This document shows, one piece after another, positions 1-45,261 of a stretch of DNA of 45,261 bases. The stretch is from Candidatus Scatovivens sp. (GTDB taxonomy: Bacteria; Bacillota; Clostridia; TANB77; CAG-508). Below the pieces are notes generated by a model that worked only from the letters and a program-made list of their open reading frames with translations, did no database searches and had not been told where the DNA came from. A program made the position numbers and the translations under genes. Location of the stretch: positions 1 to 45,261 of the forward strand of contig JAZQTI010000101.1 in assembly GCA_045630665.1 (NCBI GenBank). Direction: 5' to 3'. Within the stretch, counting starts at the first letter, position 1. The number at the start of each line of letters is the position of its first letter.

Positions 1-145
1 TAATATAGAAGATGCTCTAAAAAGATTTAAAAGACAATGTGCTAGAAATGGAGTATTACAAGAAGTTAGAAAAAGAGAACACTATGAAAAACCTAGCGTA
101 AAAAGAAAGAAAAAATCAGAGGCTGCTAGAAAAAGAAAATTTTAA
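1..145 (+). CDS. rpsU: 30S ribosomal protein S21, 3' part (start lies outside the window)
   Basis: Reading from nt 2 gives [47 protein letters not shown]. This matches the conserved C-terminal part of Firmicute S21. Confidence 0.9.
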
Positions 146-156
146 TATTAAAATTA

Positions 157-192
157 AACCTGAATGTTTTATCATTCAGGTTTTAATTTTTT
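157..192. terminator. Hairpin plus T-tract between convergent rpsU and the SH3b-CAP gene
   Basis: CCTGAATG (159-166) pairs with CATTCAGG (173-180), followed by TTTTAATTTTTT. Confidence 0.7.
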
Positions 193-196
193 ATAT

Positions 197-946
197 TTAC
201 TTTCCAATAAATAATTCGACAATAATTTTTCCATAAGCAATACTATCAACTACTGCTAATCCAGTATAATTATAATCATTACTTAAGATGTTATTTTTAT
301 GATCTTCTGAGTTCATCCAGCTTTCAAATGCTCCAGAAATAGTTGGATTACCAGCGATGTTTTCACTGGCTGTTTTATAATAAACTTGATTGGCTTTTAA
401 CATTTCAAATGGAGTGCCATAAACAGGTGATATATGAGAAAAATAATTATTATTTACTAAGTCATTTGCTTTTAATCTAGCAACATTTTGTAATGTATTA
501 TCTATTTTTAATTCTTTAAGATTATTATTTTTTCTTTCAGTATTAATTAAAGATAACAATTCATTTTCTTCTGTAGTTAAACCATTGGAGCTATCTAGAT
601 TAATAATTTCTGTATTTGTACTTGCAGCTTTTTGTTCGTTTGTTGGTATTATATAATCCATAAATACAGTTCCAATTTGATTTTTTTCATTCTGTACAAT
701 ATACCATTGACCAATTTTTGCAAAAATTCTTACATATTCGTTTTTTCTTAACACTGTAATAGAATCAAAATTAATTCCTGCACCAGTTCTCATATTTAAA
801 TATTCTGTATTAACGATTCCATAAGGATAATCAACAGCTTCATATTCATCCATACCAAAACATGTAGTAAAAAGACTTATGAGTAATATTAAAATAATTG
901 TTGAAAGTAAAATTACAAGTTTATTTTCATAAATAAAAATTTTCAT
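197..946 (-). CDS. Secreted or membrane-anchored SH3b plus CAP/SCP (YkwD-like) domain protein
   Basis: N-terminal hydrophobic anchor. SH3b-like segment YLNMRTGAGINFDSITVLRKNEYVRIFAKIGQWYIVQ. C-terminal CAP-like segment NDLVNNNYFSHISPVYGTPFEML...ENIAG...WMNSEDHKNNIL. RBS AAGGAGG lies upstream of the ATG. Confidence 0.75.
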   Translation of the reverse strand: MKIFIYENKLVILLSTIILILLISLFTTCFGMDEYEAVDYPYGIVNTEYLNMRTGAGINFDSITVLRKNEYVRIFAKIGQWYIVQNEKNQIGTVFMDYIIPTNEQKAASTNTEIINLDSSNGLTTEENELLSLINTERKNNNLKELKIDNTLQNVARLKANDLVNNNYFSHISPVYGTPFEMLKANQVYYKTASENIAGNPTISGAFESWMNSEDHKNNILSNDYNYTGLAVVDSIAYGKIIVELFIGK

Positions 947-1011
947 AATAAAAAACCTCCTTAAATTAAATTTAAGAAGATTTTATCCAGAATATAAAAA
1001 AATAAACATTA

Positions 1012-2220
1012 TTATTTTAAATTAGAAACAATAAGATTAAAATAATGTTTCCAAGAGTTTGGAAGAATTTGATTTTTCAATATTATTGAAGTTTCGCCAA
1101 TTAATTTATCATCTTTATATAAATAAAAAGTTCCAACCTTTGAATTAATTTGATTATTTGAAGAAAATGCACTTTCGCAATAAATTTTTGTGTTTAATTT
1201 TAAAATTTCTTCTTTTGAAAGCGGAATTTCATCAAAAGGAAAAGTTTCTAATGATAAAATTGGAAAAGTTTTTGTTTTGTATAAATAAACATTTTGATTA
1301 AATATAGATATAAATTTGTTGAAATTTTCATTTATTATTGTAGAAATCTCAAAATAGGAATAATTAGAATATATATAATCAACTAATTTTAAGGTGTCTT
1401 TTGTTCTAATATTTTTTGTATCTGCGCCTAAAACAACAATAATAATATCTAAATTATTTCGTTTACAGGATGTTACTAAACATCGACCAGCACCAAAAGT
1501 AAAACCGGTTTTTACGCCATATACACCATTTGTGTTTCCTAATAATTCATGTGTATTAGTGATTTCCCTAGAGGTTTCATTAATGGTAATAATACATTTT
1601 TTTGTGCTAACTATTTTTTTAAATTCGTTATTATTTAATGCATAATTAGTTAAAATTGCTAAGTCGTATGCTGTTGTAAAATGATTTTCGGAATCTAATC
1701 CGTGAGGTGTACAAAAGTTACTATTAGTTAAACCTAATTCTTTTGCTTTTTGATTCATTAATTTTGAAAAATTATCTATATTTCCAGAAATGTGTTCAGC
1801 AATTGCAATAGCACAATCGTTTCCAGAACGTAACATTAATCCATAAATTAAATCTTTCATTAAAATTTCGGTGTTTGCCTTTAATCCGATTGTCGAACCA
1901 TGTATATTTGAAGCTTCTTTCGAGATAGTCACTTTTTCATCAAAATTTGAATTTTCTAAAGCTAAAATACATGTTAAAATTTTTGTTGTAGAAGCCATAG
2001 GGACTTTTTCATAAGAATTTTTTTCATATAGGGGAATTAAGGTTTTCCTGTCTATTACAATTACATTTTTTGAAAAAATTTGTGGTGATTTTGAAACAGA
2101 TACATTAGTTTCAAAAATAGAATCATTTTCTAAATCTTCAAGTTCTAAAATTTCGTCAGCATATGAAATATTAGTGAAAATAAGCAAAAAATAAGTTAAA
2201 AATATAAAAAATTTTTTCAT
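1012..2220 (-). CDS. D-alanyl-D-alanine carboxypeptidase (S11 family low-MW PBP)
   Basis: Signal peptide present. SxxK motif (ASTTK), SxN motif (RSGND) and KTG motif (VKTGFT) occur in the canonical order. RBS AAGGAGA. Confidence 0.85.
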   Translation of the reverse strand: MKKFFIFLTYFLLIFTNISYADEILELEDLENDSIFETNVSVSKSPQIFSKNVIVIDRKTLIPLYEKNSYEKVPMASTTKILTCILALENSNFDEKVTISKEASNIHGSTIGLKANTEILMKDLIYGLMLRSGNDCAIAIAEHISGNIDNFSKLMNQKAKELGLTNSNFCTPHGLDSENHFTTAYDLAILTNYALNNNEFKKIVSTKKCIITINETSREITNTHELLGNTNGVYGVKTGFTFGAGRCLVTSCKRNNLDIIIVVLGADTKNIRTKDTLKLVDYIYSNYSYFEISTIINENFNKFISIFNQNVYLYKTKTFPILSLETFPFDEIPLSKEEILKLNTKIYCESAFSSNNQINSKVGTFYLYKDDKLIGETSIILKNQILPNSWKHYFNLIVSNLK

Positions 2221-2343
2221 ATAAAATCTCCTTATAAAAAAGTATGAAAATAGAGAAAAAATATTACTAGTAAAATCACTAATGCAAAATCGTCAAAAAC
2301 GGTTAAATCCCAAGTGAAAAACGAAAAAATTTACATAAAATTG

Positions 2344-2372
2344 TTGATTTTGAGGCAAAAATGTAATATAAT
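2344..2372 (+). promoter_or_regulatory. Candidate sigma-A promoter for the surface-protein gene
   Basis: TTGATT (2344-2349), 17-nt spacer, TATAAT (2367-2372). This would give a leader of about 140 nt. A second, weaker TTGACA lies at 2435. Confidence 0.4.
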
Positions 2373-2515
2373 TGATATGTACTATGTAAAATAGATGGCT
2401 CTAGGTTTTTGTGGTGTTTAGAATATTGAATATATTGACACGCAAATATTTAGAGGTAAAATATATTATATAATAATATAACTATGCAAAAAAATGTAAA
2501 AGGAAGGTAGATTAT

Positions 2516-5500
2516 ATGTTAAAAAAGAGAATTGGAAAAATTGCTTTTGTATTGGCATGTATAATGACTTTAATTATGCCATATACATCAACAGTACTTG
2601 CAGCAGCTTTAACTCAAGAAGAAACTGAAGCTGAATTACAAGTTCTTATAATGCATGAAGGTGGAGAAGAAGCTAGTGGAACATTAACAGATGCTCAAAA
2701 AGAAATTTATGATACTGCACCTTATGGATACACAATAGGAGAAACAAGAATATATAAAATAATTACTAAAGGTGATTATGAATATGAAAATATATTCTAT
2801 TGTTTAGATGCAAACAAATCTTTCCCTGGTGTTACTGCAGAGAACTATAATAGTTTATTATATAAAAATGTGGCTGATTTAAAAGATCCTACAGATTCAA
2901 ATGTAAAAGCTTTAAAATTAAGCACAGATTATGTAACAGACCAAGAAACATGGAATGCAAACTATAAATCATTAATCTGGTTAGTAAATAATATGTATTT
3001 AGAAAAACAAACACCAGAACAAAAAGATGATTATTTAGCAAAAGCATTTGCAGATTATACAGATTGGGATTTAGATACTGTAAAAGCATTATTAACAGAT
3101 GACGATATAGATGTTATCCAACAATATGCTATGTGGTATTTTACAAATGGTGATACAGAAAAATATCATCCAGACACATTACCAACTGTTATTCTAAACA
3201 AAATTAATATGGATGCAACTACAACAGAAGGAACATATAATGATGTGGTAGGATATCCTCAACGTTATGATATAGCTAATCATTTATATCAATATTTAGT
3301 TAAATCAGCAAAAGAAGCTAAAGAAAATACTGTAACATATCCTACATTATCTGTAGAAGAAGTTACAGGACCAGAAAAAGAAGATTATTATTATGCAGGA
3401 AAATATAAAGTGAATTCTGGTACAGCTGCTAAAACTGAATATAGTATCAAATTATTAGACCAAGATGGAAATGAAATTCCAAGAAGTGAATATAAAATAC
3501 TTGTTGAAGGCGAAGCTGAATTTACAGAATCAAATGTTGATGAAATTTTAGATAAACAATTTTACATATATATACCAAAAACAAATAAAACAATAACAAA
3601 AGTTAACTTAGAATTAAGTTATACTTGTTATGAAACAGAAGCAACATTATGGAAAAATAATACAGTAGACGAAAACGATGAAGAAGTATATCAACCAGTT
3701 ACATTAATAACAAGAGGAAAAATTCCTCACAAAGCTAATTTAGAATATGAAATTGATAGAAAAACAGCAGACTTAGCTTTAAGAAAATATATAGTAAGTG
3801 TAAATGGAGAAAACACAAACAGAGCTCCAAAAGTTGATGTCACAGGATTAAAAAATGGAACAAGCTCAACAGCTGAATATAACCATGCTAAAAACCCTGT
3901 AAAAGTTTCAAACGGAGATACAATCGTTTACGAAATAAGAGTATATAATGAAGCAGATATAGATGCTAGAGGAACAACAATTGTTGATGCACTTCCAAAA
4001 GGATTAGAATTTGTTGAAGGAAGTTCAATCAATACAACATATGGTTGGTCAAAAGTTTCTGAAGGTGAAAATGTAACAGTTTATGCTACAGAATATTTAA
4101 GAAACGAAACAATTGGCGCTTTTGATAAAGAAAATGATGATACATTAAATAGTGCATATGTACAAATTGAATGTAAAATATCAGATGATGCAAGAGCTTC
4201 AAGTGTATTAACAAACATTGCAGAAATTAAAGCAGATGAAATTGATGATAGAGATTCAAATCCAGATAATAATGATTATGTAAAAAATGATTATGATGCT
4301 TCTGGATATACAGGAAATAATGATAATAAAGAAGACTTAACAGATGAAAACTACTACTATGAAGGTAGAGAAGATGATGATGACTTTGAAAAAATTGAAG
4401 TAGAAGGAAAAACATTTGACTTAAGTCTGCAAAAATTCGTAACAAAAATAAATAAAAATGCACCAAGTACAGATAGAGCTCCAAAAGTTGATGTTACAAA
4501 ATTAAAAAATGGAACAAGTACAGATGCAGAATATCAAACAGTAAAAACACCATTAGTTGTTGAAAAAGGTGATATCATCACATATACATTAAGAGTATAT
4601 AATGAAGGTGAACTTGATGGATATGCAGAAGAAGTTGCAGATTATATTCCAGAAGGTTTAGGATTTTTAGTAGGACATACAACAAATGTTGATAATTATT
4701 GGTTACTTCCAGAAGATGCTGAATCAATAAAATTAACAGATATAGAAAATGGAACCAAAAATTTATCAGCAGATGACTTTAGTAATGTTAATAGTTTAAA
4801 AGATGTTGAAGTTGTTAAAGGAAAAGTAAAAATAACTTCTACAAAATTAAAATCATCTGATTCTGATACAAAAAATCTAATAGATGGTTTTGATAAAGAA
4901 ATAGATACAACATTATCATATAAAGATATTCAAGTTACTTGTATAGTATTAGCTGATAAAGCTGAAAACAATAACTTTAGAAATATAGCTGAAATCGTAA
5001 AAGATTCAGATAAAAATAGAGAAGATATTACTGATATCGACTCAACACCAGATTCTGTAAATCCAGATGAATATCCTGGAAATGATTCAAATCAAGATGA
5101 TAATGATTATGAAAATTTAACAACAGAATCAAAAGAATTTGATTTAAGCTTACAAAAATTTATAACAAAATTAAACAATTCTGAAGTAAAAGATAGAGCA
5201 CCACAAGTTGTTATTTCAAACGGAAAAGTAACATTCTCTAAACCAAGTGCTGCTACAGAACCATTAAGAGTACAAAACAATGATGTTATAACATATACAA
5301 TAAGAGTATATAATGAAGGAAATATGGCAGGATATGCCAAAGAAGTTTCTGATAATTTACCAAAAGGATTAGAATTCTTAGTAGATAATGAAGTAAACAA
5401 AAAATATGGCTGGAAATTATATGATAAAAATGGAAATGTAACAACAGACTTATCACAAGCAGAAACAGTAAGAACAGATTATTTATCAAAAGAAAAATCT

Positions 5501-6364
5501 GAAGCAAGAAGAGATGATTGCTTATTAGAAGCTTTTGATAAAGCAACAGATAAATCACCAGATTTTAGAGATCTTCAAATTGTATTTAAAGTAAAAGAAA
5601 ATAATGCAAGTGGAGCAGAAGCAAGAACACTTAAAAATATTGCTGAAATAACAGATGATGAAGATGAAAATGGAGATCCTGTAGAAGATGTTGATTCAAC
5701 ACCAAATAATAACAAAGATGGTGAAGATGACATTGATGATGAAAAAGTATATGTAAAATATTTTGACTTAAGTTTACAAAAAGATTTAGTTAAAATTATA
5801 GTTACAGAAAATGGAACAACAAGAGAAATTGCAGTAGGAGCTAATGCAGGATTACAAAAAGTAGAAATTCATAGAAAAAGAATTGCTACGACAGAAGTAA
5901 AATTTGTTTATAACATAACAGTTAAAAACGAAGGTGAAATTGCTGGATATGCTACACAAATTAAAGATTATATTCCTGAAGGATTAGAATTTATCGAAGC
6001 AGAAAACAAACAATGGACAAAAGTTTCTGATAGAGTAATAACAACAAATGCTCTTGCAAATACATTAATTGAACCAGGAAAAACAGCTTCAGTTCAAGTT
6101 GTATTAAAATGGGTTAATGCTGAAGATAACTTCAATCTAAAAGTAAATACAGCAGAAATTAGTGAAGATAAAAATGATAGTAATACACCAGATATAGACT
6201 CAACACCAGATAACAAAGTTGATAAAGAAGATGACATAGATAATGCAGAAGTAATTTTAGCAATTTCAACAGGTACAACACCTACATATATTTTATTAAC
6301 ATTAACAGTATCAATTATAATGGTAACAGGTATTGCATTAATCAAAAAATATGTATTAATTTAA
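2516..6364 (+). CDS. Large cell-surface protein: signal peptide, thioester-like (TQxA-type) N-terminal domain, four DUF11-like repeat modules and a C-terminal hydrophobic anchor
   Basis: Signal peptide MLKKRIGKIAFVLACIMTLIMPYTSTVLAA. YCLD at Cys96 (nt 2801-2803) and QQYAMW at Gln203 (nt 3122-3124). Four modules begin (F)DL(S/A)LxK and carry VYNEG..GYA, LP(E/K)GLEF, NIAEI and D(I/V)DSTP(D/N). The C-terminus is TTPTYILLTLTVSIIMVTGIALIKKYVLI. Confidence 0.8.
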   Translation: MLKKRIGKIAFVLACIMTLIMPYTSTVLAAALTQEETEAELQVLIMHEGGEEASGTLTDAQKEIYDTAPYGYTIGETRIYKIITKGDYEYENIFYCLDANKSFPGVTAENYNSLLYKNVADLKDPTDSNVKALKLSTDYVTDQETWNANYKSLIWLVNNMYLEKQTPEQKDDYLAKAFADYTDWDLDTVKALLTDDDIDVIQQYAMWYFTNGDTEKYHPDTLPTVILNKINMDATTTEGTYNDVVGYPQRYDIANHLYQYLVKSAKEAKENTVTYPTLSVEEVTGPEKEDYYYAGKYKVNSGTAAKTEYSIKLLDQDGNEIPRSEYKILVEGEAEFTESNVDEILDKQFYIYIPKTNKTITKVNLELSYTCYETEATLWKNNTVDENDEEVYQPVTLITRGKIPHKANLEYEIDRKTADLALRKYIVSVNGENTNRAPKVDVTGLKNGTSSTAEYNHAKNPVKVSNGDTIVYEIRVYNEADIDARGTTIVDALPKGLEFVEGSSINTTYGWSKVSEGENVTVYATEYLRNETIGAFDKENDDTLNSAYVQIECKISDDARASSVLTNIAEIKADEIDDRDSNPDNNDYVKNDYDASGYTGNNDNKEDLTDENYYYEGREDDDDFEKIEVEGKTFDLSLQKFVTKINKNAPSTDRAPKVDVTKLKNGTSTDAEYQTVKTPLVVEKGDIITYTLRVYNEGELDGYAEEVADYIPEGLGFLVGHTTNVDNYWLLPEDAESIKLTDIENGTKNLSADDFSNVNSLKDVEVVKGKVKITSTKLKSSDSDTKNLIDGFDKEIDTTLSYKDIQVTCIVLADKAENNNFRNIAEIVKDSDKNREDITDIDSTPDSVNPDEYPGNDSNQDDNDYENLTTESKEFDLSLQKFITKLNNSEVKDRAPQVVISNGKVTFSKPSAATEPLRVQNNDVITYTIRVYNEGNMAGYAKEVSDNLPKGLEFLVDNEVNKKYGWKLYDKNGNVTTDLSQAETVRTDYLSKEKSEARRDDCLLEAFDKATDKSPDFRDLQIVFKVKENNASGAEARTLKNIAEITDDEDENGDPVEDVDSTPNNNKDGEDDIDDEKVYVKYFDLSLQKDLVKIIVTENGTTREIAVGANAGLQKVEIHRKRIATTEVKFVYNITVKNEGEIAGYATQIKDYIPEGLEFIEAENKQWTKVSDRVITTNALANTLIEPGKTASVQVVLKWVNAEDNFNLKVNTAEISEDKNDSNTPDIDSTPDNKVDKEDDIDNAEVILAISTGTTPTYILLTLTVSIIMVTGIALIKKYVLI
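3770..6240 (+). repeat. Four tandem, divergent, in-frame protein-domain repeats of about 480-720 nt (DUF11-like) inside the surface-protein gene
   Basis: Units start near 3770 (DLALRKY), 4415 (FDLSLQKF), 5138 (FDLSLQKF) and 5762 (FDLSLQKD). The DNA is also similar at unit starts: tttgacttaagtctgcaaaaattc versus tttgatttaagcttacaaaaattt. Confidence 0.8.
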
Positions 6365-6377
6365 TATAATCACAATA

Positions 6378-6407
6378 AAAAAGGATGAGTAAAATCATCC
6401 TTTTTTG
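6378..6407 (+). terminator. Intrinsic terminator after the surface-protein gene
   Basis: AAAGGATGA (6380-6388) pairs with TCATCCTTT (6395-6403), followed by a T-tract. Confidence 0.8.
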
Positions 6408-6442
6408 TTGTAAAAAAATGCATAAAAAGGTATTTTTTTGTG

Positions 6443-6471
6443 TTTACAACAAAAATGCTATATGATATAAT
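6443..6471 (+). promoter_or_regulatory. Sigma-A-type promoter for the Ig-like protein / REC-GGDEF operon
   Basis: TTTACA (6443-6448), 17-nt spacer, TATAAT (6466-6471), preceded by TGA in an extended -10-like context. Confidence 0.6.
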
Positions 6472-6508
6472 CAAACTTGAAATAATGATAAAGTGAGGAG
6501 TAGTGTAC

Positions 6509-7732
6509 ATGAACCAAATATTAGATTATAATCCAAATAAAAGCTCAGGCGGAAGACCTTCAGGTGGTGGTTCAGATGGCTTAGTAAGAATTTTTGCAAT
6601 AGGACTAATACTTTTTGCAATTTGTTTAGTAATTGGTGGAGCATATGGTGTTTATAACAACAGAGAAAAAGAAGAAAAACCAGCTGTTACTGTAACAGAA
6701 GCAAAAATTGAAGTAGAGCAAAAAGAAGATATTGTTGTAATTAGAGTAAGTCATGATAAAGCTATTGAAAAATTAATTTATAGTTGGGATTCTGAAAAAG
6801 AAAACAATATAAAAGGAACTGGCGAAGCTCAAATGGAAACAGAGATACCACTTCTTGCTGGAACACATACTTTAAATATTTGTGTTACTGATATAGACGG
6901 AGTTGAATCTACACATCAAGAAGAAATAACTTCTGAAAGTGGAGAAGATAAAATATATCCAGTAATAGATTTAAGTATAACAGATGACAAAAAATTAAAA
7001 ATAACAGCAACAGATGAAACTGAAATTGATTTCGTAACATATAGATGGAATGACGGAGAAGAAATGAAAGTTGAAGTTTCAGAAGAAGATAATAAGAAAA
7101 TAGAATTTGAAATCGAAATATTTAAAGGAAAAAATGATTTATTAATTGTTGCAGTTGATAAAAACAATAACTCTACAACAGAAACAAAATCATTTACAGG
7201 AGTAACAAAACCAGATGTAACAATAACAATATCAGCAGATAAGAAAATGGCAGATATTAAATGTTACCATGAAAACGGAATAAAAGATATTCAATTAAAT
7301 ATAAATGATATAGATTATCAAATAGACTTAGAAGGAAAAACACCAACAGATGTACCATTCCAAGTAGAACTTGTAGATGCAAATAGCACAATAAAAGTAG
7401 TTGCAACAAGTGTTGACGATACTTCAACAGAAGTTACAGAAACTGTTGTAGCTGAAGTTATAGAAGATGAAATCAATATAACAATAGATGGACCTGCAGA
7501 AGAAGGAGTTGCATTAGGAAAAGTTAAAATAAATGTACCAAATGGAATTAAAGAAATTAAATTAAATATTAATGATGTAGATTATGAAGTGGGATTAGAT
7601 GTAGAAAATCCTACAGATATAGAATTTGATATACCTTTAACACATGGAAACAATGTAGTAAAAGTTGTTGTTGTAGGTGCAAACGGAACAGAAAAAGAAG
7701 AAATAAAAGAGATTGATTATAGAGCTCAATAA
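6509..7732 (+). CDS. Single-pass membrane protein with four beta-rich (Ig-like) extracellular modules of about 80 aa; function unknown
   Basis: The ATG at 6509 lies 8 nt after GAGGAG (6495-6500), so I prefer it to the GTG at 6503 in the ORF track. Gly-rich N-terminus, then TM segment LVRIFAIGLILFAICLVIGGAYGVY. Repeated modules include NGIKDIQLNINDIDYQIDLEGKTPTDV and NGIKEIKLNINDVDYEVGLDVENPTDI. Confidence 0.7.
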   Translation: MNQILDYNPNKSSGGRPSGGGSDGLVRIFAIGLILFAICLVIGGAYGVYNNREKEEKPAVTVTEAKIEVEQKEDIVVIRVSHDKAIEKLIYSWDSEKENNIKGTGEAQMETEIPLLAGTHTLNICVTDIDGVESTHQEEITSESGEDKIYPVIDLSITDDKKLKITATDETEIDFVTYRWNDGEEMKVEVSEEDNKKIEFEIEIFKGKNDLLIVAVDKNNNSTTETKSFTGVTKPDVTITISADKKMADIKCYHENGIKDIQLNINDIDYQIDLEGKTPTDVPFQVELVDANSTIKVVATSVDDTSTEVTETVVAEVIEDEINITIDGPAEEGVALGKVKINVPNGIKEIKLNINDVDYEVGLDVENPTDIEFDIPLTHGNNVVKVVVVGANGTEKEEIKEIDYRAQ

Positions 7733-7743
7733 AAGGAGTATGT

Positions 7744-8673
7744 ATGGTTCACGAAATATATATAATAGATAATGAAAATGAACTAACAGATAAACTAAAG
7801 GAAAACTTTAGAAGAGAAACAGATGAATATAAATTTAAAACAGTAAAAACATCAGAACTAGAAGTAGCATTAAGAAACATTCCTTCATTACTTATAATTG
7901 ATGAGGATACAACAGATATAAATATAGTAGAATTCTGTAAAAGTATTAGATCAAACGAAGATAACAGTATTACACCAATTATTGTAGTAAGTTCTAATAG
8001 AGAAAAAGAACATGCTGTAGAAGTATTAAAAACTGATGTACAATATTACATAAAAAAACCATTAGATGACGAATATTTTTATTACACAATAAAAAATATA
8101 GTTGGTCTTTTAACAAAAAACAGAAGAATAAGTCCTTTAACAGGTTTGCCTGGAAATGTTCAAATTCAAACTGAAATGAAGAAAAGATTATTAAATAAAG
8201 AAACATTTGCAATTTTATATTTCGACTTGGATAATTTCAAAGCATACAATGACGTGTATGGATTTGCAAATGGAGATGAAATAATAAAATTTACAGCAAG
8301 AACAATATCAAAACATATTCATCAAATAGAAAACAGTGATAATTTTATTGGGCATATAGGTGGAGATGATTTTGTTTCAATAATTGGTCAAACTGATTAT
8401 GATAAAGTATGTCAAAATATAATAACAGAATTTGATAAATATGCAGTTGACTATTATAATGAGGTTGATGTTGAAAGAGGCTATGTAGAGGTTGCTAACA
8501 GAAGAGGAATTATTGAACAATTCCCACTAACAACAATATCAATTGCAGTTTTAGAAGTTGATTCAAAAATTTATAAAACAACTCTTGAAATCGGAGAAGT
8601 TGCAGGGCAAATAAAACATAAAGCGAAAGCGGTTTTGGGAAGTACATATGTAATAAATAGAAGAAGATTTTAA
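7744..8673 (+). CDS. Response regulator: receiver domain fused to a GGDEF-family domain (motif reads GGDDF)
   Basis: REC signatures IYIIDNE, LLIIDED and YIKKP. GGDEF-domain signatures LTGLPGN, YFDLDNFKAYND..G...GD and HIGGDDF (nt 8359-8373). The gene starts 12 nt after the upstream stop and has RBS AAGGAG. Confidence 0.8.
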   Translation: MVHEIYIIDNENELTDKLKENFRRETDEYKFKTVKTSELEVALRNIPSLLIIDEDTTDINIVEFCKSIRSNEDNSITPIIVVSSNREKEHAVEVLKTDVQYYIKKPLDDEYFYYTIKNIVGLLTKNRRISPLTGLPGNVQIQTEMKKRLLNKETFAILYFDLDNFKAYNDVYGFANGDEIIKFTARTISKHIHQIENSDNFIGHIGGDDFVSIIGQTDYDKVCQNIITEFDKYAVDYYNEVDVERGYVEVANRRGIIEQFPLTTISIAVLEVDSKIYKTTLEIGEVAGQIKHKAKAVLGSTYVINRRRF

Positions 8674-8682
8674 TTAACAAGA

Positions 8683-8716
8683 AAGAAGATTTAGAAATTC
8701 TAAGTCTTCTTTTTTA
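8683..8716 (+). terminator. Intrinsic terminator after the REC-GGDEF gene
   Basis: AAGAAGATTTAG pairs with CTAAGTCTTCTT (one mismatch), followed by TTTTT. Confidence 0.65.
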
Positions 8717-8859
8717 TATAAAAAATTAATGTTATATTGTTGTAAAAAAATCAAAAAAACTTTACGGAAAAGTATATTTTAGGCTTGAAAAATATTTACA
8801 ATTTATAGTAATTAAGTATATAATACAAATAGATTATTTCGAAAAGGAATTAAAGTTAG

Positions 8860-10152
8860 ATGCTAAAGAAAAAGAAAAGTTATGTAGTACCTTTTGTTGG
8901 TTTTACAATAATGATTATAATAGGAGCAATTTTATTATATCTTCCTATAAGTAATAATATTGATATTTCATTTAAAGATGCTTTATATGTGTCTATTTCT
9001 GCAATATCGTGTACTGGTCTTTCAACAGTTGTTTTAATAGAACAGTTTAATTTTTTAGGACAATTTATAATAGCGATTCTAATGGAAATTGGTGCATTAG
9101 GATTTATTATATTTATTTCATATATATGGGCAAAAAAAAATAAAAAAATGCAAATGTCAGACATAATTATGGTGAATGATAATATTAATGGTGATGATTA
9201 TAGTACTATAAAAGAACATTCACTTTTTATTTTTGATATAATGATAAAAATTCAATTGTTAGGAAGTATTTTTCTTTCAATTAGATTTGTTCCAGAATAT
9301 GGTATTGTAAAAGGAATATGGTATAGTATTTTTCACACAATATCAACATTTGCAAATTCGGGATTTGATTTATTTGGTTCGCAAAGCATGGTAATGTACA
9401 GAAATGATATATATATACAAATTGTATTAACAATATTGATGCTTTTTGGTAGTATAGGTGTATTTGCTATAGAAGATTTAAAAAATCATAGATTAAAAAA
9501 TTTTAATAAATTAAAATTACAAACAAAAATTATTTTAGTTTATTCTGTGATATTATTAATAGTTCCAACTATACTGTTAATGATATTTGAATCTAATATG
9601 TCAGTTATAAATGCAATGTTTATGACTACATCTTCAAGGTCAACAGGTTTGACTGTTTTGAATATAAGTGAAATGTCTAGTGCAAGTAAATTTCTATTAA
9701 CTATTCTAATGTTTATAGGAGGATCACCAGCATCTACTGCTGGAGGGATAAGAATAGTAGTATTTGCGATAATTATTTCAACTATGATATCAACTATGAG
9801 AGGAAGAATAAATACAGTTATTTTTTGGAAGAAAATTCCAGATTCAATTGTAAGAAAAGCATTTTCAGTATTTTTGCTATTTTTAATAATTACAATTATT
9901 GGAATTATGTGCTATTCGTACTGTAATAAAGAAGCTGATTTAGTTGATATATCTTTGGAATGCGTATCTGCAATAACAAATACAGGATTTGCAGCTGTTG
10001 ATCCGACAACGATTACAACAGCAATAGAAATAATTTTAATGATTCTGATGTATATAGGAAGAATTGGACCGATGGCATTAGTTACAATCTTTGTTAATGA
10101 TGAACCAGTAGATAAACTGGTTGAATATCCTTCTGAAAATGTTATATTATAA
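8860..10152 (+). CDS. TrkH/KtrB-family K+ transporter membrane subunit
   Basis: Polytopic 430-aa protein with repeated pore-loop-like segments: ISCTGLS, ANSGFDLFG, SRSTGLT, GGSPASTAGGIRI and TNTGFA. Confidence 0.8.
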   Translation: MLKKKKSYVVPFVGFTIMIIIGAILLYLPISNNIDISFKDALYVSISAISCTGLSTVVLIEQFNFLGQFIIAILMEIGALGFIIFISYIWAKKNKKMQMSDIIMVNDNINGDDYSTIKEHSLFIFDIMIKIQLLGSIFLSIRFVPEYGIVKGIWYSIFHTISTFANSGFDLFGSQSMVMYRNDIYIQIVLTILMLFGSIGVFAIEDLKNHRLKNFNKLKLQTKIILVYSVILLIVPTILLMIFESNMSVINAMFMTTSSRSTGLTVLNISEMSSASKFLLTILMFIGGSPASTAGGIRIVVFAIIISTMISTMRGRINTVIFWKKIPDSIVRKAFSVFLLFLIITIIGIMCYSYCNKEADLVDISLECVSAITNTGFAAVDPTTITTAIEIILMILMYIGRIGPMALVTIFVNDEPVDKLVEYPSENVIL

Positions 10153-10164
10153 AGGAGAAATGTT

Positions 10165-10581
10165 ATGCGAAAACAATGTATAATAGTAGGCTTAGGAAAA
10201 TATGGAAAAACAATTGCTAAAAAATTAGAAGATTCAAATGTTGAAGTTTTAGCTGTTGATAGTGATATGAATGTTATTGAACAAGTTTCTCGTTTTGTTA
10301 CTAAAGCGGTTTGCTTAGATGTAACATCAGAAGAAGCTTGGGAAAAATTACCAATTAAAGATTTTGATGTTGGAGTAGTTTGCTTTGGAGAAAATATATC
10401 AGCAAGTATTTTATCTTGTATGATTCTTCAAGAAAGAGGCGTAAAATATATAATCGCTAAAGCTGGAAATAAATTACACAAAAATATATTAAACAGATTA
10501 AATATAGATGAAGTTGTATTTCCTGAAGAATTTGTAGGAGAGTCAACTGCAGAAAACATTTTAAATCTAGAATTAGAATAA
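10165..10581 (+). CDS. Short RCK/TrkA-N (KtrA-like) NAD-binding subunit with an N-domain only
   Basis: Rossmann motif IIVGLGKYGKTIA. The protein is 138 aa, has RBS AAGGAGA, and the gene immediately follows the TrkH/KtrB gene. Confidence 0.7.
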   Translation: MRKQCIIVGLGKYGKTIAKKLEDSNVEVLAVDSDMNVIEQVSRFVTKAVCLDVTSEEAWEKLPIKDFDVGVVCFGENISASILSCMILQERGVKYIIAKAGNKLHKNILNRLNIDEVVFPEEFVGESTAENILNLELE

Positions 10582-10646
10582 ATTAAATTTAAAATAATAA
10601 AATGAAAAAAAGAGAGGAGTATAGATTTTATATCTAAAGAAGAAAA

Positions 10647-11168
10647 ATGAGTGAGAAAATAGTAAATGCAATGTTAGGAGCTTTTGGAGGGTTAACTGCA
10701 ATAGCATATGGAAGAGAAATTTTAGTTTTTATAATATCATTAATGCCAATACTTGAATTAAGAGGAGGACTATTAGCAGCAGCATTGCTTGGATTAGAAC
10801 CATTACCAAGTTATATAATTAGTATCATAGGAAATGTGCTTCCAGTACCATTTATATTATTATTAATAACAAAGGTTTTATCATGGATGAAAAATAGCAA
10901 ACTTAAGTTTTTCAATAAAGTAGCAAATTGGTTAGATGAAAAAGTTGAAAAACATAAAGGACAAATAGAAAAATATGGATATTTGGGGGTTGTTCTATTT
11001 GTGGGAATTCCACTTCCTGGAACAGGTGCTTGGACAGGATCATTAATAGCTTCAGTACTTAATATGGATAGAAAGAAAACATTTATAGCTGTACTTGCAG
11101 GAATAGTTATGGCAAGTATAATAATGATGATTTTATCTTTTGGAGTAGTTGCAAACGTAATTCATTAA
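10647..11168 (+). CDS. Small multidrug-export-like membrane protein (COG2426 / Sm_multidrug_ex family)
   Basis: Family-typical motifs PILELRGG and GIPLPGTGAWTG. Four or five TM segments. Confidence 0.65.
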   Translation: MSEKIVNAMLGAFGGLTAIAYGREILVFIISLMPILELRGGLLAAALLGLEPLPSYIISIIGNVLPVPFILLLITKVLSWMKNSKLKFFNKVANWLDEKVEKHKGQIEKYGYLGVVLFVGIPLPGTGAWTGSLIASVLNMDRKKTFIAVLAGIVMASIIMMILSFGVVANVIH

Positions 11169-11176
11169 AATTAATC

Positions 11177-11207
11177 AAGACTTTACTTTAAAGTAAAGTC
11201 TTTTTTT
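11177..11207 (+). terminator. Intrinsic terminator
   Basis: Near-perfect palindrome AAGACTTTACTTTAAAGTAAAGTCTT followed by TTTTT. Confidence 0.8.
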
Positions 11208-11257
11208 GTGTTAAAAACAAAAATAAATGATATAAATACCGTAAAAAGTTAGTAAAT

Positions 11258-11286
11258 TTGAAAATTTACATAAAAAATGTTATAAT
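11258..11286 (+). promoter_or_regulatory. Sigma-A-type promoter driving GC-rich island A
   Basis: TTGAAA (11258-11263), 17-nt spacer ending in TGT, TATAAT (11281-11286). It is followed by a 5' UTR of about 115 nt with alternative pairings TACCTC/GAGGTA and GAATAC/GTATTC. Confidence 0.65.
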
Positions 11287-11410
11287 AAAATGTATAGCAT
11301 ATATTGTGTTACCTCAATTTGATTTTACATCTATTTTGGGAATACAACGAAAGTTCAAGAGGTATTCGTATACTCTTTTGCTATAAATTATTTTTAAAGG
11401 GGAAGACAAT

Positions 11411-11995
11411 ATGAGTAAGTGCGGAAATGATGAGCCCATTAAGCGGTTGTGTATGGCAATCCAGGAAGTGGTAAGAGAAGATTTACAGTGTGAGATTACC
11501 AAGTGTTATAATCACACCTACTCTATCATGAAGGTGATTGCAAATCCTGAAAAAGCATACACTGTGGAAGTAAAATTTCCTGCTGCTATTTGTGAAGGCG
11601 TTCATAATGATCCTGAATGTGAAGAATGGTCTATTGAGCGTTGGAAGCAAGTTGTTCGGAAGCTTCCGATTGAGTTTGCTGTCAAAGGACATACTCACAG
11701 CAGAATGATGGTAAAATCTAAACCCGAAGCAAATCCTCTCGAGTATGCCAAGTATTTCTGGAGAAAGTTTGACGACATGAAAGGTTGGAATATCAAAGTT
11801 GGTGCAGAAGAAACTATGCCCAAACTGCTTGAAACTGGAAATGAAGCGTCTTTAGAAGAGGCTGAGGATGAAACTGGGGCTATCGAAGCGCCGGAAATCC
11901 AGGAAGAAGTAATTGAAGAAAATCAATCTACTGCTCCGAAACAGAATCTCCAGGATGTCTATGGAATGATGGGAATGAGATTTGCTGCTATGTAG
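11411..11995 (+). CDS. Hypothetical protein, 194 aa, Cys-rich N-terminal half and acidic C-terminal tail (island A; compositionally foreign)
   Basis: Uninterrupted ORF with an RBS-like AGGGG 8 nt upstream of the ATG. G+C is 27/60 in nt 11641-11700. It uses codons (CGG, CTG, GCG, CCC, GGC) that are rare in the neighbours. I recognise no family motif. Confidence 0.7.
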   Translation: MSKCGNDEPIKRLCMAIQEVVREDLQCEITKCYNHTYSIMKVIANPEKAYTVEVKFPAAICEGVHNDPECEEWSIERWKQVVRKLPIEFAVKGHTHSRMMVKSKPEANPLEYAKYFWRKFDDMKGWNIKVGAEETMPKLLETGNEASLEEAEDETGAIEAPEIQEEVIEENQSTAPKQNLQDVYGMMGMRFAAM

Positions 11996-12007
11996 AGTAT
12001 ACAAACT

Positions 12008-12039
12008 AGAGACCTGTGCATGCAGGTCTCTTTTCATTT
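12008..12039 (+). terminator. GC-rich hairpin terminator of island A
   Basis: AGAGACCTG (12008-12016), loop TGCATG, CAGGTCTCT (12023-12031), then TTTCATTT. Confidence 0.75.
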
Positions 12040-12125
12040 ATAAAACTGCTATTTGTTAAGAAATGTTGAAATATCAGGGAAAATGTGATATATTATAATA
12101 GATATTGAAAAAAGAGGTTGATATA

Positions 12126-12677
12126 GTGTCAAAAGTTGAAAAAAAATTTGAAGATTATTTTAAAATTATAAAACATAAATTACCATATTGGAATGAGCTA
12201 CCAGAAATAGATTTATATATGGACCAAGTAGTAGCTTTGATGGAAAAATATATGTCTTTTCACAAAACAGATGAAAATACCAAGATAATAACTAATTCAA
12301 TGATAAACAACTATGTAAAACTTGGAATTATGCCAGCTCCTGTGAAAAAGAAATATTCTAGAGAACATATTGCATATTTAATAATAATTTGTTGTTTAAA
12401 ACAAACTCTTCCAATATCTGATATAAAAGATTTAATAGAAATAAGAGTAAAAAGGACATCAATAGAAGAAACTTTAAATTTCTTTAGTGACTTATATGAT
12501 TCTGTATTTAATACAGTAATAGCAATAGGAAAAAAATATAGTCAAAGAAATATTGGAGAAGATAAATTATTTACAGATACAGCTTTATATATGGCGATGG
12601 GATCAAGTAGTAGTAAATATATTGCTTCTCAAATTGTTGAATTAAACAAAAATGAAGATATAAAAAAAGTTGATTAA
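12126..12677 (+). CDS. DUF1836 domain protein
   Basis: YMDQVV...NNYVKLGIMPAPVKKKYSREHIAYLIIICCLKQTL matches the DUF1836 signature region. The GTG at 12126 lies 8 nt after AAGAGG. The ORF-track TTG at 12105 would overlap that RBS. Confidence 0.65.
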   Translation: MSKVEKKFEDYFKIIKHKLPYWNELPEIDLYMDQVVALMEKYMSFHKTDENTKIITNSMINNYVKLGIMPAPVKKKYSREHIAYLIIICCLKQTLPISDIKDLIEIRVKRTSIEETLNFFSDLYDSVFNTVIAIGKKYSQRNIGEDKLFTDTALYMAMGSSSSKYIASQIVELNKNEDIKKVD

Positions 12678-12783
12678 AAATCAACTTTTTTATTTTTATA
12701 TTAAAATATGGAATATTAATCTTTTATTAATTAGCTTGAAAATATAGTGATTAATGATAAAATATATATGAGAGGAAATGAAT

Positions 12784-13239
12784 ATGATAAAAGTAATGTT
12801 TGTATGTTTAGGAAACATATGTAGATCGCCAATGGCAGAATTTGTTTTAAAAGAATTAGTTAGAAGAAAAGATTTAGAAAAAGATTTTTATATAGTTTCT
12901 AGAGCAACTAGTTTTGAAGAAGTGGGAAATGATGTGCATTATGGTACAGTTGATAAATTAAATGAAGTTGGAATTCCAGTTGAACATAGAAAAGCAAAAA
13001 GAATTGAAAAAGCAGATTATGACAAATATGATTATATAATTGGAATGGAAGATAGAAATATTTATAACATTATAAGAATTATAGGAGAAGATACAGAAAA
13101 TAAAGTATGTAGATTACTAGATTTTTCAAGTAATCCAAGAGATATTGCAGATCCTTGGTATACAGGAAATTTTACCAAAACATATGATGATATTTTAGAA
13201 GGATGTACTTGTTTTTTAGAAAAGATTATAAACGATTAA
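12784..13239 (+). CDS. Low-molecular-weight protein-tyrosine phosphatase
   Basis: P-loop VCLGNICRSPMAE (CX5R-S) near the N-terminus and a DP motif (DIADPWY) near the C-terminus. The ATG at 12784 is best spaced from GAGAGGA; the alternative ATG is at 12778. Confidence 0.85.
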   Translation: MIKVMFVCLGNICRSPMAEFVLKELVRRKDLEKDFYIVSRATSFEEVGNDVHYGTVDKLNEVGIPVEHRKAKRIEKADYDKYDYIIGMEDRNIYNIIRIIGEDTENKVCRLLDFSSNPRDIADPWYTGNFTKTYDDILEGCTCFLEKIIND

Positions 13240-13249
13240 AGGAGAGAGA

Positions 13250-13969
13250 ATGTTTAAACTTATAAAACGTCTAATATTTTTTGTAATACTAATATTATTT
13301 TTAATATTTGGTTTGTTTGTATATAGAGGATATGATATGTATAAACAAGCAATAGAAGAAATGAGTATAGAAGAAAAAATAGCAGAAATAAAAACAGAAA
13401 AAATAAATTATATAAAATATGAAGAGCTTCCTAAGGATTATATAAATGCTATAATTGCAGTAGAAGATAGAAGATATTTTGAACATAATGGAGTTGATAT
13501 TATTTCAATTGCAAGAGCAATAATAAAAGATATACAAACAATGAGCTTAGCAGAAGGTGGAAGTACAATAACGCAACAACTTGCAAAAAATACATATTTT
13601 ACACAAAGGAAAGAATTAACGAGAAAAATTGCAGAAATATTTATGGCAGTCGAATATGAACGAGTATGCTCAAAAGAAGAAATATTCGAATTATATGTAA
13701 ATACAATATATTTTGGAGATGGATATTATTGTGTTTATGATGCAGCACAAGGATATTTTTCAAAAGAACCAAAAGATATGGATTTATATGAAAGTACTTT
13801 ACTTGCTGGAATACCAAATGCTCCATCCGTTTATTCTCCAACAAAAAATCCAGAATTATCAAAAGAAAGACATGCTCAAGTTTTAAATAAAATGGTTAAA
13901 TACGAATATTTAACAGAAGAACAAGCTAATCAACTTTTAAGTATGGATTTTTCTGAAAATCAAAAATAA
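13250..13969 (+). CDS. Monofunctional peptidoglycan glycosyltransferase (GT51)
   Basis: N-terminal TM segment. GT51 motifs EDRRYFEHNGVD, GGSTITQQLAKN and RKIAE. No transpeptidase domain. Confidence 0.85.
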   Translation: MFKLIKRLIFFVILILFLIFGLFVYRGYDMYKQAIEEMSIEEKIAEIKTEKINYIKYEELPKDYINAIIAVEDRRYFEHNGVDIISIARAIIKDIQTMSLAEGGSTITQQLAKNTYFTQRKELTRKIAEIFMAVEYERVCSKEEIFELYVNTIYFGDGYYCVYDAAQGYFSKEPKDMDLYESTLLAGIPNAPSVYSPTKNPELSKERHAQVLNKMVKYEYLTEEQANQLLSMDFSENQK

Positions 13970-13972
13970 AAC

Positions 13973-14000
13973 AAAAAAGCTTCCTTTTGGAAGCTTTTTT
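13973..14000. terminator. Bidirectional terminator between GT51 and mscL
   Basis: AAAAAGCTTCC, loop TTTT, GGAAGCTTTTT. Confidence 0.8.
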
Positions 14001-14001
14001 A

Positions 14002-14469
14002 TTAATCATTTTTTGATTCAAGTACTGATGTACAGTGAGCACATCTTGTTGCTTTATATGGAATTTCGCTATAACAGAATGGACATACTTTAACTGTTGG
14101 CTCTGGAGCTGGTTCTTCTTTTTTTGTTCTTCCAAGTTTTTTGTTAATTTTTTCAACTTGTCCTAAACTAATAGCTTCCATTTTTTTAGTAATTTTGTTC
14201 ATATATGTAATTGCTAGGAAAATAGAGAATGCTATTATTAAAAAGTTTACGATTGCTGTTATAAAGTTACCATATTTTATTGATACTTCTCCAACAGTAA
14301 ACATCATATCTGAAAAATCAACTTTTCCTGTTATCATTGAAATTGCTGGCATTATAATATCATTAACTAAAGAGTTTATGATTGATTGGAATGCACCACC
14401 TATAACAACACCAACTGCTAAATCCATGATATTTCCTTTTGTAGCAAATGCTTTAAATTCTTTTAACAT
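14002..14469 (-). CDS. mscL: Large-conductance mechanosensitive channel with a C-terminal zinc-ribbon extension
   Basis: MLKEFKAFATKGNIMDLAVGVVIGGAF...NDIIMP is the canonical MscL N-terminus. The C-terminus carries CPFC-x12-CAHC. RBS AGGAGG. Confidence 0.9.
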   Translation of the reverse strand: MLKEFKAFATKGNIMDLAVGVVIGGAFQSIINSLVNDIIMPAISMITGKVDFSDMMFTVGEVSIKYGNFITAIVNFLIIAFSIFLAITYMNKITKKMEAISLGQVEKINKKLGRTKKEEPAPEPTVKVCPFCYSEIPYKATRCAHCTSVLESKND

Positions 14470-14615
14470 AAAATCCTCCTAAATTGTGTGATTTCTTATA
14501 AAAAATTTATATAATACTTGTAGAAATTTGTCAATAATTAGGATAACAAATTATTATTTGAATAAATATATATAAATGATATAATTACAATATAAATTAA
14601 AAGTAGGAGGTTTTT

Positions 14616-15188
14616 ATGAAAAAAGTAGCAGTATTTTTAGCAGATGGTTTTGAAGAGATTGAAGCATTAACAGTTGTTGATGTGGTTAGAAGAGCAGGAA
14701 TAGAATGTGATATTGTTAGTATAGAAGGAGAATTTGTAAGAAGTACACATAATGTAATTATTAAATCAGATAAAATTATTTCGGATGAAATAAAAGATTA
14801 TGATATGATAGTTTTCCCAGGAGGATTACCAGGAGCAGAAAATTTAGCCAAAAATGAAAAAGTTATAGAATTAGTAAAAGAATTCAATAATGAAAATAAA
14901 TTAATCGCAGCAATATGTGCTTCACCAGCAATGGTTCTATCAGCAGCTGGAATTGAAGAGAATAGATATATTACTTCATATCCAGGAGAAGACTTTGAAA
15001 AAATGTTAGACAAATCAAATTATGTTGAAGAATTAGTTGTTGTAGATAAAAATATAATAACAAGTAGAGGACCAGCAACAACATTGTTATTTGCATATAA
15101 AATTGTAGACTTATTAGAAGGAAATAGTGAGGAACTAAAAGAAGGAATGCTTTGGAATAAGTTAGAAGAAGAGGGAGAACAAGAATAG
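14616..15188 (+). CDS. DJ-1/PfpI (ThiJ/YajL-like) family protein
   Basis: LADGFEEIE, PGG..GA and the nucleophile-elbow motif AAICASP. RBS AGGAGG. Confidence 0.8.
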   Translation: MKKVAVFLADGFEEIEALTVVDVVRRAGIECDIVSIEGEFVRSTHNVIIKSDKIISDEIKDYDMIVFPGGLPGAENLAKNEKVIELVKEFNNENKLIAAICASPAMVLSAAGIEENRYITSYPGEDFEKMLDKSNYVEELVVVDKNIITSRGPATTLLFAYKIVDLLEGNSEELKEGMLWNKLEEEGEQE

Positions 15189-15203
15189 GAATAAGTCTTA
15201 AAT

Positions 15204-15232
15204 TTGAAATGTTATGTAAAGTATGATATAAT
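15204..15232 (+). promoter_or_regulatory. Sigma-A-type promoter driving GC-rich island B
   Basis: TTGAAA (15204-15209), 17-nt spacer, TATAAT (15227-15232) with an upstream TGA. A small stem AATAGG/CCTATT (15234-15250) lies just before the RBS. Confidence 0.65.
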
Positions 15233-15266
15233 TAATAGGATAAACCTATTAGGAGGTATGCATTAT

Positions 15267-15701
15267 ATGAGAGAGATTACAATTAGATGTGCCCAAGAAA
15301 AAGACTACCCGAAGTTTCACAAGCTTCATAAACGGTTTGCCTATTTAGAATCAAACTCGGTTCGAAATACTACCACCGTTGATGAGGCAACCTTCAAGGA
15401 ATATGTGCAGCGTGAAAGTCTTTTTGTTGCATTTGACAGTGCTAATCAGATGGTTGGTTATGCTGTTGTAGATGCATATGAAGACAAAACCTGTGATATT
15501 CAAGAAATCTTTGTTGCACCAGAACATCAGCGCAAAGGATATGGAGAACAAATCGTTCAGTTTATCAAAGACGTCGCCAAAAACGAAGGAATTGAAAAAC
15601 TGTGCGTATTTTCCATTTTCATTCAAACTGATAATTTCTGGAGATGGAGATGCCGTTTTAAGGAAGAAGAGGGTGGAGAACTGGTTTATGTAATCAATTA
15701 A
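15267..15701 (+). CDS. GNAT-family N-acetyltransferase, 144 aa (island B; compositionally foreign)
   Basis: The ATG at 15267 lies 10 nt after AGGAGG (15251-15256). Acetyl-CoA motif A is IFVAPEHQRKGYGEQIV. G+C is 23/60 in nt 15481-15540, higher than the flanks. Confidence 0.75.
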   Translation: MREITIRCAQEKDYPKFHKLHKRFAYLESNSVRNTTTVDEATFKEYVQRESLFVAFDSANQMVGYAVVDAYEDKTCDIQEIFVAPEHQRKGYGEQIVQFIKDVAKNEGIEKLCVFSIFIQTDNFWRWRCRFKEEEGGELVYVIN

Positions 15702-15710
15702 AAATGCAAG

Positions 15711-15739
15711 AAAATGCACTGCTTGGCAGTGCATTTTTC
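15711..15739. terminator. GC-rich hairpin terminator shared by the convergent GNAT and DUF445 genes
   Basis: AAAATGCACTGC (15711-15722), loop TTG, GCAGTGCATTTT (15726-15737). Confidence 0.8.
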
Positions 15740-15743
15740 TATT

Positions 15744-16640
15744 TTAAAATAATAAATTTGTTAGTCCTAAAATAAATCCTATTATAGCTCCCAAATTAAC
15801 AAGAGCATTTAATTCTTTTTTCATAATTGATAAAATTAGTTTTTCAAGTTCTAGAACTTCCATATTATTTATTTTATTTGTTATCATTTGAGAGATATTT
15901 ATATTTTCTAAAATGGAATTTAATTTATTGGTAATTGCTTTTTCATAAATATTTATTAAAATTTCTGTAGAATCAATGTTTGATTTGTCTAAATTTGTAA
16001 CAATATTTTTGATATTCATTTTTTCATATTTTTTTATTTCTTTATCAACCATGTTATGTATTGCATCATATGAATTTTCTTTTATGTAAGTATCTAATCC
16101 TTCATAGATTTCACTGGTATATGAAGAAATTAATGAATTTCCGCCTAACATACCTAAAAATGATTTTTTCATTTTTTCTTTTGCAACTAATTCTATTTGA
16201 TCTGTTATCAGTCTTGCTAAATCTGCCTCTAAAACAGCATTACAAATATTAGTTGAAATACTTGTTGCTATCGCTTCCAAAGTATTATTTAACTCATTTT
16301 CAGAAATAATAGAAAATAAAAGTTCTTTTATTGTTGTATTTTTTCCCTCAGACTCATCTAAATATTTTTTTATATTTTCTTTTAATTTTTCTTTTATTTC
16401 ATCAGATAGTAAAATATCTTGTAAATCACTATTGGTTAAAAGGTTGTCACTTATTGCTATTCCTATTGATTTTGCAATGCGCTCTTTATTTTTGGGAATG
16501 ATACCTGGAGTAAAAGGTAGTTTAAAACCAAATAGTTTTATTGGTTTTAAAGGTCTAAACATCATTTTTATTGCAATCCAGTTAGTAATATATCCAATAA
16601 TGGCACCTACTAATGGTTCTATAATAATTGAATAATTCAT
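15744..16640 (-). CDS. DUF445 family membrane protein
   Basis: GAIIGYITNWIAIKMMFRP...FTPGIIPKNKERIAKSIG is the DUF445 signature. The ATG at 16640 is preceded by TGGAG with 7-nt spacing. The longer ORF-track start at 16703 has no RBS. Confidence 0.75.
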   Translation of the reverse strand: MNYSIIIEPLVGAIIGYITNWIAIKMMFRPLKPIKLFGFKLPFTPGIIPKNKERIAKSIGIAISDNLLTNSDLQDILLSDEIKEKLKENIKKYLDESEGKNTTIKELLFSIISENELNNTLEAIATSISTNICNAVLEADLARLITDQIELVAKEKMKKSFLGMLGGNSLISSYTSEIYEGLDTYIKENSYDAIHNMVDKEIKKYEKMNIKNIVTNLDKSNIDSTEILINIYEKAITNKLNSILENINISQMITNKINNMEVLELEKLILSIMKKELNALVNLGAIIGFILGLTNLLF

Positions 16641-16926
16641 ATAATGGCTCCAATCTATATTAAAATATATTAATATTATACAAAGATTAATAATAAAATG
16701 CAAATTAAGATTATGGTTTTATATGAAAAAAGCGGAAAATTAAGTTTCCCTAGAAAAAATTTACAAAAAAATCACAAAAAACTATTTATTTTTTATGTAA
16801 AGTATGATAAAATTGTATTGTTGAGTTTGCTAAAAAAAGTAAAGCTCAACAATACGTATGAAAAGAAACAGCAAATAATTGCTTTTTTAAAATCTATAAA
16901 TGTGACTACATATATAGGAGGAATTT

Positions 16927-18072
16927 ATGTCAAATTTAAGAATGGATTTTACTGTAAGTAAAAATGCAGTAGTGTGTAACATGCTAAATGGAGAAATTCA
17001 AGGTAGAATGAGATCTAGAAAAAATCCTGCTTTGAAAAAAGAGTACAGAGAAAGAGGAATAATCGATTCAACACCAGCTATAACAAGATTTATACTTAAT
17101 CACCCAAGAGTTTTCGGTAATGATAAATTAATTCATGGAGATGGTTCTAACTTTTTTGAAGGAATTTTACCAGTATATTCAGATCCTTCAAATGTTTCTT
17201 GTAGAGAAACATTAAGAAACAGAATGAAATATGAATATGATTTAACAGATGCAGAATTAGTAGGTATGGAAAGATTTTTTGATGACTTTCAAACATTAGC
17301 AGATACACCAGAGATTCAAAAAATAGTAAGTGACACAGAAGATTATAAAGAATCTATAGAAGATGCTTGGAGAGCAAGTGAAGCTTCTATTATGAAATAC
17401 ATAAGAAATGTATTAGGTTATGAACCAGAAAAAGTAGGAGATGTAAGAGCTTTTATAATGTATCCTACATTTGATGTGCATAGATGTTCTCAAGAAAGTA
17501 ACAGAACAAGTTTATTTTTTGCTAGAAGAAATGATAATGATATAAATAAAATTCTAGCTTATTTTACACATCAAGCAGTTCATCAACCTTTATTACCATA
17601 TAAAAATTCAATGACTAAAAAAGAAAAAGAAGAATATCATGCATTCATAAAATTCTTAACAGACAAAGATGTATATTATCAACTTTCAGGAAAAAGTTAT
17701 TTAGATATAGTAACACAAAATGAAAATCCTGAAGTAATGGGAAAAGTATATCCATTTTGGCTTGGTTATAGATATAGAAATGCTGATAAAGAAGGTCAAA
17801 GTTCAGTAGAACAAATAAAAATGGCAATACAAAGAGATAAAGATTATTATGATAGTTTGCCAGAAAATTCAAGAAAAAAATCATTATATTCTACATATGA
17901 ATTTGAAAAATTAGATCCTGAAAAAATTGCAATTTTATTTAGAGAAAAAAGAGGTATAACACCATATCAATTTGCAAAAACAGATTTTTCTAGAAAAGAA
18001 TTAGTTTATAAAGACAGATATATAAGTAACACAAGAAAAGTATTTTCTCAAGGAGATGAAGAAAGAAGATAA
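16927..18072 (+). CDS. Hypothetical cytoplasmic protein, 381 aa
   Basis: Long ORF with host composition and RBS AGGAGG 7 nt upstream. I recognise no motif. Confidence 0.7.
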   Translation: MSNLRMDFTVSKNAVVCNMLNGEIQGRMRSRKNPALKKEYRERGIIDSTPAITRFILNHPRVFGNDKLIHGDGSNFFEGILPVYSDPSNVSCRETLRNRMKYEYDLTDAELVGMERFFDDFQTLADTPEIQKIVSDTEDYKESIEDAWRASEASIMKYIRNVLGYEPEKVGDVRAFIMYPTFDVHRCSQESNRTSLFFARRNDNDINKILAYFTHQAVHQPLLPYKNSMTKKEKEEYHAFIKFLTDKDVYYQLSGKSYLDIVTQNENPEVMGKVYPFWLGYRYRNADKEGQSSVEQIKMAIQRDKDYYDSLPENSRKKSLYSTYEFEKLDPEKIAILFREKRGITPYQFAKTDFSRKELVYKDRYISNTRKVFSQGDEERR

Positions 18073-18077
18073 TATAA

Positions 18078-18108
18078 AAGAGTTCGAGTTTTTCGAACTC
18101 TTTTTTGT
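18078..18108 (+). terminator. Intrinsic terminator
   Basis: AAGAGTTCGA, loop GTTTT, TCGAACTCTT, then TTTT. Confidence 0.8.
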
Positions 18109-18173
18109 TTAAATCGCTTGCCTAAAAAAATAATTATTGATATCATTTTTATAGAAATTTATAAGAGGGTATT

Positions 18174-19181
18174 ATGGCAAGAAAAAAGAAATTTTTAAAT
18201 AAAAAAATGAAAAAAACTTTAGTAAGTATACTTGTTTTAGCAATATTATTTGTATTAGCTGAATTTGGAGTTTTAGAAAAAATAGATAATGCAATAGCTA
18301 ATACAGGACTTGCTGATGTGGTTGATACTTCAGATACATCAACTGTTTCTACAATACCACAAGTAAAAGAAAATGTAGAAATAATTGAAAAGGTTTCTGA
18401 AAATATTATTGTAGATTCAAATAAATTAAATATTGTATTTTTAGATGTAGGACAAGCTGATTCTCAAGTTATTTTATATAAGGGGAAATCAATATTAATA
18501 GATGCTGGTAATTCAAATGATGGTGAATACATTGTAAATGGAATAAAAGGTTTGGGAATAGAAAGAATTGACTATGTAATAGGAACTCATGTACATGAAG
18601 ATCATATTGGTGGTATGCATGAAATTATAGATTCTTTTGAAATCGGAAAATTCTATTTACCATACAATACAACAAGTACATCAAACTATTATAAAAAATT
18701 ATTAACCTCATTAACAAATAAAGAGTTAGGAATTACAGAAGCAATAATTGGGGATAAGATTGTGATTGAAGATATTACTTTTGAAATAATGTCTGTAGAC
18801 AATCAAGAACCAGAAAATGCTAATTTATCTTCTATCGTTTTAGAACTAACATATGGTGATATGAAATATTTATTTATGGGTGATGCAGAAAAAGAAAATG
18901 AAGAAGCAAGGAATTGGAATGATGTGGATGTTTTAAAAGTAGGACATCATGGTTCTAATACAAGCTCTACTGAAATATTTTTGAATCAAGTATTACCTGA
19001 AATATCAGTGATTTCTGTTGGAGAAGGAAATAGCTATGAACTTCCAAAATCTAAAATTTTAAAGAGATTAGAAAAAATAGGAAGTACAATTTATAGAACA
19101 GACAAAGATGGAACACTTCAAATTATAAGTGATGGAAAAACAAATGAAATTGTAAAAATAGATATAAGCTTTGACGGATAA
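18174..19181 (+). CDS. Membrane-anchored ComEC/Rec2-related metallo-beta-lactamase-fold hydrolase
   Basis: N-terminal TM segment. FLDVGQADS, GTHVHEDHIGG and VLKVGHHGSNTSS are motifs typical of the ComEC C-terminal MBL domain. Confidence 0.8.
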   Translation: MARKKKFLNKKMKKTLVSILVLAILFVLAEFGVLEKIDNAIANTGLADVVDTSDTSTVSTIPQVKENVEIIEKVSENIIVDSNKLNIVFLDVGQADSQVILYKGKSILIDAGNSNDGEYIVNGIKGLGIERIDYVIGTHVHEDHIGGMHEIIDSFEIGKFYLPYNTTSTSNYYKKLLTSLTNKELGITEAIIGDKIVIEDITFEIMSVDNQEPENANLSSIVLELTYGDMKYLFMGDAEKENEEARNWNDVDVLKVGHHGSNTSSTEIFLNQVLPEISVISVGEGNSYELPKSKILKRLEKIGSTIYRTDKDGTLQIISDGKTNEIVKIDISFDG

Positions 19182-19182
19182 A

Positions 19183-19214
19183 AAATAAACTGGCAATTAT
19201 TTGCCAGTTTATTT
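19183..19214. terminator. Bidirectional terminator
   Basis: AAATAAACTGGCAA, loop TTAT, TTGCCAGTTTATTT. Confidence 0.8.
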
Positions 19215-19528
19215 TATTTTTTATTAAATAAATTGTTTACCATATTTTTTATTTCTTCTTGTTGTTTAGATGTTTGGAATTCTTCTAAAATGTATTTTCC
19301 TTTTTCTAATTTTAAAATAGATCCTTCTTTTACGTTTTCAGGTAAATCAGATATTGGAATATTAATATATTCACCAGTTTGTTTGTTTTCACAAATTGCA
19401 AATTCACCTTCAAATCTATCTATAGAAAATGTTGCACTAGTTTTATTTATATATTCATTTAATTCATTTGAAAATGAACTATTAATTGTAGTATTATTAT
19501 TTTTATTTTCATGTATTTCTAAAGTCAT
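19214..19528 (-). CDS. DUF3006 domain protein
   Basis: IDRFEGEFAICENKQTGEYINIPISDLPENVKEGSIL matches the DUF3006 pattern. This family is often found next to ComEC-like MBL genes. RBS AGGAGG. Confidence 0.7.
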   Translation of the reverse strand: MTLEIHENKNNNTTINSSFSNELNEYINKTSATFSIDRFEGEFAICENKQTGEYINIPISDLPENVKEGSILKLEKGKYILEEFQTSKQQEEIKNMVNNLFNKK

Positions 19529-19631
19529 AAAAACCTCCTATTCATATTTAATATAGCATAAATTATTTTTATTTACAAATAATTTGTTTATTGATAAAAT
19601 ATAAAAAAATTAAAAAAACAAAGGAGAAGAT

Positions 19632-20186
19632 ATGAAAAAAAATATTATTATAATTGTCGTTTCACTTATTATTTTTGTGTTAGCATTGGGATTTTTCTTA
19701 TATACTAGAAATGGAATGAATGTACTAGAAGAAGAGTTAGAAAATACTGTTATTGAAGAAGAATCAAAAACAAAGGATATAGAAAATGTAATGTATAATG
19801 ATTTTACATTATATAAATCTGACAATTCAGAAATAAAATTATCTGATTACAAAGACAAAGCTGTAATGTTATTGTTCTTTAATAAAGATACAGAAGATTC
19901 AATAGAAGTATTAAAAAAAGTAGAATCAATGTATAAAAATTATGAAGACAAAATTCAATTTTTAATGATTAATACAGCAGAAGAGGTTGATGAAAAATTA
20001 GCTAGTGAATATACTATAGAAATTTATTATGATTTTTATAAAGAAGCAGCTAGAACATATAATATAACAGAAACGCCATCAATGATTTATATAAATAAAG
20101 AAAATGAAGTGTTTAATGCAAAAAGTGGTTTTACAACAACAGATGCATTAGAAGCAAATTTAGATATTTTGTCTGAAAATATTTAA
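19632..20186 (+). CDS. Membrane-anchored TlpA/ResA-like thioredoxin-fold protein that lacks the CxxC motif
   Basis: N-terminal TM segment. The fold pattern F.L....G..I.LSDYKDKAV.L.FF...........L is present, but FNKDTEDS replaces W..CPPC. The protein contains no cysteine at all. Confidence 0.6.
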   Translation: MKKNIIIIVVSLIIFVLALGFFLYTRNGMNVLEEELENTVIEEESKTKDIENVMYNDFTLYKSDNSEIKLSDYKDKAVMLLFFNKDTEDSIEVLKKVESMYKNYEDKIQFLMINTAEEVDEKLASEYTIEIYYDFYKEAARTYNITETPSMIYINKENEVFNAKSGFTTTDALEANLDILSENI

Positions 20187-20654
20187 AAATACTTTTGTGT
20201 ATATTATATAAAAAATAAAATCGCAAATAGGGAATGAATATAAAATTCCTTTTGTGTTAAAAAGAATATAACAAATAAAAATTAAAAATATATGAGCAGT
20301 AATTTTTGATAAAACAAGAATTACTGTTTTTTTTGCATTTTTTTGAAATAAAAATGATGGTAGCAAAACTTTTAGACTATATAAGCTACTTGAAATAAAT
20401 AGAATTTTAGATGCATAAACTGCGTAATTAATAACACCAATTGTATCTGTGAAAATTGAGAAAATTTTATCGGAAAAAATATATACAAACATAGATAATA
20501 AGATTTCTATAATCGTTGCAGCAATTATAGAAATCAAGAAAGTATTTTTGTTATAAATACATTTTTTAAAAGAAATGCAAATAATAGGGAAAAGCATAAA
20601 TGTATATATTATTAAGTTAAGTAATAAACCTTGAATTTGTACTTGATTAAACAT
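20160..20654 (-). CDS. Hypothetical polytopic membrane protein (possibly a remnant of a larger transporter)
   Basis: RBS AGGAGA upstream of the ATG at 20654. Four or five hydrophobic segments. The 3' end overlaps the convergent gene by 27 nt. The transporter-fragment idea is only an impression. Confidence 0.45.
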   Translation of the reverse strand: MFNQVQIQGLLLNLIIYTFMLFPIICISFKKCIYNKNTFLISIIAATIIEILLSMFVYIFSDKIFSIFTDTIGVINYAVYASKILFISSSLYSLKVLLPSFLFQKNAKKTVILVLSKITAHIFLIFICYILFNTKGILYSFPICDFIFYIIYTKVFLNIFRQNI

Positions 20655-20890
20655 ATATTTCTCCTAAACTTTATATAAAAAAATTTACCACAAAAACTAT
20701 ATAAAGTCAAAATAAAACGAGAATTATAATTAATGAATTTTGAGAAAAAATGATGAATTTAAATTGGGAAATAAACAGATATTTAGAATAAATTAAGTGA
20801 TATTTTTAATGAAAGAAGAAATATTTGAAATGTATAAATTAAAAAGATTAATAGAATAATTAATAATTTTAAAAAAATATAAAAAAACGC

Positions 20891-20919
20891 TTGCAAAATA
20901 AAATGTTATATATTAAAAT
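20891..20919 (+). promoter_or_regulatory. dcw (mraZ) promoter
   Basis: TTGCAA (20891-20896), 17-nt spacer, TAAAAT (20914-20919). Confidence 0.65.
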
Positions 20920-20925
20920 TTAATT

Positions 20926-20952
20926 GAAGTGGAGAAAAGTGGAATAAAGTGG
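20926..20952 (+). promoter_or_regulatory. MraZ operator: three direct (A/G)AAGTGG repeats with 10-bp periodicity
   Basis: GAAGTGG (20926-20932), AAAGTGG (20936-20942) and AAAGTGG (20946-20952) lie just downstream of the -10 box. This is the arrangement described for MraZ autoregulation. Confidence 0.75.
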
Positions 20953-20978
20953 TAGAAAAAGGAAAGGAGTTGTAGCCA

Positions 20979-21404
20979 TTGTTAATTGGTGAATATGAGC
21001 ATTCTCTAGATGCTAAAGGCAGATTAATAATGCCTGCAAAACTTAGAGAAGACATTGGTGAAAAGTTCATAATAACAAAAGGTTTAGATGGTTGCTTATT
21101 TGCTTTTTCTATTGAGGAGTGGAAGAATTTTGAACAAAAATTAAGATCACTTCCAATTTCTAACAAAGATGCCAGAGCTTTCTCAAGATTTTTCTTCGCT
21201 GGTGCTATGGATTGTGAAATCGATAAGCAAGGGAGGTTCCTAATTTCAGGAAACTTAAGAGAATTTGCCGGACTTACAAAAGAAGTTGTAATAGTTGGTA
21301 TGGACTCTAGAATTGAAATTTGGAGTAAAGAAAAATGGCAACAATGTGATAACGAAATTTCTGCAGATGAAATTGCAGAAAAAATGGAAATGCTTGGTAT
21401 ATAA
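20979..21404 (+). CDS. mraZ: Transcriptional regulator MraZ
   Basis: TTG start 8 nt after [30 protein letters not shown] and a second [14 protein letters not shown] half form the duplicated SpoVT-AbrB motif. Confidence 0.9.
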
Positions 21405-21427
21405 CTTGCTAAAGTTTATATAAAAAG

Positions 21428-21650
21428 CCAAAGATAAAATTTTAAGATACAAAAGAAAAAAGTACAAAAGAAAAAATTTACAAAAGATAAATCTTTAGAA
21501 AAAACTAAAGAATAAGATGGTATACAAAAGAAATTTTGTCATACTAAAGAAAAAATATATAATTTACCAAGGTAAAAAATATATAATACAAAAGAAAAAA
21601 TATTAAAAAACCAAAGATAAAAAATTAAATTACAAAAGACAAAGTTACAA
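21428..21650 (+). repeat. Array of short A-rich direct repeats (core TACAAAAGA, variant CCAAAGATA) in the mraZ-rsmH spacer
   Basis: Exact TACAAAAGA occurs at 21448, 21463, 21479, 21523, 21587 and 21631. CCAAAGATAAAA occurs at 21428 and 21611. ACTAAAGAA occurs at 21505 and 21543. Confidence 0.7.
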
Positions 21651-21728
21651 TTAAGCAGGACAGTTGGTATAAAAATACCAACTGTTTATGCTAATTGGAA
21701 GAAAAAATTTTATCATGAGGGTAACAAT

Positions 21729-22655
21729 TTGGAATTTAATCATAAGTCAGTAATGCTAGAAGAATGCATCCAAGGTCTTAACATAAAACCAGATGGAATT
21801 TATGTTGATGGAACTATGGGTGGTGCTGGACACAGCAAAGAAATCGCCAAAAAAATATCAGAAAAAGGGCTTCTTATCGGAATTGATAGAGATCAAGAAG
21901 CTATTTGTGTTGCAAAGGAACGTTTAAATGAATTTAATAACGTTAAATTTGTGCATGATAATCATGATAATATAAAAGCTATTTTAGAAAATCTTGATAT
22001 TTCAGGAGTTGATGGTATTTTATTAGATTTAGGAGTTTCTTCGTATCAACTTGATGAAAGAAATAGAGGTTTTAGTTATATGGGAAGTGGTGAGCTTGAT
22101 ATGAGAATGGATCAAACTCAAACTTTGACTGCAAAAATTGTTGTAAATACATATAAAGAAGAGGATTTAGCAAAAATAATTTTTGAATATGGAGAAGAAA
22201 AGTTTTCACGTCCTATAGCTAGAAAAATTGTAGAATATAGAAAAACAAAAGAAATAGAAACAACAGAAGAATTAGTAAATATTATTGAAGAAGTTCTTCC
22301 AAGAAGAAAAGGAGAAGGACATCCTGCTAAAAGAACTTTTCAAGCAATAAGAATAGAAGTAAATGATGAAATAAAACCATTATATAATACTGTAATGGAT
22401 TCAATAGATGCACTAAAACCTGGTGGAAGACTTTGTATATTAACATTTCATTCTTTAGAAGATAGAGCAGTAAAAAATGCTTTTAATGATGCTGCTGGAA
22501 AATGTATATGCCCACCTGGATTACCATATTGTGTTTGTGGTGCTGTAACAAAAGGTAAAGTTATTACAAGAAAACCAATGTTACCAACAGATGAAGAAAT
22601 GGATGAAAATTCAAGAAGTAAAAGTGCAAAATTAAGAATATTTGAGAAAAAATAA
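21729..22655 (+). CDS. rsmH: 16S rRNA (cytosine1402-N4)-methyltransferase
   Basis: HKSVMLEECI...GIYVDGTMGGAGHS, LLDLGVSSYQLD, EDRAVKN and SAKLR are canonical RsmH motifs. The start is a probable TTG. Confidence 0.9.
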   Translation: MEFNHKSVMLEECIQGLNIKPDGIYVDGTMGGAGHSKEIAKKISEKGLLIGIDRDQEAICVAKERLNEFNNVKFVHDNHDNIKAILENLDISGVDGILLDLGVSSYQLDERNRGFSYMGSGELDMRMDQTQTLTAKIVVNTYKEEDLAKIIFEYGEEKFSRPIARKIVEYRKTKEIETTEELVNIIEEVLPRRKGEGHPAKRTFQAIRIEVNDEIKPLYNTVMDSIDALKPGGRLCILTFHSLEDRAVKNAFNDAAGKCICPPGLPYCVCGAVTKGKVITRKPMLPTDEEMDENSRSKSAKLRIFEKK

Positions 22656-22692
22656 ATTATTATAAAAATACTAAAGAAAGGAGGAAAACATT

Positions 22693-23271
22693 ATGCCGCT
22701 AAGACAATATTCATATCAATATGAAACTAGTCCTAGAAAAGTTAGACCTGAATATGATAAACCAAAGAAAACTTCTAGTTATAATAAAAACAAAACAAAA
22801 TCTAAACCAAAAGCTAAAAAAGTAACAACAAAGAAAAAAGAAAATATTGTAGAAAACAGTAAGAAAAAACAAGAAGACTTAAAATCAAAGAATGCATTAA
22901 TTACTAGAGCAAAAGTTTCTCTATTTTTAAAATGTATGATATTGTTTGCAATAATGTTTTTCATGGTTTATAGAAATTCCAAAATTAGTGAATCATTCTC
23001 ACAAATTCAAGCTTTACAGGCACAAATAACTGAAATACAAAAAGAAAATGATCAAATAGAAATAAATATTCAAAACAGTATTAATTTAAATAATATTGAA
23101 CAATCTGCAAAAGTATTACTTGGAATGCAAAAATTAACAAATAAACAAACATTTTATATTAATCTTCCAAAAAAAGATTATGTTGAAGCAAGAACAGAAA
23201 AAGTTATAATTGAAGAAGAAAACTCAAATTGGATTGAGAAAACAATAGAAAAAATAAAAGATATTTTTTAA
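22693..23271 (+). CDS. ftsL: FtsL-like cell-division protein (Lys-rich N-terminus, one TM segment, coiled coil)
   Basis: The gene sits between rsmH and the class B PBP. Its topology is basic tail, TM segment (LFLKCMILFAIMFFMV), then a heptad-rich segment. RBS AGGAGG. Confidence 0.65.
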   Translation: MPLRQYSYQYETSPRKVRPEYDKPKKTSSYNKNKTKSKPKAKKVTTKKKENIVENSKKKQEDLKSKNALITRAKVSLFLKCMILFAIMFFMVYRNSKISESFSQIQALQAQITEIQKENDQIEINIQNSINLNNIEQSAKVLLGMQKLTNKQTFYINLPKKDYVEARTEKVIIEEENSNWIEKTIEKIKDIF

Positions 23272-23308
23272 GACGGATAATAGAAAAATAAATTATCTGT
23301 CTTTTTTT
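23271..23308 (+). terminator. Hairpin plus T-tract between ftsL and the PBP gene
   Basis: AGACGGATAAT pairs with ATTATCTGTCT (one G-T pair), followed by TTTTTTT. Confidence 0.6.
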
Positions 23309-23367
23309 GTGCAAAATTCTTTTTTTAAAAAATCTGAATAAGATTTATAAAATCGAATTAGGAGAGA

Positions 23368-25161
23368 ATGATGCAAAAAAGAAATTTGGATTCTAAAAAA
23401 AGAATAATGTTACTACTTTATGCAGTAATTATTTTATGGATTATTGTTATTATAAGAGTTGCAATAATTCAACTTGTTGAAGGAGAAAAATGGAAAAATA
23501 AATCAGAAGAACAACAATATGTAAGTAGAAGTATAACAGCAGGTAGAGGTACAATTTATGATACGAGTGGGAAAATAGTTTTAGCCCAAAGTAGTACTGT
23601 CCAAACTGTTACAATTAATCCAACAAATATTCCAAAAGAAAATAGAGAAATTGTAGCAAAAAAATTATCTGAGATTTTTGAGTTAGAATATGAGAAAATT
23701 TTAAAAAAAGTTAATAAAAATAGCTCAATCGAAACAATTATAAAAAGGGTTGACAAAGAAAAAACAGATGAACTCAGAAAATGGATGGAAGAAAAAAGTA
23801 TATTTACAGGAATAAATATTGATGAAGACACAAAAAGATATTATCCATATTCGAGTTTAGCGTCTCATATAATTGGATTTGTTGGAAGTGATAATCAAGG
23901 ATTGGATGGTATTGAAGCTAAATATAATAAAGTATTAACTGGAGAAAATGGAAGTATTAGCAAGATGCTTGATGCTAAAGGGAATATTATAGAAAATACA
24001 GGTGAAGAATATGAAAAATCTATGCAAGGGAATAATTTGATTTTAACAATAGATATGAATATTCAAGCCATTGTTGAAAAATATTTAGAAGAAGCATGTA
24101 TAGAAAATATTTGTACAAATGGAGGAAATGTAATTATAATGAATCCTAAAAATGGAGATGTTTTAGCAATGGCAACATATCCTTTCTATGATTTGAATAA
24201 TCCATATGAAATAAATAATATGGATTTGAAAGAAATATGGAGTGAATTAGATACGACACAAAAGTCATTATATTTACAAGGAATGTGGAGAAATAAAGCT
24301 GTAGCAGATACTTATGAACCGGGATCTACATTTAAATTAGTTACAGCATCAGCTGCAATAGAAGAAGGAATTGCAAGTCCGGATAAATCGGGAAGTTTTT
24401 TGTGTACAGGTGGAATTGAGGTGGCTAAAGTAAGAATAAAATGCTGGAGATATTATAGACCTCATGGTAGTCAGAGTTTAAGAGAAGGACTGATGAATTC
24501 GTGTAATCCAGTATTTATTGGATTAGGTCAAAAAATTGGGGTTTCTAAATATTATAATTATTTAGAAAAATTTGGTTTTTTGAAAAAAACTGGTATAGAT
24601 TTAATTGGAGAAGCTAATTCAATATTTTTAAAAGAAGAAAAAGTTGGACCAGTAGAACTTGCAACTATAAGTTTTGGTCAAAGATTTGAAGTTACACCAA
24701 TCCAAATGATTACTATGGTATCAACAATTGCTAATAAAGGAGTATATATAAAACCTCGAGTTGTAAGAGCAATTCAAAATCCAATAACAGAAGAAACACA
24801 AGAAATAGAAGTAGAATATGGAGAAAGAACTATATCAGAAAGAACTGCAGAATCAGTTTTAAGTATGATGACATCAGTGGTTTCAGAAGGAACTGGAAAA
24901 AATGCTAGAGTACAAGGATATAATGTCGGAGGAAAAACAGGAACTTCTGAAGATGGAGTAAATACTGGAAAATATGTAACATCTTTTATAGGTGTAGCTC
25001 CGACAGACGATCCAAGTATTTGTATTTTAGTTACTTTGTATAATCCAACAGGAGAAGCAGGTCATCAAGGTGGAACTGTTGCTGCACCAGTAGCAGGAAA
25101 AATTTTAAATGAAGTTATAAATTATCTAGAAATACCAACAAAAAGTGAGGTAGATACTTGA
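23368..25161 (+). CDS. Class B penicillin-binding protein (FtsI/PBP2B/SpoVD type transpeptidase)
   Basis: N-terminal TM segment and a dimerisation domain. Motifs STFK (GSTFKLV), SxN (NSCNP) and KTG (GGKTGTS). The alternative start ATG at 23371 is slightly better spaced from GGAG. Confidence 0.9.
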   Translation: MMQKRNLDSKKRIMLLLYAVIILWIIVIIRVAIIQLVEGEKWKNKSEEQQYVSRSITAGRGTIYDTSGKIVLAQSSTVQTVTINPTNIPKENREIVAKKLSEIFELEYEKILKKVNKNSSIETIIKRVDKEKTDELRKWMEEKSIFTGINIDEDTKRYYPYSSLASHIIGFVGSDNQGLDGIEAKYNKVLTGENGSISKMLDAKGNIIENTGEEYEKSMQGNNLILTIDMNIQAIVEKYLEEACIENICTNGGNVIIMNPKNGDVLAMATYPFYDLNNPYEINNMDLKEIWSELDTTQKSLYLQGMWRNKAVADTYEPGSTFKLVTASAAIEEGIASPDKSGSFLCTGGIEVAKVRIKCWRYYRPHGSQSLREGLMNSCNPVFIGLGQKIGVSKYYNYLEKFGFLKKTGIDLIGEANSIFLKEEKVGPVELATISFGQRFEVTPIQMITMVSTIANKGVYIKPRVVRAIQNPITEETQEIEVEYGERTISERTAESVLSMMTSVVSEGTGKNARVQGYNVGGKTGTSEDGVNTGKYVTSFIGVAPTDDPSICILVTLYNPTGEAGHQGGTVAAPVAGKILNEVINYLEIPTKSEVDT

Positions 25162-25186
25162 AAAAAAGCCTAAAAAGCTGTATAAT
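25158..25186 (+). promoter_or_regulatory. Sigma-A-type promoter driving GC-rich island C; its -35 box overlaps the PBP stop codon
   Basis: TTGAAA (25158-25163; the PBP stop TGA is at 25159-25161), 17-nt spacer ending in CTG, TATAAT (25181-25186). Confidence 0.65.
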
Positions 25187-25239
25187 GCTAGATGGCAAAA
25201 CATTTTGTTCTCATAAAATTTGCAATGGAGGTAAGCATT

Positions 25240-25965
25240 ATGGATGAGAATCGTGTGTTCGAATTGCGCGTTCCTGAAGGCGCAGTAGTCAAAGACGTGA
25301 AATTCAATCCATATTGGGGCTTTGTCGCAGCAACGATGGAGGTCCTAGGGATTGCAATCACGTTTATCCGGACTGACTTCATAAAAGAGGTCAGGAGAGT
25401 CACATGGGATATGTCAGAAGTCCTTTCGGTATCTGATTACCATGAAGTGTTACCCAGTGTGGTTACCAAAAGTATCGAGAAATGCAAAGGAATTTTCATT
25501 TCCAGAGACTTTGCGATGGTGGACCCTGAGCTGGGAGAACTGGTTCCCAATTCTGGAGTTGTCAAAAGAGGTATGTGCTTCGATGAAGCCCCAAATGCTC
25601 TTCTGGAAATTCCCGGGATGGAAGCAAGTTTGCTTTATGGTGCGGTATATGATACCATTGGAAGATGGCTTATCGCAACCAAATCTCTTTCTTATGATGA
25701 ATGGGTCAACAGCCCTACAACTAAGAAAGAACAAGATGCAATTCTGGATCGAGAATGCGGCAACTGGACGATTCGAGAACTCTTCGGAGATATTTTCGAT
25801 ACTGAGTGGACAATGGAGTCCTATCAGCAGTATGCTGTGGCAAGAGAAGGAACACCGTTTTCCGACGGTGAAGCACTTTACCCCGCAAGAAAGCGGTATA
25901 CTTATCAAACCTGGATGAAACATTCCAAAGCAGCGGTAAGAACAATGTGGTCGTTTAAGGAGTGA
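25240..25965 (+). CDS. Hypothetical protein, 241 aa (island C; compositionally foreign, inside the dcw cluster)
   Basis: The ATG at 25240 lies 8 nt after GGAGG (25227-25231). The ORF is uninterrupted. G+C is 29/60 in nt 25261-25320, against 14/60 in murE nt 26221-26280. I recognise no family motif. Confidence 0.7.
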   Translation: MDENRVFELRVPEGAVVKDVKFNPYWGFVAATMEVLGIAITFIRTDFIKEVRRVTWDMSEVLSVSDYHEVLPSVVTKSIEKCKGIFISRDFAMVDPELGELVPNSGVVKRGMCFDEAPNALLEIPGMEASLLYGAVYDTIGRWLIATKSLSYDEWVNSPTTKKEQDAILDRECGNWTIRELFGDIFDTEWTMESYQQYAVAREGTPFSDGEALYPARKRYTYQTWMKHSKAAVRTMWSFKE

Positions 25966-25978
25966 GAGACACAAGCAA

Positions 25979-26010
25979 AGGAGACCTGAGAATTCAGGTC
26001 TCCTTTACGT
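25979..26010 (+). terminator. GC-rich hairpin terminator of island C
   Basis: AGGAGACCTGA (25979-25989), loop GAAT, TCAGGTCTCCT (25994-26004), then TTACGTT (a weak T-tract). Confidence 0.65.
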
Positions 26011-26206
26011 TCGAAAATGATTAGTAATAAATCTAAAAATATATAATAAAATTAAAGTAAAATAAATAAAAAATTATATACAAAAAAATCATTTTGCTAT
26101 ATAATAACATTGATATACTACAAAGATATCGAATTAAAGGAAAAACAAATTAGAAACGAATATAAAATTTTATATTTGCAATAACAAATTTCGAAGGAGA
26201 ATTCAA

Positions 26207-27679
26207 ATGGAATTAAAAAAACTTTTAATAGGAATTGAGAATTTCAAATCAAAAGGAGATATGGATATTGATATAAAGAAAGTGGAATGTAATTCAAAGA
26301 AAATTGTTCCAAATTCTTTATTTATTGCAATAAAAGGTTATGATTTTGATGGTCATGAATATATATCAGAAGCGATAGAAAATGGTGCTGTTGCTGTTAT
26401 GTTAGATATGTCAGCTGACTTTAAAAAAATAAAAATACCAAGTGGAGTTACAGTAATAATTACAGATGATACAAGAAAAGCATTAGCAAGAGTTTCTTGT
26501 AATTATTTCGGAAATCCTTCAAGATATTTTAAACTTATAGGTGTTACAGGAACAAAAGGAAAAACAACAACAACTTATATGATTAAATCTATTTTAGAAA
26601 AAGCAGGATATAAAGTTGGCTTAATAGGAACAATTGCTAATTATATAGGAGATGAATGTTTAGGCTTTAGCAATAGAACAACTCCAGAAAGTTTAGAACT
26701 TCAAGGTTTATTCTATAAAATGGCAAAAGCAAAATGTGATTATGTAGTAATGGAAGTTTCCTCACAAAGTTTAAAACTATCTAGAGTTGAAGGATGTAAT
26801 TTCGATTACGGTATATTCACTAATCTATATAAAGATCATATTAGTTTAAAAGAACATGCTGATATGAATGAATATTTTGAAACAAAATTAAAATTATTTA
26901 CAATGTGTCCAAGAGCATTTATAAATAGTGATGATTTTAAATGTAATAAAATAATTAAAGGAGCTCCAAATTGTAATATAAGTACTTATGCAGTTGATAA
27001 CAAAGCTGATTTATTAGCTAAAGATATTACAATAACAAATATAAGTGTAGACTTTAAAGTAAAACTAGGAGTTAGAAACGAAAGAATTAAAGTAAATATT
27101 CCAGGAAGATACAGCGTATATAATGCATTAGCTTCAATCTCATTAGCTACAGCTTTAGGAATAGATGTTGAAAAAATAAAAGAAGGATTAGAAAATATTG
27201 TAGTTCCAGGAAGAAACGAATTAGTACCAAACAAAGAAGATTTACCAATAATGATAGATTATGCTCATACAGCAGAAAGTTTAGAAAATATTCTTCAAGC
27301 AGCAAAAACTTATACACCTGGAAAAGTAATTTGTGTATTTGGTTGCGGTGGAGATAGAGATAAAGAAAAAAGACCGAAAATGGGTGAAGTTGCGGGACGT
27401 TTGGCTGATTACACAATAGTAACAACAGATAATCCAAGAACAGAAAATCCAGAAGAAATTATAGAAAGTATAGAAGTTGGAATAGCAAAAACAAAAGGAA
27501 AATATGAAATAGTAGTAGACAGAAGAGAAGCAATTGCCAAAGCAATCAAAATGATGGGAAAAAGAGATTTGGTAATTTTAGCAGGAAAAGGTCATGAAAC
27601 TTATCAAGAGATTAATGGAGAAAAATATCCATTAGATGAAAGAGAAATTGTAAAAGAAATATTAGGAGAGAAAAAATAA
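26207..27679 (+). CDS. murE: UDP-N-acetylmuramoyl-L-alanyl-D-glutamate--2,6-diaminopimelate ligase
   Basis: ATP-binding loop GVTGTKGKTTT. The DNPR motif (TTDNPRTENP) indicates meso-DAP specificity. RBS AAGGAGA. Confidence 0.9.
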   Translation: MELKKLLIGIENFKSKGDMDIDIKKVECNSKKIVPNSLFIAIKGYDFDGHEYISEAIENGAVAVMLDMSADFKKIKIPSGVTVIITDDTRKALARVSCNYFGNPSRYFKLIGVTGTKGKTTTTYMIKSILEKAGYKVGLIGTIANYIGDECLGFSNRTTPESLELQGLFYKMAKAKCDYVVMEVSSQSLKLSRVEGCNFDYGIFTNLYKDHISLKEHADMNEYFETKLKLFTMCPRAFINSDDFKCNKIIKGAPNCNISTYAVDNKADLLAKDITITNISVDFKVKLGVRNERIKVNIPGRYSVYNALASISLATALGIDVEKIKEGLENIVVPGRNELVPNKEDLPIMIDYAHTAESLENILQAAKTYTPGKVICVFGCGGDRDKEKRPKMGEVAGRLADYTIVTTDNPRTENPEEIIESIEVGIAKTKGKYEIVVDRREAIAKAIKMMGKRDLVILAGKGHETYQEINGEKYPLDEREIVKEILGEKK

Positions 27680-28650
27680 TGACAACTCAGATAATATATT
27701 TGATTTTATCTTTTGTATTAACAGCTGTTTTAGGAAAAGTAATTATACCAATTTTAAAAAAATTAAAAGTTGGTCAAAATGAAAGAGCTTGTGGTCCAAG
27801 AGCACATTTAAAAAAACAAGGTACACCTACAATGGGTGGAATAATGATGATTATAACAATTATTGTTCTTGTTGCAATTTATTCAATTTTAAATCCACAA
27901 GAAGAATTACTAGTTCCAATTCTAGCAATTGCAATAGCAAGCTTAGGGTTTGGAATTGTAGGATTTATAGATGATTATAAAAAAGTTGTTTTGAAAAATA
28001 CAGAAGGATTAAATCCTAAATTAAAAATGTTAGGATTGCTTATAATTTCTGTTATATATACAATGTTTTTAATAAAGTACGTTGGGCTTGGAACAGACAT
28101 TATAATTCCAATAATAAATTATAATTTACAATTACCATTATGGATTTTTATACCATTTACAATATTTGTTATGTTAGGAAGTACAAATGCTGTAAACTTA
28201 ACAGATGGTGTTGATGGGTTAGCTGGAAGTGTTACAGCAATAATGGTTACAGCAATATCAATAATAGCTATGCAAGCTGGATATGAAAGTATTTCTTGTT
28301 TTGGAGCTATTGTTGTTGGAACATGTGGTGGATTTTTAATTTATAATTTTCATAAAGCTAAAGTAATGATGGGAGATACAGGTTCATTACTTTTAGGTGG
28401 AGTTATATCTAGTATGATGATTTATTTAAAAAATCCGTTATTACTAGTATTAATAGCTATAATTCCTGTAATTGAAACATTATCTGTTATTATGCAAGTT
28501 GTATATTTTAGATTTACAGGAAAAAGATTATTTAGAATGTCTCCATTACATCACCATTTTGAATTAACTGGATGGAGAGAAAATAGAGTTGTTGGTGTAT
28601 TTTCACTAATAACATTAATTGCATCAGTATGTGCAATACTTATAGTTTAA
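27679..28650 (+). CDS. mraY: Phospho-N-acetylmuramoyl-pentapeptide transferase
   Basis: The ATG overlaps the murE stop by 1 nt (TAATG). Motifs GTPTMGG, NAVNLTDGVDGLA, MGDTGS and PLHHHFE. Confidence 0.92.
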   Translation: MTTQIIYLILSFVLTAVLGKVIIPILKKLKVGQNERACGPRAHLKKQGTPTMGGIMMIITIIVLVAIYSILNPQEELLVPILAIAIASLGFGIVGFIDDYKKVVLKNTEGLNPKLKMLGLLIISVIYTMFLIKYVGLGTDIIIPIINYNLQLPLWIFIPFTIFVMLGSTNAVNLTDGVDGLAGSVTAIMVTAISIIAMQAGYESISCFGAIVVGTCGGFLIYNFHKAKVMMGDTGSLLLGGVISSMMIYLKNPLLLVLIAIIPVIETLSVIMQVVYFRFTGKRLFRMSPLHHHFELTGWRENRVVGVFSLITLIASVCAILIV

Positions 28651-28700
28651 GGTTTATAGATAAATCCAAAAAATCTAAATAAAAAAATATAGGTTAAAAA

Positions 28701-29870
28701 ATGGTAAAAAGAACAAAAGCAAAAAGATTCTCATTTTTATTAAATGGAAAATTCGATTATTCTATATTAATAATAACCCTATTACTTTTATGTATAGGGT
28801 TAATAATGTTATTATCAGCAAGTGCTCCAGTATCATTTTCAGAAAATGGAAATAGCTATGATTATGTAGTAAAACAAGGTGGGGTAGCATTATTAGGTTT
28901 AGCAGCAATGATAGTATTATCAAAAATTGATTATAGAATATACAGAAAATTAAAATGGTTAATATATATTGTTTTTGTTGCATTACTATTTTTAGTTGGT
29001 TTTATTGGAATTGGAGAAAATGGAGCAAGAAGATGGATTAATCTTTTTGGATTTTCATTCCAACCATCAGAGTTTGCGAAAGTTGCATTTATAATTTTTT
29101 ATGCATCACTTTTAACAGACATGAAAGAAAAAAATAAAATAAGAAAAATAGTACCTGGATTTATATATCCATTAATATTCTTAGGACCAATAGCATTTGC
29201 TCTTTTAAAATTGCAAAACCATTTTAGTTCAACATTTGTAATTGCTGCAATAACTTGTGTTCAAATGTTTGTTGCAGGTTCTTTATTTAGATATTTTATT
29301 GGAGCCGGAACATTTGTTATTGGTGCTTTTGTATTATATCTTCTAAGAAATATGGCAGCAGGAGAAGCAACTGACTTTAGATTTACTAGAATACAAACAT
29401 GGCTTAATGTAGAAGCTGATTTAACTGGTGCAGGATGGCAAATAAATCAAAGTTTATATGCTATAGGTTCAGGTGGATTATTTGGTTTAGGACTAGGAAA
29501 TAGTAAACAAAAATATTTATATTTACCAGAGCCACAAAACGATTTTATTTTTGCTGTATTAGCAGAAGAATTAGGCTTCATTGGTGCTATAGCAGTAATA
29601 ATTCTTTTCATATTGTTTATTTGGAGAGGAATTATAATTGCAATAAAAGCTGAAGATACATTTGGAAGCTTAATATCAATTGGTATAACAACAATGATAG
29701 GATTACAAGCAATAGTAAATATTGCAGTTGTAACAAATACAATGCCAGTAACAGGTATGCCATTACCATTCTTTAGTTATGGTGGTTCTGCAATGCTTGC
29801 CAACTTAATGGCAGTTGGAATTTTACTGAGTGTATCTAGAAACAGTAAGAAAAATAATAATAAAGGTTAA
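28701..29870 (+). CDS. ftsW: SEDS-family peptidoglycan polymerase (FtsW/SpoVE)
   Basis: Polytopic protein. QPSEFAK, LPEPQNDFIF and PLPFFSYGGS are SEDS motifs. It occupies the dcw position between mraY and murG. Confidence 0.85.
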   Translation: MVKRTKAKRFSFLLNGKFDYSILIITLLLLCIGLIMLLSASAPVSFSENGNSYDYVVKQGGVALLGLAAMIVLSKIDYRIYRKLKWLIYIVFVALLFLVGFIGIGENGARRWINLFGFSFQPSEFAKVAFIIFYASLLTDMKEKNKIRKIVPGFIYPLIFLGPIAFALLKLQNHFSSTFVIAAITCVQMFVAGSLFRYFIGAGTFVIGAFVLYLLRNMAAGEATDFRFTRIQTWLNVEADLTGAGWQINQSLYAIGSGGLFGLGLGNSKQKYLYLPEPQNDFIFAVLAEELGFIGAIAVIILFILFIWRGIIIAIKAEDTFGSLISIGITTMIGLQAIVNIAVVTNTMPVTGMPLPFFSYGGSAMLANLMAVGILLSVSRNSKKNNNKG

Positions 29871-29910
29871 TAGGACCTAAAAACCTAAATATATTTTAAG
29901 GATGTAGAAA

Positions 29911-31026
29911 ATGAAAGTTATCATTGCGGCAGCAGGAACTGGTGGACATATAAATCCAGGAATTGCGATTGCTAATAAAATAAAAGAAAAAGATCCAAAA
30001 TCTGAAATTATATTTATAGGAACTAATAGAGGATTAGAAAATGATTTAGTTCCTAGAGCTGGATATAAATTAAAAACAATTGATGTATATGGATTAAAAA
30101 AAGAATTTTCATTAACAAATATAAAACATATATTTCAAACTATTGCTAGTAGAAAAGATGTTAAAAAAATATTTGATGAATTTAAACCTGACCTAGTTTT
30201 AGGAACTGGTGGATATATATGTGGACCAGTATTTTATGTTGCTGTGTCTAGAAAGATTCCAACAATTCTTCATGAAAGTAATGCATATCCAGGAAAAGCT
30301 GTAAAAATGTTTTCAAAAAAAGTTAATAGTGTGTTAGTTGGATTTGAAGATACAAAATCAAAATTGGAAGGATGTAAAAATATAGTAGTAACAGGTACTC
30401 CTACAAAAATTAGAAAAATAGATGTATCAAAGACTAGAAAAAAAGAAATATTAGAAGAAATAGGCATAAAAAATGATTTACCAATTGTATTGATTTATGG
30501 TGGTAGTCAAGGTGCTCAAAGAATAAATGAAGCTGTTATAGATTTAATTACATCTAATAGAAATAAAGATTATCAAATAATTTGGGCAACAGGACCAAAA
30601 CAATATGATATAGTAAAAGAGAACTTTGAAAAACAAAATATTTATATAAATAGTATTAAAAATGTAAAAATATTACCATATATATACAATATGGAAGAAT
30701 TGATGAATATATCAGATTTGTTAGTTTGTAGAAGTGGTGCTATGACAATTACAGAAGTATCAATTGTAGGAAAACCAGCGATATTTATTCCGCTTCCATC
30801 AATATCAGCCAATAGACAAGAAGATAATGCACTTGTTCTTAAGAAAATAGGGGCTGCAAAAATGATATTAAATAATGAAGTAAATGGAACAAATTTAGCA
30901 GAAGAAATTGATGATATCATACATGATAAATTAGAACTTGATGAAATGGGGAAAATGGCAAATACAATTGCTCCATCGGACGTTGAAGAAAAAATTTATG
31001 AAGAAATAGTTAAAGTACTAAAGTAA
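29911..31026 (+). CDS. murG: UDP-N-acetylglucosamine--N-acetylmuramyl-(pentapeptide) pyrophosphoryl-undecaprenol GlcNAc transferase
   Basis: AAGTGGHINPGIAIA N-terminal G-loop, GGSQGA, and RSGAMTITE...G.P.I.IP. Confidence 0.9.
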   Translation: MKVIIAAAGTGGHINPGIAIANKIKEKDPKSEIIFIGTNRGLENDLVPRAGYKLKTIDVYGLKKEFSLTNIKHIFQTIASRKDVKKIFDEFKPDLVLGTGGYICGPVFYVAVSRKIPTILHESNAYPGKAVKMFSKKVNSVLVGFEDTKSKLEGCKNIVVTGTPTKIRKIDVSKTRKKEILEEIGIKNDLPIVLIYGGSQGAQRINEAVIDLITSNRNKDYQIIWATGPKQYDIVKENFEKQNIYINSIKNVKILPYIYNMEELMNISDLLVCRSGAMTITEVSIVGKPAIFIPLPSISANRQEDNALVLKKIGAAKMILNNEVNGTNLAEEIDDIIHDKLELDEMGKMANTIAPSDVEEKIYEEIVKVLK

Positions 31027-31061
31027 AAGAGAGGAAAAAACAAATGTAAAGGAGAGTAAAT

Positions 31062-33011
31062 ATGGCCTCAGGTGAAAGTGAACAAGATTTATTAAAAGAT
31101 ATTGCAGAACAAATTGCCAAAAATCAAATGTCATTTGATTCGAAAAGTGAAGAAGAAAAACGAAAATTATTAGGAAAATTAGATATTATTGCTGCAAGCC
31201 AATTAAATGAATTACAAAAAGAATTTAATGCTTTGATTGGCGGAATTGAAGGTGAAATACCAGAAAATGCAAGAATAATAATCTTACAAGGCATTAGTGA
31301 CAGAGTTTCTAGTGAGAGAATAAAATCATTAGATAATATTTTTTCATCTAAAGATGTTCAGGTATTAGCATCAACAATTGTTACAGAAATAGTATCAAAG
31401 AATACCGACAAAGAAATAGTAGAAGATAAAGCAGACATATTAATTCTTGGAAAAAATCTGGAAATTGATAAAGATGAAATTCAAGAAAAATTATTAAATG
31501 ATTTATCTGAAAAGTATGATGGAAAATATACATTACCAGAGGAAATGAAAATGCAAGAAGAAGATATTGCTAATATAGTAAGTGAACTTGACGAAACAGA
31601 ACTTGCAAAAACAATTGATAAAGCTAATGGTGGAGACAAAAATTCTAGAATAGTAATTACAGCGTTAATGTCTGCTATGCCATTTGCAAAAACAACAGTG
31701 AAATTTGAAGAGTTGAGTGGTTCAGATAAAGAAATAGCACTTCGTTCATTAGACACTTTGGCACTTGCTTATGCTGAAATTGGAGATTCAAATCTTTTTG
31801 TTGCTGCACAAAAACTTTCTGAAAAATGGGGAGTTGAGATAATAACATATGATGAAAACGGTAAACCAACAATAGATAGAGAAAAAATAAAAGAATTTGC
31901 AAAGCAAAATAATATCAATTATAGCACTGCCAAAAAAGAAGATTTTGAGTTATATGATAAAGCGTACAAAAATTTAGATGGAGTAGATGATTTTACAATA
32001 GAAACTCAAATAACAGCAACTCAATATAGTTTAAATAGAAATATAGATATCTTTACACAAGAAATACGAAGTGGTAGAAAATTAGAAGAACTACAACCTC
32101 AAATAGATCTTATGTTTGAAGAGAATTTTGATGCGACTTTAATGGTTTTAAAAGATCTTGGTGAAGGATGGAAAGATGATACAGAAATTTCACCAGCAGA
32201 AAGAAATATGAGATTCTATATGTTTAATAAAGCAGCTTTACTATATGAAGGTGCTCAAAAAGGTGAAAATGATGGAGTTATAGATAATTTTACAGATGGT
32301 TATATGCAAGGAATTATTGATTCTTCAATTGATTTTATGATAAAATCTGGATTCGAAAACAAAGAGTTAATAGATAATATGCTTAGAGTTGCTCCTAATG
32401 AAGTTCAAAAGAAAATGAAAGATTCTAAATTTAGTCAATATGATTTAAAACCATCTACAGAATGTGAGCCAATAAAACAAGAGCAAGAACAAGATGATCC
32501 ACTTATGAAAAAAATAAAAAATTTATTAAAAACATTAAATAATAGAATTGATAATAGAGGAATTGATAATACATTAGATTATGTAAGTACTATGATTACA
32601 AGCACTTCTGATTTACCTACGAAAAAAGATTATATGAATGTAATGTTCAATATTTTAGAAAATAGAGAAAATTCGTATAATCCTAAAGAAATGGCAGCAA
32701 GAAAAGGCTTTTTCTCAGCTATTATAGCAGAAAGAATTTATGATGAACAAGCTTTGAAAAAAATGGTAGAAATAGATTCTACTTCTACCAAAGGAATACT
32801 TGACGATATGATTGAAAGACAAAATACTTTGAGTGAAAATAATATAGATGCTATAATGGATATAGGTAAGCAAATGAAAGAAGCAAAAGATACAAAAGTG
32901 TTAGAATCTGGAAAAGTTAGTGTAACTGACGTTGTTGAACATATTGTGGCAAACGAAGAAACAGAAAAAACTTTTGAGAACTCTGATCGTGATGATGATG
33001 ATGCAAGATAA
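31062..33011 (+). CDS. Large acidic orphan protein, 649 aa (paralog family member 1); last gene before the dcw-region terminator
   Basis: RBS AAGGAGAG 6 nt upstream. There is no terminator between murG and this gene. No signal peptide or TM segment. It contains YDENGKPTIDREKIKEF and the tail ...SDRDDDDAR. Confidence 0.75.
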   Translation: MASGESEQDLLKDIAEQIAKNQMSFDSKSEEEKRKLLGKLDIIAASQLNELQKEFNALIGGIEGEIPENARIIILQGISDRVSSERIKSLDNIFSSKDVQVLASTIVTEIVSKNTDKEIVEDKADILILGKNLEIDKDEIQEKLLNDLSEKYDGKYTLPEEMKMQEEDIANIVSELDETELAKTIDKANGGDKNSRIVITALMSAMPFAKTTVKFEELSGSDKEIALRSLDTLALAYAEIGDSNLFVAAQKLSEKWGVEIITYDENGKPTIDREKIKEFAKQNNINYSTAKKEDFELYDKAYKNLDGVDDFTIETQITATQYSLNRNIDIFTQEIRSGRKLEELQPQIDLMFEENFDATLMVLKDLGEGWKDDTEISPAERNMRFYMFNKAALLYEGAQKGENDGVIDNFTDGYMQGIIDSSIDFMIKSGFENKELIDNMLRVAPNEVQKKMKDSKFSQYDLKPSTECEPIKQEQEQDDPLMKKIKNLLKTLNNRIDNRGIDNTLDYVSTMITSTSDLPTKKDYMNVMFNILENRENSYNPKEMAARKGFFSAIIAERIYDEQALKKMVEIDSTSTKGILDDMIERQNTLSENNIDAIMDIGKQMKEAKDTKVLESGKVSVTDVVEHIVANEETEKTFENSDRDDDDAR

Positions 33012-33018
33012 TTAATAT

Positions 33019-33057
33019 AAAAATACATTTTAGTATTACTAAAATGTATTTTTGTTT
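33019..33057 (+). terminator. Intrinsic terminator ending the murE...649-aa transcription unit
   Basis: AAAATACATTTTA, loop GTATTAC, TAAAATGTATTTT, then TGTTTT. Confidence 0.75.
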
Positions 33058-33165
33058 TGTATTAAGATTTTGCAAATTTTGTTAATATATAAGAAATACT
33101 TGCAAAATAAATAATAATGATTTAAAATACATACGTAATAAAAAATCTTTAAGGGAGAAAAATAA

Positions 33166-35274
33166 ATGATTGATAAATTAGTTATAGTGGAGTCGCCTGC
33201 TAAAGCAAATACTATAAAAAAATTCCTTGGTGGAAAAAGCAAAGTGGTTGCTTCAATGGGACATATAAGAGATTTACCAAAATCAAAAATGGGAATCAAT
33301 ATCGAAAATGATTTCGAACCAGAATATATCAATATACGTGGAAAAGCTAGTTTAATTAATTCTTTAAAGAAAGATGCAAAAGATGCGAAAAAAGTTTATC
33401 TTGCAACTGACCCTGACCGTGAAGGAGAAGCTATTGCATGGCATTTAGCATATATTTTAGGAATTGATCCTGAAAGTATATGTAGAGTGACTTTTAATGA
33501 AATAACAAAAGAAGCTGTAAAAAACGGAATAAATAATCCAAGAAAAATAGATATAAATTTAACTGATGCTCAACAAGCAAGACGTGTATTAGATAGAATA
33601 GTTGGATATAAAATAAGTCCAGTATTATGGAAAAAAGTAAAAAGAGGCTTATCTGCTGGAAGAGTTCAATCTGTAGCAGTAAAATTGATTGTAGATAGAG
33701 AAGAAGAAATAGAAAAATTTATTCCAGAAGAATATTGGAATATTAATTTGATTGCTTCTGATAAAAAAACAAAAACAAAATTTAATTGTAAGTTTGTTGG
33801 TAAAAATGGAGAAAAAGTTGAACTTCATTCTAAAGAAGAAGTAGACCAAATTTTATCAGACTTAGAAAATGCAAAATATAAAGTTGTAGATGTAAAAAAA
33901 GGTGAGAGAAAAAGAAATCCTGCACCACCATTTACAACAAGTACACTCCAACAAGATGCATCAAGAAAATTAAATTTTGCATTAAAGAAAACAATGTCTG
34001 TTGCTCAAACATTATATGAAGGTGTTAAACTACCAGAATATGGAGATACAGGTTTAATTACTTATATGAGAACAGATTCAACAAGAATTTCAAATGAAGC
34101 AAGAGCTGCGGCCAAAGAACATATTTTAAATGTATATGGTGAAAACTATTATGAAAATAGATTTTATAAAACAAAATCTGAAGCACAAGATGCACATGAG
34201 GCAATAAGACCATCTCATATAGAACTAACACCAGAATCTATAAAAGATAGTTTGAGTTCTGATCAATATAAATTATATAAATTAATATATAATAGATTTA
34301 TGGCAAGTCAAATGGCTTCTGCAGTATATGATACAGTAACAGTTTCAATTGATGGAAATGAATATAACTTTAAAGCAAATGGTCAAACGATGAAATTTAA
34401 AGGTTATATGACTTTGTATGTTGAAAACGAAGAAAAAGAAGAATTTGAGAAAATACCAGAATTAGAAGTTGGTGAAGAAGTAAAAAAAGAAGAAATTGAA
34501 TCAAAACAAAGTTTTACAGAACCACCAGCAAGATATACTGAAGCAAGTTTAGTAAAAACTTTAGAAGAAAAAGGAATTGGAAGACCAAGTACTTATGCTC
34601 CAACAATAACTACTATATTAATGAGAAGATATATTGAAAAAGTACAAAAACAATTAATGCCAACTGATTTAGGAAAAGTTGTTAATAAGTTATTAATAGA
34701 AAATTTTGGAGATGTAATAAATGTAGAATTTACTGCAAAAATTGAAGAGGAATTTGATAAAGTTGCAGTAGGTGAAGAAAATTGGAAAAAAGTAATCAGA
34801 GAGTTTTACACACCTTTTGGAGAAACAGTGGATAAAGTAACAAAAGAATTAGAACATGTAACTCTTACATATGAAGAATCAGACACACCATGTGAAAAAT
34901 GTGGAAGAATGATGGTAATAAAATATGGAAGATTTGGTAAATTTTTAGCTTGTCCAGGATATCCAGAATGCCAAAATGCAAAACCAATTATAGAAACAAT
35001 TGATGTTCCATGTCCTGTTTGTGGTGGAACAGTTCAAATAAGAAAAACAAAGAAAAGACGTAATTATTATATTTGTGAGAAAAATGAAGGTATAGGCCAA
35101 GGATGTTATTATATTTCATGGAATAAACCTAAACAAGGAGAAAAATTTGTTCCAAATAATGAAATAGATATGGAATTATATGATCAAGATGTAAAAAAAA
35201 CTAAAAAAACAACCAAAGCTAAGACAACTAAAAAAGCAACATCAAAAACTAAAAAAGTAGCAAAGAAAAAATAA
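33166..35274 (+). CDS. topA: DNA topoisomerase I
   Basis: TOPRIM start LVIVESPAKA and DPDREGEAI. Active-site region GLITYMRTDS. C-terminal C4 zinc ribbons (CEKCG...CPGYPEC, CPVCGG) and a Lys-rich tail. Confidence 0.95.
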   Translation: MIDKLVIVESPAKANTIKKFLGGKSKVVASMGHIRDLPKSKMGINIENDFEPEYINIRGKASLINSLKKDAKDAKKVYLATDPDREGEAIAWHLAYILGIDPESICRVTFNEITKEAVKNGINNPRKIDINLTDAQQARRVLDRIVGYKISPVLWKKVKRGLSAGRVQSVAVKLIVDREEEIEKFIPEEYWNINLIASDKKTKTKFNCKFVGKNGEKVELHSKEEVDQILSDLENAKYKVVDVKKGERKRNPAPPFTTSTLQQDASRKLNFALKKTMSVAQTLYEGVKLPEYGDTGLITYMRTDSTRISNEARAAAKEHILNVYGENYYENRFYKTKSEAQDAHEAIRPSHIELTPESIKDSLSSDQYKLYKLIYNRFMASQMASAVYDTVTVSIDGNEYNFKANGQTMKFKGYMTLYVENEEKEEFEKIPELEVGEEVKKEEIESKQSFTEPPARYTEASLVKTLEEKGIGRPSTYAPTITTILMRRYIEKVQKQLMPTDLGKVVNKLLIENFGDVINVEFTAKIEEEFDKVAVGEENWKKVIREFYTPFGETVDKVTKELEHVTLTYEESDTPCEKCGRMMVIKYGRFGKFLACPGYPECQNAKPIIETIDVPCPVCGGTVQIRKTKKRRNYYICEKNEGIGQGCYYISWNKPKQGEKFVPNNEIDMELYDQDVKKTKKTTKAKTTKKATSKTKKVAKKK

Positions 35275-35275
35275 A

Positions 35276-35305
35276 AAAAAGCCAAGTTTAAACTTGGCTT
35301 TTTTA
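35276..35305 (+). terminator. Intrinsic terminator after topA
   Basis: AAAGCCAAGTTT pairs with AAACTTGGCTTT, followed by TTTT. Confidence 0.85.
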
Positions 35306-35385
35306 TTTATAAAATTATTATTGCTGCGGAAATAAATATAAGAAAAAAGTAATAGAAAAACAGAATAAATGTAATATTTCTGTTA

Positions 35386-35414
35386 TTGAATCAAGAAATG
35401 TTAATAGTTATAAT
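35386..35414 (+). promoter_or_regulatory. Sigma-A-type promoter for the orphan-orphan-trmFO operon
   Basis: TTGAAT (35386-35391), 17-nt spacer, TATAAT (35409-35414). Confidence 0.6.
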
Positions 35415-35481
35415 AAAATTATATTATTAGATGATTTAATGCGAAAATTGTTTTTTGTTAAAAAATAAATGGAGAAGTGTA

Positions 35482-37509
35482 ATGGATTTTAAAGAAGAAG
35501 AGAGAAAAAAAGTAAATGCAGATACAAAGCAAAAAATGAAAGAAGGAACAGAAGAAAGCTCACTAGTTGTTGAAGGTGGTGAGGTTATTGATGTTGTTGA
35601 TTTAATAAACAACATGGAAAATTCTGTTATAGCTGTAAGATTAAAAACTTTGTTTGAAAATGGAATAAGTGAATCTATGATAGAAAGTAGGTATCAAGAA
35701 TTGTCAAGTGGTGTTACTAATATGCAAACAGCACTTGATAATATGAGAACTGTTTGTGATTTGCTTTTACAATATCTTTCAGAGATACCAAATGGAATTA
35801 TTATTAATATGACTACAGGAGAAGTAGATGTTAAAAAAAGCTTAGAATCAGCTGTTGAATGTGGTATCTTAAGACCAGATGACATTTTAATTGTGGATCC
35901 ATTTAAAGAAAGATTTGAATTAACTCCAAAAGAGTCATTTGTAGAAACTATAATGAATTCAAAAATTTTTAGTACTGAAGAAAAACAAGATTTTTTGAGT
36001 GATTATAATAAATTTCTTAGAACAAATTATAGTTTGGGTTCTATAAGTCATAGTAAAAGTCGTGAAGATGATAAAAAATTGGATAAAGATTCTGAAGAAT
36101 TCTTGGCAAGTGAGATTGGTGAAACAAAAGAAGAACAAGAAAGACAAAACGAAAAAAGAGATTATTACAAAATGGATACTGTTGAAGACATGAGTTTCAT
36201 GCAAATGGTAATTTTCTTTGCAAAAAAAGACACTATTCCAGATATGAAGTTTGTTAATAAGAAACTAAAAAATTATGAAAATTCAAAATTTTATCAACGT
36301 GTAATTGGTGAAGACGGGAAGGTTGATTTTGATAAATTACAAGAATTTGAAAAAGAATGGTTAAAAGAATTTGAAGAAACTAATTTAAGAGATGAATTAA
36401 AAAGGTATAACTTATTTTTAAAAAATGAAAAGATTAATTTTAATGATTTAGATGATGTAAATAAAGCAAATTTAAGAGCTATATTAGCAAGAGGATACTT
36501 TTCTAAAAATGAAAGTAACAAAGAAATGCTTGAAAAATTATGTGAAAAAATAGGAATTCAGTCTAATGAAGAAGAGATTTTAAAAATTGTTGGAGTAAAT
36601 ACAATTGATGAGTTACAAGAATTTGCATCAGACCATAGTATTAACGAAGTAAATTATATGCAGCAAATTTCAGAAATGAAAAAATTTAAAAAAATGAGTC
36701 AAAGCGACAAGATGGTATTTGAACGACTAGATAAATTAAAGTTAGATATAAATCCTAATAATGTAGAAACAATTGCAAAACTATATGTAATGTATTCTGA
36801 AAAATCAAAAATGTATGATGAACGAAGCTTGGATTCAAAAATGTGTTTGGAAGTTGCTAATTCGATAGAAAAATATATGTATTATAACAAAGAATATTTT
36901 TCAGAATATATGACAATTTTAAATGAAAGTGGAAGAAAAATAAAAAATAAAATAAATTATGCTAATGTAAAAAGAGTATTAGGCCATAAAGAAACTAATG
37001 AAATTTCAGATAAAGGTGTAAAAGGCTTTGAAAAATTATTTGATGCAAAAATACTAGAATTAAAAGGTGAAGATGGGAAGATTACTCAGCAAGAATTTGA
37101 TCAATTTTTTGAAGAACAATCAGAAGAATTAGCAATATCTTATAATGAAGAAAAGAAAGCAAGGCAAGAGAAAAGAGAAGAAATAAAAGCTAAATATGCA
37201 GAAGATAATAATCCAAATGGAGGGGTTAATAATCAAAATGATAAAAAAACAAATAAATTTATGGCTTTTATAGGAAATATAGCCAAAAGAGTTACGTCAT
37301 TATTTAAAAAGAATGCAGTACCATTATTAGAAAAAGGAAAAGACGATACAGAAGAGAAAATAGATTCTGAAAAAACAAATGCAGAAATGAAGGATAATAA
37401 AAATAAATTAGATTATATAAAAGTAGATAAAACACCAACTATACAAATGCCACAAACAACTGAAATAGAAAATGAAGATAAAGAAAAACCTATAGATGTA
37501 GGAAGATAG
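35482..37509 (+). CDS. Large acidic orphan protein, about 675 aa (paralog family member 2)
   Basis: The ATG at 35482 follows GGAGAAG; the ORF-track TTG at 35455 has no RBS. It contains SKFYQRVIGEDGKVDFDKLQEFEKEW, GEDGKITQQEFDQFF, the amphipathic basic segment NKFMAFIGNIAKRVTSLFKK, and the tail ...KPIDVGR. Confidence 0.75.
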   Translation: MDFKEEERKKVNADTKQKMKEGTEESSLVVEGGEVIDVVDLINNMENSVIAVRLKTLFENGISESMIESRYQELSSGVTNMQTALDNMRTVCDLLLQYLSEIPNGIIINMTTGEVDVKKSLESAVECGILRPDDILIVDPFKERFELTPKESFVETIMNSKIFSTEEKQDFLSDYNKFLRTNYSLGSISHSKSREDDKKLDKDSEEFLASEIGETKEEQERQNEKRDYYKMDTVEDMSFMQMVIFFAKKDTIPDMKFVNKKLKNYENSKFYQRVIGEDGKVDFDKLQEFEKEWLKEFEETNLRDELKRYNLFLKNEKINFNDLDDVNKANLRAILARGYFSKNESNKEMLEKLCEKIGIQSNEEEILKIVGVNTIDELQEFASDHSINEVNYMQQISEMKKFKKMSQSDKMVFERLDKLKLDINPNNVETIAKLYVMYSEKSKMYDERSLDSKMCLEVANSIEKYMYYNKEYFSEYMTILNESGRKIKNKINYANVKRVLGHKETNEISDKGVKGFEKLFDAKILELKGEDGKITQQEFDQFFEEQSEELAISYNEEKKARQEKREEIKAKYAEDNNPNGGVNNQNDKKTNKFMAFIGNIAKRVTSLFKKNAVPLLEKGKDDTEEKIDSEKTNAEMKDNKNKLDYIKVDKTPTIQMPQTTEIENEDKEKPIDVGR

Positions 37510-37528
37510 TATTATAAAAAGGGAATAT

Positions 37529-39889
37529 ATGGATAATCAAACAAGAAAAATAACAGATGATGAATTTAATATTTTTGTAGAAAGCATATATAGACAACAA
37601 ATAGAAGAAGAAATAATGAATTCTATTTATGGAAAACAAATTGCTCAATTTGAAAAACTTGGAATTGGAATAGGGATTGAAGATATTGTTAGCAATTATA
37701 TAGCTATTGCTGGTATGAAGTATAACAAAGTAGGTAATGTTGTTTTAGAAGAAAGTTTATTAGCAGAAGTACATGCTAATAATTTAGAGGTAATAAGCAA
37801 AGCTCTAGGAGTAGATTTAACAAGATTATCACAAACAGAGATGGAGAATGTGCTTGCTAATACCGATTATGCATATAAAATTGCACAAAATCAAACAAAA
37901 GAAGAAGGCAAATTTATAAGAAATATAGATAAGATACTAGATGAAAATCTAGTAGTAAATAAGGAAATAACAGAAATAATAAAGAATATAGAATATCTAA
38001 ACATTCCTGAAGCCAAATTTGCTCTTAGTGCAGATGAAATGTATTATGTTTTAACAAGAATGGGTGTTTCAGAAGAAGAAGCTAAAGAACAAGTTGAAAA
38101 ACAAGAAAAAATGGTTGTAGAAACTTTCGTTGGAACAACAGCAGATGTAAGAATAATGGAAGCAGTGTTTTATGGACATTTGATTGCTACAGGTGAATCT
38201 GAATTATCAGAAGAAGAATTTATGAAGTATTGTAATGCCGATATAGATACATTTAAAACTTCAAAATTTTACTCCAATATAGTAGATGAAAATGGACAAA
38301 TAAGTTTAGAAAAAATAGAAGAATTTTTTCAACAATTTGTTCAAAAAAGAAATGATTCAGAATTGACAACAAACTTAGAGAGGTATCACTCATATAAAAC
38401 ATTACCTCAAGATGGAAGAGAAAAGTTTTTCAAAACATTATTAATAGCATATAAATCTGGTGATGAGATTAAAGGCCAAAATGCTAAGGTTTTAGCTGGA
38501 AAGTTTGGATGGGATGTGTTTGATGAAAATGGAGACTTTGATCAAAATAAATTGCAACGTATAGGAATATTAATGTTTGGACCTGAATTTAATATAGATG
38601 AAACTGTGGAAAAGGCCACATTTAATGATAAAACATTTTTAGATCTTATGAACAGATTCGAACAATCAATTATTAAAGCTGGTGGAAGTATAGAAGCCAA
38701 GAGTTTTGAAGAGGTTAATAAATTCAAAGCAAAGGCAAAAGAAAAAGAAGTAATTTTATGTAGTAAAAAAGAAGATATAACATTAAATGTCTTAAGCGGA
38801 ATGAATATGACTCCAGAACAAATTATGGCATTATATTGTAAATTTAGGACATTAGAATTAAATGAAAGACAAATAGTACAATTAAATAAAGCGCCAAAAG
38901 AGTTTACAGCAAAATCTGTAAATAATCCTCAATACAATGGAGTTGCAGAAATACTAAAAAAGTATATACTAGAAAGACCAGAACAATTTACAGAATATTT
39001 AAGTGAAAAAGGTGAATTTAAAGGTAAAACTGTATTAGATATGTTGGATGCTAAAAAATTTTCTTTTAAAGAAGAAACAGATATAGCAGCTGCGTTTGAA
39101 CATATTAGATTCCAAACAAAAGGAATAGATAAAAGGGTAGAAGAAAAAAGCGAAGAAATAAAAGCACTTAATTCTAAGTTGTTTGAGTTAAGAGAAAAAG
39201 GAAAAGAGAATTGTACTAACGAAGAAATAAGAACATTATTTAGAGATGCAAAAAAATTACAAAAAGATGATGTACTTAGAACTGAAATATTGCAGAAATT
39301 AAAAGATTTTGATCCTGAAATGTTTGATAAAAAATTCAAAAGATCAAATGTAGAAAATGTAATTGGAGAAGGCAAAGCTATTTTGTATGGTAAAATTGCT
39401 ATTGGGCTTAGAAAAGCTTTTGTAGTAATGCCACAAAGAATATTTAATAAAAATTATAGAAATATGGATATTATAGGGGTAGATAATTCTATATTAAAAA
39501 GATGGCAAAGGAATCAAAAAAAACAAGATAAAAATGTTGCTAATGAAAAAGAAAATAATAATCCAAATAATTTACCAGCAGTAAAAAAAGTAACTGTTTT
39601 TGATAAAATAAAAAATATGTTTAAAGGAAAAAAAGAAGAAGTAGCGAATAATATAGAGGAAAAAGAAGAAATAAAATCAGAAAAAGAAACTACTCAAGGA
39701 CAAGTTTCTGTATCAACTGGTATAAGAATGGAATCAATAGATACAACTATGATTGATGAAAATACACAAGAAACACAAAGTGTATTTGATACTAGATATA
39801 AAGCAGAAACTCCAGTTGTTCAAGAAAATTCTGATCAAAAAGATACACTAGAAGATGGTGAAAGAACATCAACTGATGAAGGGCGTTAA
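37529..39889 (+). CDS. Large acidic orphan protein, 786 aa (paralog family member 3)
   Basis: The gene starts 19 nt after the upstream stop. It is colinear with member 2: [26 protein letters not shown]...LERYHSY and [16 protein letters not shown]. It has the amphipathic segment [13 protein letters not shown] and the tail ...TSTDEGR. Confidence 0.75.
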
Positions 39890-39891
39890 AT

Positions 39892-41286
39892 ATGAATGAA
39901 ATTATTGTAATAGGTGGAGGGTTAGCAGGATGTGAAGCGGCTCTTCAAATTGCTAAAAGAAAAATAAAAGTAAAATTATATGAAATGAAACCATATAAAT
40001 TCTCTCCTGCACATAGTAATGAAGATTTGGCTGAAATAGTATGTAGTAATTCATTTAAATCCAATTTGATTACAAATGCATGTGGATTATTAAAAGAAGA
40101 ATTAAGAATATTAGGGTCAGAACTTATAAAAGTAGCAGATAATAATTCTGTTCCTGCTGGACAAGCTTTGGCTGTTGATAGAGAAAAATTCTCAAAAGAA
40201 ATAACAGATATTATTAATAAAAACGAATATATAGAAGTTGTTAGAGAAGAAATTACTCAAATACCAAAAAATGCAATTGTAATTATTGCAACTGGTCCTC
40301 TAACCTCAGAAAAACTATCAGAAGAAATTGCTAAATTAACAGGTAATGATAAACTATACTTTTATGATGCTGCGGCTCCAATAGTAGAAAAAGATTCAAT
40401 AAATATGGATATTGCTTTTTATGGTGATAGATATACTCAAGAAAGAGAAAAAGAAGAATCAATAGAGGATTGGAAAGAAAGAGTTAAAGATCATAAAGGA
40501 AGTTATATAAATCTTCCAATGAATAAAGAAGAATATGAACTTTTCTATAATGAACTTGTAAATGCAGAAGTTGTTAATTTACATGAATTCGAAAAAAGAG
40601 AAATTTTTGAAGGGTGTATGCCAGTTGAGATAATGGCTAAAAGAGGAATAGATACATTAAGATTTGGACCATTAAAACCTGTTGGGTTCACAGATCCAAG
40701 AACTGGAAAAAGACCATATGCAGTTATTCAATTAAGACAAGATAACCAAGAAGGAAATATATATAATATAGTAGGATTTCAAACTAATTTGAAATTTGGA
40801 GAACAAAAAAGAGTATTTTCTTTGATTCCAGGACTTGAAAATGCTAATTTCATAAAATATGGAGTTATGCATAGAAATACATATATTAATTCTACTTATA
40901 TATTAGACAATACATATAATATGAAAGAAAATAGAAATATATTTTTTGCAGGACAAGTTACTGGGGTTGAAGGATATGTGGAATCAATATCTTCTGGATT
41001 TGTAGCAGGAATAAATGCTGCAAAGCTATTTGAAATAAAAAATCAAATACAAGAAGATACATTATGTATTGAAAAATATGAATCTGAAAAAATTGTTTTT
41101 TCTAATCAAACTGTAATAGGCGCACTGGCATTATATATATCAACAGAAAATGATAAATTTCAACCTATGAATGCGAATTTTGGTATTTTGCCAGAGTTAG
41201 AAGAAAAGATAAAAGACAAAAAATTAAGATATAATCAATTAGCTCAAAGAGCATTAGATGATATAAATTTAAATAAATATATATAA
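39892..41286 (+). CDS. trmFO: Methylenetetrahydrofolate--tRNA-(uracil54-C5)-methyltransferase
   Basis: FAD loop [29 protein letters not shown] and [14 protein letters not shown] are TrmFO/Gid motifs. The ATG lies 2 nt after the upstream stop, which suggests translational coupling. Confidence 0.9.
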
Positions 41287-41320
41287 ATGTGGATAAATTC
41301 TAGTTAATTTACATAAAATA

Positions 41321-41349
41321 TTGACTTTTTGTTACAAAAATGTTACAAT
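41321..41349 (+). promoter_or_regulatory. Sigma-A-type promoter for the small ORF and coiled-coil gene
   Basis: TTGACT (41321-41326), 17-nt spacer ending in TGT, TACAAT (41344-41349). Confidence 0.65.
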
Positions 41350-41386
41350 GGAAAAGTAAGAATTTATTAAGTAAAGGAGATTTTGT

Positions 41387-41497
41387 ATGGAAGAAAAATT
41401 AAATGAAGAAGGCGTAAAATTTGTTAAAGACCTAGTAAAAACAAAACTTGAGCTTAATGAAATTATCACAGAATGTGAAGTTAAAAAAGCAGAATAA
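41387..41497 (+). CDS. Small ORF, 36 aa (MEEKLNEEGVKFVKDLVKTKLELNEIITECEVKKAE); below the ORF-track size cut-off
   Basis: AAGGAGA (41374-41380) lies 6 nt upstream of the ATG. Its initiation region is nearly identical to that of the downstream 980-aa gene. Confidence 0.45.
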   Translation: MEEKLNEEGVKFVKDLVKTKLELNEIITECEVKKAE

Positions 41498-41543
41498 TTT
41501 TTGCTTGCTGAAATATAAAATATAAAAATAAAAGGAGATTTTT

Positions 41544-44486
41544 ATGGAAGAAAGAACTTTAGAAGAACTAAATAAAGAATATGTAGATTTAGTTAAAAAA
41601 GTTAGAGAAATTAAAGGTGAATTAGAAGCAGCAAATGCAAAAAAGGAAGCTGCTAACACTAGTTATGAAGAAGCATCAAGTACATATAGTGAAAAGGACT
41701 TAGCATATAAAGCTTTATTACCAGTACTTGAAGCAGCAGAAAAAGCAAATTATTCTGAAGCTGTTATAGAAGCAATGAGAAAACAAGTAGAAGATGCAAA
41801 AGCTGAATTAGATAAAGCTCAAACTGCATTAGATGAAAAAAGAACAGAACAAGAACAAATGGCTGAAGCATATAATGAAATTGAACAGAGAGCTCAAACT
41901 CAAAGCGATAGACTAGGAGTAATTGTTCAAAGTTTTGCAGGAAATGAAATTATAAACCAAGCTTTAAGAGATGAAATGGAATATGAATATCAAAAACTTA
42001 TTGATAAAAAACAAAAAGAACTTGCAAAAACTGAAGAACTAAAAACAAAAATAAATGAAGACCCTGAAATAAAACAAGGTGTAGGAGAACTTACAAAATT
42101 ACTTGAAGACTTTGAAAAAGCAAGAGCTAATGCAACAATAGATAATCCAGGTGAATTAGTAAAAATTGCATCAAAAATAAAAGTTCAAAGAAATGCGATT
42201 AAAACCCAAATGAGAAAATTAGGATTAAGAACTGGAAAAATAGAACCAGATGCAATTGATGATATGACAAGATTAGTTGATGACAAAGGTAGAATGGTAA
42301 TCAGAGAATTAGATTCTAGAGCTGAAGTTCAAACTGCTGAAATTGCAAGAGTAGAAGCAGAAAGAGATGAAGCAATGAGCAATCTTGCAGCATCATTAGC
42401 GGTAGGAAAAGATGAAAAAGTAGAAGGATATGATGAGGCTAAACAAGAAATTGAGAGAATGACAACAGAGTTACAATCTTTAAGAACACAACATGGAGAG
42501 AAGAAAACTAAGATTAAAGAAATTGAAGAAAAAACAAGAGAATTGTCTTCAGAATTAGATGGAATCAAATTAGATCCAGTAATGGCTGCAAAACTTGCTG
42601 AATTACAAACTCAAAAAGCAGAAATTGAAAAAGAAAAAGTTCCTTTAATTGAAAATCCAAAAAGAGCTGAATTACAAGCTCAAATTGTTGAATTAAATCG
42701 TCAAAAAAATACAGCTGGTAGTGGACAAGTTGAAACTGAAGCATACAAAGAAGCAAAAAAAGCTTTAGAAAAAGCTAGAAGAGATTTAGAATATGAGAGA
42801 AAAAATCCATCACTTGTAGTATTTTTTGGAAATAAAGATCAAATAATAGATAATCCAGAGTACAAAGTTGCAGAAGCAAGATTAGGAATACTTGAAAATA
42901 ATTATGAGTCACTTTTAAATACTATAATAGAATCTGATGAAGAGTTAAAAAGAATTGATGATGAATATGCAGATATCGAACAACAAGAAGATGAAATAAA
43001 AGCAAGAAGAGAAGAACTTAATGGAAGTGATTCTAATAAAAAAGAAGAGTTATATACAAATTATGTTGGAGAAGAATTATATCCAGACATAACAGACCCA
43101 GAAACAGAACAAGGAAAAGCTTTTGAGGAATATAAAGCTGCTGAATTAGAAATCAGAAAAGCAATGCTTGCTATACAAAAAGATCCTTCAGAAGCTAATA
43201 TTGAAAGATTAGCAACTGCAAAAAGTGTATTAGGTGAAAAAACATCTGCATTAAAAGTTGAATTAACAATTGCAAATGGGACAAGTTTTTCACCATCAAC
43301 TGAAGCGATACACAATTATTTAACAGGAGTATTAGAATCTGAAATAATTGGAGACTTAGATGCAGAAGTAGATGAAGCATATAATTTAAAAGCTGCAGAT
43401 AATGCAATTTCAGTGTTAGCTTCAAAATTAAAAAGAACAGATAAAGAAGCGATATCAGAATTAAGAAGATCTTCTAATGAAATTGCTAAATATTTAGATG
43501 TTATGCTATTAGGACAACCATATGATATTGATGAGTTTTTAGAAGCCGTTGATGTTCATAGCCAAAATATGAGACTTTTTGATGACCCTGAAAAAGTACG
43601 AGCTACTTTAGTTGGATCAAATGAAATGTTAGAAACAGAAAATACTTCATTATTTGGTTTTGGATTTATAAGAAATTTATGGTCAAAATTAACAATGCCA
43701 AAAGTAGATGAAGAATATGATTTACCAAAAAATAAAAGACCAGAAGTGTATGATGAATTAGAAGGAACACAAACTGAACTTAGAGAATTAGAAGCAAAAG
43801 AAAAAGGAATTGCAGAACGTAAAACAGAAGTTGATAGAGCGTTTAGAGAAAGACTTGAAGCAGTGATGTCTCCTGAACAAAAAGAAAGCTTATCAAAGAA
43901 AGATAGAGAAATTAAAGATATAAGAAAAAAATTAAAGGTTTTACCAAGAAAAATTAATAAAACAAAATTAGAAAGATTAGAAGCAGAAGTGGCTACTGCA
44001 ACAACTAAATTGAATTCAACACCACAATTTGAATCAACAATTGATGTAGGACAAATAGATTCAGAAATTACTAGATTAACAAGCGAAATGGAAAAAGAAC
44101 CTGAGCAAGTTGTAGATCCAGAAAAAGAATCTGATAGAAAAGAGAGATTAGCCCAAAAACAAGCTGAAATTGATGGATTAGGAGTAACAGAGAATCCTAG
44201 AGTTGCTGAAATTACGGCAATGCTACAACAATTAGAAATTGATTCTCAAAATGGAACAACAGAACTAACAGAGCTTGAAAGTAAAATTACTACATTGTCT
44301 AAAAATTTGGAAATTAAACAAAGAGCATTTGCGATATTAGAACTTGCAAAAAATAAAATTAAAAATTTAATACATATTAAAAATCCAAAATTTATATCTA
44401 ATAGAAATGCTAAAAGTGTTGCAAATCAATTAGCAGAACATGTAAAATCTAATGCTAAAAAACAAGCAAGAGGCGAAAGAGAATAA
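41544..44486 (+). CDS. 980-aa coiled-coil protein with no enzymatic motif recognised
   Basis: RBS AAGGAGA. The sequence is mostly heptad-like and E/K/A/L/Q-rich, with no P-loop, TM segment or signal peptide. One hydrophobic/amphipathic patch is SLFGFGFIRNLWSKL. Confidence 0.8.
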   Translation: MEERTLEELNKEYVDLVKKVREIKGELEAANAKKEAANTSYEEASSTYSEKDLAYKALLPVLEAAEKANYSEAVIEAMRKQVEDAKAELDKAQTALDEKRTEQEQMAEAYNEIEQRAQTQSDRLGVIVQSFAGNEIINQALRDEMEYEYQKLIDKKQKELAKTEELKTKINEDPEIKQGVGELTKLLEDFEKARANATIDNPGELVKIASKIKVQRNAIKTQMRKLGLRTGKIEPDAIDDMTRLVDDKGRMVIRELDSRAEVQTAEIARVEAERDEAMSNLAASLAVGKDEKVEGYDEAKQEIERMTTELQSLRTQHGEKKTKIKEIEEKTRELSSELDGIKLDPVMAAKLAELQTQKAEIEKEKVPLIENPKRAELQAQIVELNRQKNTAGSGQVETEAYKEAKKALEKARRDLEYERKNPSLVVFFGNKDQIIDNPEYKVAEARLGILENNYESLLNTIIESDEELKRIDDEYADIEQQEDEIKARREELNGSDSNKKEELYTNYVGEELYPDITDPETEQGKAFEEYKAAELEIRKAMLAIQKDPSEANIERLATAKSVLGEKTSALKVELTIANGTSFSPSTEAIHNYLTGVLESEIIGDLDAEVDEAYNLKAADNAISVLASKLKRTDKEAISELRRSSNEIAKYLDVMLLGQPYDIDEFLEAVDVHSQNMRLFDDPEKVRATLVGSNEMLETENTSLFGFGFIRNLWSKLTMPKVDEEYDLPKNKRPEVYDELEGTQTELRELEAKEKGIAERKTEVDRAFRERLEAVMSPEQKESLSKKDREIKDIRKKLKVLPRKINKTKLERLEAEVATATTKLNSTPQFESTIDVGQIDSEITRLTSEMEKEPEQVVDPEKESDRKERLAQKQAEIDGLGVTENPRVAEITAMLQQLEIDSQNGTTELTELESKITTLSKNLEIKQRAFAILELAKNKIKNLIHIKNPKFISNRNAKSVANQLAEHVKSNAKKQARGERE

Positions 44487-44498
44487 ATTATAAAAAAG

Positions 44499-44527
44499 AG
44501 TCCAGTTATGCGTAACTGGACTTTTTT
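44499..44527 (+). terminator. Intrinsic terminator after the coiled-coil gene
   Basis: AGTCCAGTTA, loop TGCG, TAACTGGACT, then TTTTT. Confidence 0.85.
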
Positions 44528-44545
44528 ATGTAAATATGCTATAAT
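44517..44545 (+). promoter_or_regulatory. Candidate promoter for island D; its -35 box lies in the descending arm of the upstream terminator
   Basis: TGGACT (44517-44522), 17-nt spacer ending in TGC, TATAAT (44540-44545). Confidence 0.5.
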
Positions 44546-44576
44546 ATAAGTACATTATGTGGAAAGGAGGGAGAGT

Positions 44577-44873
44577 ATGAAGCGGTTTACAAGGAATTTG
44601 TTGCCCGTTATCATATTAGTTGCACTCATTATTGCATTGGCTGCACTGGGATTGATTGGGGAACTTCTTGCTTCTGTTGGGAACTTTGTTATCAAATTCT
44701 TTGTTAAAAATTGGGATTATGCATTGGTTGCTGTTATTGCTTCGGTATTAACAAGCCTCATTTGCACCTGGTTGGATGACAAAGAAGTAACTGGTAACAC
44801 GATTCTGACAAGAAAAAAGAGAGTTAACAAGGGAACACCCAGAACAGGCGGCCATGTTGAAGATGTAGAGTAA
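44577..44873 (+). CDS. Small two-TM membrane protein, 98 aa (island D; compositionally foreign)
   Basis: The ATG at 44577 follows AGGAGGGAG. Two hydrophobic helices (LLPVIILVALIIALAALGLIG and YALVAVIASVLTSLICTW) and a basic tail. G+C is 25/60 in nt 44641-44700. Confidence 0.65.
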   Translation: MKRFTRNLLPVIILVALIIALAALGLIGELLASVGNFVIKFFVKNWDYALVAVIASVLTSLICTWLDDKEVTGNTILTRKKRVNKGTPRTGGHVEDVE

Positions 44874-44906
44874 CATCCCTACATTCGAACTACTCGAGTG
44901 CCAATA

Positions 44907-44943
44907 AGCTCCAAGTTTCAAACGAAACGAGGGGCTTTTTTGG
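44907..44943 (+). terminator. Interrupted hairpin plus T-tract after island D
   Basis: AGCTCC-AA-GTTTC, loop AAAC, GAAAC-GA-GGGGCT, then TTTTTTT. Confidence 0.6.
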
Positions 44944-45036
44944 TGCTTAAAAAACAAATAGTATTTGTAAAAATATTTAATATAAAAAACGAGATTATAC
45001 TAGGGAAATCAATAAAAATAAACTTTAAGTAAAGTA

Positions 45037-45065
45037 TTGACAGACTGTAACAAAGATGATAAAAT
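45037..45065 (+). promoter_or_regulatory. Promoter of the rpsL (str) operon
   Basis: TTGACA (45037-45042), 17-nt spacer ending in TGA, TAAAAT (45060-45065). Confidence 0.7.
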
Positions 45066-45140
45066 AGATACGCTGTTTAATATAGGGAACTCTATATTTT
45101 ACAGTATAAATTATAAAAGAAACGAGGTGAAAAAAGAAGA

Positions 45141-45261
45141 ATGCCAACAATTAATCAATTAGTAAGAAAAGGAAGAAAAACTTCTACAACAAAATCAACA
45201 GCTCCAGCTCTACAAAAAGGTTATAACTCTAGAAAAAAAGTTCAAACTGATAATAGAGCTC
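45141..45261 (+). CDS. rpsL: 30S ribosomal protein S12, 5' part (continues beyond the window)
   Basis: [13 protein letters not shown]...APAL.KGYNS is the conserved S12 N-terminus. Confidence 0.92.

Follow-up and report, generated by a model that had tools for sequence, protein, structure and literature searches.

A GC-rich gene of no known family, lying between two host genes of an AT-rich gut bacterium at a site that is empty in many relatives, raises the question of whether it was recently imported or has been inherited with its locus. Such a gene, labelled X here (11411–11995, + strand, 194-aa product), is found in the window, which is the whole stretch of 45,261 nt analysed in this work (Candidatus Scatovivens sp., assembly GCA_045630665.1, contig JAZQTI010000101.1). 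The first-pass annotation, made from the letters of the sequence, described X as a horizontally acquired gene of unknown function with a leader that may be regulatory. We favour, with modest confidence, another account, in which X is an old, vertically inherited, fast-evolving and repeatedly lost gene, whose synonymous GC is maintained and whose product would be a tethered accessory protein under leader and codon control.

Gene X and its transcription unit

The ORF at 11411–11995 (+) ends in the stop codon TAG, has a GC3 of 0.38 and encodes 194 aa, which represent the short form of the family. Its Shine-Dalgarno sequence (SD) AGGGGAAG (11398–11405, +), read off the sequence, is located 5 nt 5′ of the ATG, and the G-rich block aligned with it is conserved. 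X is a genuine protein gene; homologs at 94%, 87% and 31–37% identity conserve Trp, Pro and hydrophobic columns. In AT-rich genomes, intergenic islands of high GC are often structured non-coding RNAs, and a reading of X as such an RNA, not coding for a protein, would fit a GC-rich island in a genome of 27.5% GC that matched no known protein family. We give it almost no credence, as it is contradicted by a frame open over 169–401 codons in all homologs examined (more than 30), by conservation at the amino-acid level, by a confident AlphaFold2 model obtained from a shallow alignment and by the lack of an Rfam hit. A conserved antisense ORF over X was also rejected: the long antisense frames of G075 and G005 are interrupted in the window.

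The upstream neighbour of X is an Sm_multidrug_ex gene (PF06695), and the downstream neighbour is a DUF1836 gene (PF08876). The intrinsic terminator of the former (11177–11202, +), an 11-bp stem followed by a T-run, forms the left border of the module, and an equivalent hairpin was found in the empty-site relatives L040 and L041; the right border is the promoter of the DUF1836 gene (12066–12094, +). X itself has a sigma-70-type promoter, TTGAAA-N17(TG)-TATAAT (11258–11286, +), with 11 of 12 consensus matches and a TG preceding the -10 element; a 5′ UTR of about 118 nt (11293–11410, +; GC 0.28), whose start is inferred from the -10; and an intrinsic terminator (12008–12031, +) composed of a 10-bp stem with five GC pairs, then TTTTCATTT. 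Five terminator-like sites were observed in the region of X, against 0.4 expected. The ORF, the promoter, the hairpin after the gene and the placement of the module between an upstream terminator and the DUF1836 promoter agree with the first-pass annotation, as does its estimate of about 115 nt for the 5′ UTR. X is supported as a monocistronic, self-contained accessory gene.

Distribution of the family and inheritance at the slot

The earlier claim of an unknown family holds: the protein had no match in Pfam, NCBIfam, PHROGs or PADLOC, the sole PHROGs hit having E = 0.096. Homologs amounted to 5 clusters among 1.84 billion representatives and 13 among 5.8 billion proteins (profile search); none were found outside the order in the cluster and profile searches, and none in viral contigs or in phage and plasmid collections. 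Family matches occur in 13 of 75 genomes of the genus and in 11 of 251 of the order, and a whole-genome profile search revealed longer X paralogs outside the slot and in further genera of the order. The family is undescribed and confined to the order of AT-rich gut Clostridia to which Candidatus Scatovivens and its related genera belong. The ancestral form, of about 300–400 aa, begins with an N-terminal domain, to which the 125-aa alpha/beta core is joined, and a low-complexity linker then leads to a C-terminal amphipathic helix; the clade of the window carries a derived short form without the N-terminal domain.

The order Sm_multidrug_ex, X, DUF1836 was seen for every allele whose context was read. 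On the tree of flanking genes, short and long forms fall into separate clades, with support values of 99 and 100, respectively. A search for the empty site, as suggested by the first-pass annotation, found the slot empty at 12 of 27 related loci, and because these empty sites are nested inside both carrier clades, X was lost repeatedly. The difference between L059 and L060 is a 1084-bp indel that removes the entire transcription unit and ends at the -35 of the DUF1836 promoter. The only border repeat is the 5-nt CTTGA, part of the -35 elements of both promoters, and no mobility genes or long flanking repeats were found at X. The promoter and the leader boxes are conserved between short and long forms, and the composition-corrected divergence at four-fold sites of X and of its flanks is similar (0.09 vs 0.12, 0.56 vs 0.51 and 0.64 vs 0.73). 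Nei-Gojobori dS would make X alleles far older than their flanks; this excess is mostly an artefact according to the corrected four-fold sites, since the flanks are extremely AT-biased and the dN of X is high. X is therefore an old resident of the slot, vertically inherited with its own promoter and leader and repeatedly lost, and a single origin followed by losses is the most parsimonious history, the backbone of the flank tree being unresolved.

These data bear directly on a recent horizontal acquisition, in which a GC-richer foreign gene entered between two host genes and has not yet ameliorated. The empty slots and the lack of a known family would favour it. It is contradicted by orthologs that occupy the same slot with homologous promoter and leader in two deep clades, by a four-fold-site divergence equal to that of the flanks, by the lack of any donor, phage or plasmid homolog in the searches and by the lack of mobility genes and long terminal repeats.

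The protein of X evolves 5–20 times faster than its neighbours. Its dN/dS relative to L001 is 0.35 (Nei-Gojobori), while the flanks range from 0.02 to 0.17; for other pairs the ratio of Nei-Gojobori dN to four-fold-site distance is about 0.2–0.9. Between the window and L003, X presents 12 non-synonymous and 2 synonymous changes.

Composition and codon usage

The compositional contrast is real. X has a GC of 0.415 and a GC3 of 0.38, against a genome GC of 0.275 and window medians of 0.27 (GC) and 0.12 (GC3), and the 27 G+C in 60 nt counted earlier at 11641–11700 were reproduced. The switch in composition is not near 11305, inside the leader, as first described; the jump occurs at the start codon, the 5′ UTR having the average GC of the genome, and the promoter and intergenic DNA upstream of the leader range from 0.11 to 0.18. 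Across alleles, leaders have a GC of 0.15–0.28 and coding sequences of 0.35–0.50; the leader of L114, an 85-nt partial sequence cut by the contig end, has 0.35. Paralogs in other genera present a GC3 of 0.32–0.53, against 0.10–0.20 in typical low-GC neighbours. The GC3 excess is retained across species in X orthologs and paralogs and is confined to the coding sequence. Some X paralogs adjoin other GC-rich genes.

Substitutions were polarised by parsimony with distant outgroups, which is error-prone. On the deeper branches of three triplets, 47, 20 and 38 GC>AT changes were counted against 61, 34 and 39 AT>GC changes (totals of 105 and 134), and at synonymous third positions 34 against 44. Under the mutation bias of the host, a decaying import would be expected to show a ratio of about 5:1 in favour of GC>AT. 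Since the fluxes on the deeper branches are balanced, the composition of X is stationary and not ameliorating. The recent tip branches show 8 GC>AT changes and 1 AT>GC change, thus following the raw AT-biased mutation pattern of bacteria (PMC2936535, PMC2936529). A fixation bias limited to the coding sequence keeps the synonymous G/C of X stationary; this bias may come from selection or from biased gene conversion.

For a recent acquisition, the GC3 of 0.38 over a background of 0.12 and the AT-biased tip changes would be the expected signs; on the other side, the GC excess ends exactly at the limits of the coding sequence. We consider this origin very unlikely. The foreign-looking composition and the empty sites in many relatives, on which the first-pass annotation had based its horizontally acquired gene, are both confirmed, but the recent import is not, given orthologs in two clades, losses that follow the tree, GC-rich paralogs across the order and a stationary composition.

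If the ancestor of the order had acquired X once, long ago, from a donor of very high GC, and the gene were still slowly ameliorating everywhere, this would explain the range of allele GC (0.35–0.50) and the AT-biased tip changes, and a starting GC3 of about 0.9 is, by our own estimate, arithmetically compatible with the flank divergence within the genus. The balanced or GC-ward deeper fluxes, far from the expected 5:1, stand against it, as do the paralogs in other genera and families that still have a GC3 of 0.32–0.53 and the approximately 85 unrelated ORFs of the genome that have the same codon usage as X. We attribute a small probability to this history.

The codon usage of X is not that of highly expressed genes, because GroEL, DnaK, RecA and FtsZ have GC3 values of 0.06, 0.10, 0.09 and 0.10, respectively. 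In X, CAG, CTG and AAG reach 64%, 27% and 52%, against 3%, 0.5% and 8% in the genome background. This usage is opposite to that of highly expressed housekeeping genes, and a translational optimum is not supported as a reading of the X codons. The GC-rich ORFs are not a single gene family either, as just 2 paralog pairs were detected among them. The tRNA list is uninformative about a tRNA set dedicated to G-ending codons, since the genome is 72% complete. Rare codons ending in G or C may limit or condition the translation of X. It is conceivable, with a low probability, that X belongs to a dispersed set of about 60–85 unrelated, mostly orphan genes in which such codons form a common, actively maintained gate on translation. 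If so, the gated set would be translated efficiently only in a particular state of tRNAs or of tRNA modification, and the SD-mimic leader described below would be a second gate, on X specifically.

The leader of X

The leader motifs of the first-pass annotation are all present: TACCTC at 11310, GAGGTA at 11359, GAATAC at 11340 and GTATTC at 11362. Box 1, the anti-SD-like TACCTC (11310–11315, +), has its ACCT invariant in 9 of 9 aligned leaders. Box 2, GAGGTA (11359–11364, +), a putative decoy SD, is included in hairpin 2, AAGAGGTAT/ATACTCTT (11357–11377, +), together with an anti-SD-like CUCUUU. In the nine aligned orthologous leaders, the -35, the TG and the -10 are all invariant, while the coding sequences that follow are 20–35% identical, and AAGAGGTA...ACTCTTTT is retained in 5 of 5 short-form leaders. 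Concerning the mutually exclusive pairings proposed earlier, TACCTC/GAGGTA is conserved, as is hairpin 2, but GAATAC/GTATTC is restricted to the lineage of the window.

Hairpin 2 has a folding energy of -6.9 kcal/mol (z = -3.57), and none of 200 shuffled sequences folded equally well. When the segments from box to box were folded alone, the two boxes paired in the minimum-energy fold of all eight (7 orthologs and the window). In long forms, the z of this hairpin ranged from -3.6 to -5.6 in 3 orthologs and was -1.4 and -1.7 in L062 and L063; that of the window has z = -0.54, not better than shuffled sequence. The complete 5′ UTR of the window presents z = -2.24 against shuffles. Its minimum-energy fold does not contain the pairing of boxes 1 and 2; CUCUUU pairs with the real SD, and the segment UAUUCGUAU, directly 5′ of CUCUUU, pairs across the AUG, so that both the SD and the AUG are sequestered. 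The leader helices showed only single changes compatible with G-U wobble, in L063; double compensatory changes were not found. The Rfam scan proposed for the leader, run over 11100–12150, matched no known cis-regulatory RNA in the leader at E <= 10 and gave two weak hits, both outside it. The pair TACCTC...GAGGTA is not a motif common to the GC-rich genes of the genome, as it occurs only at X and at one chance site, against 1.7 expected.

A regulatory role of the leader, as the first-pass annotation had suggested, is plausible, given the conservation of the leader and its alternative pairings. The consensus promoter would drive this leader and the output of X would be set post-transcriptionally, the anti-SD-like UACCUC and CUCUUU, the decoy SD GAGGUA and the real SD competing for pairing. 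The promoter of X is 80–82% identical to that of the DUF1836 gene across 45–50 nt; the first transcribed bases of X resemble the 5′ UTR of DUF1836, and the decoy SD AAGAGGTA matches the SD of that gene. The conservation of the leader boxes could thus also come from shared descent with the DUF1836 promoter and 5′ UTR, or from a protein-binding site.

Domains of the X protein

The core alpha/beta domain comprises residues 6–132 (11426–11806, +), about 125 residues with conserved A44, P46, P57, W78, W117 and W126, and was modelled by AlphaFold2 with a pLDDT of about 93 from a 19-sequence alignment; the long-form model has a mean pLDDT of 78.6. A disordered acidic linker follows at residues 133–179 (11807–11947, +; pLDDT < 50), and its 15 D/E against 2 K/R confirm the acidic C-terminal third described earlier. 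The linker differs in length and composition among alleles and is His/Gln-rich in long forms. Cys residues are present at positions 4, 14, 27, 32, 61 and 70, as previously reported; however, a Cys-rich protein is not a trait of the family, and C70 alone is kept among short forms.

The protein ends in a hydrophobic helix, ...YGMMGMRFAAM (11948–11992, +), predicted at residues 180–189 with low confidence. The window and the short-form alleles G005, P0003 and P0004 share the motif [FY]-x-x-M-x-[ML]-[RK]-F-x-x-M-COOH, which is reduced to an aromatic-x-x-Met end in the G075 and P0005 alleles. Long forms and paralogs have at this position a cationic amphipathic sequence such as FGFMKKxFGK; their last 12 residues present a net charge of +1 to +6 (at least +3 except in P0015) and a hydrophobic moment of 0.45–0.80. 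L062 is the exception, with a shorter C-terminal end that does not have the cationic amphipathic peptide. Since the tail of the window is weakly amphipathic (hydrophobic moment 0.30, net charge +1), membrane binding by the tail is better supported, at the level of sequence, for the long forms than for the short form of the window.

The profile search and structure prediction proposed earlier returned no known family and a confident core with no detectable known fold. With both models, Foldseek found nothing at E <= 0.001 in PDB and BFVD, and the best Z in a wide VIA-align search was 3.2; a sequence profile search of the PDB with the X protein also found nothing. Selecase, jannalysin and HtpX recur with both models, and TTHA0227 appears in two Foldseek lists, all as weak matches (Z of 2.2–2.6, Foldseek E > 1). 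The HExxH of zincin-like metallopeptidases (minigluzincin, SprT or HtpX core) is missing: the window has CEGVH at residues 61–65, on the helix after the beta-sheet, and the rest of the family has unrelated residues there. The family alignment contains no conserved enzymatic motif.

Possible roles of X

The product of X would be a cytoplasmic protein, tethered through its flexible linker by the C-terminal helix, which may be anchored on a partner protein or on the cytoplasmic side of the membrane. With its variable core, the protein would engage a fast-changing or dispensable target, and for this reason a conflict-type or niche-specific accessory role seems most likely.

A more specific version of this explanation is that X is a membrane-associated factor of phage exclusion or abortive infection. 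It would account for the presence/absence polymorphism with repeated loss, the fast evolution of the protein, the isolated unit bounded by a promoter and a terminator of its own, the C-terminal amphipathic tail in the family and the paralogs scattered among housekeeping genes. PADLOC, on the other hand, had no match with the protein of the window and only a marginal QatB hit (E = 0.014) with a single homolog; defence genes are not among the neighbours, the conserved enzymatic motif is missing and dN/dS is below 1 in all well-sampled pairs. We regard this role as unlikely.

X could also modulate the adjacent DUF1836 protein or be part of its regulon. DUF1836 was assigned to the helix-turn-helix clan (PMC3146951), X lies directly upstream of it in every slot-resident allele examined, and the similarity of promoters and early transcripts, with a decoy SD matching the DUF1836 SD, points in the same direction; in three other species the slot contains a sigma factor instead. 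However, most species have DUF1836 without X, X paralogs are found at unrelated loci, and DUF1836 is 75–93% conserved while X is hypervariable, which is unexpected for an obligate partner. A complex prediction for the two proteins had a score of 0.00, which has no bearing on binding either way. We find this link quite improbable. X as a diverged paralog of DUF1836 was rejected, with an hhalign probability of 0.07%.

Significance and comparison with known systems

Under the account that we favour, of an old gene vertically inherited at its slot, X is a clean and quantified case in which the standard signs of horizontal transfer (atypical GC and codons, an orphan gene and a locus that is empty in relatives) mislead. 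It shows a gene-specific force that has long kept GC3 at about three times the genomic value; this force acts on the silent sites of an otherwise almost freely evolving protein and is not the usual codon bias of high expression. The new protein family, with a core and an N-terminal domain of no recognisable fold and a common C-terminal amphipathic tail, would be a sensible target for structural and functional studies of uncultured gut Clostridia.

Some features of X are shared with well-known systems. Horizontally acquired ORFan islands are reportedly described by the amelioration model of Lawrence and Ochman, and X likewise has an atypical composition, homologs within a narrow lineage only and an empty site in relatives. 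It differs in that its composition is not decaying, no donor was found, it is orthologous across clades and its promoter and leader are native.

Translational control through alternative SD/anti-SD pairings is known in 5′ leaders, as are SD-like stabilisers at the 5′ end of mRNAs, for example the STAB-SD of cryIIIA. The leader of X likewise has an SD-like decoy, AAGAGGUA, far 5′ of the start codon, and its anti-SD-like boxes could mask the decoy or the real SD in a similar manner. In contrast to those leaders, neither a ligand-binding core nor a leader peptide was found in it, it matches no Rfam family and shows no compensatory covariation, and the mechanism is a prediction. The codon gate would have its mirror image in the bldA/TTA control of Streptomyces or in the codon-biased "modification-tunable transcripts".

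The C-terminus of E. coli MinD, ...KGFLKRLFGG, represents the amphipathic membrane-targeting helices of the MinD/FtsA type. The X family likewise ends in a short helix that follows a flexible linker, and its long forms and paralogs mix aromatic residues, Lys and Arg (FGFMKKxFGK). The globular part of X is, in contrast, unrelated to ParA/MinD ATPases or to the actin-like FtsA, and the short-form tail of the window, for which membrane binding is a prediction, is more hydrophobic, barely charged and Met-ending.

Finally, a GC-ward fixation bias, by selection or biased gene conversion, has been described in bacteria (PMC2936529, PMC2936535, PMC4450053). X resembles it in its AT-biased recent changes and in its long-term substitutions, balanced above the mutational equilibrium. 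The bias of X, however, is particular to this gene and does not extend beyond its coding sequence, with a GC3 about three-fold above that of the rest of the genome.

Gene X and its boundaries

The GC-rich gene X occupies 11411–11995 on the forward strand (194 codons). It lies in a slot between the upstream Sm_multidrug_ex gene (PF06695), which has its own terminator at 11177–11202, and the downstream DUF1836 gene (PF08876), which has its own promoter at 12066–12094. The X promoter, TTGAAA-N17-TATAAT (11258–11286, forward strand), matches the consensus at 11 of 12 positions, with a TG ahead of the -10, and the terminator (12008–12031, forward strand) is a GC-containing hairpin with a 10-bp stem, followed by a T-run. 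The first-pass annotation of X is confirmed: the ORF, promoter and 3′ hairpin are all in place, as are the short leader motifs, six Cys and acidic stretch that it listed. The compositional contrast holds as well, with GC 0.415 and GC3 0.38 for X against window medians of 0.27 and 0.12 and a genome GC of 0.275. The composition switch was misplaced near 11305; GC rises to 0.45 at the start codon, and the 5′ UTR (0.28) has the genome average.

Protein family and structure

The X protein presented no match in Pfam, NCBIfam, PHROGs or PADLOC, and no homolog was found in IMG/VR or in the phage and plasmid collections. Only five clusters emerged when 1.84 billion representatives were scanned in full with HMMER, and 13 when 5.8 billion proteins were searched with a profile; none of them has a name or Pfam domain. 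Whole-genome profile searches placed members in 13 of the 75 genomes of the genus Candidatus Scatovivens and, at the level of the order, in 11 of 251 genomes, which represent 8 of 40 genera. The family is undescribed and restricted to the order. It comprises short forms of 169–201 aa, such as the window protein, and long forms of 297–336 aa with an additional N-terminal domain of about 150 aa. Since members beyond the genus are all long (316–401 aa), the short form of the window's clade would most simply be derived by loss of the N-terminal domain.

AlphaFold2, with a 19-sequence alignment, modelled residues 6–132 with a pLDDT of about 93, in the order helix, three strands, helices, two strands, helices; residues 133–194 were disordered, with a low-confidence helix at 180–189. 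The long-form model has two domains (mean pLDDT 78.6). Foldseek returned nothing at E ≤ 0.001 for either model against the PDB or for the short-form model against BFVD, and no Z exceeded 3.2 for either model in VIA-align. Small zincin cores were recurrent in the weak rows of the fold searches, but the HExxH position is not conserved, the CEGVH found there in the window protein being lineage-specific.

The hallmarks of the family are a core (A44, P46, P57, W78, W117, W126), a low-complexity linker, acidic in short forms and His/Gln-rich in long forms, and a C-terminal peptide. The protein had been described as Cys-rich; the six Cys are present in the window protein, but only C70 is conserved among relatives. 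Long forms and paralogs end in cationic amphipathic tails of the type FGFMKKxFGK or NFFKNLF, with a net charge of +1 to +6 (at least +3 in all except protein P0015); the exception is locus L062, which ends early and lacks such a tail. These tails resemble the membrane-targeting sequence of MinD. Most short forms terminate in [FY]xxMx[ML][RK]FxxM, the G075/P0005 alleles retaining just the aromatic-x-x-Met end, and the tail of the window protein is more hydrophobic and barely charged.

Locus history and rates of evolution

All first-recovered alleles, more than 10 distinct variants, reside between Sm_multidrug_ex and DUF1836, including at loci with different genes further out. Of the 27 loci in which both flanks are present, 5 carry a short form, 5 a long form, 3 a sigma-70 gene and 2 another short sequence; in the remaining 12 the slot is empty (47–203 bp). 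In a locus tree built from the two flanking proteins, two empty sites are nested within the clade of short-form carriers (support 99), and one, L060, sister of the long-form locus L059, within the separate clade of long-form carriers (support 100). L059 and L060 differ by a 1084-bp indel that is exactly the promoter-to-terminator unit of X, bounded by the -35 of the X promoter on one side and that of the DUF1836 promoter on the other. Short- and long-form loci have the promoter and two leader boxes in common, despite a protein identity of about 20–25%.

Relative to the closest relatives, dS of X is 0.18, similar to that of neighbour genes (0.07–0.26), and dN/dS is 0.35 against 0.02–0.17; X and its L003 allele differ by 12 non-synonymous and 2 synonymous changes, counts too small for a test. 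Between species, the Nei-Gojobori dS of X appeared to exceed that of the flanks by far. Corrected comparisons, using a composition-corrected distance at four-fold sites in identical codons, gave 0.09 for X versus 0.12 for flanks, 0.56 versus 0.51, 0.64 versus 0.73 and 1.0 versus 0.83, with a single outlier (1.07 versus 0.38). This about equal divergence indicates that X co-diverged with its neighbours. The protein identity of X, 32–36% where flanks show 88–94%, reflects high dN, with dN/dS roughly 0.2–0.9. The horizontal acquisition proposed earlier is unsupported; X is an old resident of the slot and a dispensable, fast-evolving member of its family.

Whole-genome profile searches also found long-form paralogs at unrelated loci, beside genes that we take, from N-terminal sequences, to be HAM1/RdgB-like, Maf-like and RsmI-like, so residence in the slot is not a strict rule for the family. 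One MAG (G006) carries TrkH-TrkA-Sm_multidrug_ex-X twice, at L116 (G006:C6) and L063/L008 (G006:C13), with different X alleles, which suggests strain heterogeneity within the bin.

The sigma-70 gene occupies the slot in three other Scatovivens species (L043:2460-2945, L044, L048). It is a low-GC, ECF-type gene of 156–161 codons with Pfam Sigma70_r2 and Sigma70_r4_2, and in all three copies just one in-frame TGA occurs, as codon 61 or 62, with the frame unchanged across it, exactly at the conserved Trp of region 2 (HEKS-TGA-IIRVTINIC). This TGA could be read through as Trp or be a conserved leaky stop; TGA is the terminal codon of only 33 of 861 long ORFs in the window's genome.

Leader and promoter region

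In the aligned X leaders the -35, the TG, the -10, the core of box 1 (ACCT within TACCTC) and most of box 2 (GAGGTA, a decoy Shine-Dalgarno, SD) are invariant. When box-to-box segments were folded alone, the minimum-energy fold paired the boxes in 8/8 (seven orthologs and the window). In three long-form orthologs this fold encloses a second helix (z from -3.6 to -5.6); the values were -1.7 for L063, -1.4 for L062, which has another inner fold, and -0.54 for the window. In short forms, box 2 doubles as the 5′ half of a hairpin, AAGAGGUAU/AUACUCUU (z = -3.57). In the full-UTR fold of the window, the real SD is paired to CUCUUU, from the 3′ half of this hairpin, and the neighbouring UAUUCGUAU forms base pairs spanning the AUG. 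Through these alternative predicted pairings of SD, CUCUUU and boxes, the modelled leader can alternate between SD-masked and SD-free states. The pairings are supported by conservation and wobble-compatible changes, with no compensatory double changes among the aligned leaders. The other pairing claimed earlier, GAATAC with GTATTC, has both motifs present but is lineage-specific. The leader had no match in an Rfam scan, and no second copy of its motif was found in the window's genome. Our best guess is that X encodes a putative accessory protein, cytoplasmic and tethered, that is regulated post-transcriptionally.

The promoter of X and the start of its transcript are similar to the promoter and 5′ UTR of DUF1836, and the decoy SD is similar to the SD of that gene. 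Comparison of window positions 11258–11310 and 12066–12125, and of the corresponding regions in L040–L064, revealed a common layout: TTGAAA-N17(TG)-TAT(A/T)AT, a CATATT-type block and AAGAGGTA. The two promoter regions look paralogous, and the X leader may have arisen by duplication of the region upstream of DUF1836, or the two may have an operator in common. The promoter copies bracket the X module as direct repeats, which could explain its recurrent clean deletions. In the DUF1836 5′ UTR of L041, the 13-mer ATAGCATATCAAG is tandemly duplicated directly 3′ of the -10 and could be an operator-like element.

Composition and codon usage

The GC excess is limited to the coding sequence in every X allele (coding 0.35–0.50, leaders 0.15–0.28, trailers 0.26–0.34); the one leader above this range, that of L114 (0.35), is partial, 85 nt long and ended by a contig edge. 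GC3 of the paralogs is 0.24–0.43 at other loci and 0.32–0.53 in other genera, their typical low-GC neighbours having 0.07–0.20. Some members adjoin other GC-rich genes; in another genus (g5, family f5), X-like long forms stand beside a second conserved GC-rich gene (L126:387-998, L127:2674-3285) of 203 aa and GC3 0.43–0.50.

In the window's genome, 1219 ORFs are 100 codons or longer, with a median GC3 of 0.115; about 85 of them, including two false ORFs inside rRNA genes, have GC3 of at least 0.28. They are scattered on many contigs, mostly as single genes, mutually unrelated and mostly orphans; one (C127) is presumably membrane pyrophosphatase-like, judged by eye from its N-terminal sequence. 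X and these ORFs have one common codon usage, which prefers CAG, CTG, AAG and ATC and avoids ATA, TTA and NCA; in X the shares are 64% versus 3% in the genome background for CAG, 27% versus 0.5% for CTG and 52% versus 8% for AAG. This is not the codon set of highly expressed genes, GC3 of GroEL, DnaK, RecA and FtsZ being 0.06–0.10. The window has a second single-gene island at 25192–25965 (257 aa, GC 0.44, GC3 0.43), the product of which has no relationship to the X protein (BLASTP E = 0.33).

Substitutions in X were polarised using three triplets. Over all positions, AT>GC changes numbered 61, 34 and 39 and GC>AT changes 47, 20 and 38; at synonymous third positions the counts were 29, 11 and 4 against 23, 9 and 2. 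By our calculation, if the host equilibrium GC3 is 0.12, a neutrally evolving sequence whose GC3 is about 0.42 would undergo roughly five GC>AT changes per AT>GC change. A bias of that order appeared on the shortest tip branches only (8 to 1, mostly non-synonymous changes). The GC-rich silent sites of X are actively maintained. AT-biased mutation opposed by a GC-ward fixation bias is a known pattern (PMC2936535, PMC2936529, PMC4450053); X presents the same pattern, but confined to one coding sequence.

Follow-up and report, generated by a model that had tools for sequence, protein, structure and literature searches.

Phage "morons" (a concept of Hendrix and Juhala) are autonomous promoter-ORF-terminator units that lie between the genes of conserved clusters, have an atypical composition, and are dispensable. 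Integron gene cassettes with attC sites are single co-oriented ORFs with a 3' inverted repeat, and they are expected to form arrays. Atypical G+C content by itself is routinely taken as a clock for recent horizontal transfer: under the amelioration model of Lawrence and Ochman, such genes are said to decay toward the G+C content of the host, fastest at third codon positions. Here we describe four small islands (A to D) in a bacterial genome that resemble each of these systems in part. Islands A, B, and C are probably separate old acquisitions that were kept mainly by vertical inheritance as autonomous units, while D is possibly younger, and none of the four would be an integron-like cassette. 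Literature searches found no report of such a phenomenon in this clade.

The window (the whole stretch of DNA that we analysed, 45,261 nucleotides) is an entire contig from a "Candidatus Scatovivens"-like Clostridia MAG and has 27% G+C. Its 33 host ORFs have a G+C content of 0.20-0.33, with 0.07-0.22 at third codon positions (GC3) and 0-0.14 at fourfold sites. The G+C profile and the ORF list confirm what an earlier note on this DNA had described, which is four G+C-rich islands, all on the + strand and in the same orientation as their respective upstream genes; these have 38-45% G+C and a GC3 of 0.33-0.44. The gaps between the islands are 3.2-18.5 kb and are occupied by core genes, and the flanking genes are core chromosomal genes as well (trkH/trkA; DJ-1; mraZ-rsmH-ftsL-PBP-murE-mraY; rpsL). 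That each island has one ORF is correct for the real genes, but the mechanical list also includes by-product ORFs in other frames (15351-15734 on the - strand, 25442-25918 on the + strand, and 25450-25974 on the - strand). The contig is a genuine NCBI record, and an assembly chimera is ruled out because identical junctions were found again in independent assemblies. Rfam and tRNA scans of the window gave no matches, and PADLOC gave no defence-system match.

Each island has the anatomy of an autonomous one-gene unit, in which a sigma-A-type promoter and a short leader that carries a GGAGG ribosome-binding site precede a single ORF with an intrinsic terminator behind it. Each is located in the spacer between two core genes that run in the same direction, and the host promoter downstream stays in place. 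The promoters of A, B, and C match TTGAAA-N17-TATAAT exactly, and D has TGGACT as its -35 element (44517-44545), as had been noted. TTGAAA-N17-TATAAT has just these 3 matches on both strands of the 45 kb (at 11258, 15204, and 25158), against 0.12 expected, and 3 matches were reached in 0 of 100 shuffles; these promoters are jointly the best sigma-70-like matches in 10-30 kb, tied with one other site. The islands also begin where the note had placed them, near upstream stop codons (B and C) or after upstream terminator hairpins (A and D). At the 3' end, the G+C-rich hairpins that it had described are stable in all four islands (z of -4.1 to -5.3 versus shuffles), and they have the form of intrinsic terminators, with a perfect G+C-rich stem and then a T run.

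The promoter of island A (11258..11286, + strand; TTGAAA, a 17-nt spacer, and TATAAT) is conserved in L091, one of the related loci that we compared (labels beginning with L), and its spacer holds TTTACATAA, the reverse complement of TTATGTAAA. The 5' leader (11287..11410, + strand) has no significant overall fold (z = -0.8), and a segment of it, AAGAGGTA..TATACTCTTTTG, is kept in L095, where the encoded protein is just 37% identical. The ORF (11411..11995, + strand; 194 amino acids, G+C 0.415, GC3 0.38) is followed by the terminator (12008..12031, + strand), which reads AGAGACCTG-tgcatg-CAGGTCTCT and then a T run (-15.9 kcal/mol, z = -4.4). Orthologs occupy the same site in L091 (87% identity) and L095, while L014, L039, and L059 have an empty site.

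Island B starts 15 nt past the stop codon of the DJ-1 gene with the promoter TTGAAA-TGTTATGTAAAGTATGA-TATAAT (15204..15232, + strand), whose spacer is almost invariant in all B orthologs even though the proteins are just 35-47% identical. Its ORF (15267..15701, + strand) encodes 144 amino acids, with a G+C of 0.38 and a GC3 of 0.33. The terminator (15710..15738; -17.3 kcal/mol, z = -4.1) is a bidirectional hairpin that B shares with a convergent DUF445 gene (15744-16703, - strand). B is found after DJ-1 in L013, L014, L091, and L095-97; in L028, L029, L039, L035, and L037 it lies close by. Across related loci, the orthologs are 35-98% identical.

In island C, the -35 element of the TTGAAA-N17-TATAAT promoter (25158..25186, + strand) overlaps the TGA stop codon of the PBP gene (23368-25161). 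The leader contains GTTCTCA (25207..25213, + strand) in the context GC(G)CAAA..TT(A)GTTCTCA. The ORF (25240..25965, + strand; 241 amino acids, G+C 0.45, GC3 0.44) is followed by the terminator AAAGGAGACCTGA-gaat-TCAGGTCTCCTTT (25977..26006, + strand; -21.4 kcal/mol, z = -4.9), and the host promoter of murE lies downstream (26077..26105, + strand; TATACA-17-TATAAT, in a conserved context of ..CTGTACAAAA..TATATAAT). The interval from the PBP gene to murE holds orthologs of C (41-58% amino acid identity) in L011, L012, L013, L017, L032, L093, and L178-L186, as modules with a homologous promoter, the GTTCTCA leader motif, a ribosome-binding site, and a terminator. Specifically, promoter homologs (TTGAAA/TTGCAA/TTGCCA ... 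TATAAT/TATTAT) are present in L011, L012, L013, L017, L032, and L093; GTTCTCA is kept in 6 of 7 C modules, with GTCTCA in L017; and the terminator stem is kept as GGAGAC(C/T). The C site is empty (87-293 bp with 15-19% G+C) in L014-16, L018, L022, L023, L027, and L035-38.

Island D has the promoter TGGACT-TTTTTATGTAAATATGC-TATAAT (44517..44545, + strand), whose -35 region falls within the terminator upstream, in its 3' arm and T run. The ORF (44577..44873, + strand; 98 amino acids, G+C 0.40, GC3 0.37) ends before a compound hairpin and T run (44896..44948, + strand; -27.1 kcal/mol, z = -5.3) that lie upstream of the rpsL promoter. D was seen solely in this species, and 10 other metagenome contigs encode the identical protein in the same context. 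A scan of JGI metagenomes with the 980-amino-acid protein encoded upstream of D found nothing, and a scan with rpsL found only two near relatives, neither of which was syntenic upstream. D may be younger than the other three islands.

The islands share a module anatomy, and whole modules are syntenic across species, while the sites are empty in other relatives. The earlier note had raised the idea that a single mechanism places promoterless cassettes (ribosome-binding site, ORF, and hairpin) behind host promoters. The form of this idea that we considered is that integron-like or other site-specific cassettes were inserted by a recombinase encoded elsewhere in the genome. The co-oriented single-ORF units with hairpin ends, the exact promoter hexamers and spacing common to three islands, and an 8-mer common to the stems of A and C would all fit. 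But the modules include their promoters: these are conserved with the leader, ORF, and terminator in the orthologs, and they are missing from the empty sites in relatives, where the downstream host promoters of murE and g12105 remain. (For murE, the promoter is intact at every empty C site whose sequence was read, namely L015, L022, L023, and L035-38.) There are no GTTRRRY/RYYYAAC cores within about 90-145 nt past any of the four stop codons, and we found no target-site duplications or flanking direct repeats. When the 3' ends were compared in search of a boundary motif, a check that the note had suggested, unrelated islands were no more similar than background, and their 8-mers did not reach the top of the observed range of sharing. 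The strings that it had quoted are present, but neither is a boundary motif of the whole family: A and C do share GAGACCTG...CAGGTCTC in their terminator stems, but the ortholog of A has a different stem, and the nearly identical translation-initiation regions of B and C differ in the orthologs of C. No integrase, transposase, or HUH genes are present in the window or in the syntenic contigs that cover almost all of it, and nothing in the window mobilises the islands. Also unlike integron cassettes, the islands are dispersed rather than arrayed, there is no attC architecture, intI, or attI, and there is no evidence of mobility. At least three islands lie at the same chromosomal spots across related species, even where synonymous divergence is saturated, and are therefore not integron-like; vertical carriage by relatives, which the note had set against such a mechanism, is what we see for A, B, and C. 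A cassette system is very improbable here. More generally, a promoter-ORF-hairpin anatomy is no ground on its own for inferring cassette-type mobility.

The islands also resemble phage morons, in that they have an autonomous promoter, ORF, and terminator, an atypical composition, and a location between conserved genes, and in that they are dispensable and are present or absent among relatives. However, morons reside in phages or prophages, whereas the islands are flanked by core chromosomal genes (the dcw cluster, trk genes, and the region upstream of rpsL) and stay at the same site across species with their composition kept. We found no PHROG structural or lysogeny genes, no phage genes near the islands, and no relatives of A, C, or D in IMG/VR.

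The alternative in the earlier note, that independent foreign genes had been domesticated, fits better than a cassette mechanism, but its details need to be changed: the genes were acquired long ago, searches found no donor with about 45% G+C, and the genes have not ameliorated. A classical account would have four young genomic islets, each received recently and independently from a donor with about 40-45% G+C and too young to have ameliorated. The GC1, GC2, and GC3 values of the islands are in the proportions expected of a 40-45% G+C genome (under the Muto-Osawa relations between codon-position and genomic G+C), the choice of GCA, GGA, AGC, and CTG codons resembles that of mid-GC gut Clostridia, and D is confined to this species. 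Against this, host genes are saturated at fourfold sites in species that have orthologs of A, B, and C at the same positions, and the island orthologs are themselves saturated at these sites. Furthermore, there are no close homologs outside the clade, either among 5.8 billion proteins or by full HMMER searches of 1.84 billion representatives, none were seen in IMG/VR, and no donor lineage was identified for any island. Four recent transfers are quite unlikely, and for A, B, and C a recent genomic islet is false, given the diverged positional orthologs in sister species and the lack of a donor.

Under the preferred reading, that A, B, and C are separate old acquisitions, they would have been gained one by one rather than as a set in ancestors of a subclade of "Candidatus Scatovivens"-like Clostridia, perhaps by illegitimate recombination into the spacers. 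From then on, they would have stayed at fixed positions and passed down mostly by vertical descent, and now and then a module would have been lost or exchanged by way of the conserved flanks. Island and host identities roughly track each other; the island proteins diverge several-fold faster than their neighbours. One MAG, RGIG6403, has A, B, and C together (L095 plus L017). The genomes with C form one clade plus an outlier, L032, and the C protein of L017 is as distant from those of L013 and L093 as the window's C is, even though the hosts there are about 91% identical; these two observations require some lateral allele exchange or repeated loss.

The retention of G+C at the synonymous sites of the islands is non-neutral. 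Fourfold sites of host genes are saturated between these species, but the islands hold a fourfold-site G+C (GC4) of 0.3-0.5 with site-specific conservation of G/C, and in their orthologs GC3 and GC4 remain at 0.3-0.6, so neutral amelioration is no explanation. For example, across six species, a binomial(6, 0.126) describes the S/W states of fourfold sites in the host PBP gene, while in island C the GC4 is 0.345 and 9 columns have at least 5 G/C, against 1.4 expected; between the window and L091, 46% of G/C fourfold sites differ in host genes versus 9% in A plus B (p = 3e-8). Counts of fourfold sites per gene are small (tens of sites). The islands thus resemble the genes of the amelioration model in being atypical, lineage-restricted accessory or ORFan genes in a uniform genome, but not in their failure to decay, and their GC1/GC2/GC3 proportions look equilibrated. 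We also tried a three-taxon parsimony polarisation of GC-to-AT and AT-to-GC changes and dropped it, as saturation and skewed composition gave a large spurious AT-to-GC excess in the host control.

As to what holds the G+C content up, we infer that there is selection on synonymous sites or on the mRNA. Translational selection for host-preferred codons is not the cause, since the ribosomal genes rpsL, rpsG, and fusA have a GC4 of 0.01-0.04. The picture of a uniformly selected G+C is weakened by island B of L028-L029 and L035-L037, where synonymous divergence is near the neutral expectation. Another candidate is overlapping antisense coding, so that third positions would not be free to change. 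A codon-aligned antisense frame is open through most of A, B, and C in many orthologs, TTA, CTA, and TCA are rare, and synonymous sites are unusually conserved. This explanation is hardly credible, though: the frame is broken in several orthologs (C of L013, L017, and L032) and in D, its translation does not look like a protein, its start would fall inside or beyond the terminator hairpin, and in the sense frame B encodes a Pfam domain and C strongly conserved motifs. The common rarity of CTA, TCA, CCA, and CGA also points to codon usage in general.

Some of the islands are also linked by their promoters. The earlier note had described the 5' ends as alike, and this extends beyond the hexamers for A, B, D, and some islands of relatives, which are otherwise unrelated and share the core TTATGTAAA-n-TRTGnTATAAT. 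We found this core in all orthologs of B, in D (as TTATGTAAA-TATGnTATAAT), in the A ortholog of L095, and, inverted, in the window's A. Such sharing is not predicted by fully independent acquisition, and it suggests common regulation. It could also mean that a single promoter type (TTATGTAAA-n-TRTGnTATAAT-wAAAkTGTA) gained diverse G+C-rich ORFs downstream of it or spread together with them, with exchange of alleles between lineages by recombination, possibly GC-biased, keeping the G+C high. This would be consistent with a 20-mer common to the A island of L095 and an unrelated 97-amino-acid island gene in L039, with shared 14-mers or longer in 6 of 216 non-homologous island pairs versus 30 of 11,616 host pairs (numbers that are inflated by non-independent orthologs), with the non-homologous G+C-rich genes that other species have at the same sites (L024 at the C site and L035 at the B site), and with the C alleles of L017 and L032, which are incongruent with the host tree. 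However, the core is absent from C promoters, TTATGTAAA by itself is weakly enriched (7 matches versus 2.6 expected), and no mechanism or enzyme was identified. The core also occurs at a host promoter (g16927, at 16793 in the window) and a few others, and therefore may be a host operator or a strong-promoter variant. We consider a family with a shared, promoter-bearing 5' end to be unlikely.

A broader reading places the islands in a lineage-wide class of promoter-ORF-terminator modules whose composition has an equilibrium of its own (about 40-46% G+C) within a 27% G+C genome, maintained by an active gene-specific process (strong synonymous or mRNA selection, or GC-biased allele exchange), with many of them tied together by one promoter/operator core. 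This is possible but doubtful. If it is true, then the "foreign" composition is a maintained functional property, not the fading signature of a transfer. Single genes here remain 15-18 G+C points above the genome, with equilibrated codon-position proportions, across synonymously saturated species; if this is genome-wide, it would be a clean natural case against neutral amelioration and for gene-specific forces on bacterial base composition. With small modules, a defined promoter core, and both filled and empty sites, the system is tractable and could test whether expression or the stability of mRNA depends on G+C itself in Firmicutes that are extremely A+T-rich.

It is unusual that islands A to C have kept a foreign-looking composition for far longer than neutral decay should permit.

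The proteins themselves are varied. The A protein, which has an acidic C-terminal tail, is an ORFan: it has no match in Pfam, PHROG, NCBIfam, or PADLOC, and just 2 clusters of relatives (94% and 87% identity) were found among 5.8 billion proteins. The D protein is small and hydrophobic (membrane-type) with a basic tail, and it had no family match in searches of Pfam, PHROG, and NCBIfam. The B protein matches PF00583 (Acetyltransf_1) at 1.3e-12 (48.4 bits, versus a cut-off of 20.7); all of its NCBIfam matches are far under the cut-offs, with no equivalog reached. It is a GNAT-family N-acetyltransferase without an assignable subfamily.

The C proteins form a lineage-restricted family with strongly conserved motifs and with C-terminal residues that are invariant across the family. 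Searched directly against PDB and Pfam, the C profile found nothing and did not reach the threshold for PF03781, and an AF2 model (pLDDT 73.6) had no match at E <= 0.001 in a fold search of PDB. The clusters that hold the remote C homologs yielded neither names nor taxa. We considered whether C is the target of a diversity-generating retroelement (DGR), and we rejected this: neither the window nor the syntenic loci encode a reverse transcriptase, no template repeat lies nearby, and the variable proteins of DGRs, such as TvpA, have a hypervariable C-terminal region where that of C is invariant. C also differs from proteins with the FGE-sulfatase/C-type-lectin fold in having no C-terminal GFR-type motif. 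The fold assignment came solely by a transitive route: by hhalign (99.9%, E = 1e-31), the C-family profile matches that of a family of 250-350-amino-acid proteins that contain PF03781, and the best PDB matches of those remote homologs are TvpA, SUMF2, FGE, and PorK. By this route, C is predicted to be a divergent protein that is distantly related to FGE-sulfatase/C-type-lectin-like proteins.

The window is an entire NCBI contig (45,261 bp), for which exactly the proteins of the islands and their neighbours are on record. Its mraZ shares 97% identity with the mraZ of a 'Candidatus Scatovivens' MAG, and all 80 of the closest species-representative loci are from uncultured gut Clostridia with 23-34% G+C. 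The window itself has 27.5% G+C, nearly all of its genes are on the + strand, and its GC skew is positive from end to end. Its genes include trkH/trkA, a DUF1836 gene, DJ-1, the division and cell wall genes mraZ-rsmH-ftsL-PBP-murE-mraY-ftsW-murG, topA, a GidA-family gene (PF01134), and the beginning of rpsL; Rfam and tRNA scans of the window gave no matches. G+C climbs to 37-46% in four segments, or islands, each with a single credible gene, on the + strand: A (11411-11995), B (15267-15701), C (25240-25965), and D (44577-44873). GC3 is 0.33-0.44 and fourfold-site GC (GC4) is 0.30-0.45 in these ORFs; across all 33 host ORFs the ranges are 0.07-0.22 and 0-0.14, and GC4 is merely 0.01-0.04 in the highly expressed rpsL, rpsG, and fusA. 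Exact matches to TTGAAA-N17-TATAAT occur three times on the two strands of the window, at the 5' ends of islands A-C (chance expectation 0.12; 0 of 100 shuffles gave three), and D has the promoter TGGACT-N17-TATAAT. The 3' hairpins of all four islands fold much better than shuffled sequences (z = -4.1 to -5.3). The earlier note had described this four-island anatomy with its promoters and hairpins, and these sequence features are real and non-random.

The islands are best explained as old accessory genes, each acquired separately and transcribed autonomously, that would be inherited mostly vertically and would evolve fast. Their anatomy is similar to that of phage morons, but unlike morons, they occupy the core chromosome. 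We surveyed island C for synteny within 10 kb on either side of mraZ in 80 related species (L numbers denote the related loci and contigs). In L011, L012, L013, L017, and L032, the spacer between PBP and murE holds a C homolog (41-57% amino acid identity), and later look-ups added L093 and L178-L186. Homology between C modules covers the entire unit, from promoter (-35 TTGAAA, TTGCAA, or TTGCCA; -10 TATAAT or TATTAT) and leader (motif GC(G)CAAA..TT(A)GTTCTCA) through RBS and ORF to terminator (GGAGAC(C/T)...GGTCTCC-TTTACGTT). The site is empty, that is, the orthologous spacer lacks the island, in L014-16, L018, L022, L023, L027, and L035-38, where the spacer is 87-293 bp with 15-19% G+C. The conserved murE promoter is present at the empty sites that were read at sequence level (L015, L022, L023, L035-38) and is retained downstream of the island at filled sites. 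In a neighbour-joining tree of mraZ, rsmH, and PBP, the window, L011, L012, L013, L017, and L093 form one C-bearing clade. L032 carries C yet falls far outside this clade, and the C allele of L017 conflicts with the host tree.

Homologs of B lie after DJ-1 in L013, L014, L091, and L095-97 and in the same region of L028, L029, L039, L035, and L037; L024 has an empty site. For A, a search of 5.8 billion proteins gave only 2 clusters. The A spacer of L095 holds a 201-aa ORF (45.5% G+C) that is 37% identical to A and has a recognisably homologous leader; L014, L039, and L059 have an empty spacer here. A single MAG, RGIG6403 (L095 plus L017), has A, B, and C together. Ten further assemblies of the window's species carry an identical D in unchanged context; D is absent from the sole near relatives recovered for the rpsL region, where upstream synteny is also lacking. 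Further G+C-rich modules with one gene and like anatomy occur in other relatives, at the island spacers or neighbouring ones: L024 has one at the C site, L035 has one at the B site, and in L041 and L050 such modules lie between ftsL and PBP.

Host and island amino acid identities are broadly correlated across pairs: 92% for the host and 78% for C between L011 and L012; 92% and 64% (C) between L013 and L093; 97% and 84% (B) between L028 and L029; and 98% for the host, 98% for B, and 87% for A between the window and L091. The lower island values imply that island proteins diverge several times faster than their neighbours.

Some of these spacers hold other things. At the B site of L011 (3011-3982) and L012 (3389-4351), a lactate/malate-dehydrogenase-like gene of host composition (30% G+C) replaces the acetyltransferase gene, so the spacer after DJ-1 accepts ordinary genes too. 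At the A site, between the g10647 and g12105 homologs, L028 (~1950-2150) and L029 (~1960-2110) have a segment of ~150 bp with a G+C-rich core and 18-bp terminal inverted repeats (TATAGTGCTAATATATAT ... ATATATATTAGCACTATA); in L028 it is preceded by ~40-bp tandem repeats. Because these closely related genomes have it in opposite orientations, it is either a DNA switch that can invert or a MITE-like element. Near D, at least 5 independent short assemblies (among Logan contigs L003-L007) end ~140-290 bp past the gene, before rpsL, which suggests an assembly break at a conserved ribosomal-protein region or strain variation.

The earlier note had also offered, as one of two options, a single integron-like mechanism that places promoterless cassettes behind host promoters. 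This is not supported: each promoter goes together with its gene and is absent from the empty sites. No GTTRRRY/RYYYAAC cores were found 3' of the four island ORFs, the longest boundary direct repeats are within shuffle expectation, sequence sharing between the 3' ends of unrelated islands does not exceed background, and the gene tables of syntenic contigs list no integrase, transposase, or HUH enzyme. The strings that had suggested a shared mechanism are present in the window. For the initiation string common to B and C, B retains AGGAGGTAWGCATTATATG in several species and initiation regions vary among C orthologs, so the identity is peculiar to this genome's C. The 8-mer common to the A and C terminator stems is below the top of the observed range of 3'-end sharing, and the stem of the A ortholog in L095 differs (GAGGGACCC...GGGTCCCTC). 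Finally, A, B, and C have positional orthologs in other species, the vertical carriage that the note itself had set against its proposal.

The high G+C of the islands has persisted. GC3 is 0.32-0.64 in every ortholog of A, B, and C, and the genomes concerned have 26-28% G+C. At host fourfold sites, G+C is 6-10% and strong/weak (S/W) differences between species have reached or nearly reached saturation; the implied amelioration exponent is at least 1-2.5 per lineage. In six C-bearing species, fourfold S/W states of PBP, which flanks C, follow a binomial distribution (p = 0.126) almost exactly and are thus fully randomised. In the same genomes, island C has GC4 of 0.345 (p = 1e-13 versus host) and its fourfold sites are strongly over-dispersed (9 columns with at least 5/6 G/C versus 1.4 expected; variance test p < 5e-5). 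Between the window and its close relative L091, 46% of G/C fourfold sites differ in the host and 9% in A plus B (p = 3e-8), even with A proteins that are only 87% identical. The islands' GC1, GC2, and GC3 fit the proportions that the Muto-Osawa regressions give for a 40-45% G+C genome at equilibrium, and they are not depleted in GC3 as a gene midway through amelioration would be. These data, with small counts per gene, argue for non-neutral retention of synonymous G/C or for renewal of alleles. Synonymous divergence of B is roughly neutral in two close pairs (L028-L029 and L035-L037), so the effect may not be uniform. Parsimony polarisation gave no direction of change, as its host control revealed an artefact of saturation.

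The islands also share promoter sequence. All ten B modules have almost the same promoter, spacer included (TTGAAA-tATTATGTAAAGTATGn-TATAAT), although their proteins are as little as 35% identical. A core, TTATGTAAA-(n)-TRTGnTATAAT, is common to B, D, and the A ortholog of L095, is inverted in window A, and is lacking from C promoters; it also occurs at one host promoter (16793, 5' of the gene at 16927-18072) and a few others. TRTGn is an extended -10 of the kind typically seen in Firmicutes. A 20-mer spanning the -10/start region is common to A of L095 and an unrelated 97-aa G+C-rich island gene of L039. Shared 14-mers or longer occur in 6/216 non-homologous island pairs versus 30/11,616 host pairs, with p-values that are optimistic because the pairs are non-independent. 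We read the shared core as putative common regulation or a favoured strong-promoter variant; a common 5' vehicle is a conceivable alternative. The persistent G+C and the shared core are the parts that merit further study.

The conserved B promoter spacer (15204-15232 and orthologs) is an imperfect palindrome that includes the -10 box, TTATGT-N8-ATATAA, and a repressor probably binds there. In most relatives, the promoter of the 16927-18072 ortholog (381 aa, no Pfam match) has a conserved palindrome, TCACA-N3-TGTGA, overlapping the extended -10; the window lineage has TTATGTAAAGTATGA instead. A leader segment of this gene, AAATCTATAAATGTRACTACATATATAGGAGG, is almost invariant in all species (window 16760-16926; leaders of L011-L095). 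This conservation suggests a putative operator and translational control element.

Among the island proteins, B belongs to the GNAT acetyltransferases and could not be placed in a subfamily, A has an acidic tail and is an ORFan, and D is a hydrophobic protein of 98 aa. Motifs are strongly conserved in the C family, which comprises ~25 clusters. Against 1.84 billion representatives, a full HMMER search with the C profile gave just three strong hits and then ~140 weak ones; many of the weak hits that were scanned have weak matches to PF03781 (FGE-sulfatase). Profile-profile alignment of C with this outgroup family gave a probability of 99.9% (E = 1e-31), and the outgroup profile matches TvpA, SUMF2, FGE, and PorK in PDB. 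C is thus predicted to have a divergent FGE/C-type-lectin-like fold and shows no DGR features; a PDB fold search with its AF2 model (pLDDT 73.6, pTM 0.78) found no match. PADLOC matched none of the four proteins, PHROG gave no meaningful match for A, C, or D and only generic acetyltransferase families for B, and IMG/VR held no relatives of A, C, or D. In many orthologs, a codon-aligned antisense frame (- strand) is open over most of 11411-11995, 15267-15701, and 25240-25965 because TTA, CTA, and TCA are rare; we judged it a by-product of codon usage, since it is broken in several orthologs.

Elsewhere in the window, two very large lineage-specific proteins are essentially without family annotation (2516-6364, 1282 aa with a CLIPPER domain; 41544-44486, a 980-aa coiled-coil protein whose sole matches are weak and SMC/Rad50-like). 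Between the GidA-family gene and the coiled-coil gene is a 36-aa ORF (41388-41498; MEEKLNEEGVKFVKDLVKTKLELNEIITECEVKKAE) with its own promoter, TTGACT-17-TACAAT, which is annotated as a gene in several independent assemblies.

Follow-up and report, generated by a model that had tools for sequence, protein, structure and literature searches.

In the window (the whole 45,261-nt stretch of Candidatus Scatovivens sp. DNA analysed here), the junction between the division penicillin-binding protein (PBP) and murE carries an extra gene, here called X, so that Pfam matches to the window's open reading frames (ORFs) give the cluster order mraZ–rsmH–ftsL–PBP–[X]–murE–mraY–ftsW–murG. The high GC content and non-native codons of X are a maintained, stationary state and not the residue of a recent transfer. 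The account that we prefer as a whole, with moderate confidence, is that X would have inserted long ago between the PBP stop codon and a pre-existing murE promoter in an ancestor of very AT-rich, uncultured, Ca. Scatovivens-like gut Clostridia, and would since have passed down vertically, with losses in several lineages. It would be a monocistronic unit that has a near-consensus sigma-A-type promoter of its own for transcription, a strong GGAGG site for translation and an intrinsic terminator of its own at the end, and murE and the genes downstream would be served by a conserved promoter of their own. The product would be a cytoplasmic, non-catalytic protein of the FGE-sulfatase/C-type-lectin fold, the fold of the variable proteins of diversity-generating retroelements (DGRs). 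Of all this, we take the anatomy of the module, its age and patchy distribution, the fold family and the stationary composition as shown by the analysis, and the activity of promoter and terminator, the binding role and the reason for the codon usage as deductions from it.

The PBP–murE junction and its regulatory elements

All features of the junction lie on the forward strand. The upstream neighbour, a class B PBP (23368–25161; Pfam PBP_dimer and Transpeptidase on the ORF list), ends in a TGA codon (25159–25161) that falls within the TTGAAA −35 box (25158–25163) of the X module, and a 17-nt spacer and TATAAT (25181–25186) complete the promoter-like site (25158–25186). With 11 of 12 consensus positions matched, this site ranks among the top two promoter-like matches within 20000–32000, an AT-rich interval in which such matches are not enriched overall (64 observed versus 74 expected), and a TTGaaA/TTGCAA plus TATAAT/TATTAT pair is found at the corresponding position in each of the 10 orthologous loci for which upstream sequence is available. 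A 5′UTR box, GTTCTCA(T) (25207–25214), and a Shine–Dalgarno GGAGG that is kept in orthologues (25227–25231, 8 nt upstream of the start) precede gene X itself (25240–25965), which opens with the ATG at 25240 and encodes 241 aa. The GTTCTCA motif is complementary to codons 2–4 of X (ATGAGAAT, 25244–25251); neither it nor TGAGAA varies among 11 orthologues, in which the spacing between the two differs, and the pair is present in the minimum-free-energy fold of the X transcript. The predicted stem would enclose both the Shine–Dalgarno sequence and the start codon, a pairing that we infer, because invariance permits no covariation.

Downstream, an ACACAAnC box found in all orthologues (25969–25976) lies directly 5′ of a predicted intrinsic terminator (25977–26006) with a GC-rich stem, a GAAT loop and a T-tract. 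The hairpin reads AGGAGACCTGA-GAAT-TCAGGTCTCCT at 25979–26004, extends to 13 bp and is followed by TTT; compensatory changes are seen at 10 of the 11 consensus pairs of its stem across 11 orthologues, and the terminator thus appears to be real. Its stem core, GAGACCTG/CAGGTCTC, recurs in the window only at 12009–12030, where none is expected by chance. Separately, an ACAAAC box similar to the ACACAAnC of X precedes the hairpin of a module at 11411–11995.

An AT-rich spacer that aligns with the post-terminator spacers of orthologous loci (26007–26076; the stretch 26005–26206 is 202 nt at 17% GC) leads to a predicted murE promoter (TATACA, 17 nt, TATAAT; 26077–26105) and to murE itself (UDP-MurNAc-tripeptide synthetase, 26207–27679; Pfam Mur_ligase, Mur_ligase_M and Mur_ligase_C). 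This promoter, whose clade consensus is TTCTGTACAAAA..TTTTACTATATAATA, is kept in relatives with and without X; in genomes without X it (TTCTGTACAAAA...TACTATATAAT) sits directly after the PBP, which argues that the junction had its own murE promoter before X arrived. The preliminary description, which held that the module must rewire read-through into murE, was to this extent overstated. The promoter, ribosome-binding site, 241-codon ORF, hairpin and GC contrast that it reported are all where it had placed them, and its reading of X as a self-contained promoter–ribosome-binding site–gene–terminator unit is borne out by consensus match, conservation and terminator covariation, the activity of promoter and terminator being predicted from consensus and conservation. 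In the window Rfam returned no family at threshold, and 25100–26260 drew chance-level matches only. For five ORFs of the window (381, 649, 684, 786 and 980 aa) Pfam gave nothing informative or nothing at all.

Lineage-specific genes occur in the dcw cluster of Firmicutes; in that of Bacillus subtilis, for example, spoVD, a PBP paralogue of native composition, lies between pbpB and murE. Like spoVD, X is an additional gene under separate regulation at the junction of the division PBP with murE, but by sequence it is unrelated to cell-wall enzymes, and it is compositionally alien.

Descent of gene X

At least 12 independent assemblies have an orthologue of X immediately upstream of murE, with the same promoter, 5′UTR motif and terminator. 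The carriers (L001, L003/L009 [a Ca. Scatovivens sp. metagenome-assembled genome], L004, L007, L008, L010, L022, L025, L031 and L097–L100) belong to two clades of Clostridia that resemble Ca. Scatovivens, and X lies between PBP and murE in all carrier assemblies except those of the L010/L097–L100 clade. The composition jump is all that would suggest an assembly chimera or a contaminating GC-rich fragment, and we give that explanation next to no weight, as the identical architecture, with both junctions, is repeated in independent assemblies of many samples from ENA, JGI, NCBI and Logan. Near-identical contigs, compared within species, differ at only 0–2 sites.

Between the window and the orthologous loci, protein identity is 44–58% for X and 72–93% for the flanks; synonymous sites of X are near saturation between orthologues, and its protein evolves roughly 3–4 times faster than those of its neighbours. 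The identities of X parallel the MurE tree, with groups (L004, L007, L001), (L008, L009, L022, L031), the window and (L010, L098, L099), and the branching of X agrees with that of MurE at three nested levels, the reference being a neighbour-joining tree of MurE alone. In close pairs the nucleotide identity of X (~0.8) equals that of the PBP, and identity does not change sharply at the borders of the module. The family is small, with only 25 homologue clusters among 5.8 billion proteins, and all of the contexts examined (~12) are dcw clusters.

Empty sites, in which the PBP stop codon is followed by the conserved murE promoter, are found in the close relatives L013, L014 and L016–18. The L013 genome, sister to the window with a MurE 94% identical, lacks X and has the murE promoter intact. 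Such clean empty sites in close relatives argue that X is an insertion and that it is dispensable. Import of the L013 empty site from an X-less lineage was considered and set aside, the PBP fragment of L013 not being specifically close to any sampled lineage. On the MurE tree X is also absent between the core clade and the basal clade, a patchy distribution that needs several losses or, alternatively, transfer between clades.

The preliminary description combined two claims, insertion and recency, and they fare differently. Insertion relative to a bare PBP–murE junction stands. Recency, in the form of a foreign ‘moron’ newly landed in the dcw cluster of this genome, would suit the strong compositional contrast, the autonomous promoter and terminator and the empty sites in some close relatives, but it is very improbable given same-site orthologues of like composition in at least a dozen assemblies that have diverged so far in protein sequence, near-saturated synonymous sites, an X tree congruent with the flanks and regulatory elements conserved across orthologues. 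Phage morons are autonomous promoter–gene–terminator inserts between conserved prophage genes, known from comparisons of lambdoid phages. X is like them in being a single gene with its own predicted promoter and terminator, an atypical composition and presence or absence in otherwise collinear genomes. It is unlike them in its place in a chromosomal dcw cluster rather than a prophage (its neighbours being mraZ, rsmH, ftsL, PBP, murE, mraY, ftsW and murG, not prophage genes), in having no phage homologues, in its age and vertical descent and in a composition that is not decaying.

A second possibility is that old alleles of X persist in an unsampled, GC-richer reservoir of phages, plasmids or bacteria from which young copies have repeatedly re-seeded each lineage. 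Such re-seeding would account for high GC3 alongside saturated allele divergence, and would suit the patchy distribution and the sharing of one codon pattern by all GC-rich modules, a pattern that we take to resemble that of gut Firmicutes of 40–50% GC. It would also suit a junction that is an insertion hotspot, as in L026, where an unrelated GC-rich gene occupies the PBP–murE junction in the opposite orientation. Against it, no reservoir copy was found among the 5.8 billion proteins, and searches of 50,697 phage records and 72,556 plasmids gave no match. The X tree follows that of MurE at all three nested levels, X diverges in close pairs at the nucleotide rate of the PBP without a border break, and neither an integrase nor att-like repeats nor a clear target duplication was found. 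As had been noted at the outset, the borders show no recombinase, no evident inverted repeats and no clear target duplication: the window ORFs scanned have no recombinase or transposase domain, a direct-repeat search of the 45-kb window gave none in which X or its borders take part, comparison with the empty sites showed no clear target duplication, and the terminator is the only palindrome seen at the borders. On these features X does not qualify as an insertion sequence, an integron cassette or an integrative element. We consider re-seeding unlikely, though it deserves some weight, and prefer an old insertion followed by vertical descent.

The X protein and its fold

The 241-aa protein has no signal peptide and no match in Pfam, NCBIfam, PHROG or PADLOC. 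Neither X nor any of 21 family members drew a Pfam match, even with E values of up to 10 allowed, and PADLOC-DB matched neither X nor the other GC-rich modules nor two remote relatives. With direct family searches empty, X could be assigned only through iterative profile searches. The 25 homologue clusters have 46 invariant columns. The X-family profile (A3) retrieved 141 remote relatives, and hhalign aligned it with the remote family (A5) over 205 columns (99.9% probability, E 3.5e-33). PF03781 is in turn matched by 23 of the 30 remote-family members (best E 4.4e-9), so that the link of X to PF03781 is transitive, X itself lying below the Pfam threshold. A broad profile (A4) matches SUMF2 (1Y4J, E 1.4e-4), the DGR variable protein TvpA (2Y3C, E 2.6e-3) and PorK/GldK. 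An AF2 model from a shallow alignment (pLDDT 71.6) had no useful Foldseek match in PDB or BFVD; a model from a deeper alignment reached pLDDT 95.2, and its top 12 Foldseek matches include TvpA, TaqVP, FGE, PorK and OvsA, at non-significant scores (E above 0.2, TM 0.27–0.34).

By way of the remote family, then, X has profile–profile homology to FGE-sulfatase (PF03781)/C-type-lectin-fold proteins (TvpA 2Y3C, TaqVP 5VF4, SUMF2/pFGE 1Y4J), and it shares with FGE-fold proteins a core motif, GN..EWT...R(G/E)G...(Y)PA..R...FR, and a similar domain length (~240 aa). This profile link supersedes the earlier view that the protein had no assignable motif, and on its strength X would be a very divergent, cysteine-less domain of this fold. 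In catalytic FGEs the segment that follows the RGG motif carries two catalytic cysteines. X differs from FGE in lacking these cysteines, a signal peptide and a Pfam-level match; the equivalent segment, REGxPFSDGExxYPARKRYxY, is invariant and contains no cysteine, and X is thus probably not a catalytic formylglycine-generating enzyme. SUMF2/pFGE (1Y4J) is a non-catalytic paralogue. The C-terminal 40 residues of X hold 15 of the 46 invariant columns, and variation is concentrated at residues ~88–125. Because the C-terminal segment is fixed, we think it most likely that X serves to bind a conserved ligand.

The same fold family raises the possibility that X is a present or recent DGR target, with its fast evolution and depletion of adenine caused by mutagenic retrohoming. 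The C-terminal segments of the remote relatives, rich in Tyr, Asp, Ser, Cys and Asn, resemble DGR variable regions (as judged by eye), the protein evolves several times faster than its neighbours, and third-position A falls more than T in X (0.24–0.29 versus 0.50–0.54). However, T is lower as well, and the shift in composition spans the whole X transcript rather than ~100 bp. No template-repeat-like copy of any part of X was found in the 45-kb window, and no RVT domain in the scanned window ORFs or among the genes called at 12 related loci. Within the family, conservation is strongest in the segment that corresponds to the variable region. We regard a DGR origin of these features as extremely unlikely. 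Unlike DGR variable proteins, X is accompanied in the window by neither a reverse transcriptase, on the ORFs scanned, nor a template repeat, and its variable-region-equivalent segment is invariant; it would define a new cytoplasmic, non-diversified branch of the DGR-variable-protein fold. Relatives are likewise inserted in core operons, just upstream of recA, murA and truB, a placement that hints at a common role or insertion logic.

Composition, codon usage and their maintenance

The coding sequence of X has 45.2% GC and a GC3 of 0.44, in flanks of ~28% GC where PBP, murE, mraY, ftsW and murG have GC3 of 0.09–0.12. Locally, G+C is 29/60 in 25261–25320 (X) versus 14/60 in 26221–26280 (murE). 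The codons CTG, CCC, GCG, CGG and GGC number 4, 4, 3, 2 and 3 in X, against 1, 0, 1, 0 and 0 in the PBP and 0, 0, 2, 0 and 2 in murE, and CCC, CGG and CGC are absent from the 9,871 native codons of the window. Among orthologues GC3 is 0.40–0.52 in eight lineages of both clades (flanks 0.07–0.17) and lower in two, L009 (0.34) and L010 (0.20). The L010 gene is intact despite its native codon usage, and the special codons are thus dispensable for persistence of the protein. The pattern is specific, with CCA, TCA, ATA and TTA avoided and GCA kept; it is independently reproduced in the nine GC-rich orthologues examined, and is seen in every lineage except L010 as well as in three other single-gene modules of the window.

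Under the amelioration model, which Lawrence and Ochman are said to have set out in 1997, acquired genes converge to host composition at the synonymous rate. X has the unusual GC and codon usage that the model leads one to expect of acquired DNA, but departs from it in keeping a GC4 of 0.3–0.5 while the synonymous sites of its neighbours have fully turned over. Four-fold sites are randomised between X orthologues, yet GC4 in X stays at this level and that of the flanks at ~0.05–0.15. Retention of G/C at these sites between orthologues is about the GC4 level itself in both, indicating that X and its flanks are near saturation at different equilibria. Polarised by parsimony, changes in X number 28 W>S and 15 S>W, which argues for no net compositional decay; these figures come from few four-fold sites (35–89 per pair) and from parsimony near saturation.

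A single ancient transfer whose slow, neutral amelioration is unfinished, with lineages at different stages of decay, would explain the spread of GC3 (0.52, 0.45, 0.34, 0.20) and the nearly native composition of L010. Four-fold G/C is already randomised in the flanks of the same genome pairs (retention 0.03–0.26), however, so that a neutral X should have relaxed to a GC4 of ~0.1, when it holds its higher value in both deep clades. Moreover, W>S changes in X are at least as frequent as S>W, and codon-specific preferences have been re-created in each lineage. Unfinished amelioration is, in our judgement, quite unlikely, and a stationary composition is the better reading.

Its cause is most likely selection at the codon level, for example to keep translation low or conditional. 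Three other causes were considered and rejected. Selection on mRNA secondary structure fails as a specific cause because folding z-scores of the coding sequence alone overlap between X orthologues (−1.7 to −4.9) and neighbouring AT-rich genes (−0.5 to −3.7); the value for the whole X transcript, −5.65, includes the terminator. Tracts of GC-biased gene conversion must end in the flanks, yet the 3′ end of the PBP and the 5′ end of murE keep a GC3 of ~0.1, an argument against that process. High-expression codon bias is contradicted by the start of rpsL in the window and by nusA/infB in a comparable AT-rich locus, which are AT3-rich. Neither the window nor 20 related loci contain a tRNA gene.

A wider idea, which we regard as possible but doubtful, is that selection keeps a minority of the genes in this extremely AT-rich Clostridia lineage on a second codon pattern. 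The proposed set in the window consists of X, a 194-aa orphan gene, a GNAT gene and a gene for a small membrane protein, each monocistronic with a predicted strong promoter and its own terminator; these genes use CCC, CGG and CGC and avoid the commonest native codons TTA, ATA, CCA, TCA and CAA. The unrelated L026 gene at the PBP–murE junction has the second pattern too. Expression is known to be controlled through codons by TTA and bldA in Streptomyces, and by starvation-robust codon choice. X is like the TTA/bldA case, as an analogue in working only, in that a small gene set uses codons avoided genome-wide, but differs in that many codons are affected rather than one and that no dedicated tRNA or regulator has come to light here.

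Atypical composition is routinely taken as a sign of recent horizontal transfer, and X stays foreign-looking across genus-level or deeper divergence. The dcw cluster is also less fixed than assumed, its PBP–murE junction being in this clade a site of an internal promoter and a hotspot for single-gene cargo. If selection maintains the composition of X, compositional methods would give such genes a wrong age, and the choice of codons may have a function and be regulated in a class of genes of AT-rich gut bacteria. Were the second codon pattern real, codon choice would be a regulatory layer and not a fading mark of foreign origin: translation of these genes might hinge on one particular tRNA, on a tRNA modification or on the physiological state, and their transcripts might resist an A/U-specific RNase.

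Gene X and the PBP–murE junction

Gene X is a 241-aa open reading frame (25240–25965, forward strand) set into an otherwise familiar cell-division cluster with the gene order mraZ–rsmH–ftsL–PBP–[X]–murE–mraY–ftsW–murG. The upstream class B PBP ORF (23368–25161; Pfam PBP_dimer and Transpeptidase) ends in a TGA (25159–25161) that falls within the TTGAAA hexamer (25158–25163) of a promoter-like site, with a 17-nt spacer and TATAAT at 25181–25186. A Shine–Dalgarno GGAGG (25227–25231) precedes the start ATG at 25240, and a hairpin, AGGAGACCTGA-GAAT-TCAGGTCTCCT (25979–26004), follows the gene, separated from murE (26207–27679) by a 202-nt spacer of 17% GC. The preliminary description had singled out this promoter, ribosome binding site, ORF, hairpin and GC contrast from the sequence by itself, and all were borne out, its G+C counts of 29/60 in X and 14/60 in murE being exact on recount. 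The X coding sequence is 45% GC with a third-position GC (GC3) of 0.44, the native neighbours all lying at 0.09–0.12, and X uses CCC, CGG and CGC, none of which is present among 9,871 codons from 18 native genes of the window.

The non-coding parts of the unit are kept across orthologues, including the promoter, an invariant 5′UTR box (GTTCTCA), the GGAGG, an ACACAAnC box and the terminator, whose stem varies in sequence by lineage with its pairing kept (compensatory changes in 10 of 11 pairs). Such comparisons show X to be organized as an autonomous transcription unit between the mraZ–PBP unit and the murE promoter, with an apparently genuine hairpin terminator and a conserved promoter and ribosome binding site. 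Transcription would start near 25193, and the 5′UTR box (GTTCTCAU) is predicted to pair with codons 2–4 (AUGAGAAU), enclosing the Shine–Dalgarno and AUG in a loop; as both stem halves are invariant, this pairing is beyond confirmation by covariation. The stem might adjust translation or shield the 5′ end, while the terminator would stop read-through into murE, leaving murE dependent on its own promoter.

A MurE-based scan of metagenome contigs located close relatives that lack X. In four of these empty sites (L014, L016, L017, L018) the conserved murE promoter region (TTCTGTACAAAA..TTTTACTATATAATA) comes within ~5–35 nt of the PBP stop, and in a fifth, L013, a ~60-nt AT-rich spacer lies between the two. 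X is thus an insertion, and a dispensable one. Because the murE promoter is found with and without X, the junction already had it when the module arrived, such that there is no need for the proposed rewiring of read-through into murE; what the module adds is a terminator between the mraZ–PBP unit and murE. In the window, the stretch 26077–26206 holds this murE promoter together with a likewise conserved leader palindrome, both upstream of the murE ribosome binding site, as do the corresponding stretches of L001, L004, L009, L013 and L014. The palindrome, which reads GCAAAATTTTGC or, in the window, ATATAAAATTTTATAT, may be an operator or attenuator.

The same junction holds different cargo in L026, a locus whose MurE is 71% identical: a 284-aa orphan gene (2819–3673, reverse strand) that is unrelated to X and reversed in orientation, with a GC3 of 0.54, an X-like codon pattern and its own terminator beside the PBP stop. 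This unrelated gene suggests that the PBP–murE junction is a hotspot. Elsewhere in the cluster, a pair of 47-nt direct repeats (21421–21650) with 83% identity and 183 nt between them lies in the AT-rich mraZ–rsmH intergenic region, adjoining the best promoter-like site (21536–21563).

Age and descent of X

Homologues of the X protein form 25 clusters among 5.8 billion proteins, none of them annotated, and in every context retrieved (loci L001, L003/L009, L004, L007, L008, L010, L022, L025, L031 and L097–L100) X directly precedes murE within the dcw cluster. L003 and L009 are one and the same contig of a Candidatus Scatovivens sp. MAG, L007 and L010 are MAGs labelled uncultured Lachnospiraceae, and L008 is a roe-deer Clostridia MAG. 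In the L010/L097–L100 clade PBP and X lie eight AT-rich genes apart (L010 3133–7798; L098 2650–8781; L099 2668–8788), and X still precedes murE; among these inserts are a signal-peptidase-like gene and a number of proteins whose N-terminal signals resemble those of TasA/camelysin (..GTYAKYTT). In L008 (7986–8700) X looks frameshifted, with a 149-aa ORF and a remainder, and in L004 (7064–8535) murE falls in two ORFs, each being either an assembly error or a pseudogene.

Orthologues share 44–58% identity with the window's X protein, and RsmH, PBP, MurE, MraY and MurG share 72–93% with their window counterparts. The groupings of X match the MurE neighbour-joining tree: (L004, L007, L001), (L008, L009, L022, L031), the window, and (L010, L098, L099). 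In the close pairs L004/L007 and L008/L009, X has a nucleotide identity of ~0.8, like PBP, and no sharp identity break was found at the module borders. The history of X is best read as vertical descent under weaker protein constraint, rather than as cassette replacement. X is absent from several intermediate lineages (L014–L023) and present in the basal L010/L098/L099 clade, for which one old gain followed by several losses would be the simplest account, and transfer of X between clades a possible alternative. L013 is the window's sister on the MurE tree (94% identity) yet lacks X, so either X was lost there or the L013 junction was replaced. The interpretation in the preliminary description holds in part: X is an inserted and self-contained module, and a dispensable one, but old; it is not recent, since X occupies the same site upstream of murE in all retrieved contexts at such low identity, and it came to a junction where murE already had a promoter.

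Fold of the X protein and its remote relatives

Direct searches with X against Pfam, NCBIfam, PHROGs, PADLOC and PDB sequences gave no match. A 21-member X-family profile, run against 1.84 billion representative proteins, recovered 141 remote relatives covering residues ~62–245. When 30 of these were set against the X family, profile to profile, the probability was 99.9% (E 3.5e-33, 205 columns), and 23 of the 30 match Pfam PF03781 (FGE-sulfatase). The combined profile matches the solved structures of SUMF2/pFGE (1Y4J, E 1.4e-4), TvpA (2Y3C, E 2.6e-3), which is the variable protein of a Treponema denticola diversity-generating retroelement (DGR), and PorK/GldK. An AlphaFold model from a deeper alignment reached a pLDDT of 95.2 and a pTM of 0.91; Foldseek returned no significant match for it, with TvpA, TaqVP, FGE, PorK and OvsA within the top twelve. 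X is in all likelihood a very divergent member of the FGE/C-type-lectin fold, and a new branch of that known fold.

Read by eye, the X sequence contains neither a signal peptide nor a membrane segment. The segment REGxPFSDGExxYPARKRYxY, invariant in the X family, is the counterpart of the catalytic-cysteine segment of true FGEs; whereas those enzymes carry catalytic cysteines there, the X segment is cysteine-free. We rejected X as an active DGR target, as no template-like repeat of X was found in the window, no reverse transcriptase domain was found in the scanned window ORFs, and the variable-repeat-equivalent region is the best conserved portion of the protein. The best inference from the fold is that X would bind a conserved ligand in the cytoplasm.

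In the three loci read for remote relatives, the relative is again a lone gene that has a promoter and terminator of its own and sits inside a core operon: P0060 (L093, 7001–7738) immediately upstream of recA–recX, P0043 (L095, 1963–2808) immediately upstream of murA–ftsQ, and P0169 (L096, 7001–8269) between nrnA and truB. P0043 has a GC3 of 0.33 versus 0.11–0.19 in its flanks; P0169 is not GC-rich.

Codon usage of X and of other small modules

Across orthologues, X has a GC3 of 0.44 (window), 0.45 (L001), 0.40 (L004), 0.43 (L007), 0.34 (L009), 0.52 (L098), 0.51 (L099) and 0.20 (L010), and the flanks lie at 0.07–0.17 in every lineage. We measured G/C retention, the probability that a site with G/C in one orthologue also has it in the other, using the four-fold degenerate positions of conserved residues. 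Flank values are 0.03–0.26, near the background four-fold GC (GC4) of 0.04–0.15, and those of GC-rich X orthologues are 0.43–0.65, near their own GC4 of 0.3–0.5 (L099–L010 pair, 0.33). As retention approximates GC4 in both, the four-fold sites of X and of its flanks are essentially randomized between lineages, but X and the genes beside it settle at different equilibria. Parsimony-polarized changes in X, in small numbers and close to saturation, run 28 from A/T to G/C versus 15 from G/C to A/T, pointing to no net decay. Neutral amelioration, as reportedly set out by Lawrence and Ochman (1997), predicts convergence over the synonymous turnover time of the neighbours; X has not converged, although its neighbours' synonymous sites have turned over.

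The deviation concerns particular codons, not GC content at large. X avoids CCA, TCA, ACA, ATA, TTA and CAA, the commonest codons of native genes, keeps GCA, AGA, GAA and T-ending codons, and uses CAG, AAG, CTG, GGC, ATC, CCC and CGN. The nine GC-rich orthologues examined show these preferences again, independently of one another; in L010, codon usage is back to native with the ORF and promoter intact.

Three further single genes of the window carry this pattern, each with its own promoter-like site, strong ribosome binding site and terminator. The first, flanked by a Sm_multidrug_ex gene and a DUF1836 gene, is a 194-aa orphan (11411–11995, forward strand; GC3 0.38) for which 5.8 billion proteins yield only two homologue clusters, at 87–94% identity. 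The orphan's terminator (12009–12030), preceded by an ACAAAC box, has a stem core, GAGACCTG/CAGGTCTC, identical to that of the X terminator, the sole such pair in the window (0 expected by chance); since the X stem differs in other X-bearing genomes, the shared core may be due to a terminator having been copied within the genome. The second encodes a GNAT acetyltransferase (15267–15701, forward strand; GC3 0.32; GGAGG-type ribosome binding site) and is also found in the close relative L011. The third encodes a predicted membrane protein of 98 aa (44577–44873, forward strand; GC3 0.39) between a 980-aa coiled-coil protein and rpsL, for which a family search gave no match. The window also encodes a 1282-aa CLIPPER-domain surface protein (2516–6364, forward strand) with four copies of ~654-nt internal tandem-like repeats (62–100% identity).

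Several causes of the X composition were set aside: mRNA-structure selection, as X coding sequences and neighbouring genes give overlapping z-scores; known RNA families, as none in Rfam passed threshold across the window; DGR mutagenesis, on the evidence against a DGR target; biased gene conversion, which would raise flank GC too; high-expression codon bias, as rpsL, nusA and infB are AT3-rich; and a GC-rich donor pool, none being found on searching. Codon-level selection then stands as the more probable cause, for which low or conditional translation, dependence on an uncommon tRNA or on tRNA modification, codons robust to starvation, and escape from an A/U-specific nuclease are candidate agents. 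Repeated re-seeding of X from an unsampled reservoir is the other candidate, rated lower because X and MurE share a phylogeny. What is new here, from modest site counts and MAG-derived loci, is a foreign-looking codon usage that would appear to have been maintained over the long term and to be common to several small modules of this lineage.

Follow-up and report, generated by a model that had tools for sequence, protein, structure and literature searches.

The three large orphan genes M1, M2 and M3, which lie among housekeeping genes for the cell wall, a topoisomerase and tRNA modification in the window analysed here (a Candidatus Scatovivens sp. contig of 45,261 nucleotides), are hypervariable cassettes whose deeply divergent alleles are exchanged between near-identical strains. 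The source lineage belongs to the uncultured gut Clostridia and is represented by animal-gut MAGs. In strains whose housekeeping neighbour proteins are 97-100% identical, M1 is 48% identical or almost unrecognisable. Compared with the locus L006, the DNA identity is 97-99% in the flanks and 58-69% in M1, while the dS value is 0.82 for M1 and 0.04-0.26 for its neighbours. In the locus L020, whose topA and trmFO products are 98.4% and 99.8% identical to those of the window, an 872-aa protein of another subfamily replaces M2, only the C-terminal domain of M1 can still be recognised, and M3 has a mosaic structure that breaks near codon 580. In loci with housekeeping neighbours of 70-94% identity, the orphan proteins are 25-46% identical or undetectable, and only 4 to 11 clusters per protein were found among 5.8 billion. 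Thus, the module is lineage-specific and rapidly diverging, as an earlier note on this DNA had proposed. The pN/pS ratio is near 1 in the centre of M1, which may reflect a weak constraint instead of selection in favour of diversity, and sliding windows gave no region with pN clearly above pS.

The orphan genes and their slots

All features described here are on the + strand. M1 (31062..33011; 649 aa, pI 4.55) occupies slot 1 between murG and topA, M2 (35482..37509; 675 aa, pI 5.00) occupies slot 2, and M3 (37529..39889; 786 aa, pI 5.12) occupies slot 3. M2 starts with an ATG codon with a GGAG ribosome-binding site, while an alternative TTG start at 35455 would give 684 aa. The ORFs of 649, about 675 and 786 aa and their acidic nature had been described in the earlier note, as had the lack of signal peptides and transmembrane segments, and all of this is borne out: the maximum KD19 hydropathy of 1.28 indicates no transmembrane segment in M1-M3, and none of the three has a signal-like N-terminus. 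M2 and M3 are thus predicted to be cytoplasmic. The dN/dS ratios of the three ORFs (0.16-0.5; most neighbours have 0.02-0.08 and two small dcw ORFs up to 0.22), together with their conserved position, show that they are real genes.

The gene order is murG-[M1]-topA-[M2 M3]-trmFO, and the slots are kept in 13 of the 13 related contexts examined, so that the conservation of the topA, trmFO and dcw neighbours, which the earlier note had suggested checking, is confirmed. The conserved anchor upstream of the slot 2/3 pair is topA, encoding topoisomerase I (33166..35274), with Pfam Toprim, Topoisom_bac and Zn_ribbon_Top1 matched in the orthologous loci; its identity is 82-98% in loci with most of the gene and 71% for a 34-residue fragment in L019. 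The downstream anchor is trmFO (39892..41286; Pfam GIDA matched in the orthologous loci). The intergenic gaps are 35 nt between murG and M1, 19 nt between M2 and M3, and only 2 nt between the M3 stop codon and the trmFO start, as previously noted. No hairpin was found in the 35-nt gap, in agreement with the earlier observation that M1 follows murG without a terminator, and M1 and murG are probably co-transcribed. An AT-rich hairpin followed by a T-run (33019..33053; a self-inverted match) lies directly after the M1 stop codon, is conserved in L006, and is a probable terminator of the murG-M1 transcript. A hairpin that has a GC stem and is flanked by T/A runs follows topA (35275..35304); it is terminator-like and predicted to be bidirectional. 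A TTGAAT-17-TATAAT sequence upstream of M2 (35386..35414) is, on weak evidence, promoter-like (67 such sites were found and 65 are expected by chance). All these promoter and terminator predictions derive from consensus matching in a genome of 27% GC.

The slot contents differ among genomes. Slot 1 proteins are mutually almost unrecognisable, and M1 is missing from the related genome L010, in which murG directly abuts topA. Slots 2 and 3 hold one or two genes encoding proteins of 675-1508 aa. In Bacillus subtilis, topA and trmFO lie next to each other; thus, M2 and M3 appear to have been inserted into an old gene pair rather than to be part of a functional grouping.

M2 and M3 are paralogs of a modular superfamily

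M2 and M3 are full-length paralogs. They are colinear in alignment A4, as the earlier note had observed, with E values of 4e-9 by BLASTP and 5e-13 by hhalign; hhalign with enriched alignments gave 99.9% and an E value of 1.6e-37 over 482 columns. The DNA 11-mer that had been noticed at both 36283 and 38261 does exist, but it is at chance level (at least two matches in 13 of 100 shuffles). The all-against-all hhalign comparison proposed earlier was significant for this pair and not for the pairs with M1. The supposed family of three is therefore reduced to two: M1 scored E 0.35-1.1 against M2 and M3 by BLASTP, and E 0.006-0.045 with a probability of at most 6% by hhalign, where controls (0.2-0.8) were little worse. 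M1 belongs to a separate family in the murG-topA slot, with no demonstrable relation to M2 and M3.

An exhaustive HMMER search of 1.84 billion proteins gave 64 representatives of the M2/M3 superfamily. Their hosts are low-GC "Clostridia bacterium" MAGs, and the members always lie between topA and trmFO in the contexts examined. The architecture has three parts, namely an N-terminal head of about 130 aa, a variable helical middle and a C-terminal tail module. The N-terminal domain of M2 (aa about 28-135; 35563..35886; RLKTLFENGI...IPNGIIIN..TGEVD...GI) has columns invariant in alignment A2. No other part of the superfamily is as well conserved, as the A5 consensus also indicates, and the majority of the 64 distant matches align to this domain only. 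The middle varies in length and contains a module beginning with SKFY..DENG, which is duplicated in some members (P0012 and P0028). In M2, the start of this central module is the SKFY...GEDGKVDFDKLQEFEKEW motif (36283..36381), which is aligned with its M3 counterpart (38261..38359). AlphaFold2 (AF2) models built on shallow alignments are all-alpha, with a pLDDT of 63 for M1 and 68 for M2, and the M2 core (residues 200-480) reaches around 85. Searches of Pfam, NCBIfam, PADLOC, PHROGs and PDB, and with Foldseek, gave no match for M1-M3, so that the HMM and AF2/Foldseek check suggested in the earlier note assigns them to no known family. In summary, M2 and M3 are lineage-restricted, cytoplasmic, modular alpha-helical proteins, and M1 is of the same kind but of a separate family.

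The C-terminal tail

Three elements make up the tail of the M2/M3 family: a single or doubled cationic amphipathic helix, a short conserved motif, and an acidic tip. The M2 helix KFMAFIGNIAKRVTSLFKK (37255..37311; muH 0.68, z +4), followed by PLLEKG, is modelled by AF2 as a helix (residues 592-608) isolated within a low-pLDDT, disordered tail, and its position is conserved across the family. M3 has an amphipathic helix of 15 residues (39590..39634; 11-mer muH 0.73) preceded by NLPAVKK. The amphipathic segments named in the earlier note are the top cationic windows of M1 and M2, while that of M3 ranks only third among the cationic windows of this protein. A strongly cationic amphipathic 11-mer lies 40-140 aa from the C-terminus in 35 of 46 representatives, and such 11-mers are 8.1-fold enriched there over the rest of the proteins. 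Nine representatives have the pattern G-hydrophobic-hydrophobic-x-K/R-hydrophobic-hydrophobic-G/N, e.g., KKGFFSRLFGKK, which is often almost the same as KGFLKRLFGG, the membrane-targeting sequence of Escherichia coli MinD (PMC5471200). Thus, the resemblance to MinD/FtsA-type helices pointed out earlier is strengthened by the wider family for M2 and M3 but not for M1, in which the helix is internal.

The M2 tail motif LDYIKVDKT (37408..37434; aromatic-x-x-hydrophobic-K/R-V-D/E) has equivalents in roughly half of the representatives, at a distance of about 30-50 aa from the C-terminus. The M3 motif of 10 residues (39785..39814) is aligned with it in A4, and its F753 is invariant in alignment A1. 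The acidic tips are NEDKEKPIDVGR in M2 (37471..37506), 12 residues in M3 (39851..39886) and NSDRDDDDAR in M1 (32982..33008). The closing (A/G)R reported for all three is present and is retained in orthologs; the C-termini of the M1 orthologs are DDDDVR, EEPGGR and DDDEGR.

M1, a separate family

The slot-1 orthologs of M1 are 48% identical in L006 and 29% identical in L001, while the slot-1 proteins of L014 and L020 are linked to M1 via the C-terminal domain (pairwise BLASTP, E 1e-4 to 2e-6). This domain (aa about 480-630; 32499..32951) is common to slot-1 proteins, with BLASTP E values of 6e-6 for L014-641 and 1.5e-5 for L020 slot 1. The N-terminal region (aa 1-115; 31062..31406) is nearly invariant in alignment A3 and strongly constrained, with pN 0.04-0.09 and pS 0.20-0.55 against L006. 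The motif YDENGKPTIDREKIKEF (31845..31895), a helix-hairpin-helix, is the only part of M1 that weakly resembles M3 locally (E 0.006 with a probability of 6% by hhalign), and residues 261-271 form a small beta bridge in the AF2 model. The cationic amphipathic helix LMKKIKNLLKTLNN (aa 481-494; 32502..32543) is the top-ranked window of this kind in M1 (muH 0.77, z +4) and falls within an AF2 helix of residues 480-499. A folded helical domain follows it, and in the model this internal helix may simply pack onto that domain.

Possible roles of the orphan proteins

My best guess, which is a tentative one, is that the proteins are membrane-tethered modular scaffolds kept as divergent alleles. M2 and M3 would lie at the cytoplasmic side of the cell membrane, with the amphipathic helices acting as a reversible tether in the manner of the MinD membrane-targeting sequence. 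The conserved head, and likewise the tail motif with the acidic tip, would be docking sites for conserved partners. The variable middle would serve as a spacer or as an interaction surface specific to the strain, and diversifying or frequency-dependent selection on this middle would maintain the allelic diversity. The short cationic amphipathic helix near the C-terminus, which resembles those of FtsA and SepF as well as that of MinD, probably tethers the proteins reversibly; membrane binding of M2 and M3 is here a prediction from peptide properties only. Unlike MinD, FtsA and SepF, the orphan family has no P-loop ATPase, actin-like or SepF domain, and its helix is often doubled and is not terminal but followed by 60-90 disordered acidic residues. 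Lineage-specific polar or cortical scaffolds include PopZ, DivIVA, the coiled-coil-rich Scy/FilP and the terminal-organelle proteins HMW1/HMW2 of Mycoplasma. M1-M3 resemble them in being large, acidic, helical, enzyme-free, clade-restricted and modular with disordered acidic segments, but have no sequence or fold match to them and form helical bundles or solenoid-like structures rather than long coiled coils. Moreover, allelic replacement between near-identical strains is not obviously expected for a structural scaffold, and hypervariable alleles between such strains are not known from scaffolds of these types.

Allelic replacement and mosaicism of this sort are typical of exposed antigens or receptors. 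The proteins might then be exposed outside the cytoplasm by a route without a signal peptide (type VII-like export, holin/lysis release, or spore-surface assembly from the mother-cell cytoplasm), and host-immunity or phage pressure would drive the hypervariability. The origin from animal-gut MAGs and the helical acidic character would suit this, and the conserved head, C-terminal motif and acidic tip might act as a signal for export or targeting. As in hypervariable antigen and polymorphic-toxin loci, the divergent blocks are sharply bounded by conserved flanks, the alleles are mosaic, and their lineages are old. Unlike in such loci, signal peptides, toxin domains, immunity genes and secretion-system genes are all absent, both protein ends are conserved, and the genes are within housekeeping operons, co-oriented and tightly spaced with their neighbours. 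No secretion-system, WXG100 or LXG domain was found in M1-M3 or the window, the tail motif matches Y-x-x-x-D/E in some members only, and what is conserved resembles the MinD helix rather than any known export signal. This explanation is unlikely, then, though worth considering.

An intracellular conflict system (a phage-defence sensor or decoy, or strain discrimination), with the variable middle between constant head and tail as a recognition surface in an arms race, would account for hypervariable blocks whose extent matches that of the orphan genes exactly, the housekeeping genes between them being 99-100% identical, and for the persistence of old alleles such as that of M1. It is nevertheless rather improbable: M1-M3 have no PADLOC or PHROGs match, none of 48 members has a nuclease, NTPase or other effector domain, viral contigs hold no relatives, defence islands do not show such stable vertical synteny within core operons, and the pN/pS windows lack the excess of pN.

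The earlier note had read the proteins as core structural parts of cell division or chromosome topology, alongside the dcw genes and TopA. The probable murG-M1 transcript, the clade-wide place of M2/M3 between topA and trmFO, and the MinD/FtsA-like helix, a hallmark of several division proteins, speak for this. However, the reading came from position alone and fits poorly with allele replacement between near-identical strains, with L010, which lacks M1, with the apparent insertion of M2/M3 into an old gene pair, and with the variable slot contents; such extreme divergence, with swapping of alleles, is out of character for core parts of the divisome. I consider it distinctly doubtful.

Ca2+ binding by the proteins, through DENG-type segments acting as degenerate EF-hand or dockerin loops, is very improbable. 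These D/E-D/E-N-G-x-hydrophobic segments do lie in a recurrent conserved helix-loop-helix, in which G and a hydrophobic residue would fill positions 6 and 8 of an EF-hand loop. In A4, the residues E277 and G279 do not vary, and AF2 gives a short beta bridge at this place. However, no EF-hand or dockerin model matched the window proteins (at E up to 1) or 48 relatives (at E up to 0.01), acidic residues are missing from ligand positions 1 (hydrophobic) and 12 (K instead of E), and the strict motif occurs just 0-2 times per protein, single and unpaired, so that the likeness drawn in the earlier note is not upheld. Finally, the low-complexity-like composition, lack of known domains and very fast divergence might suggest spurious or decaying frames in AT-rich DNA, but this is effectively refuted by long intact frames at the same slots in genomes with housekeeping proteins 70-90% identical, dN/dS below 1, the strongly conserved head and tail modules, and the M2 core pLDDT of about 85.

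A further orphan gene downstream

Downstream of trmFO lies CC980 (41544..44486), which encodes an acidic coiled-coil orphan of 980 aa. Though not a homolog of M1-M3, it is a protein of similar type, Pfam-less and fast-evolving. It has a mid-protein amphipathic helix, FGFIRNLWSKL, followed by PKVDEEY.

Gene order and transcription units

The plus-strand gene order is mraZ-rsmH-ftsL-like-pbp-(257-aa ORF)-murE-mraY-ftsW-murG-M1-topA-M2-M3-trmFO-CC980-small TM protein. Here, M1 (31062-33011, +, 649 aa), M2 (35482-37509, +), and M3 (37529-39889, +, 786 aa) are acidic orphan ORFs with pI values of 4.55, 5.00, and 5.12, respectively, and CC980 (41544-44486, +) is an acidic coiled-coil orphan of 980 aa. 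M2 has 675 aa when read from an ATG with a GGAG ribosome-binding site, or 684 aa from a TTG at 35455. The window, which makes up a complete NCBI contig (45,261 bp), is an ordinary chromosomal region of about 27% GC, in which Rfam and tRNA scans were empty. The gene spacing agrees with the earlier note: murG and M1 are 35 nt apart with no hairpin, M2 and M3 are 19 nt apart, and M3 and trmFO 2 nt. An AT-rich hairpin (33019-33053) lies directly 3′ of M1, a GC hairpin (35275-35304) lies 3′ of topA, and a TTGAAT-17-TATAAT site lies upstream of M2. Together with the gaps, these features support three putative transcription units, the first ending in murG-M1, the second being topA, and the third M2-M3-trmFO; taken alone, the promoter and terminator sites count for little, being consensus matches in AT-rich DNA.

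Fixed positions between housekeeping genes

M1 occupies the murG-topA interval (slot 1), and M2 and M3 share the topA-trmFO interval (slots 2 and 3). In 13 of the 13 independent contexts examined, the topA-trmFO interval was occupied by members of the M2/M3 superfamily, usually as a gene pair and sometimes as a single gene (related loci L018 and L021), and the DNA had 24-30% GC. Where the contig extends far enough, dcw genes precede topA, and trmFO is followed by another one or two large proteins lacking Pfam matches and then by rpsL-rpsG-fusA. The compared gene orders show that the slots for M1-M3 are fixed. Since topA and trmFO are adjacent in Bacillus subtilis, M2 and M3 appear to be an insertion, specific to this clade, into an ancient gene pair. 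In most related loci, an ORF of 36-55 aa is called right after trmFO, before the next large orphan (L006 20365-20475, L010 18419-18577, L015 9124-9288, L002 16014-16175, and L021 16769-16936); the corresponding position in the window is a gap of 257 nt (41287-41543).

Most genomes have an M1-like protein in slot 1; L001 has two (605 and 655 aa), and L010 lacks one. The slot-1 proteins are almost unrecognisable to each other. By BLASTP, several of them are linked pairwise (E 1e-4 to 2e-6) via a C-terminal domain of ~130 aa. Local jackhmmer searching left the slot-1 proteins unconnected, and N-terminal Smith-Waterman comparisons with shuffles were only suggestive. The extra 605-aa orphan of L001 (3557-5374), lying between murG and the M1 ortholog, contains NIVYSNGKIDLMELTEEYK and ends in FDDSEDGR; it has no significant match, only weak ones to other slot-1 proteins (E 0.003-0.03). 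The murG gene of L006 (8850-9965) is called as two ORFs (239 and 107 aa) and is intact in the sister contig L007, so that the split is a probable assembly error or frameshift.

Relationship of M1, M2, and M3

The three proteins had been described as paralogs, which proved right only in part. M2 and M3 match each other by BLASTP over the SKFY region (E 4e-9), and hhalign joined them at 97.9% and E 5e-13 with the first alignments. Once sequences from related loci had been added to the alignments, the match rose to 99.9% and E 1.6e-37 over 482 columns. Aligned together, the two proteins are colinear all the way from the N-terminal domain to their final residues. By these comparisons, M2 and M3 are paralogs. 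In contrast, M1 did not match M2 or M3 significantly, either by BLASTP (E 0.35-1.1) or by hhalign with the tool and enriched local alignments (E 0.006-0.045, probability at most 6%; topA/CC980 controls 0.2-0.8). The resemblance is confined to some 60 residues, L..L..AY....La.kWGvei...DENG....d..KI.ef. M1 is thus assigned to a separate family on profile comparison. The DNA 11-mer common to both SKFY sites, which the note had pointed out, is at chance level and was given no meaning.

Divergence between closely related strains

The main new result is that the alleles compared here are hypervariable. In the close strain carrying L006, the housekeeping neighbours are 97.4-99.6% identical in protein to those of the window; the corresponding values are 48% for M1, 89% for both M2 and M3, and 85% for CC980. 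At the DNA level, identity to L006 is 97-99% in the flanks and falls to 58-69% exactly over the M1 body, where dS is 0.82, against 0.04-0.26 in the neighbouring genes. In the more distant L001, L002, and L010, the neighbours are 70-94% identical, M1 is 29% identical or undetectable, and M2 is 26-46% identical; M3 is 25-39% identical in L001 and L002, with no tblastn hit in L010, and CC980 is 37% identical in L001.

A second close strain, that of L020, has nearly the same topA (98.4%) and trmFO (99.8%) as the window, with M3 at 72% and CC980 at 82%. The protein in its M1 slot (3-1364) aligns with M1 nowhere but in the C-terminal domain (29% over 96 aa, E 1.5e-5), and its M2 slot (3788-6406) is filled instead by an 872-aa member of a "long" subfamily, which is 33% identical to M2 in the head only. 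M3 compared with its L020 counterpart is a mosaic, with pS of 0.4-0.7 over codons ~80-580 and near identity over codons 580-786; trmFO and the end of the window are 99-100% identical in DNA. As read from these sequences, the alleles are old, deeply divergent, and shuffled by recombination between near-identical backgrounds.

The dN/dS values against L006 are 0.50 for M1, 0.26 for M2, 0.16 for M3, and 0.33 for CC980; those of housekeeping genes are mostly 0.02-0.08, with two small dcw ORFs reaching up to 0.22. Along M1, the head (aa 1-115) is under strong constraint and the centre is near neutral; in no sliding window is pN clearly above pS. These values and the divergence patterns mark M1-M3 as real, functional genes, and the reading of M1-M3 as spurious ORFs is essentially excluded.

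CC980, unrelated to M1-M3 in sequence, behaves similarly, being 82-85% identical in near-identical strains with mosaic divergence. An amphipathic helix followed by PKVDEEY (FGFIRNLWSKLTMPKVDEEY) in the middle of CC980 echoes the K-V-D/E tail motif of M2. The L001 counterpart of CC980 consists of two ORFs (350 and 533 aa).

Head, middle, and tail of the M2/M3 superfamily

A head-middle-tail architecture can be traced throughout the aligned superfamily, where it is conserved. The head has the consensus V.D..D.L....KL..L...GIT.EMI...Y......AL..L..VF..LA..IS..PNGIVID..TG..D...S..QA...GI. The middle is helical and ranges from 300 to more than 1000 aa. The middle of the M2/M3 type carries a module that starts with SKFY..DENG.ID..K..EF and contains NK.NL...LARGYFS...K..F..LC..LGI; this SKFY-DENG module is tandemly duplicated in two related proteins (P0012 and P0028).

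The tail, a C-terminal module seen in nearly all members, has an LP.hydrophobic.K lead-in and cationic amphipathic helices, either one or two; (R/Q)LTDG or LL..G often comes after the first, and the second is frequently KKGFFSRLFGKK. It also has an aromatic-x-x-hydrophobic-K/R-V-D/E motif, which a crude pattern picked up in 22 of the 46 representatives (as LDYIKVDKT in M2 and as a 10-residue copy in M3), and an acidic tip, whose net charge is negative in 44 of the 46. For M1-M3, the earlier note's description of the amphipathic segments and of the acidic (A/G)R termini is borne out. In 35 of the 46 representatives, the zone 40-140 aa from the C-terminus contains strongly cationic amphipathic 11-mers, an 8.1-fold enrichment over the remainder of the protein. 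In the AF2 model of M2, the amphipathic helix 592-608 stands alone in a low-confidence region, which is probably disordered. Literature searches gave nothing relevant on topA/trmFO synteny in Clostridia or on the peptide motifs, apart from the MinD membrane-targeting sequence, which is KGFLKRLFGG in E. coli (PMC5471200). The superfamily tail helix resembles this peptide in pattern and hydrophobic moment (muH 0.50 against 0.55), and the likeness to MinD/ParA ATPases is limited to it. I infer that KFMAFIGNIAKRVTSLFKK and KKGFFSRLFGKK are candidate membrane-binding peptides.

Relatives and rejected identities

Relatives of M1-M3 are rare. A word-indexed search of 5.8 billion clusters found 5 for M3, 11 for M2, and 4 for M1. 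The M2 profile, run exhaustively with HMMER against 1.84 billion representatives, retrieved 64 proteins with E of 1e-3 or lower; the majority are 800-1500 aa long and match mainly in the N-terminal ~130 residues. The named related records are all "MAG: Clostridia bacterium", one from sheep rectum. For M1-M3 and CC980, no match stood out from noise in Pfam, NCBIfam, PADLOC, or PHROGs; none of 48 distant relatives scanned one by one matched a Pfam family, and profile searches with alignments A1-A3 found nothing among PDB sequences. The AF2 models, built on 4-14 sequences and of moderate confidence, are all-alpha (M2 pLDDT 68, with the core 200-480 at ~85; M1 pLDDT 63). With a Foldseek E below 1e-3 and a meaningful TM-score taken as the criterion of a fold match, nothing was found below that E in PDB with both models or in BFVD with M2; the best matches (E 5e-3 to 9e-2, TM 0.1-0.2) were generic helical repeats or solenoids and designed proteins. 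These negative searches and moderate-confidence models show that M1-M3 have no known relative. A related protein of 419 aa (P0014) matches the first third of M2 at 93% identity, yet carries the annotation Pfam PF01432 (peptidase M3); a chimeric call on a short contig is the probable explanation.

The suggestion of EF-hand or dockerin Ca-binding loops did not hold. An EF-hand would be recognised by a model match and by paired hands, each with a 12-residue loop bearing acidic ligands at positions 1, 3, 5, and 12. No EF-hand family matched M1-M3 at E up to 1, nor any of the 48 relatives; the loops of M2 and M3 are single, not paired, with I or V at position 1 and K at position 12, and DENG motifs are enriched over shuffles in M3 only. 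For dockerins, defined by a model match, duplicated 22-residue Ca-binding segments, and secretion, there was no Pfam match in M1-M3 or the 48 relatives and no signal peptide. Ca-binding by M1-M3 is essentially excluded.

Other identities were likewise rejected. A deviant Walker A P-loop domain of the MinD/ParA ATPases was sought, and there was no CbiA, ParA, or MinD Pfam match. For FtsA, SepF, and DivIVA, there was no match in Pfam or NCBIfam and none in PDB by sequence or fold. Type VII substrates would carry a WXG100 or LXG domain beside essC and esxA genes; no such Pfam domain was matched in M1-M3 or the other 20 window ORFs scanned. SMC/Rad50-like or other coiled-coil structural proteins would show ATPase heads and a long antiparallel coiled coil; M1-M3 had no match to them, and CC980 gave sub-threshold coiled-coil noise only (16 bits against cut-offs of 567-700).

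Possible function

Through the MinD-like helices, the proteins would be anchored on the cytoplasmic side of the membrane. The conserved head, like the tail motif with its acidic tip, may bind conserved partners, possibly each other, and the middle may be a spacer or a strain-specific surface. As a whole, this reading of tethered proteins with partner-binding ends and a variable middle is put forward tentatively, as possible rather than probable.

Strain-level allelic replacement is normally limited to surface antigens, receptors, and defence genes, a range that would also cover exposure of M1-M3 outside the cell. No signal-like N-terminus was found in M1-M3, nor any membrane-spanning stretch (maximum KD19 1.28); exposure would take a signal-peptide-independent route, and it is rather unlikely. 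An intracellular conflict or recognition function would fall within the same range; PADLOC gave no match to known anti-phage defence for M1-M3 at E up to 0.1, a scan of viral contigs found no relatives, and I regard such a function as improbable. A core role in division or topology had been suggested by the position of the genes in the dcw-topA backbone; for genes replaced between near-identical strains, it seems just as doubtful.

A more far-reaching form of the tethered-protein reading is distinctly unlikely in all its parts together. It would make the dcw-topA-trmFO-rpsL backbone a set of fixed slots, each holding a membrane-tethered, enzyme-free helical protein swapped as a divergent allelic cassette. 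This would be an undescribed, chromosomally anchored hypervariable system, whose middles would be strain-specific recognition surfaces (e.g., for phage proteins or kin discrimination) acting at the cytoplasmic membrane face and not at the cell surface. 

If M1-M3 are what they seem, a superfamily without a detectable relative in Pfam, NCBIfam, PDB, or fold libraries, and confined to a clade of uncultured low-GC gut Clostridia, would unite a predicted cytoplasmic MinD-like tether, fixed housekeeping-operon positions, and allelic replacement, which is an unusual combination. It would also offer a concrete handle on diversifying selection upon intracellular proteins in gut commensals, consisting of defined alleles, conserved flanks, and a candidate membrane-binding peptide. 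The novelty claimed, based on the negative searches and moderate-confidence models, is that of a protein family and not of a demonstrated mechanism.

Other features of the window

The dcw cluster of the window (26207-31026), as in L010 and L014, is murE-mraY-ftsW-murG joined directly to topA, and murF, murD, murC, ftsQ, ftsA, and ftsZ are not in line within it. The 257-aa ORF between pbp and murE (25192-25965, +) has no Pfam match and lies in a patch of 43-47% GC in a 27% GC genome. A similar ORF is found at the pbp-murE position in L006, L007, and L021, and L002 and L010 have a short gap only; the ORF has the appearance of foreign DNA inserted in the dcw operon. Near the start of the window, a protein of 1282 aa (2516-6364, +) has DUF11 repeats and Ig-like matches; after it come a cadherin-like protein of 409 aa and a response-regulator/GGDEF gene. 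This region is a probable surface-protein locus, unrelated to M1-M3.
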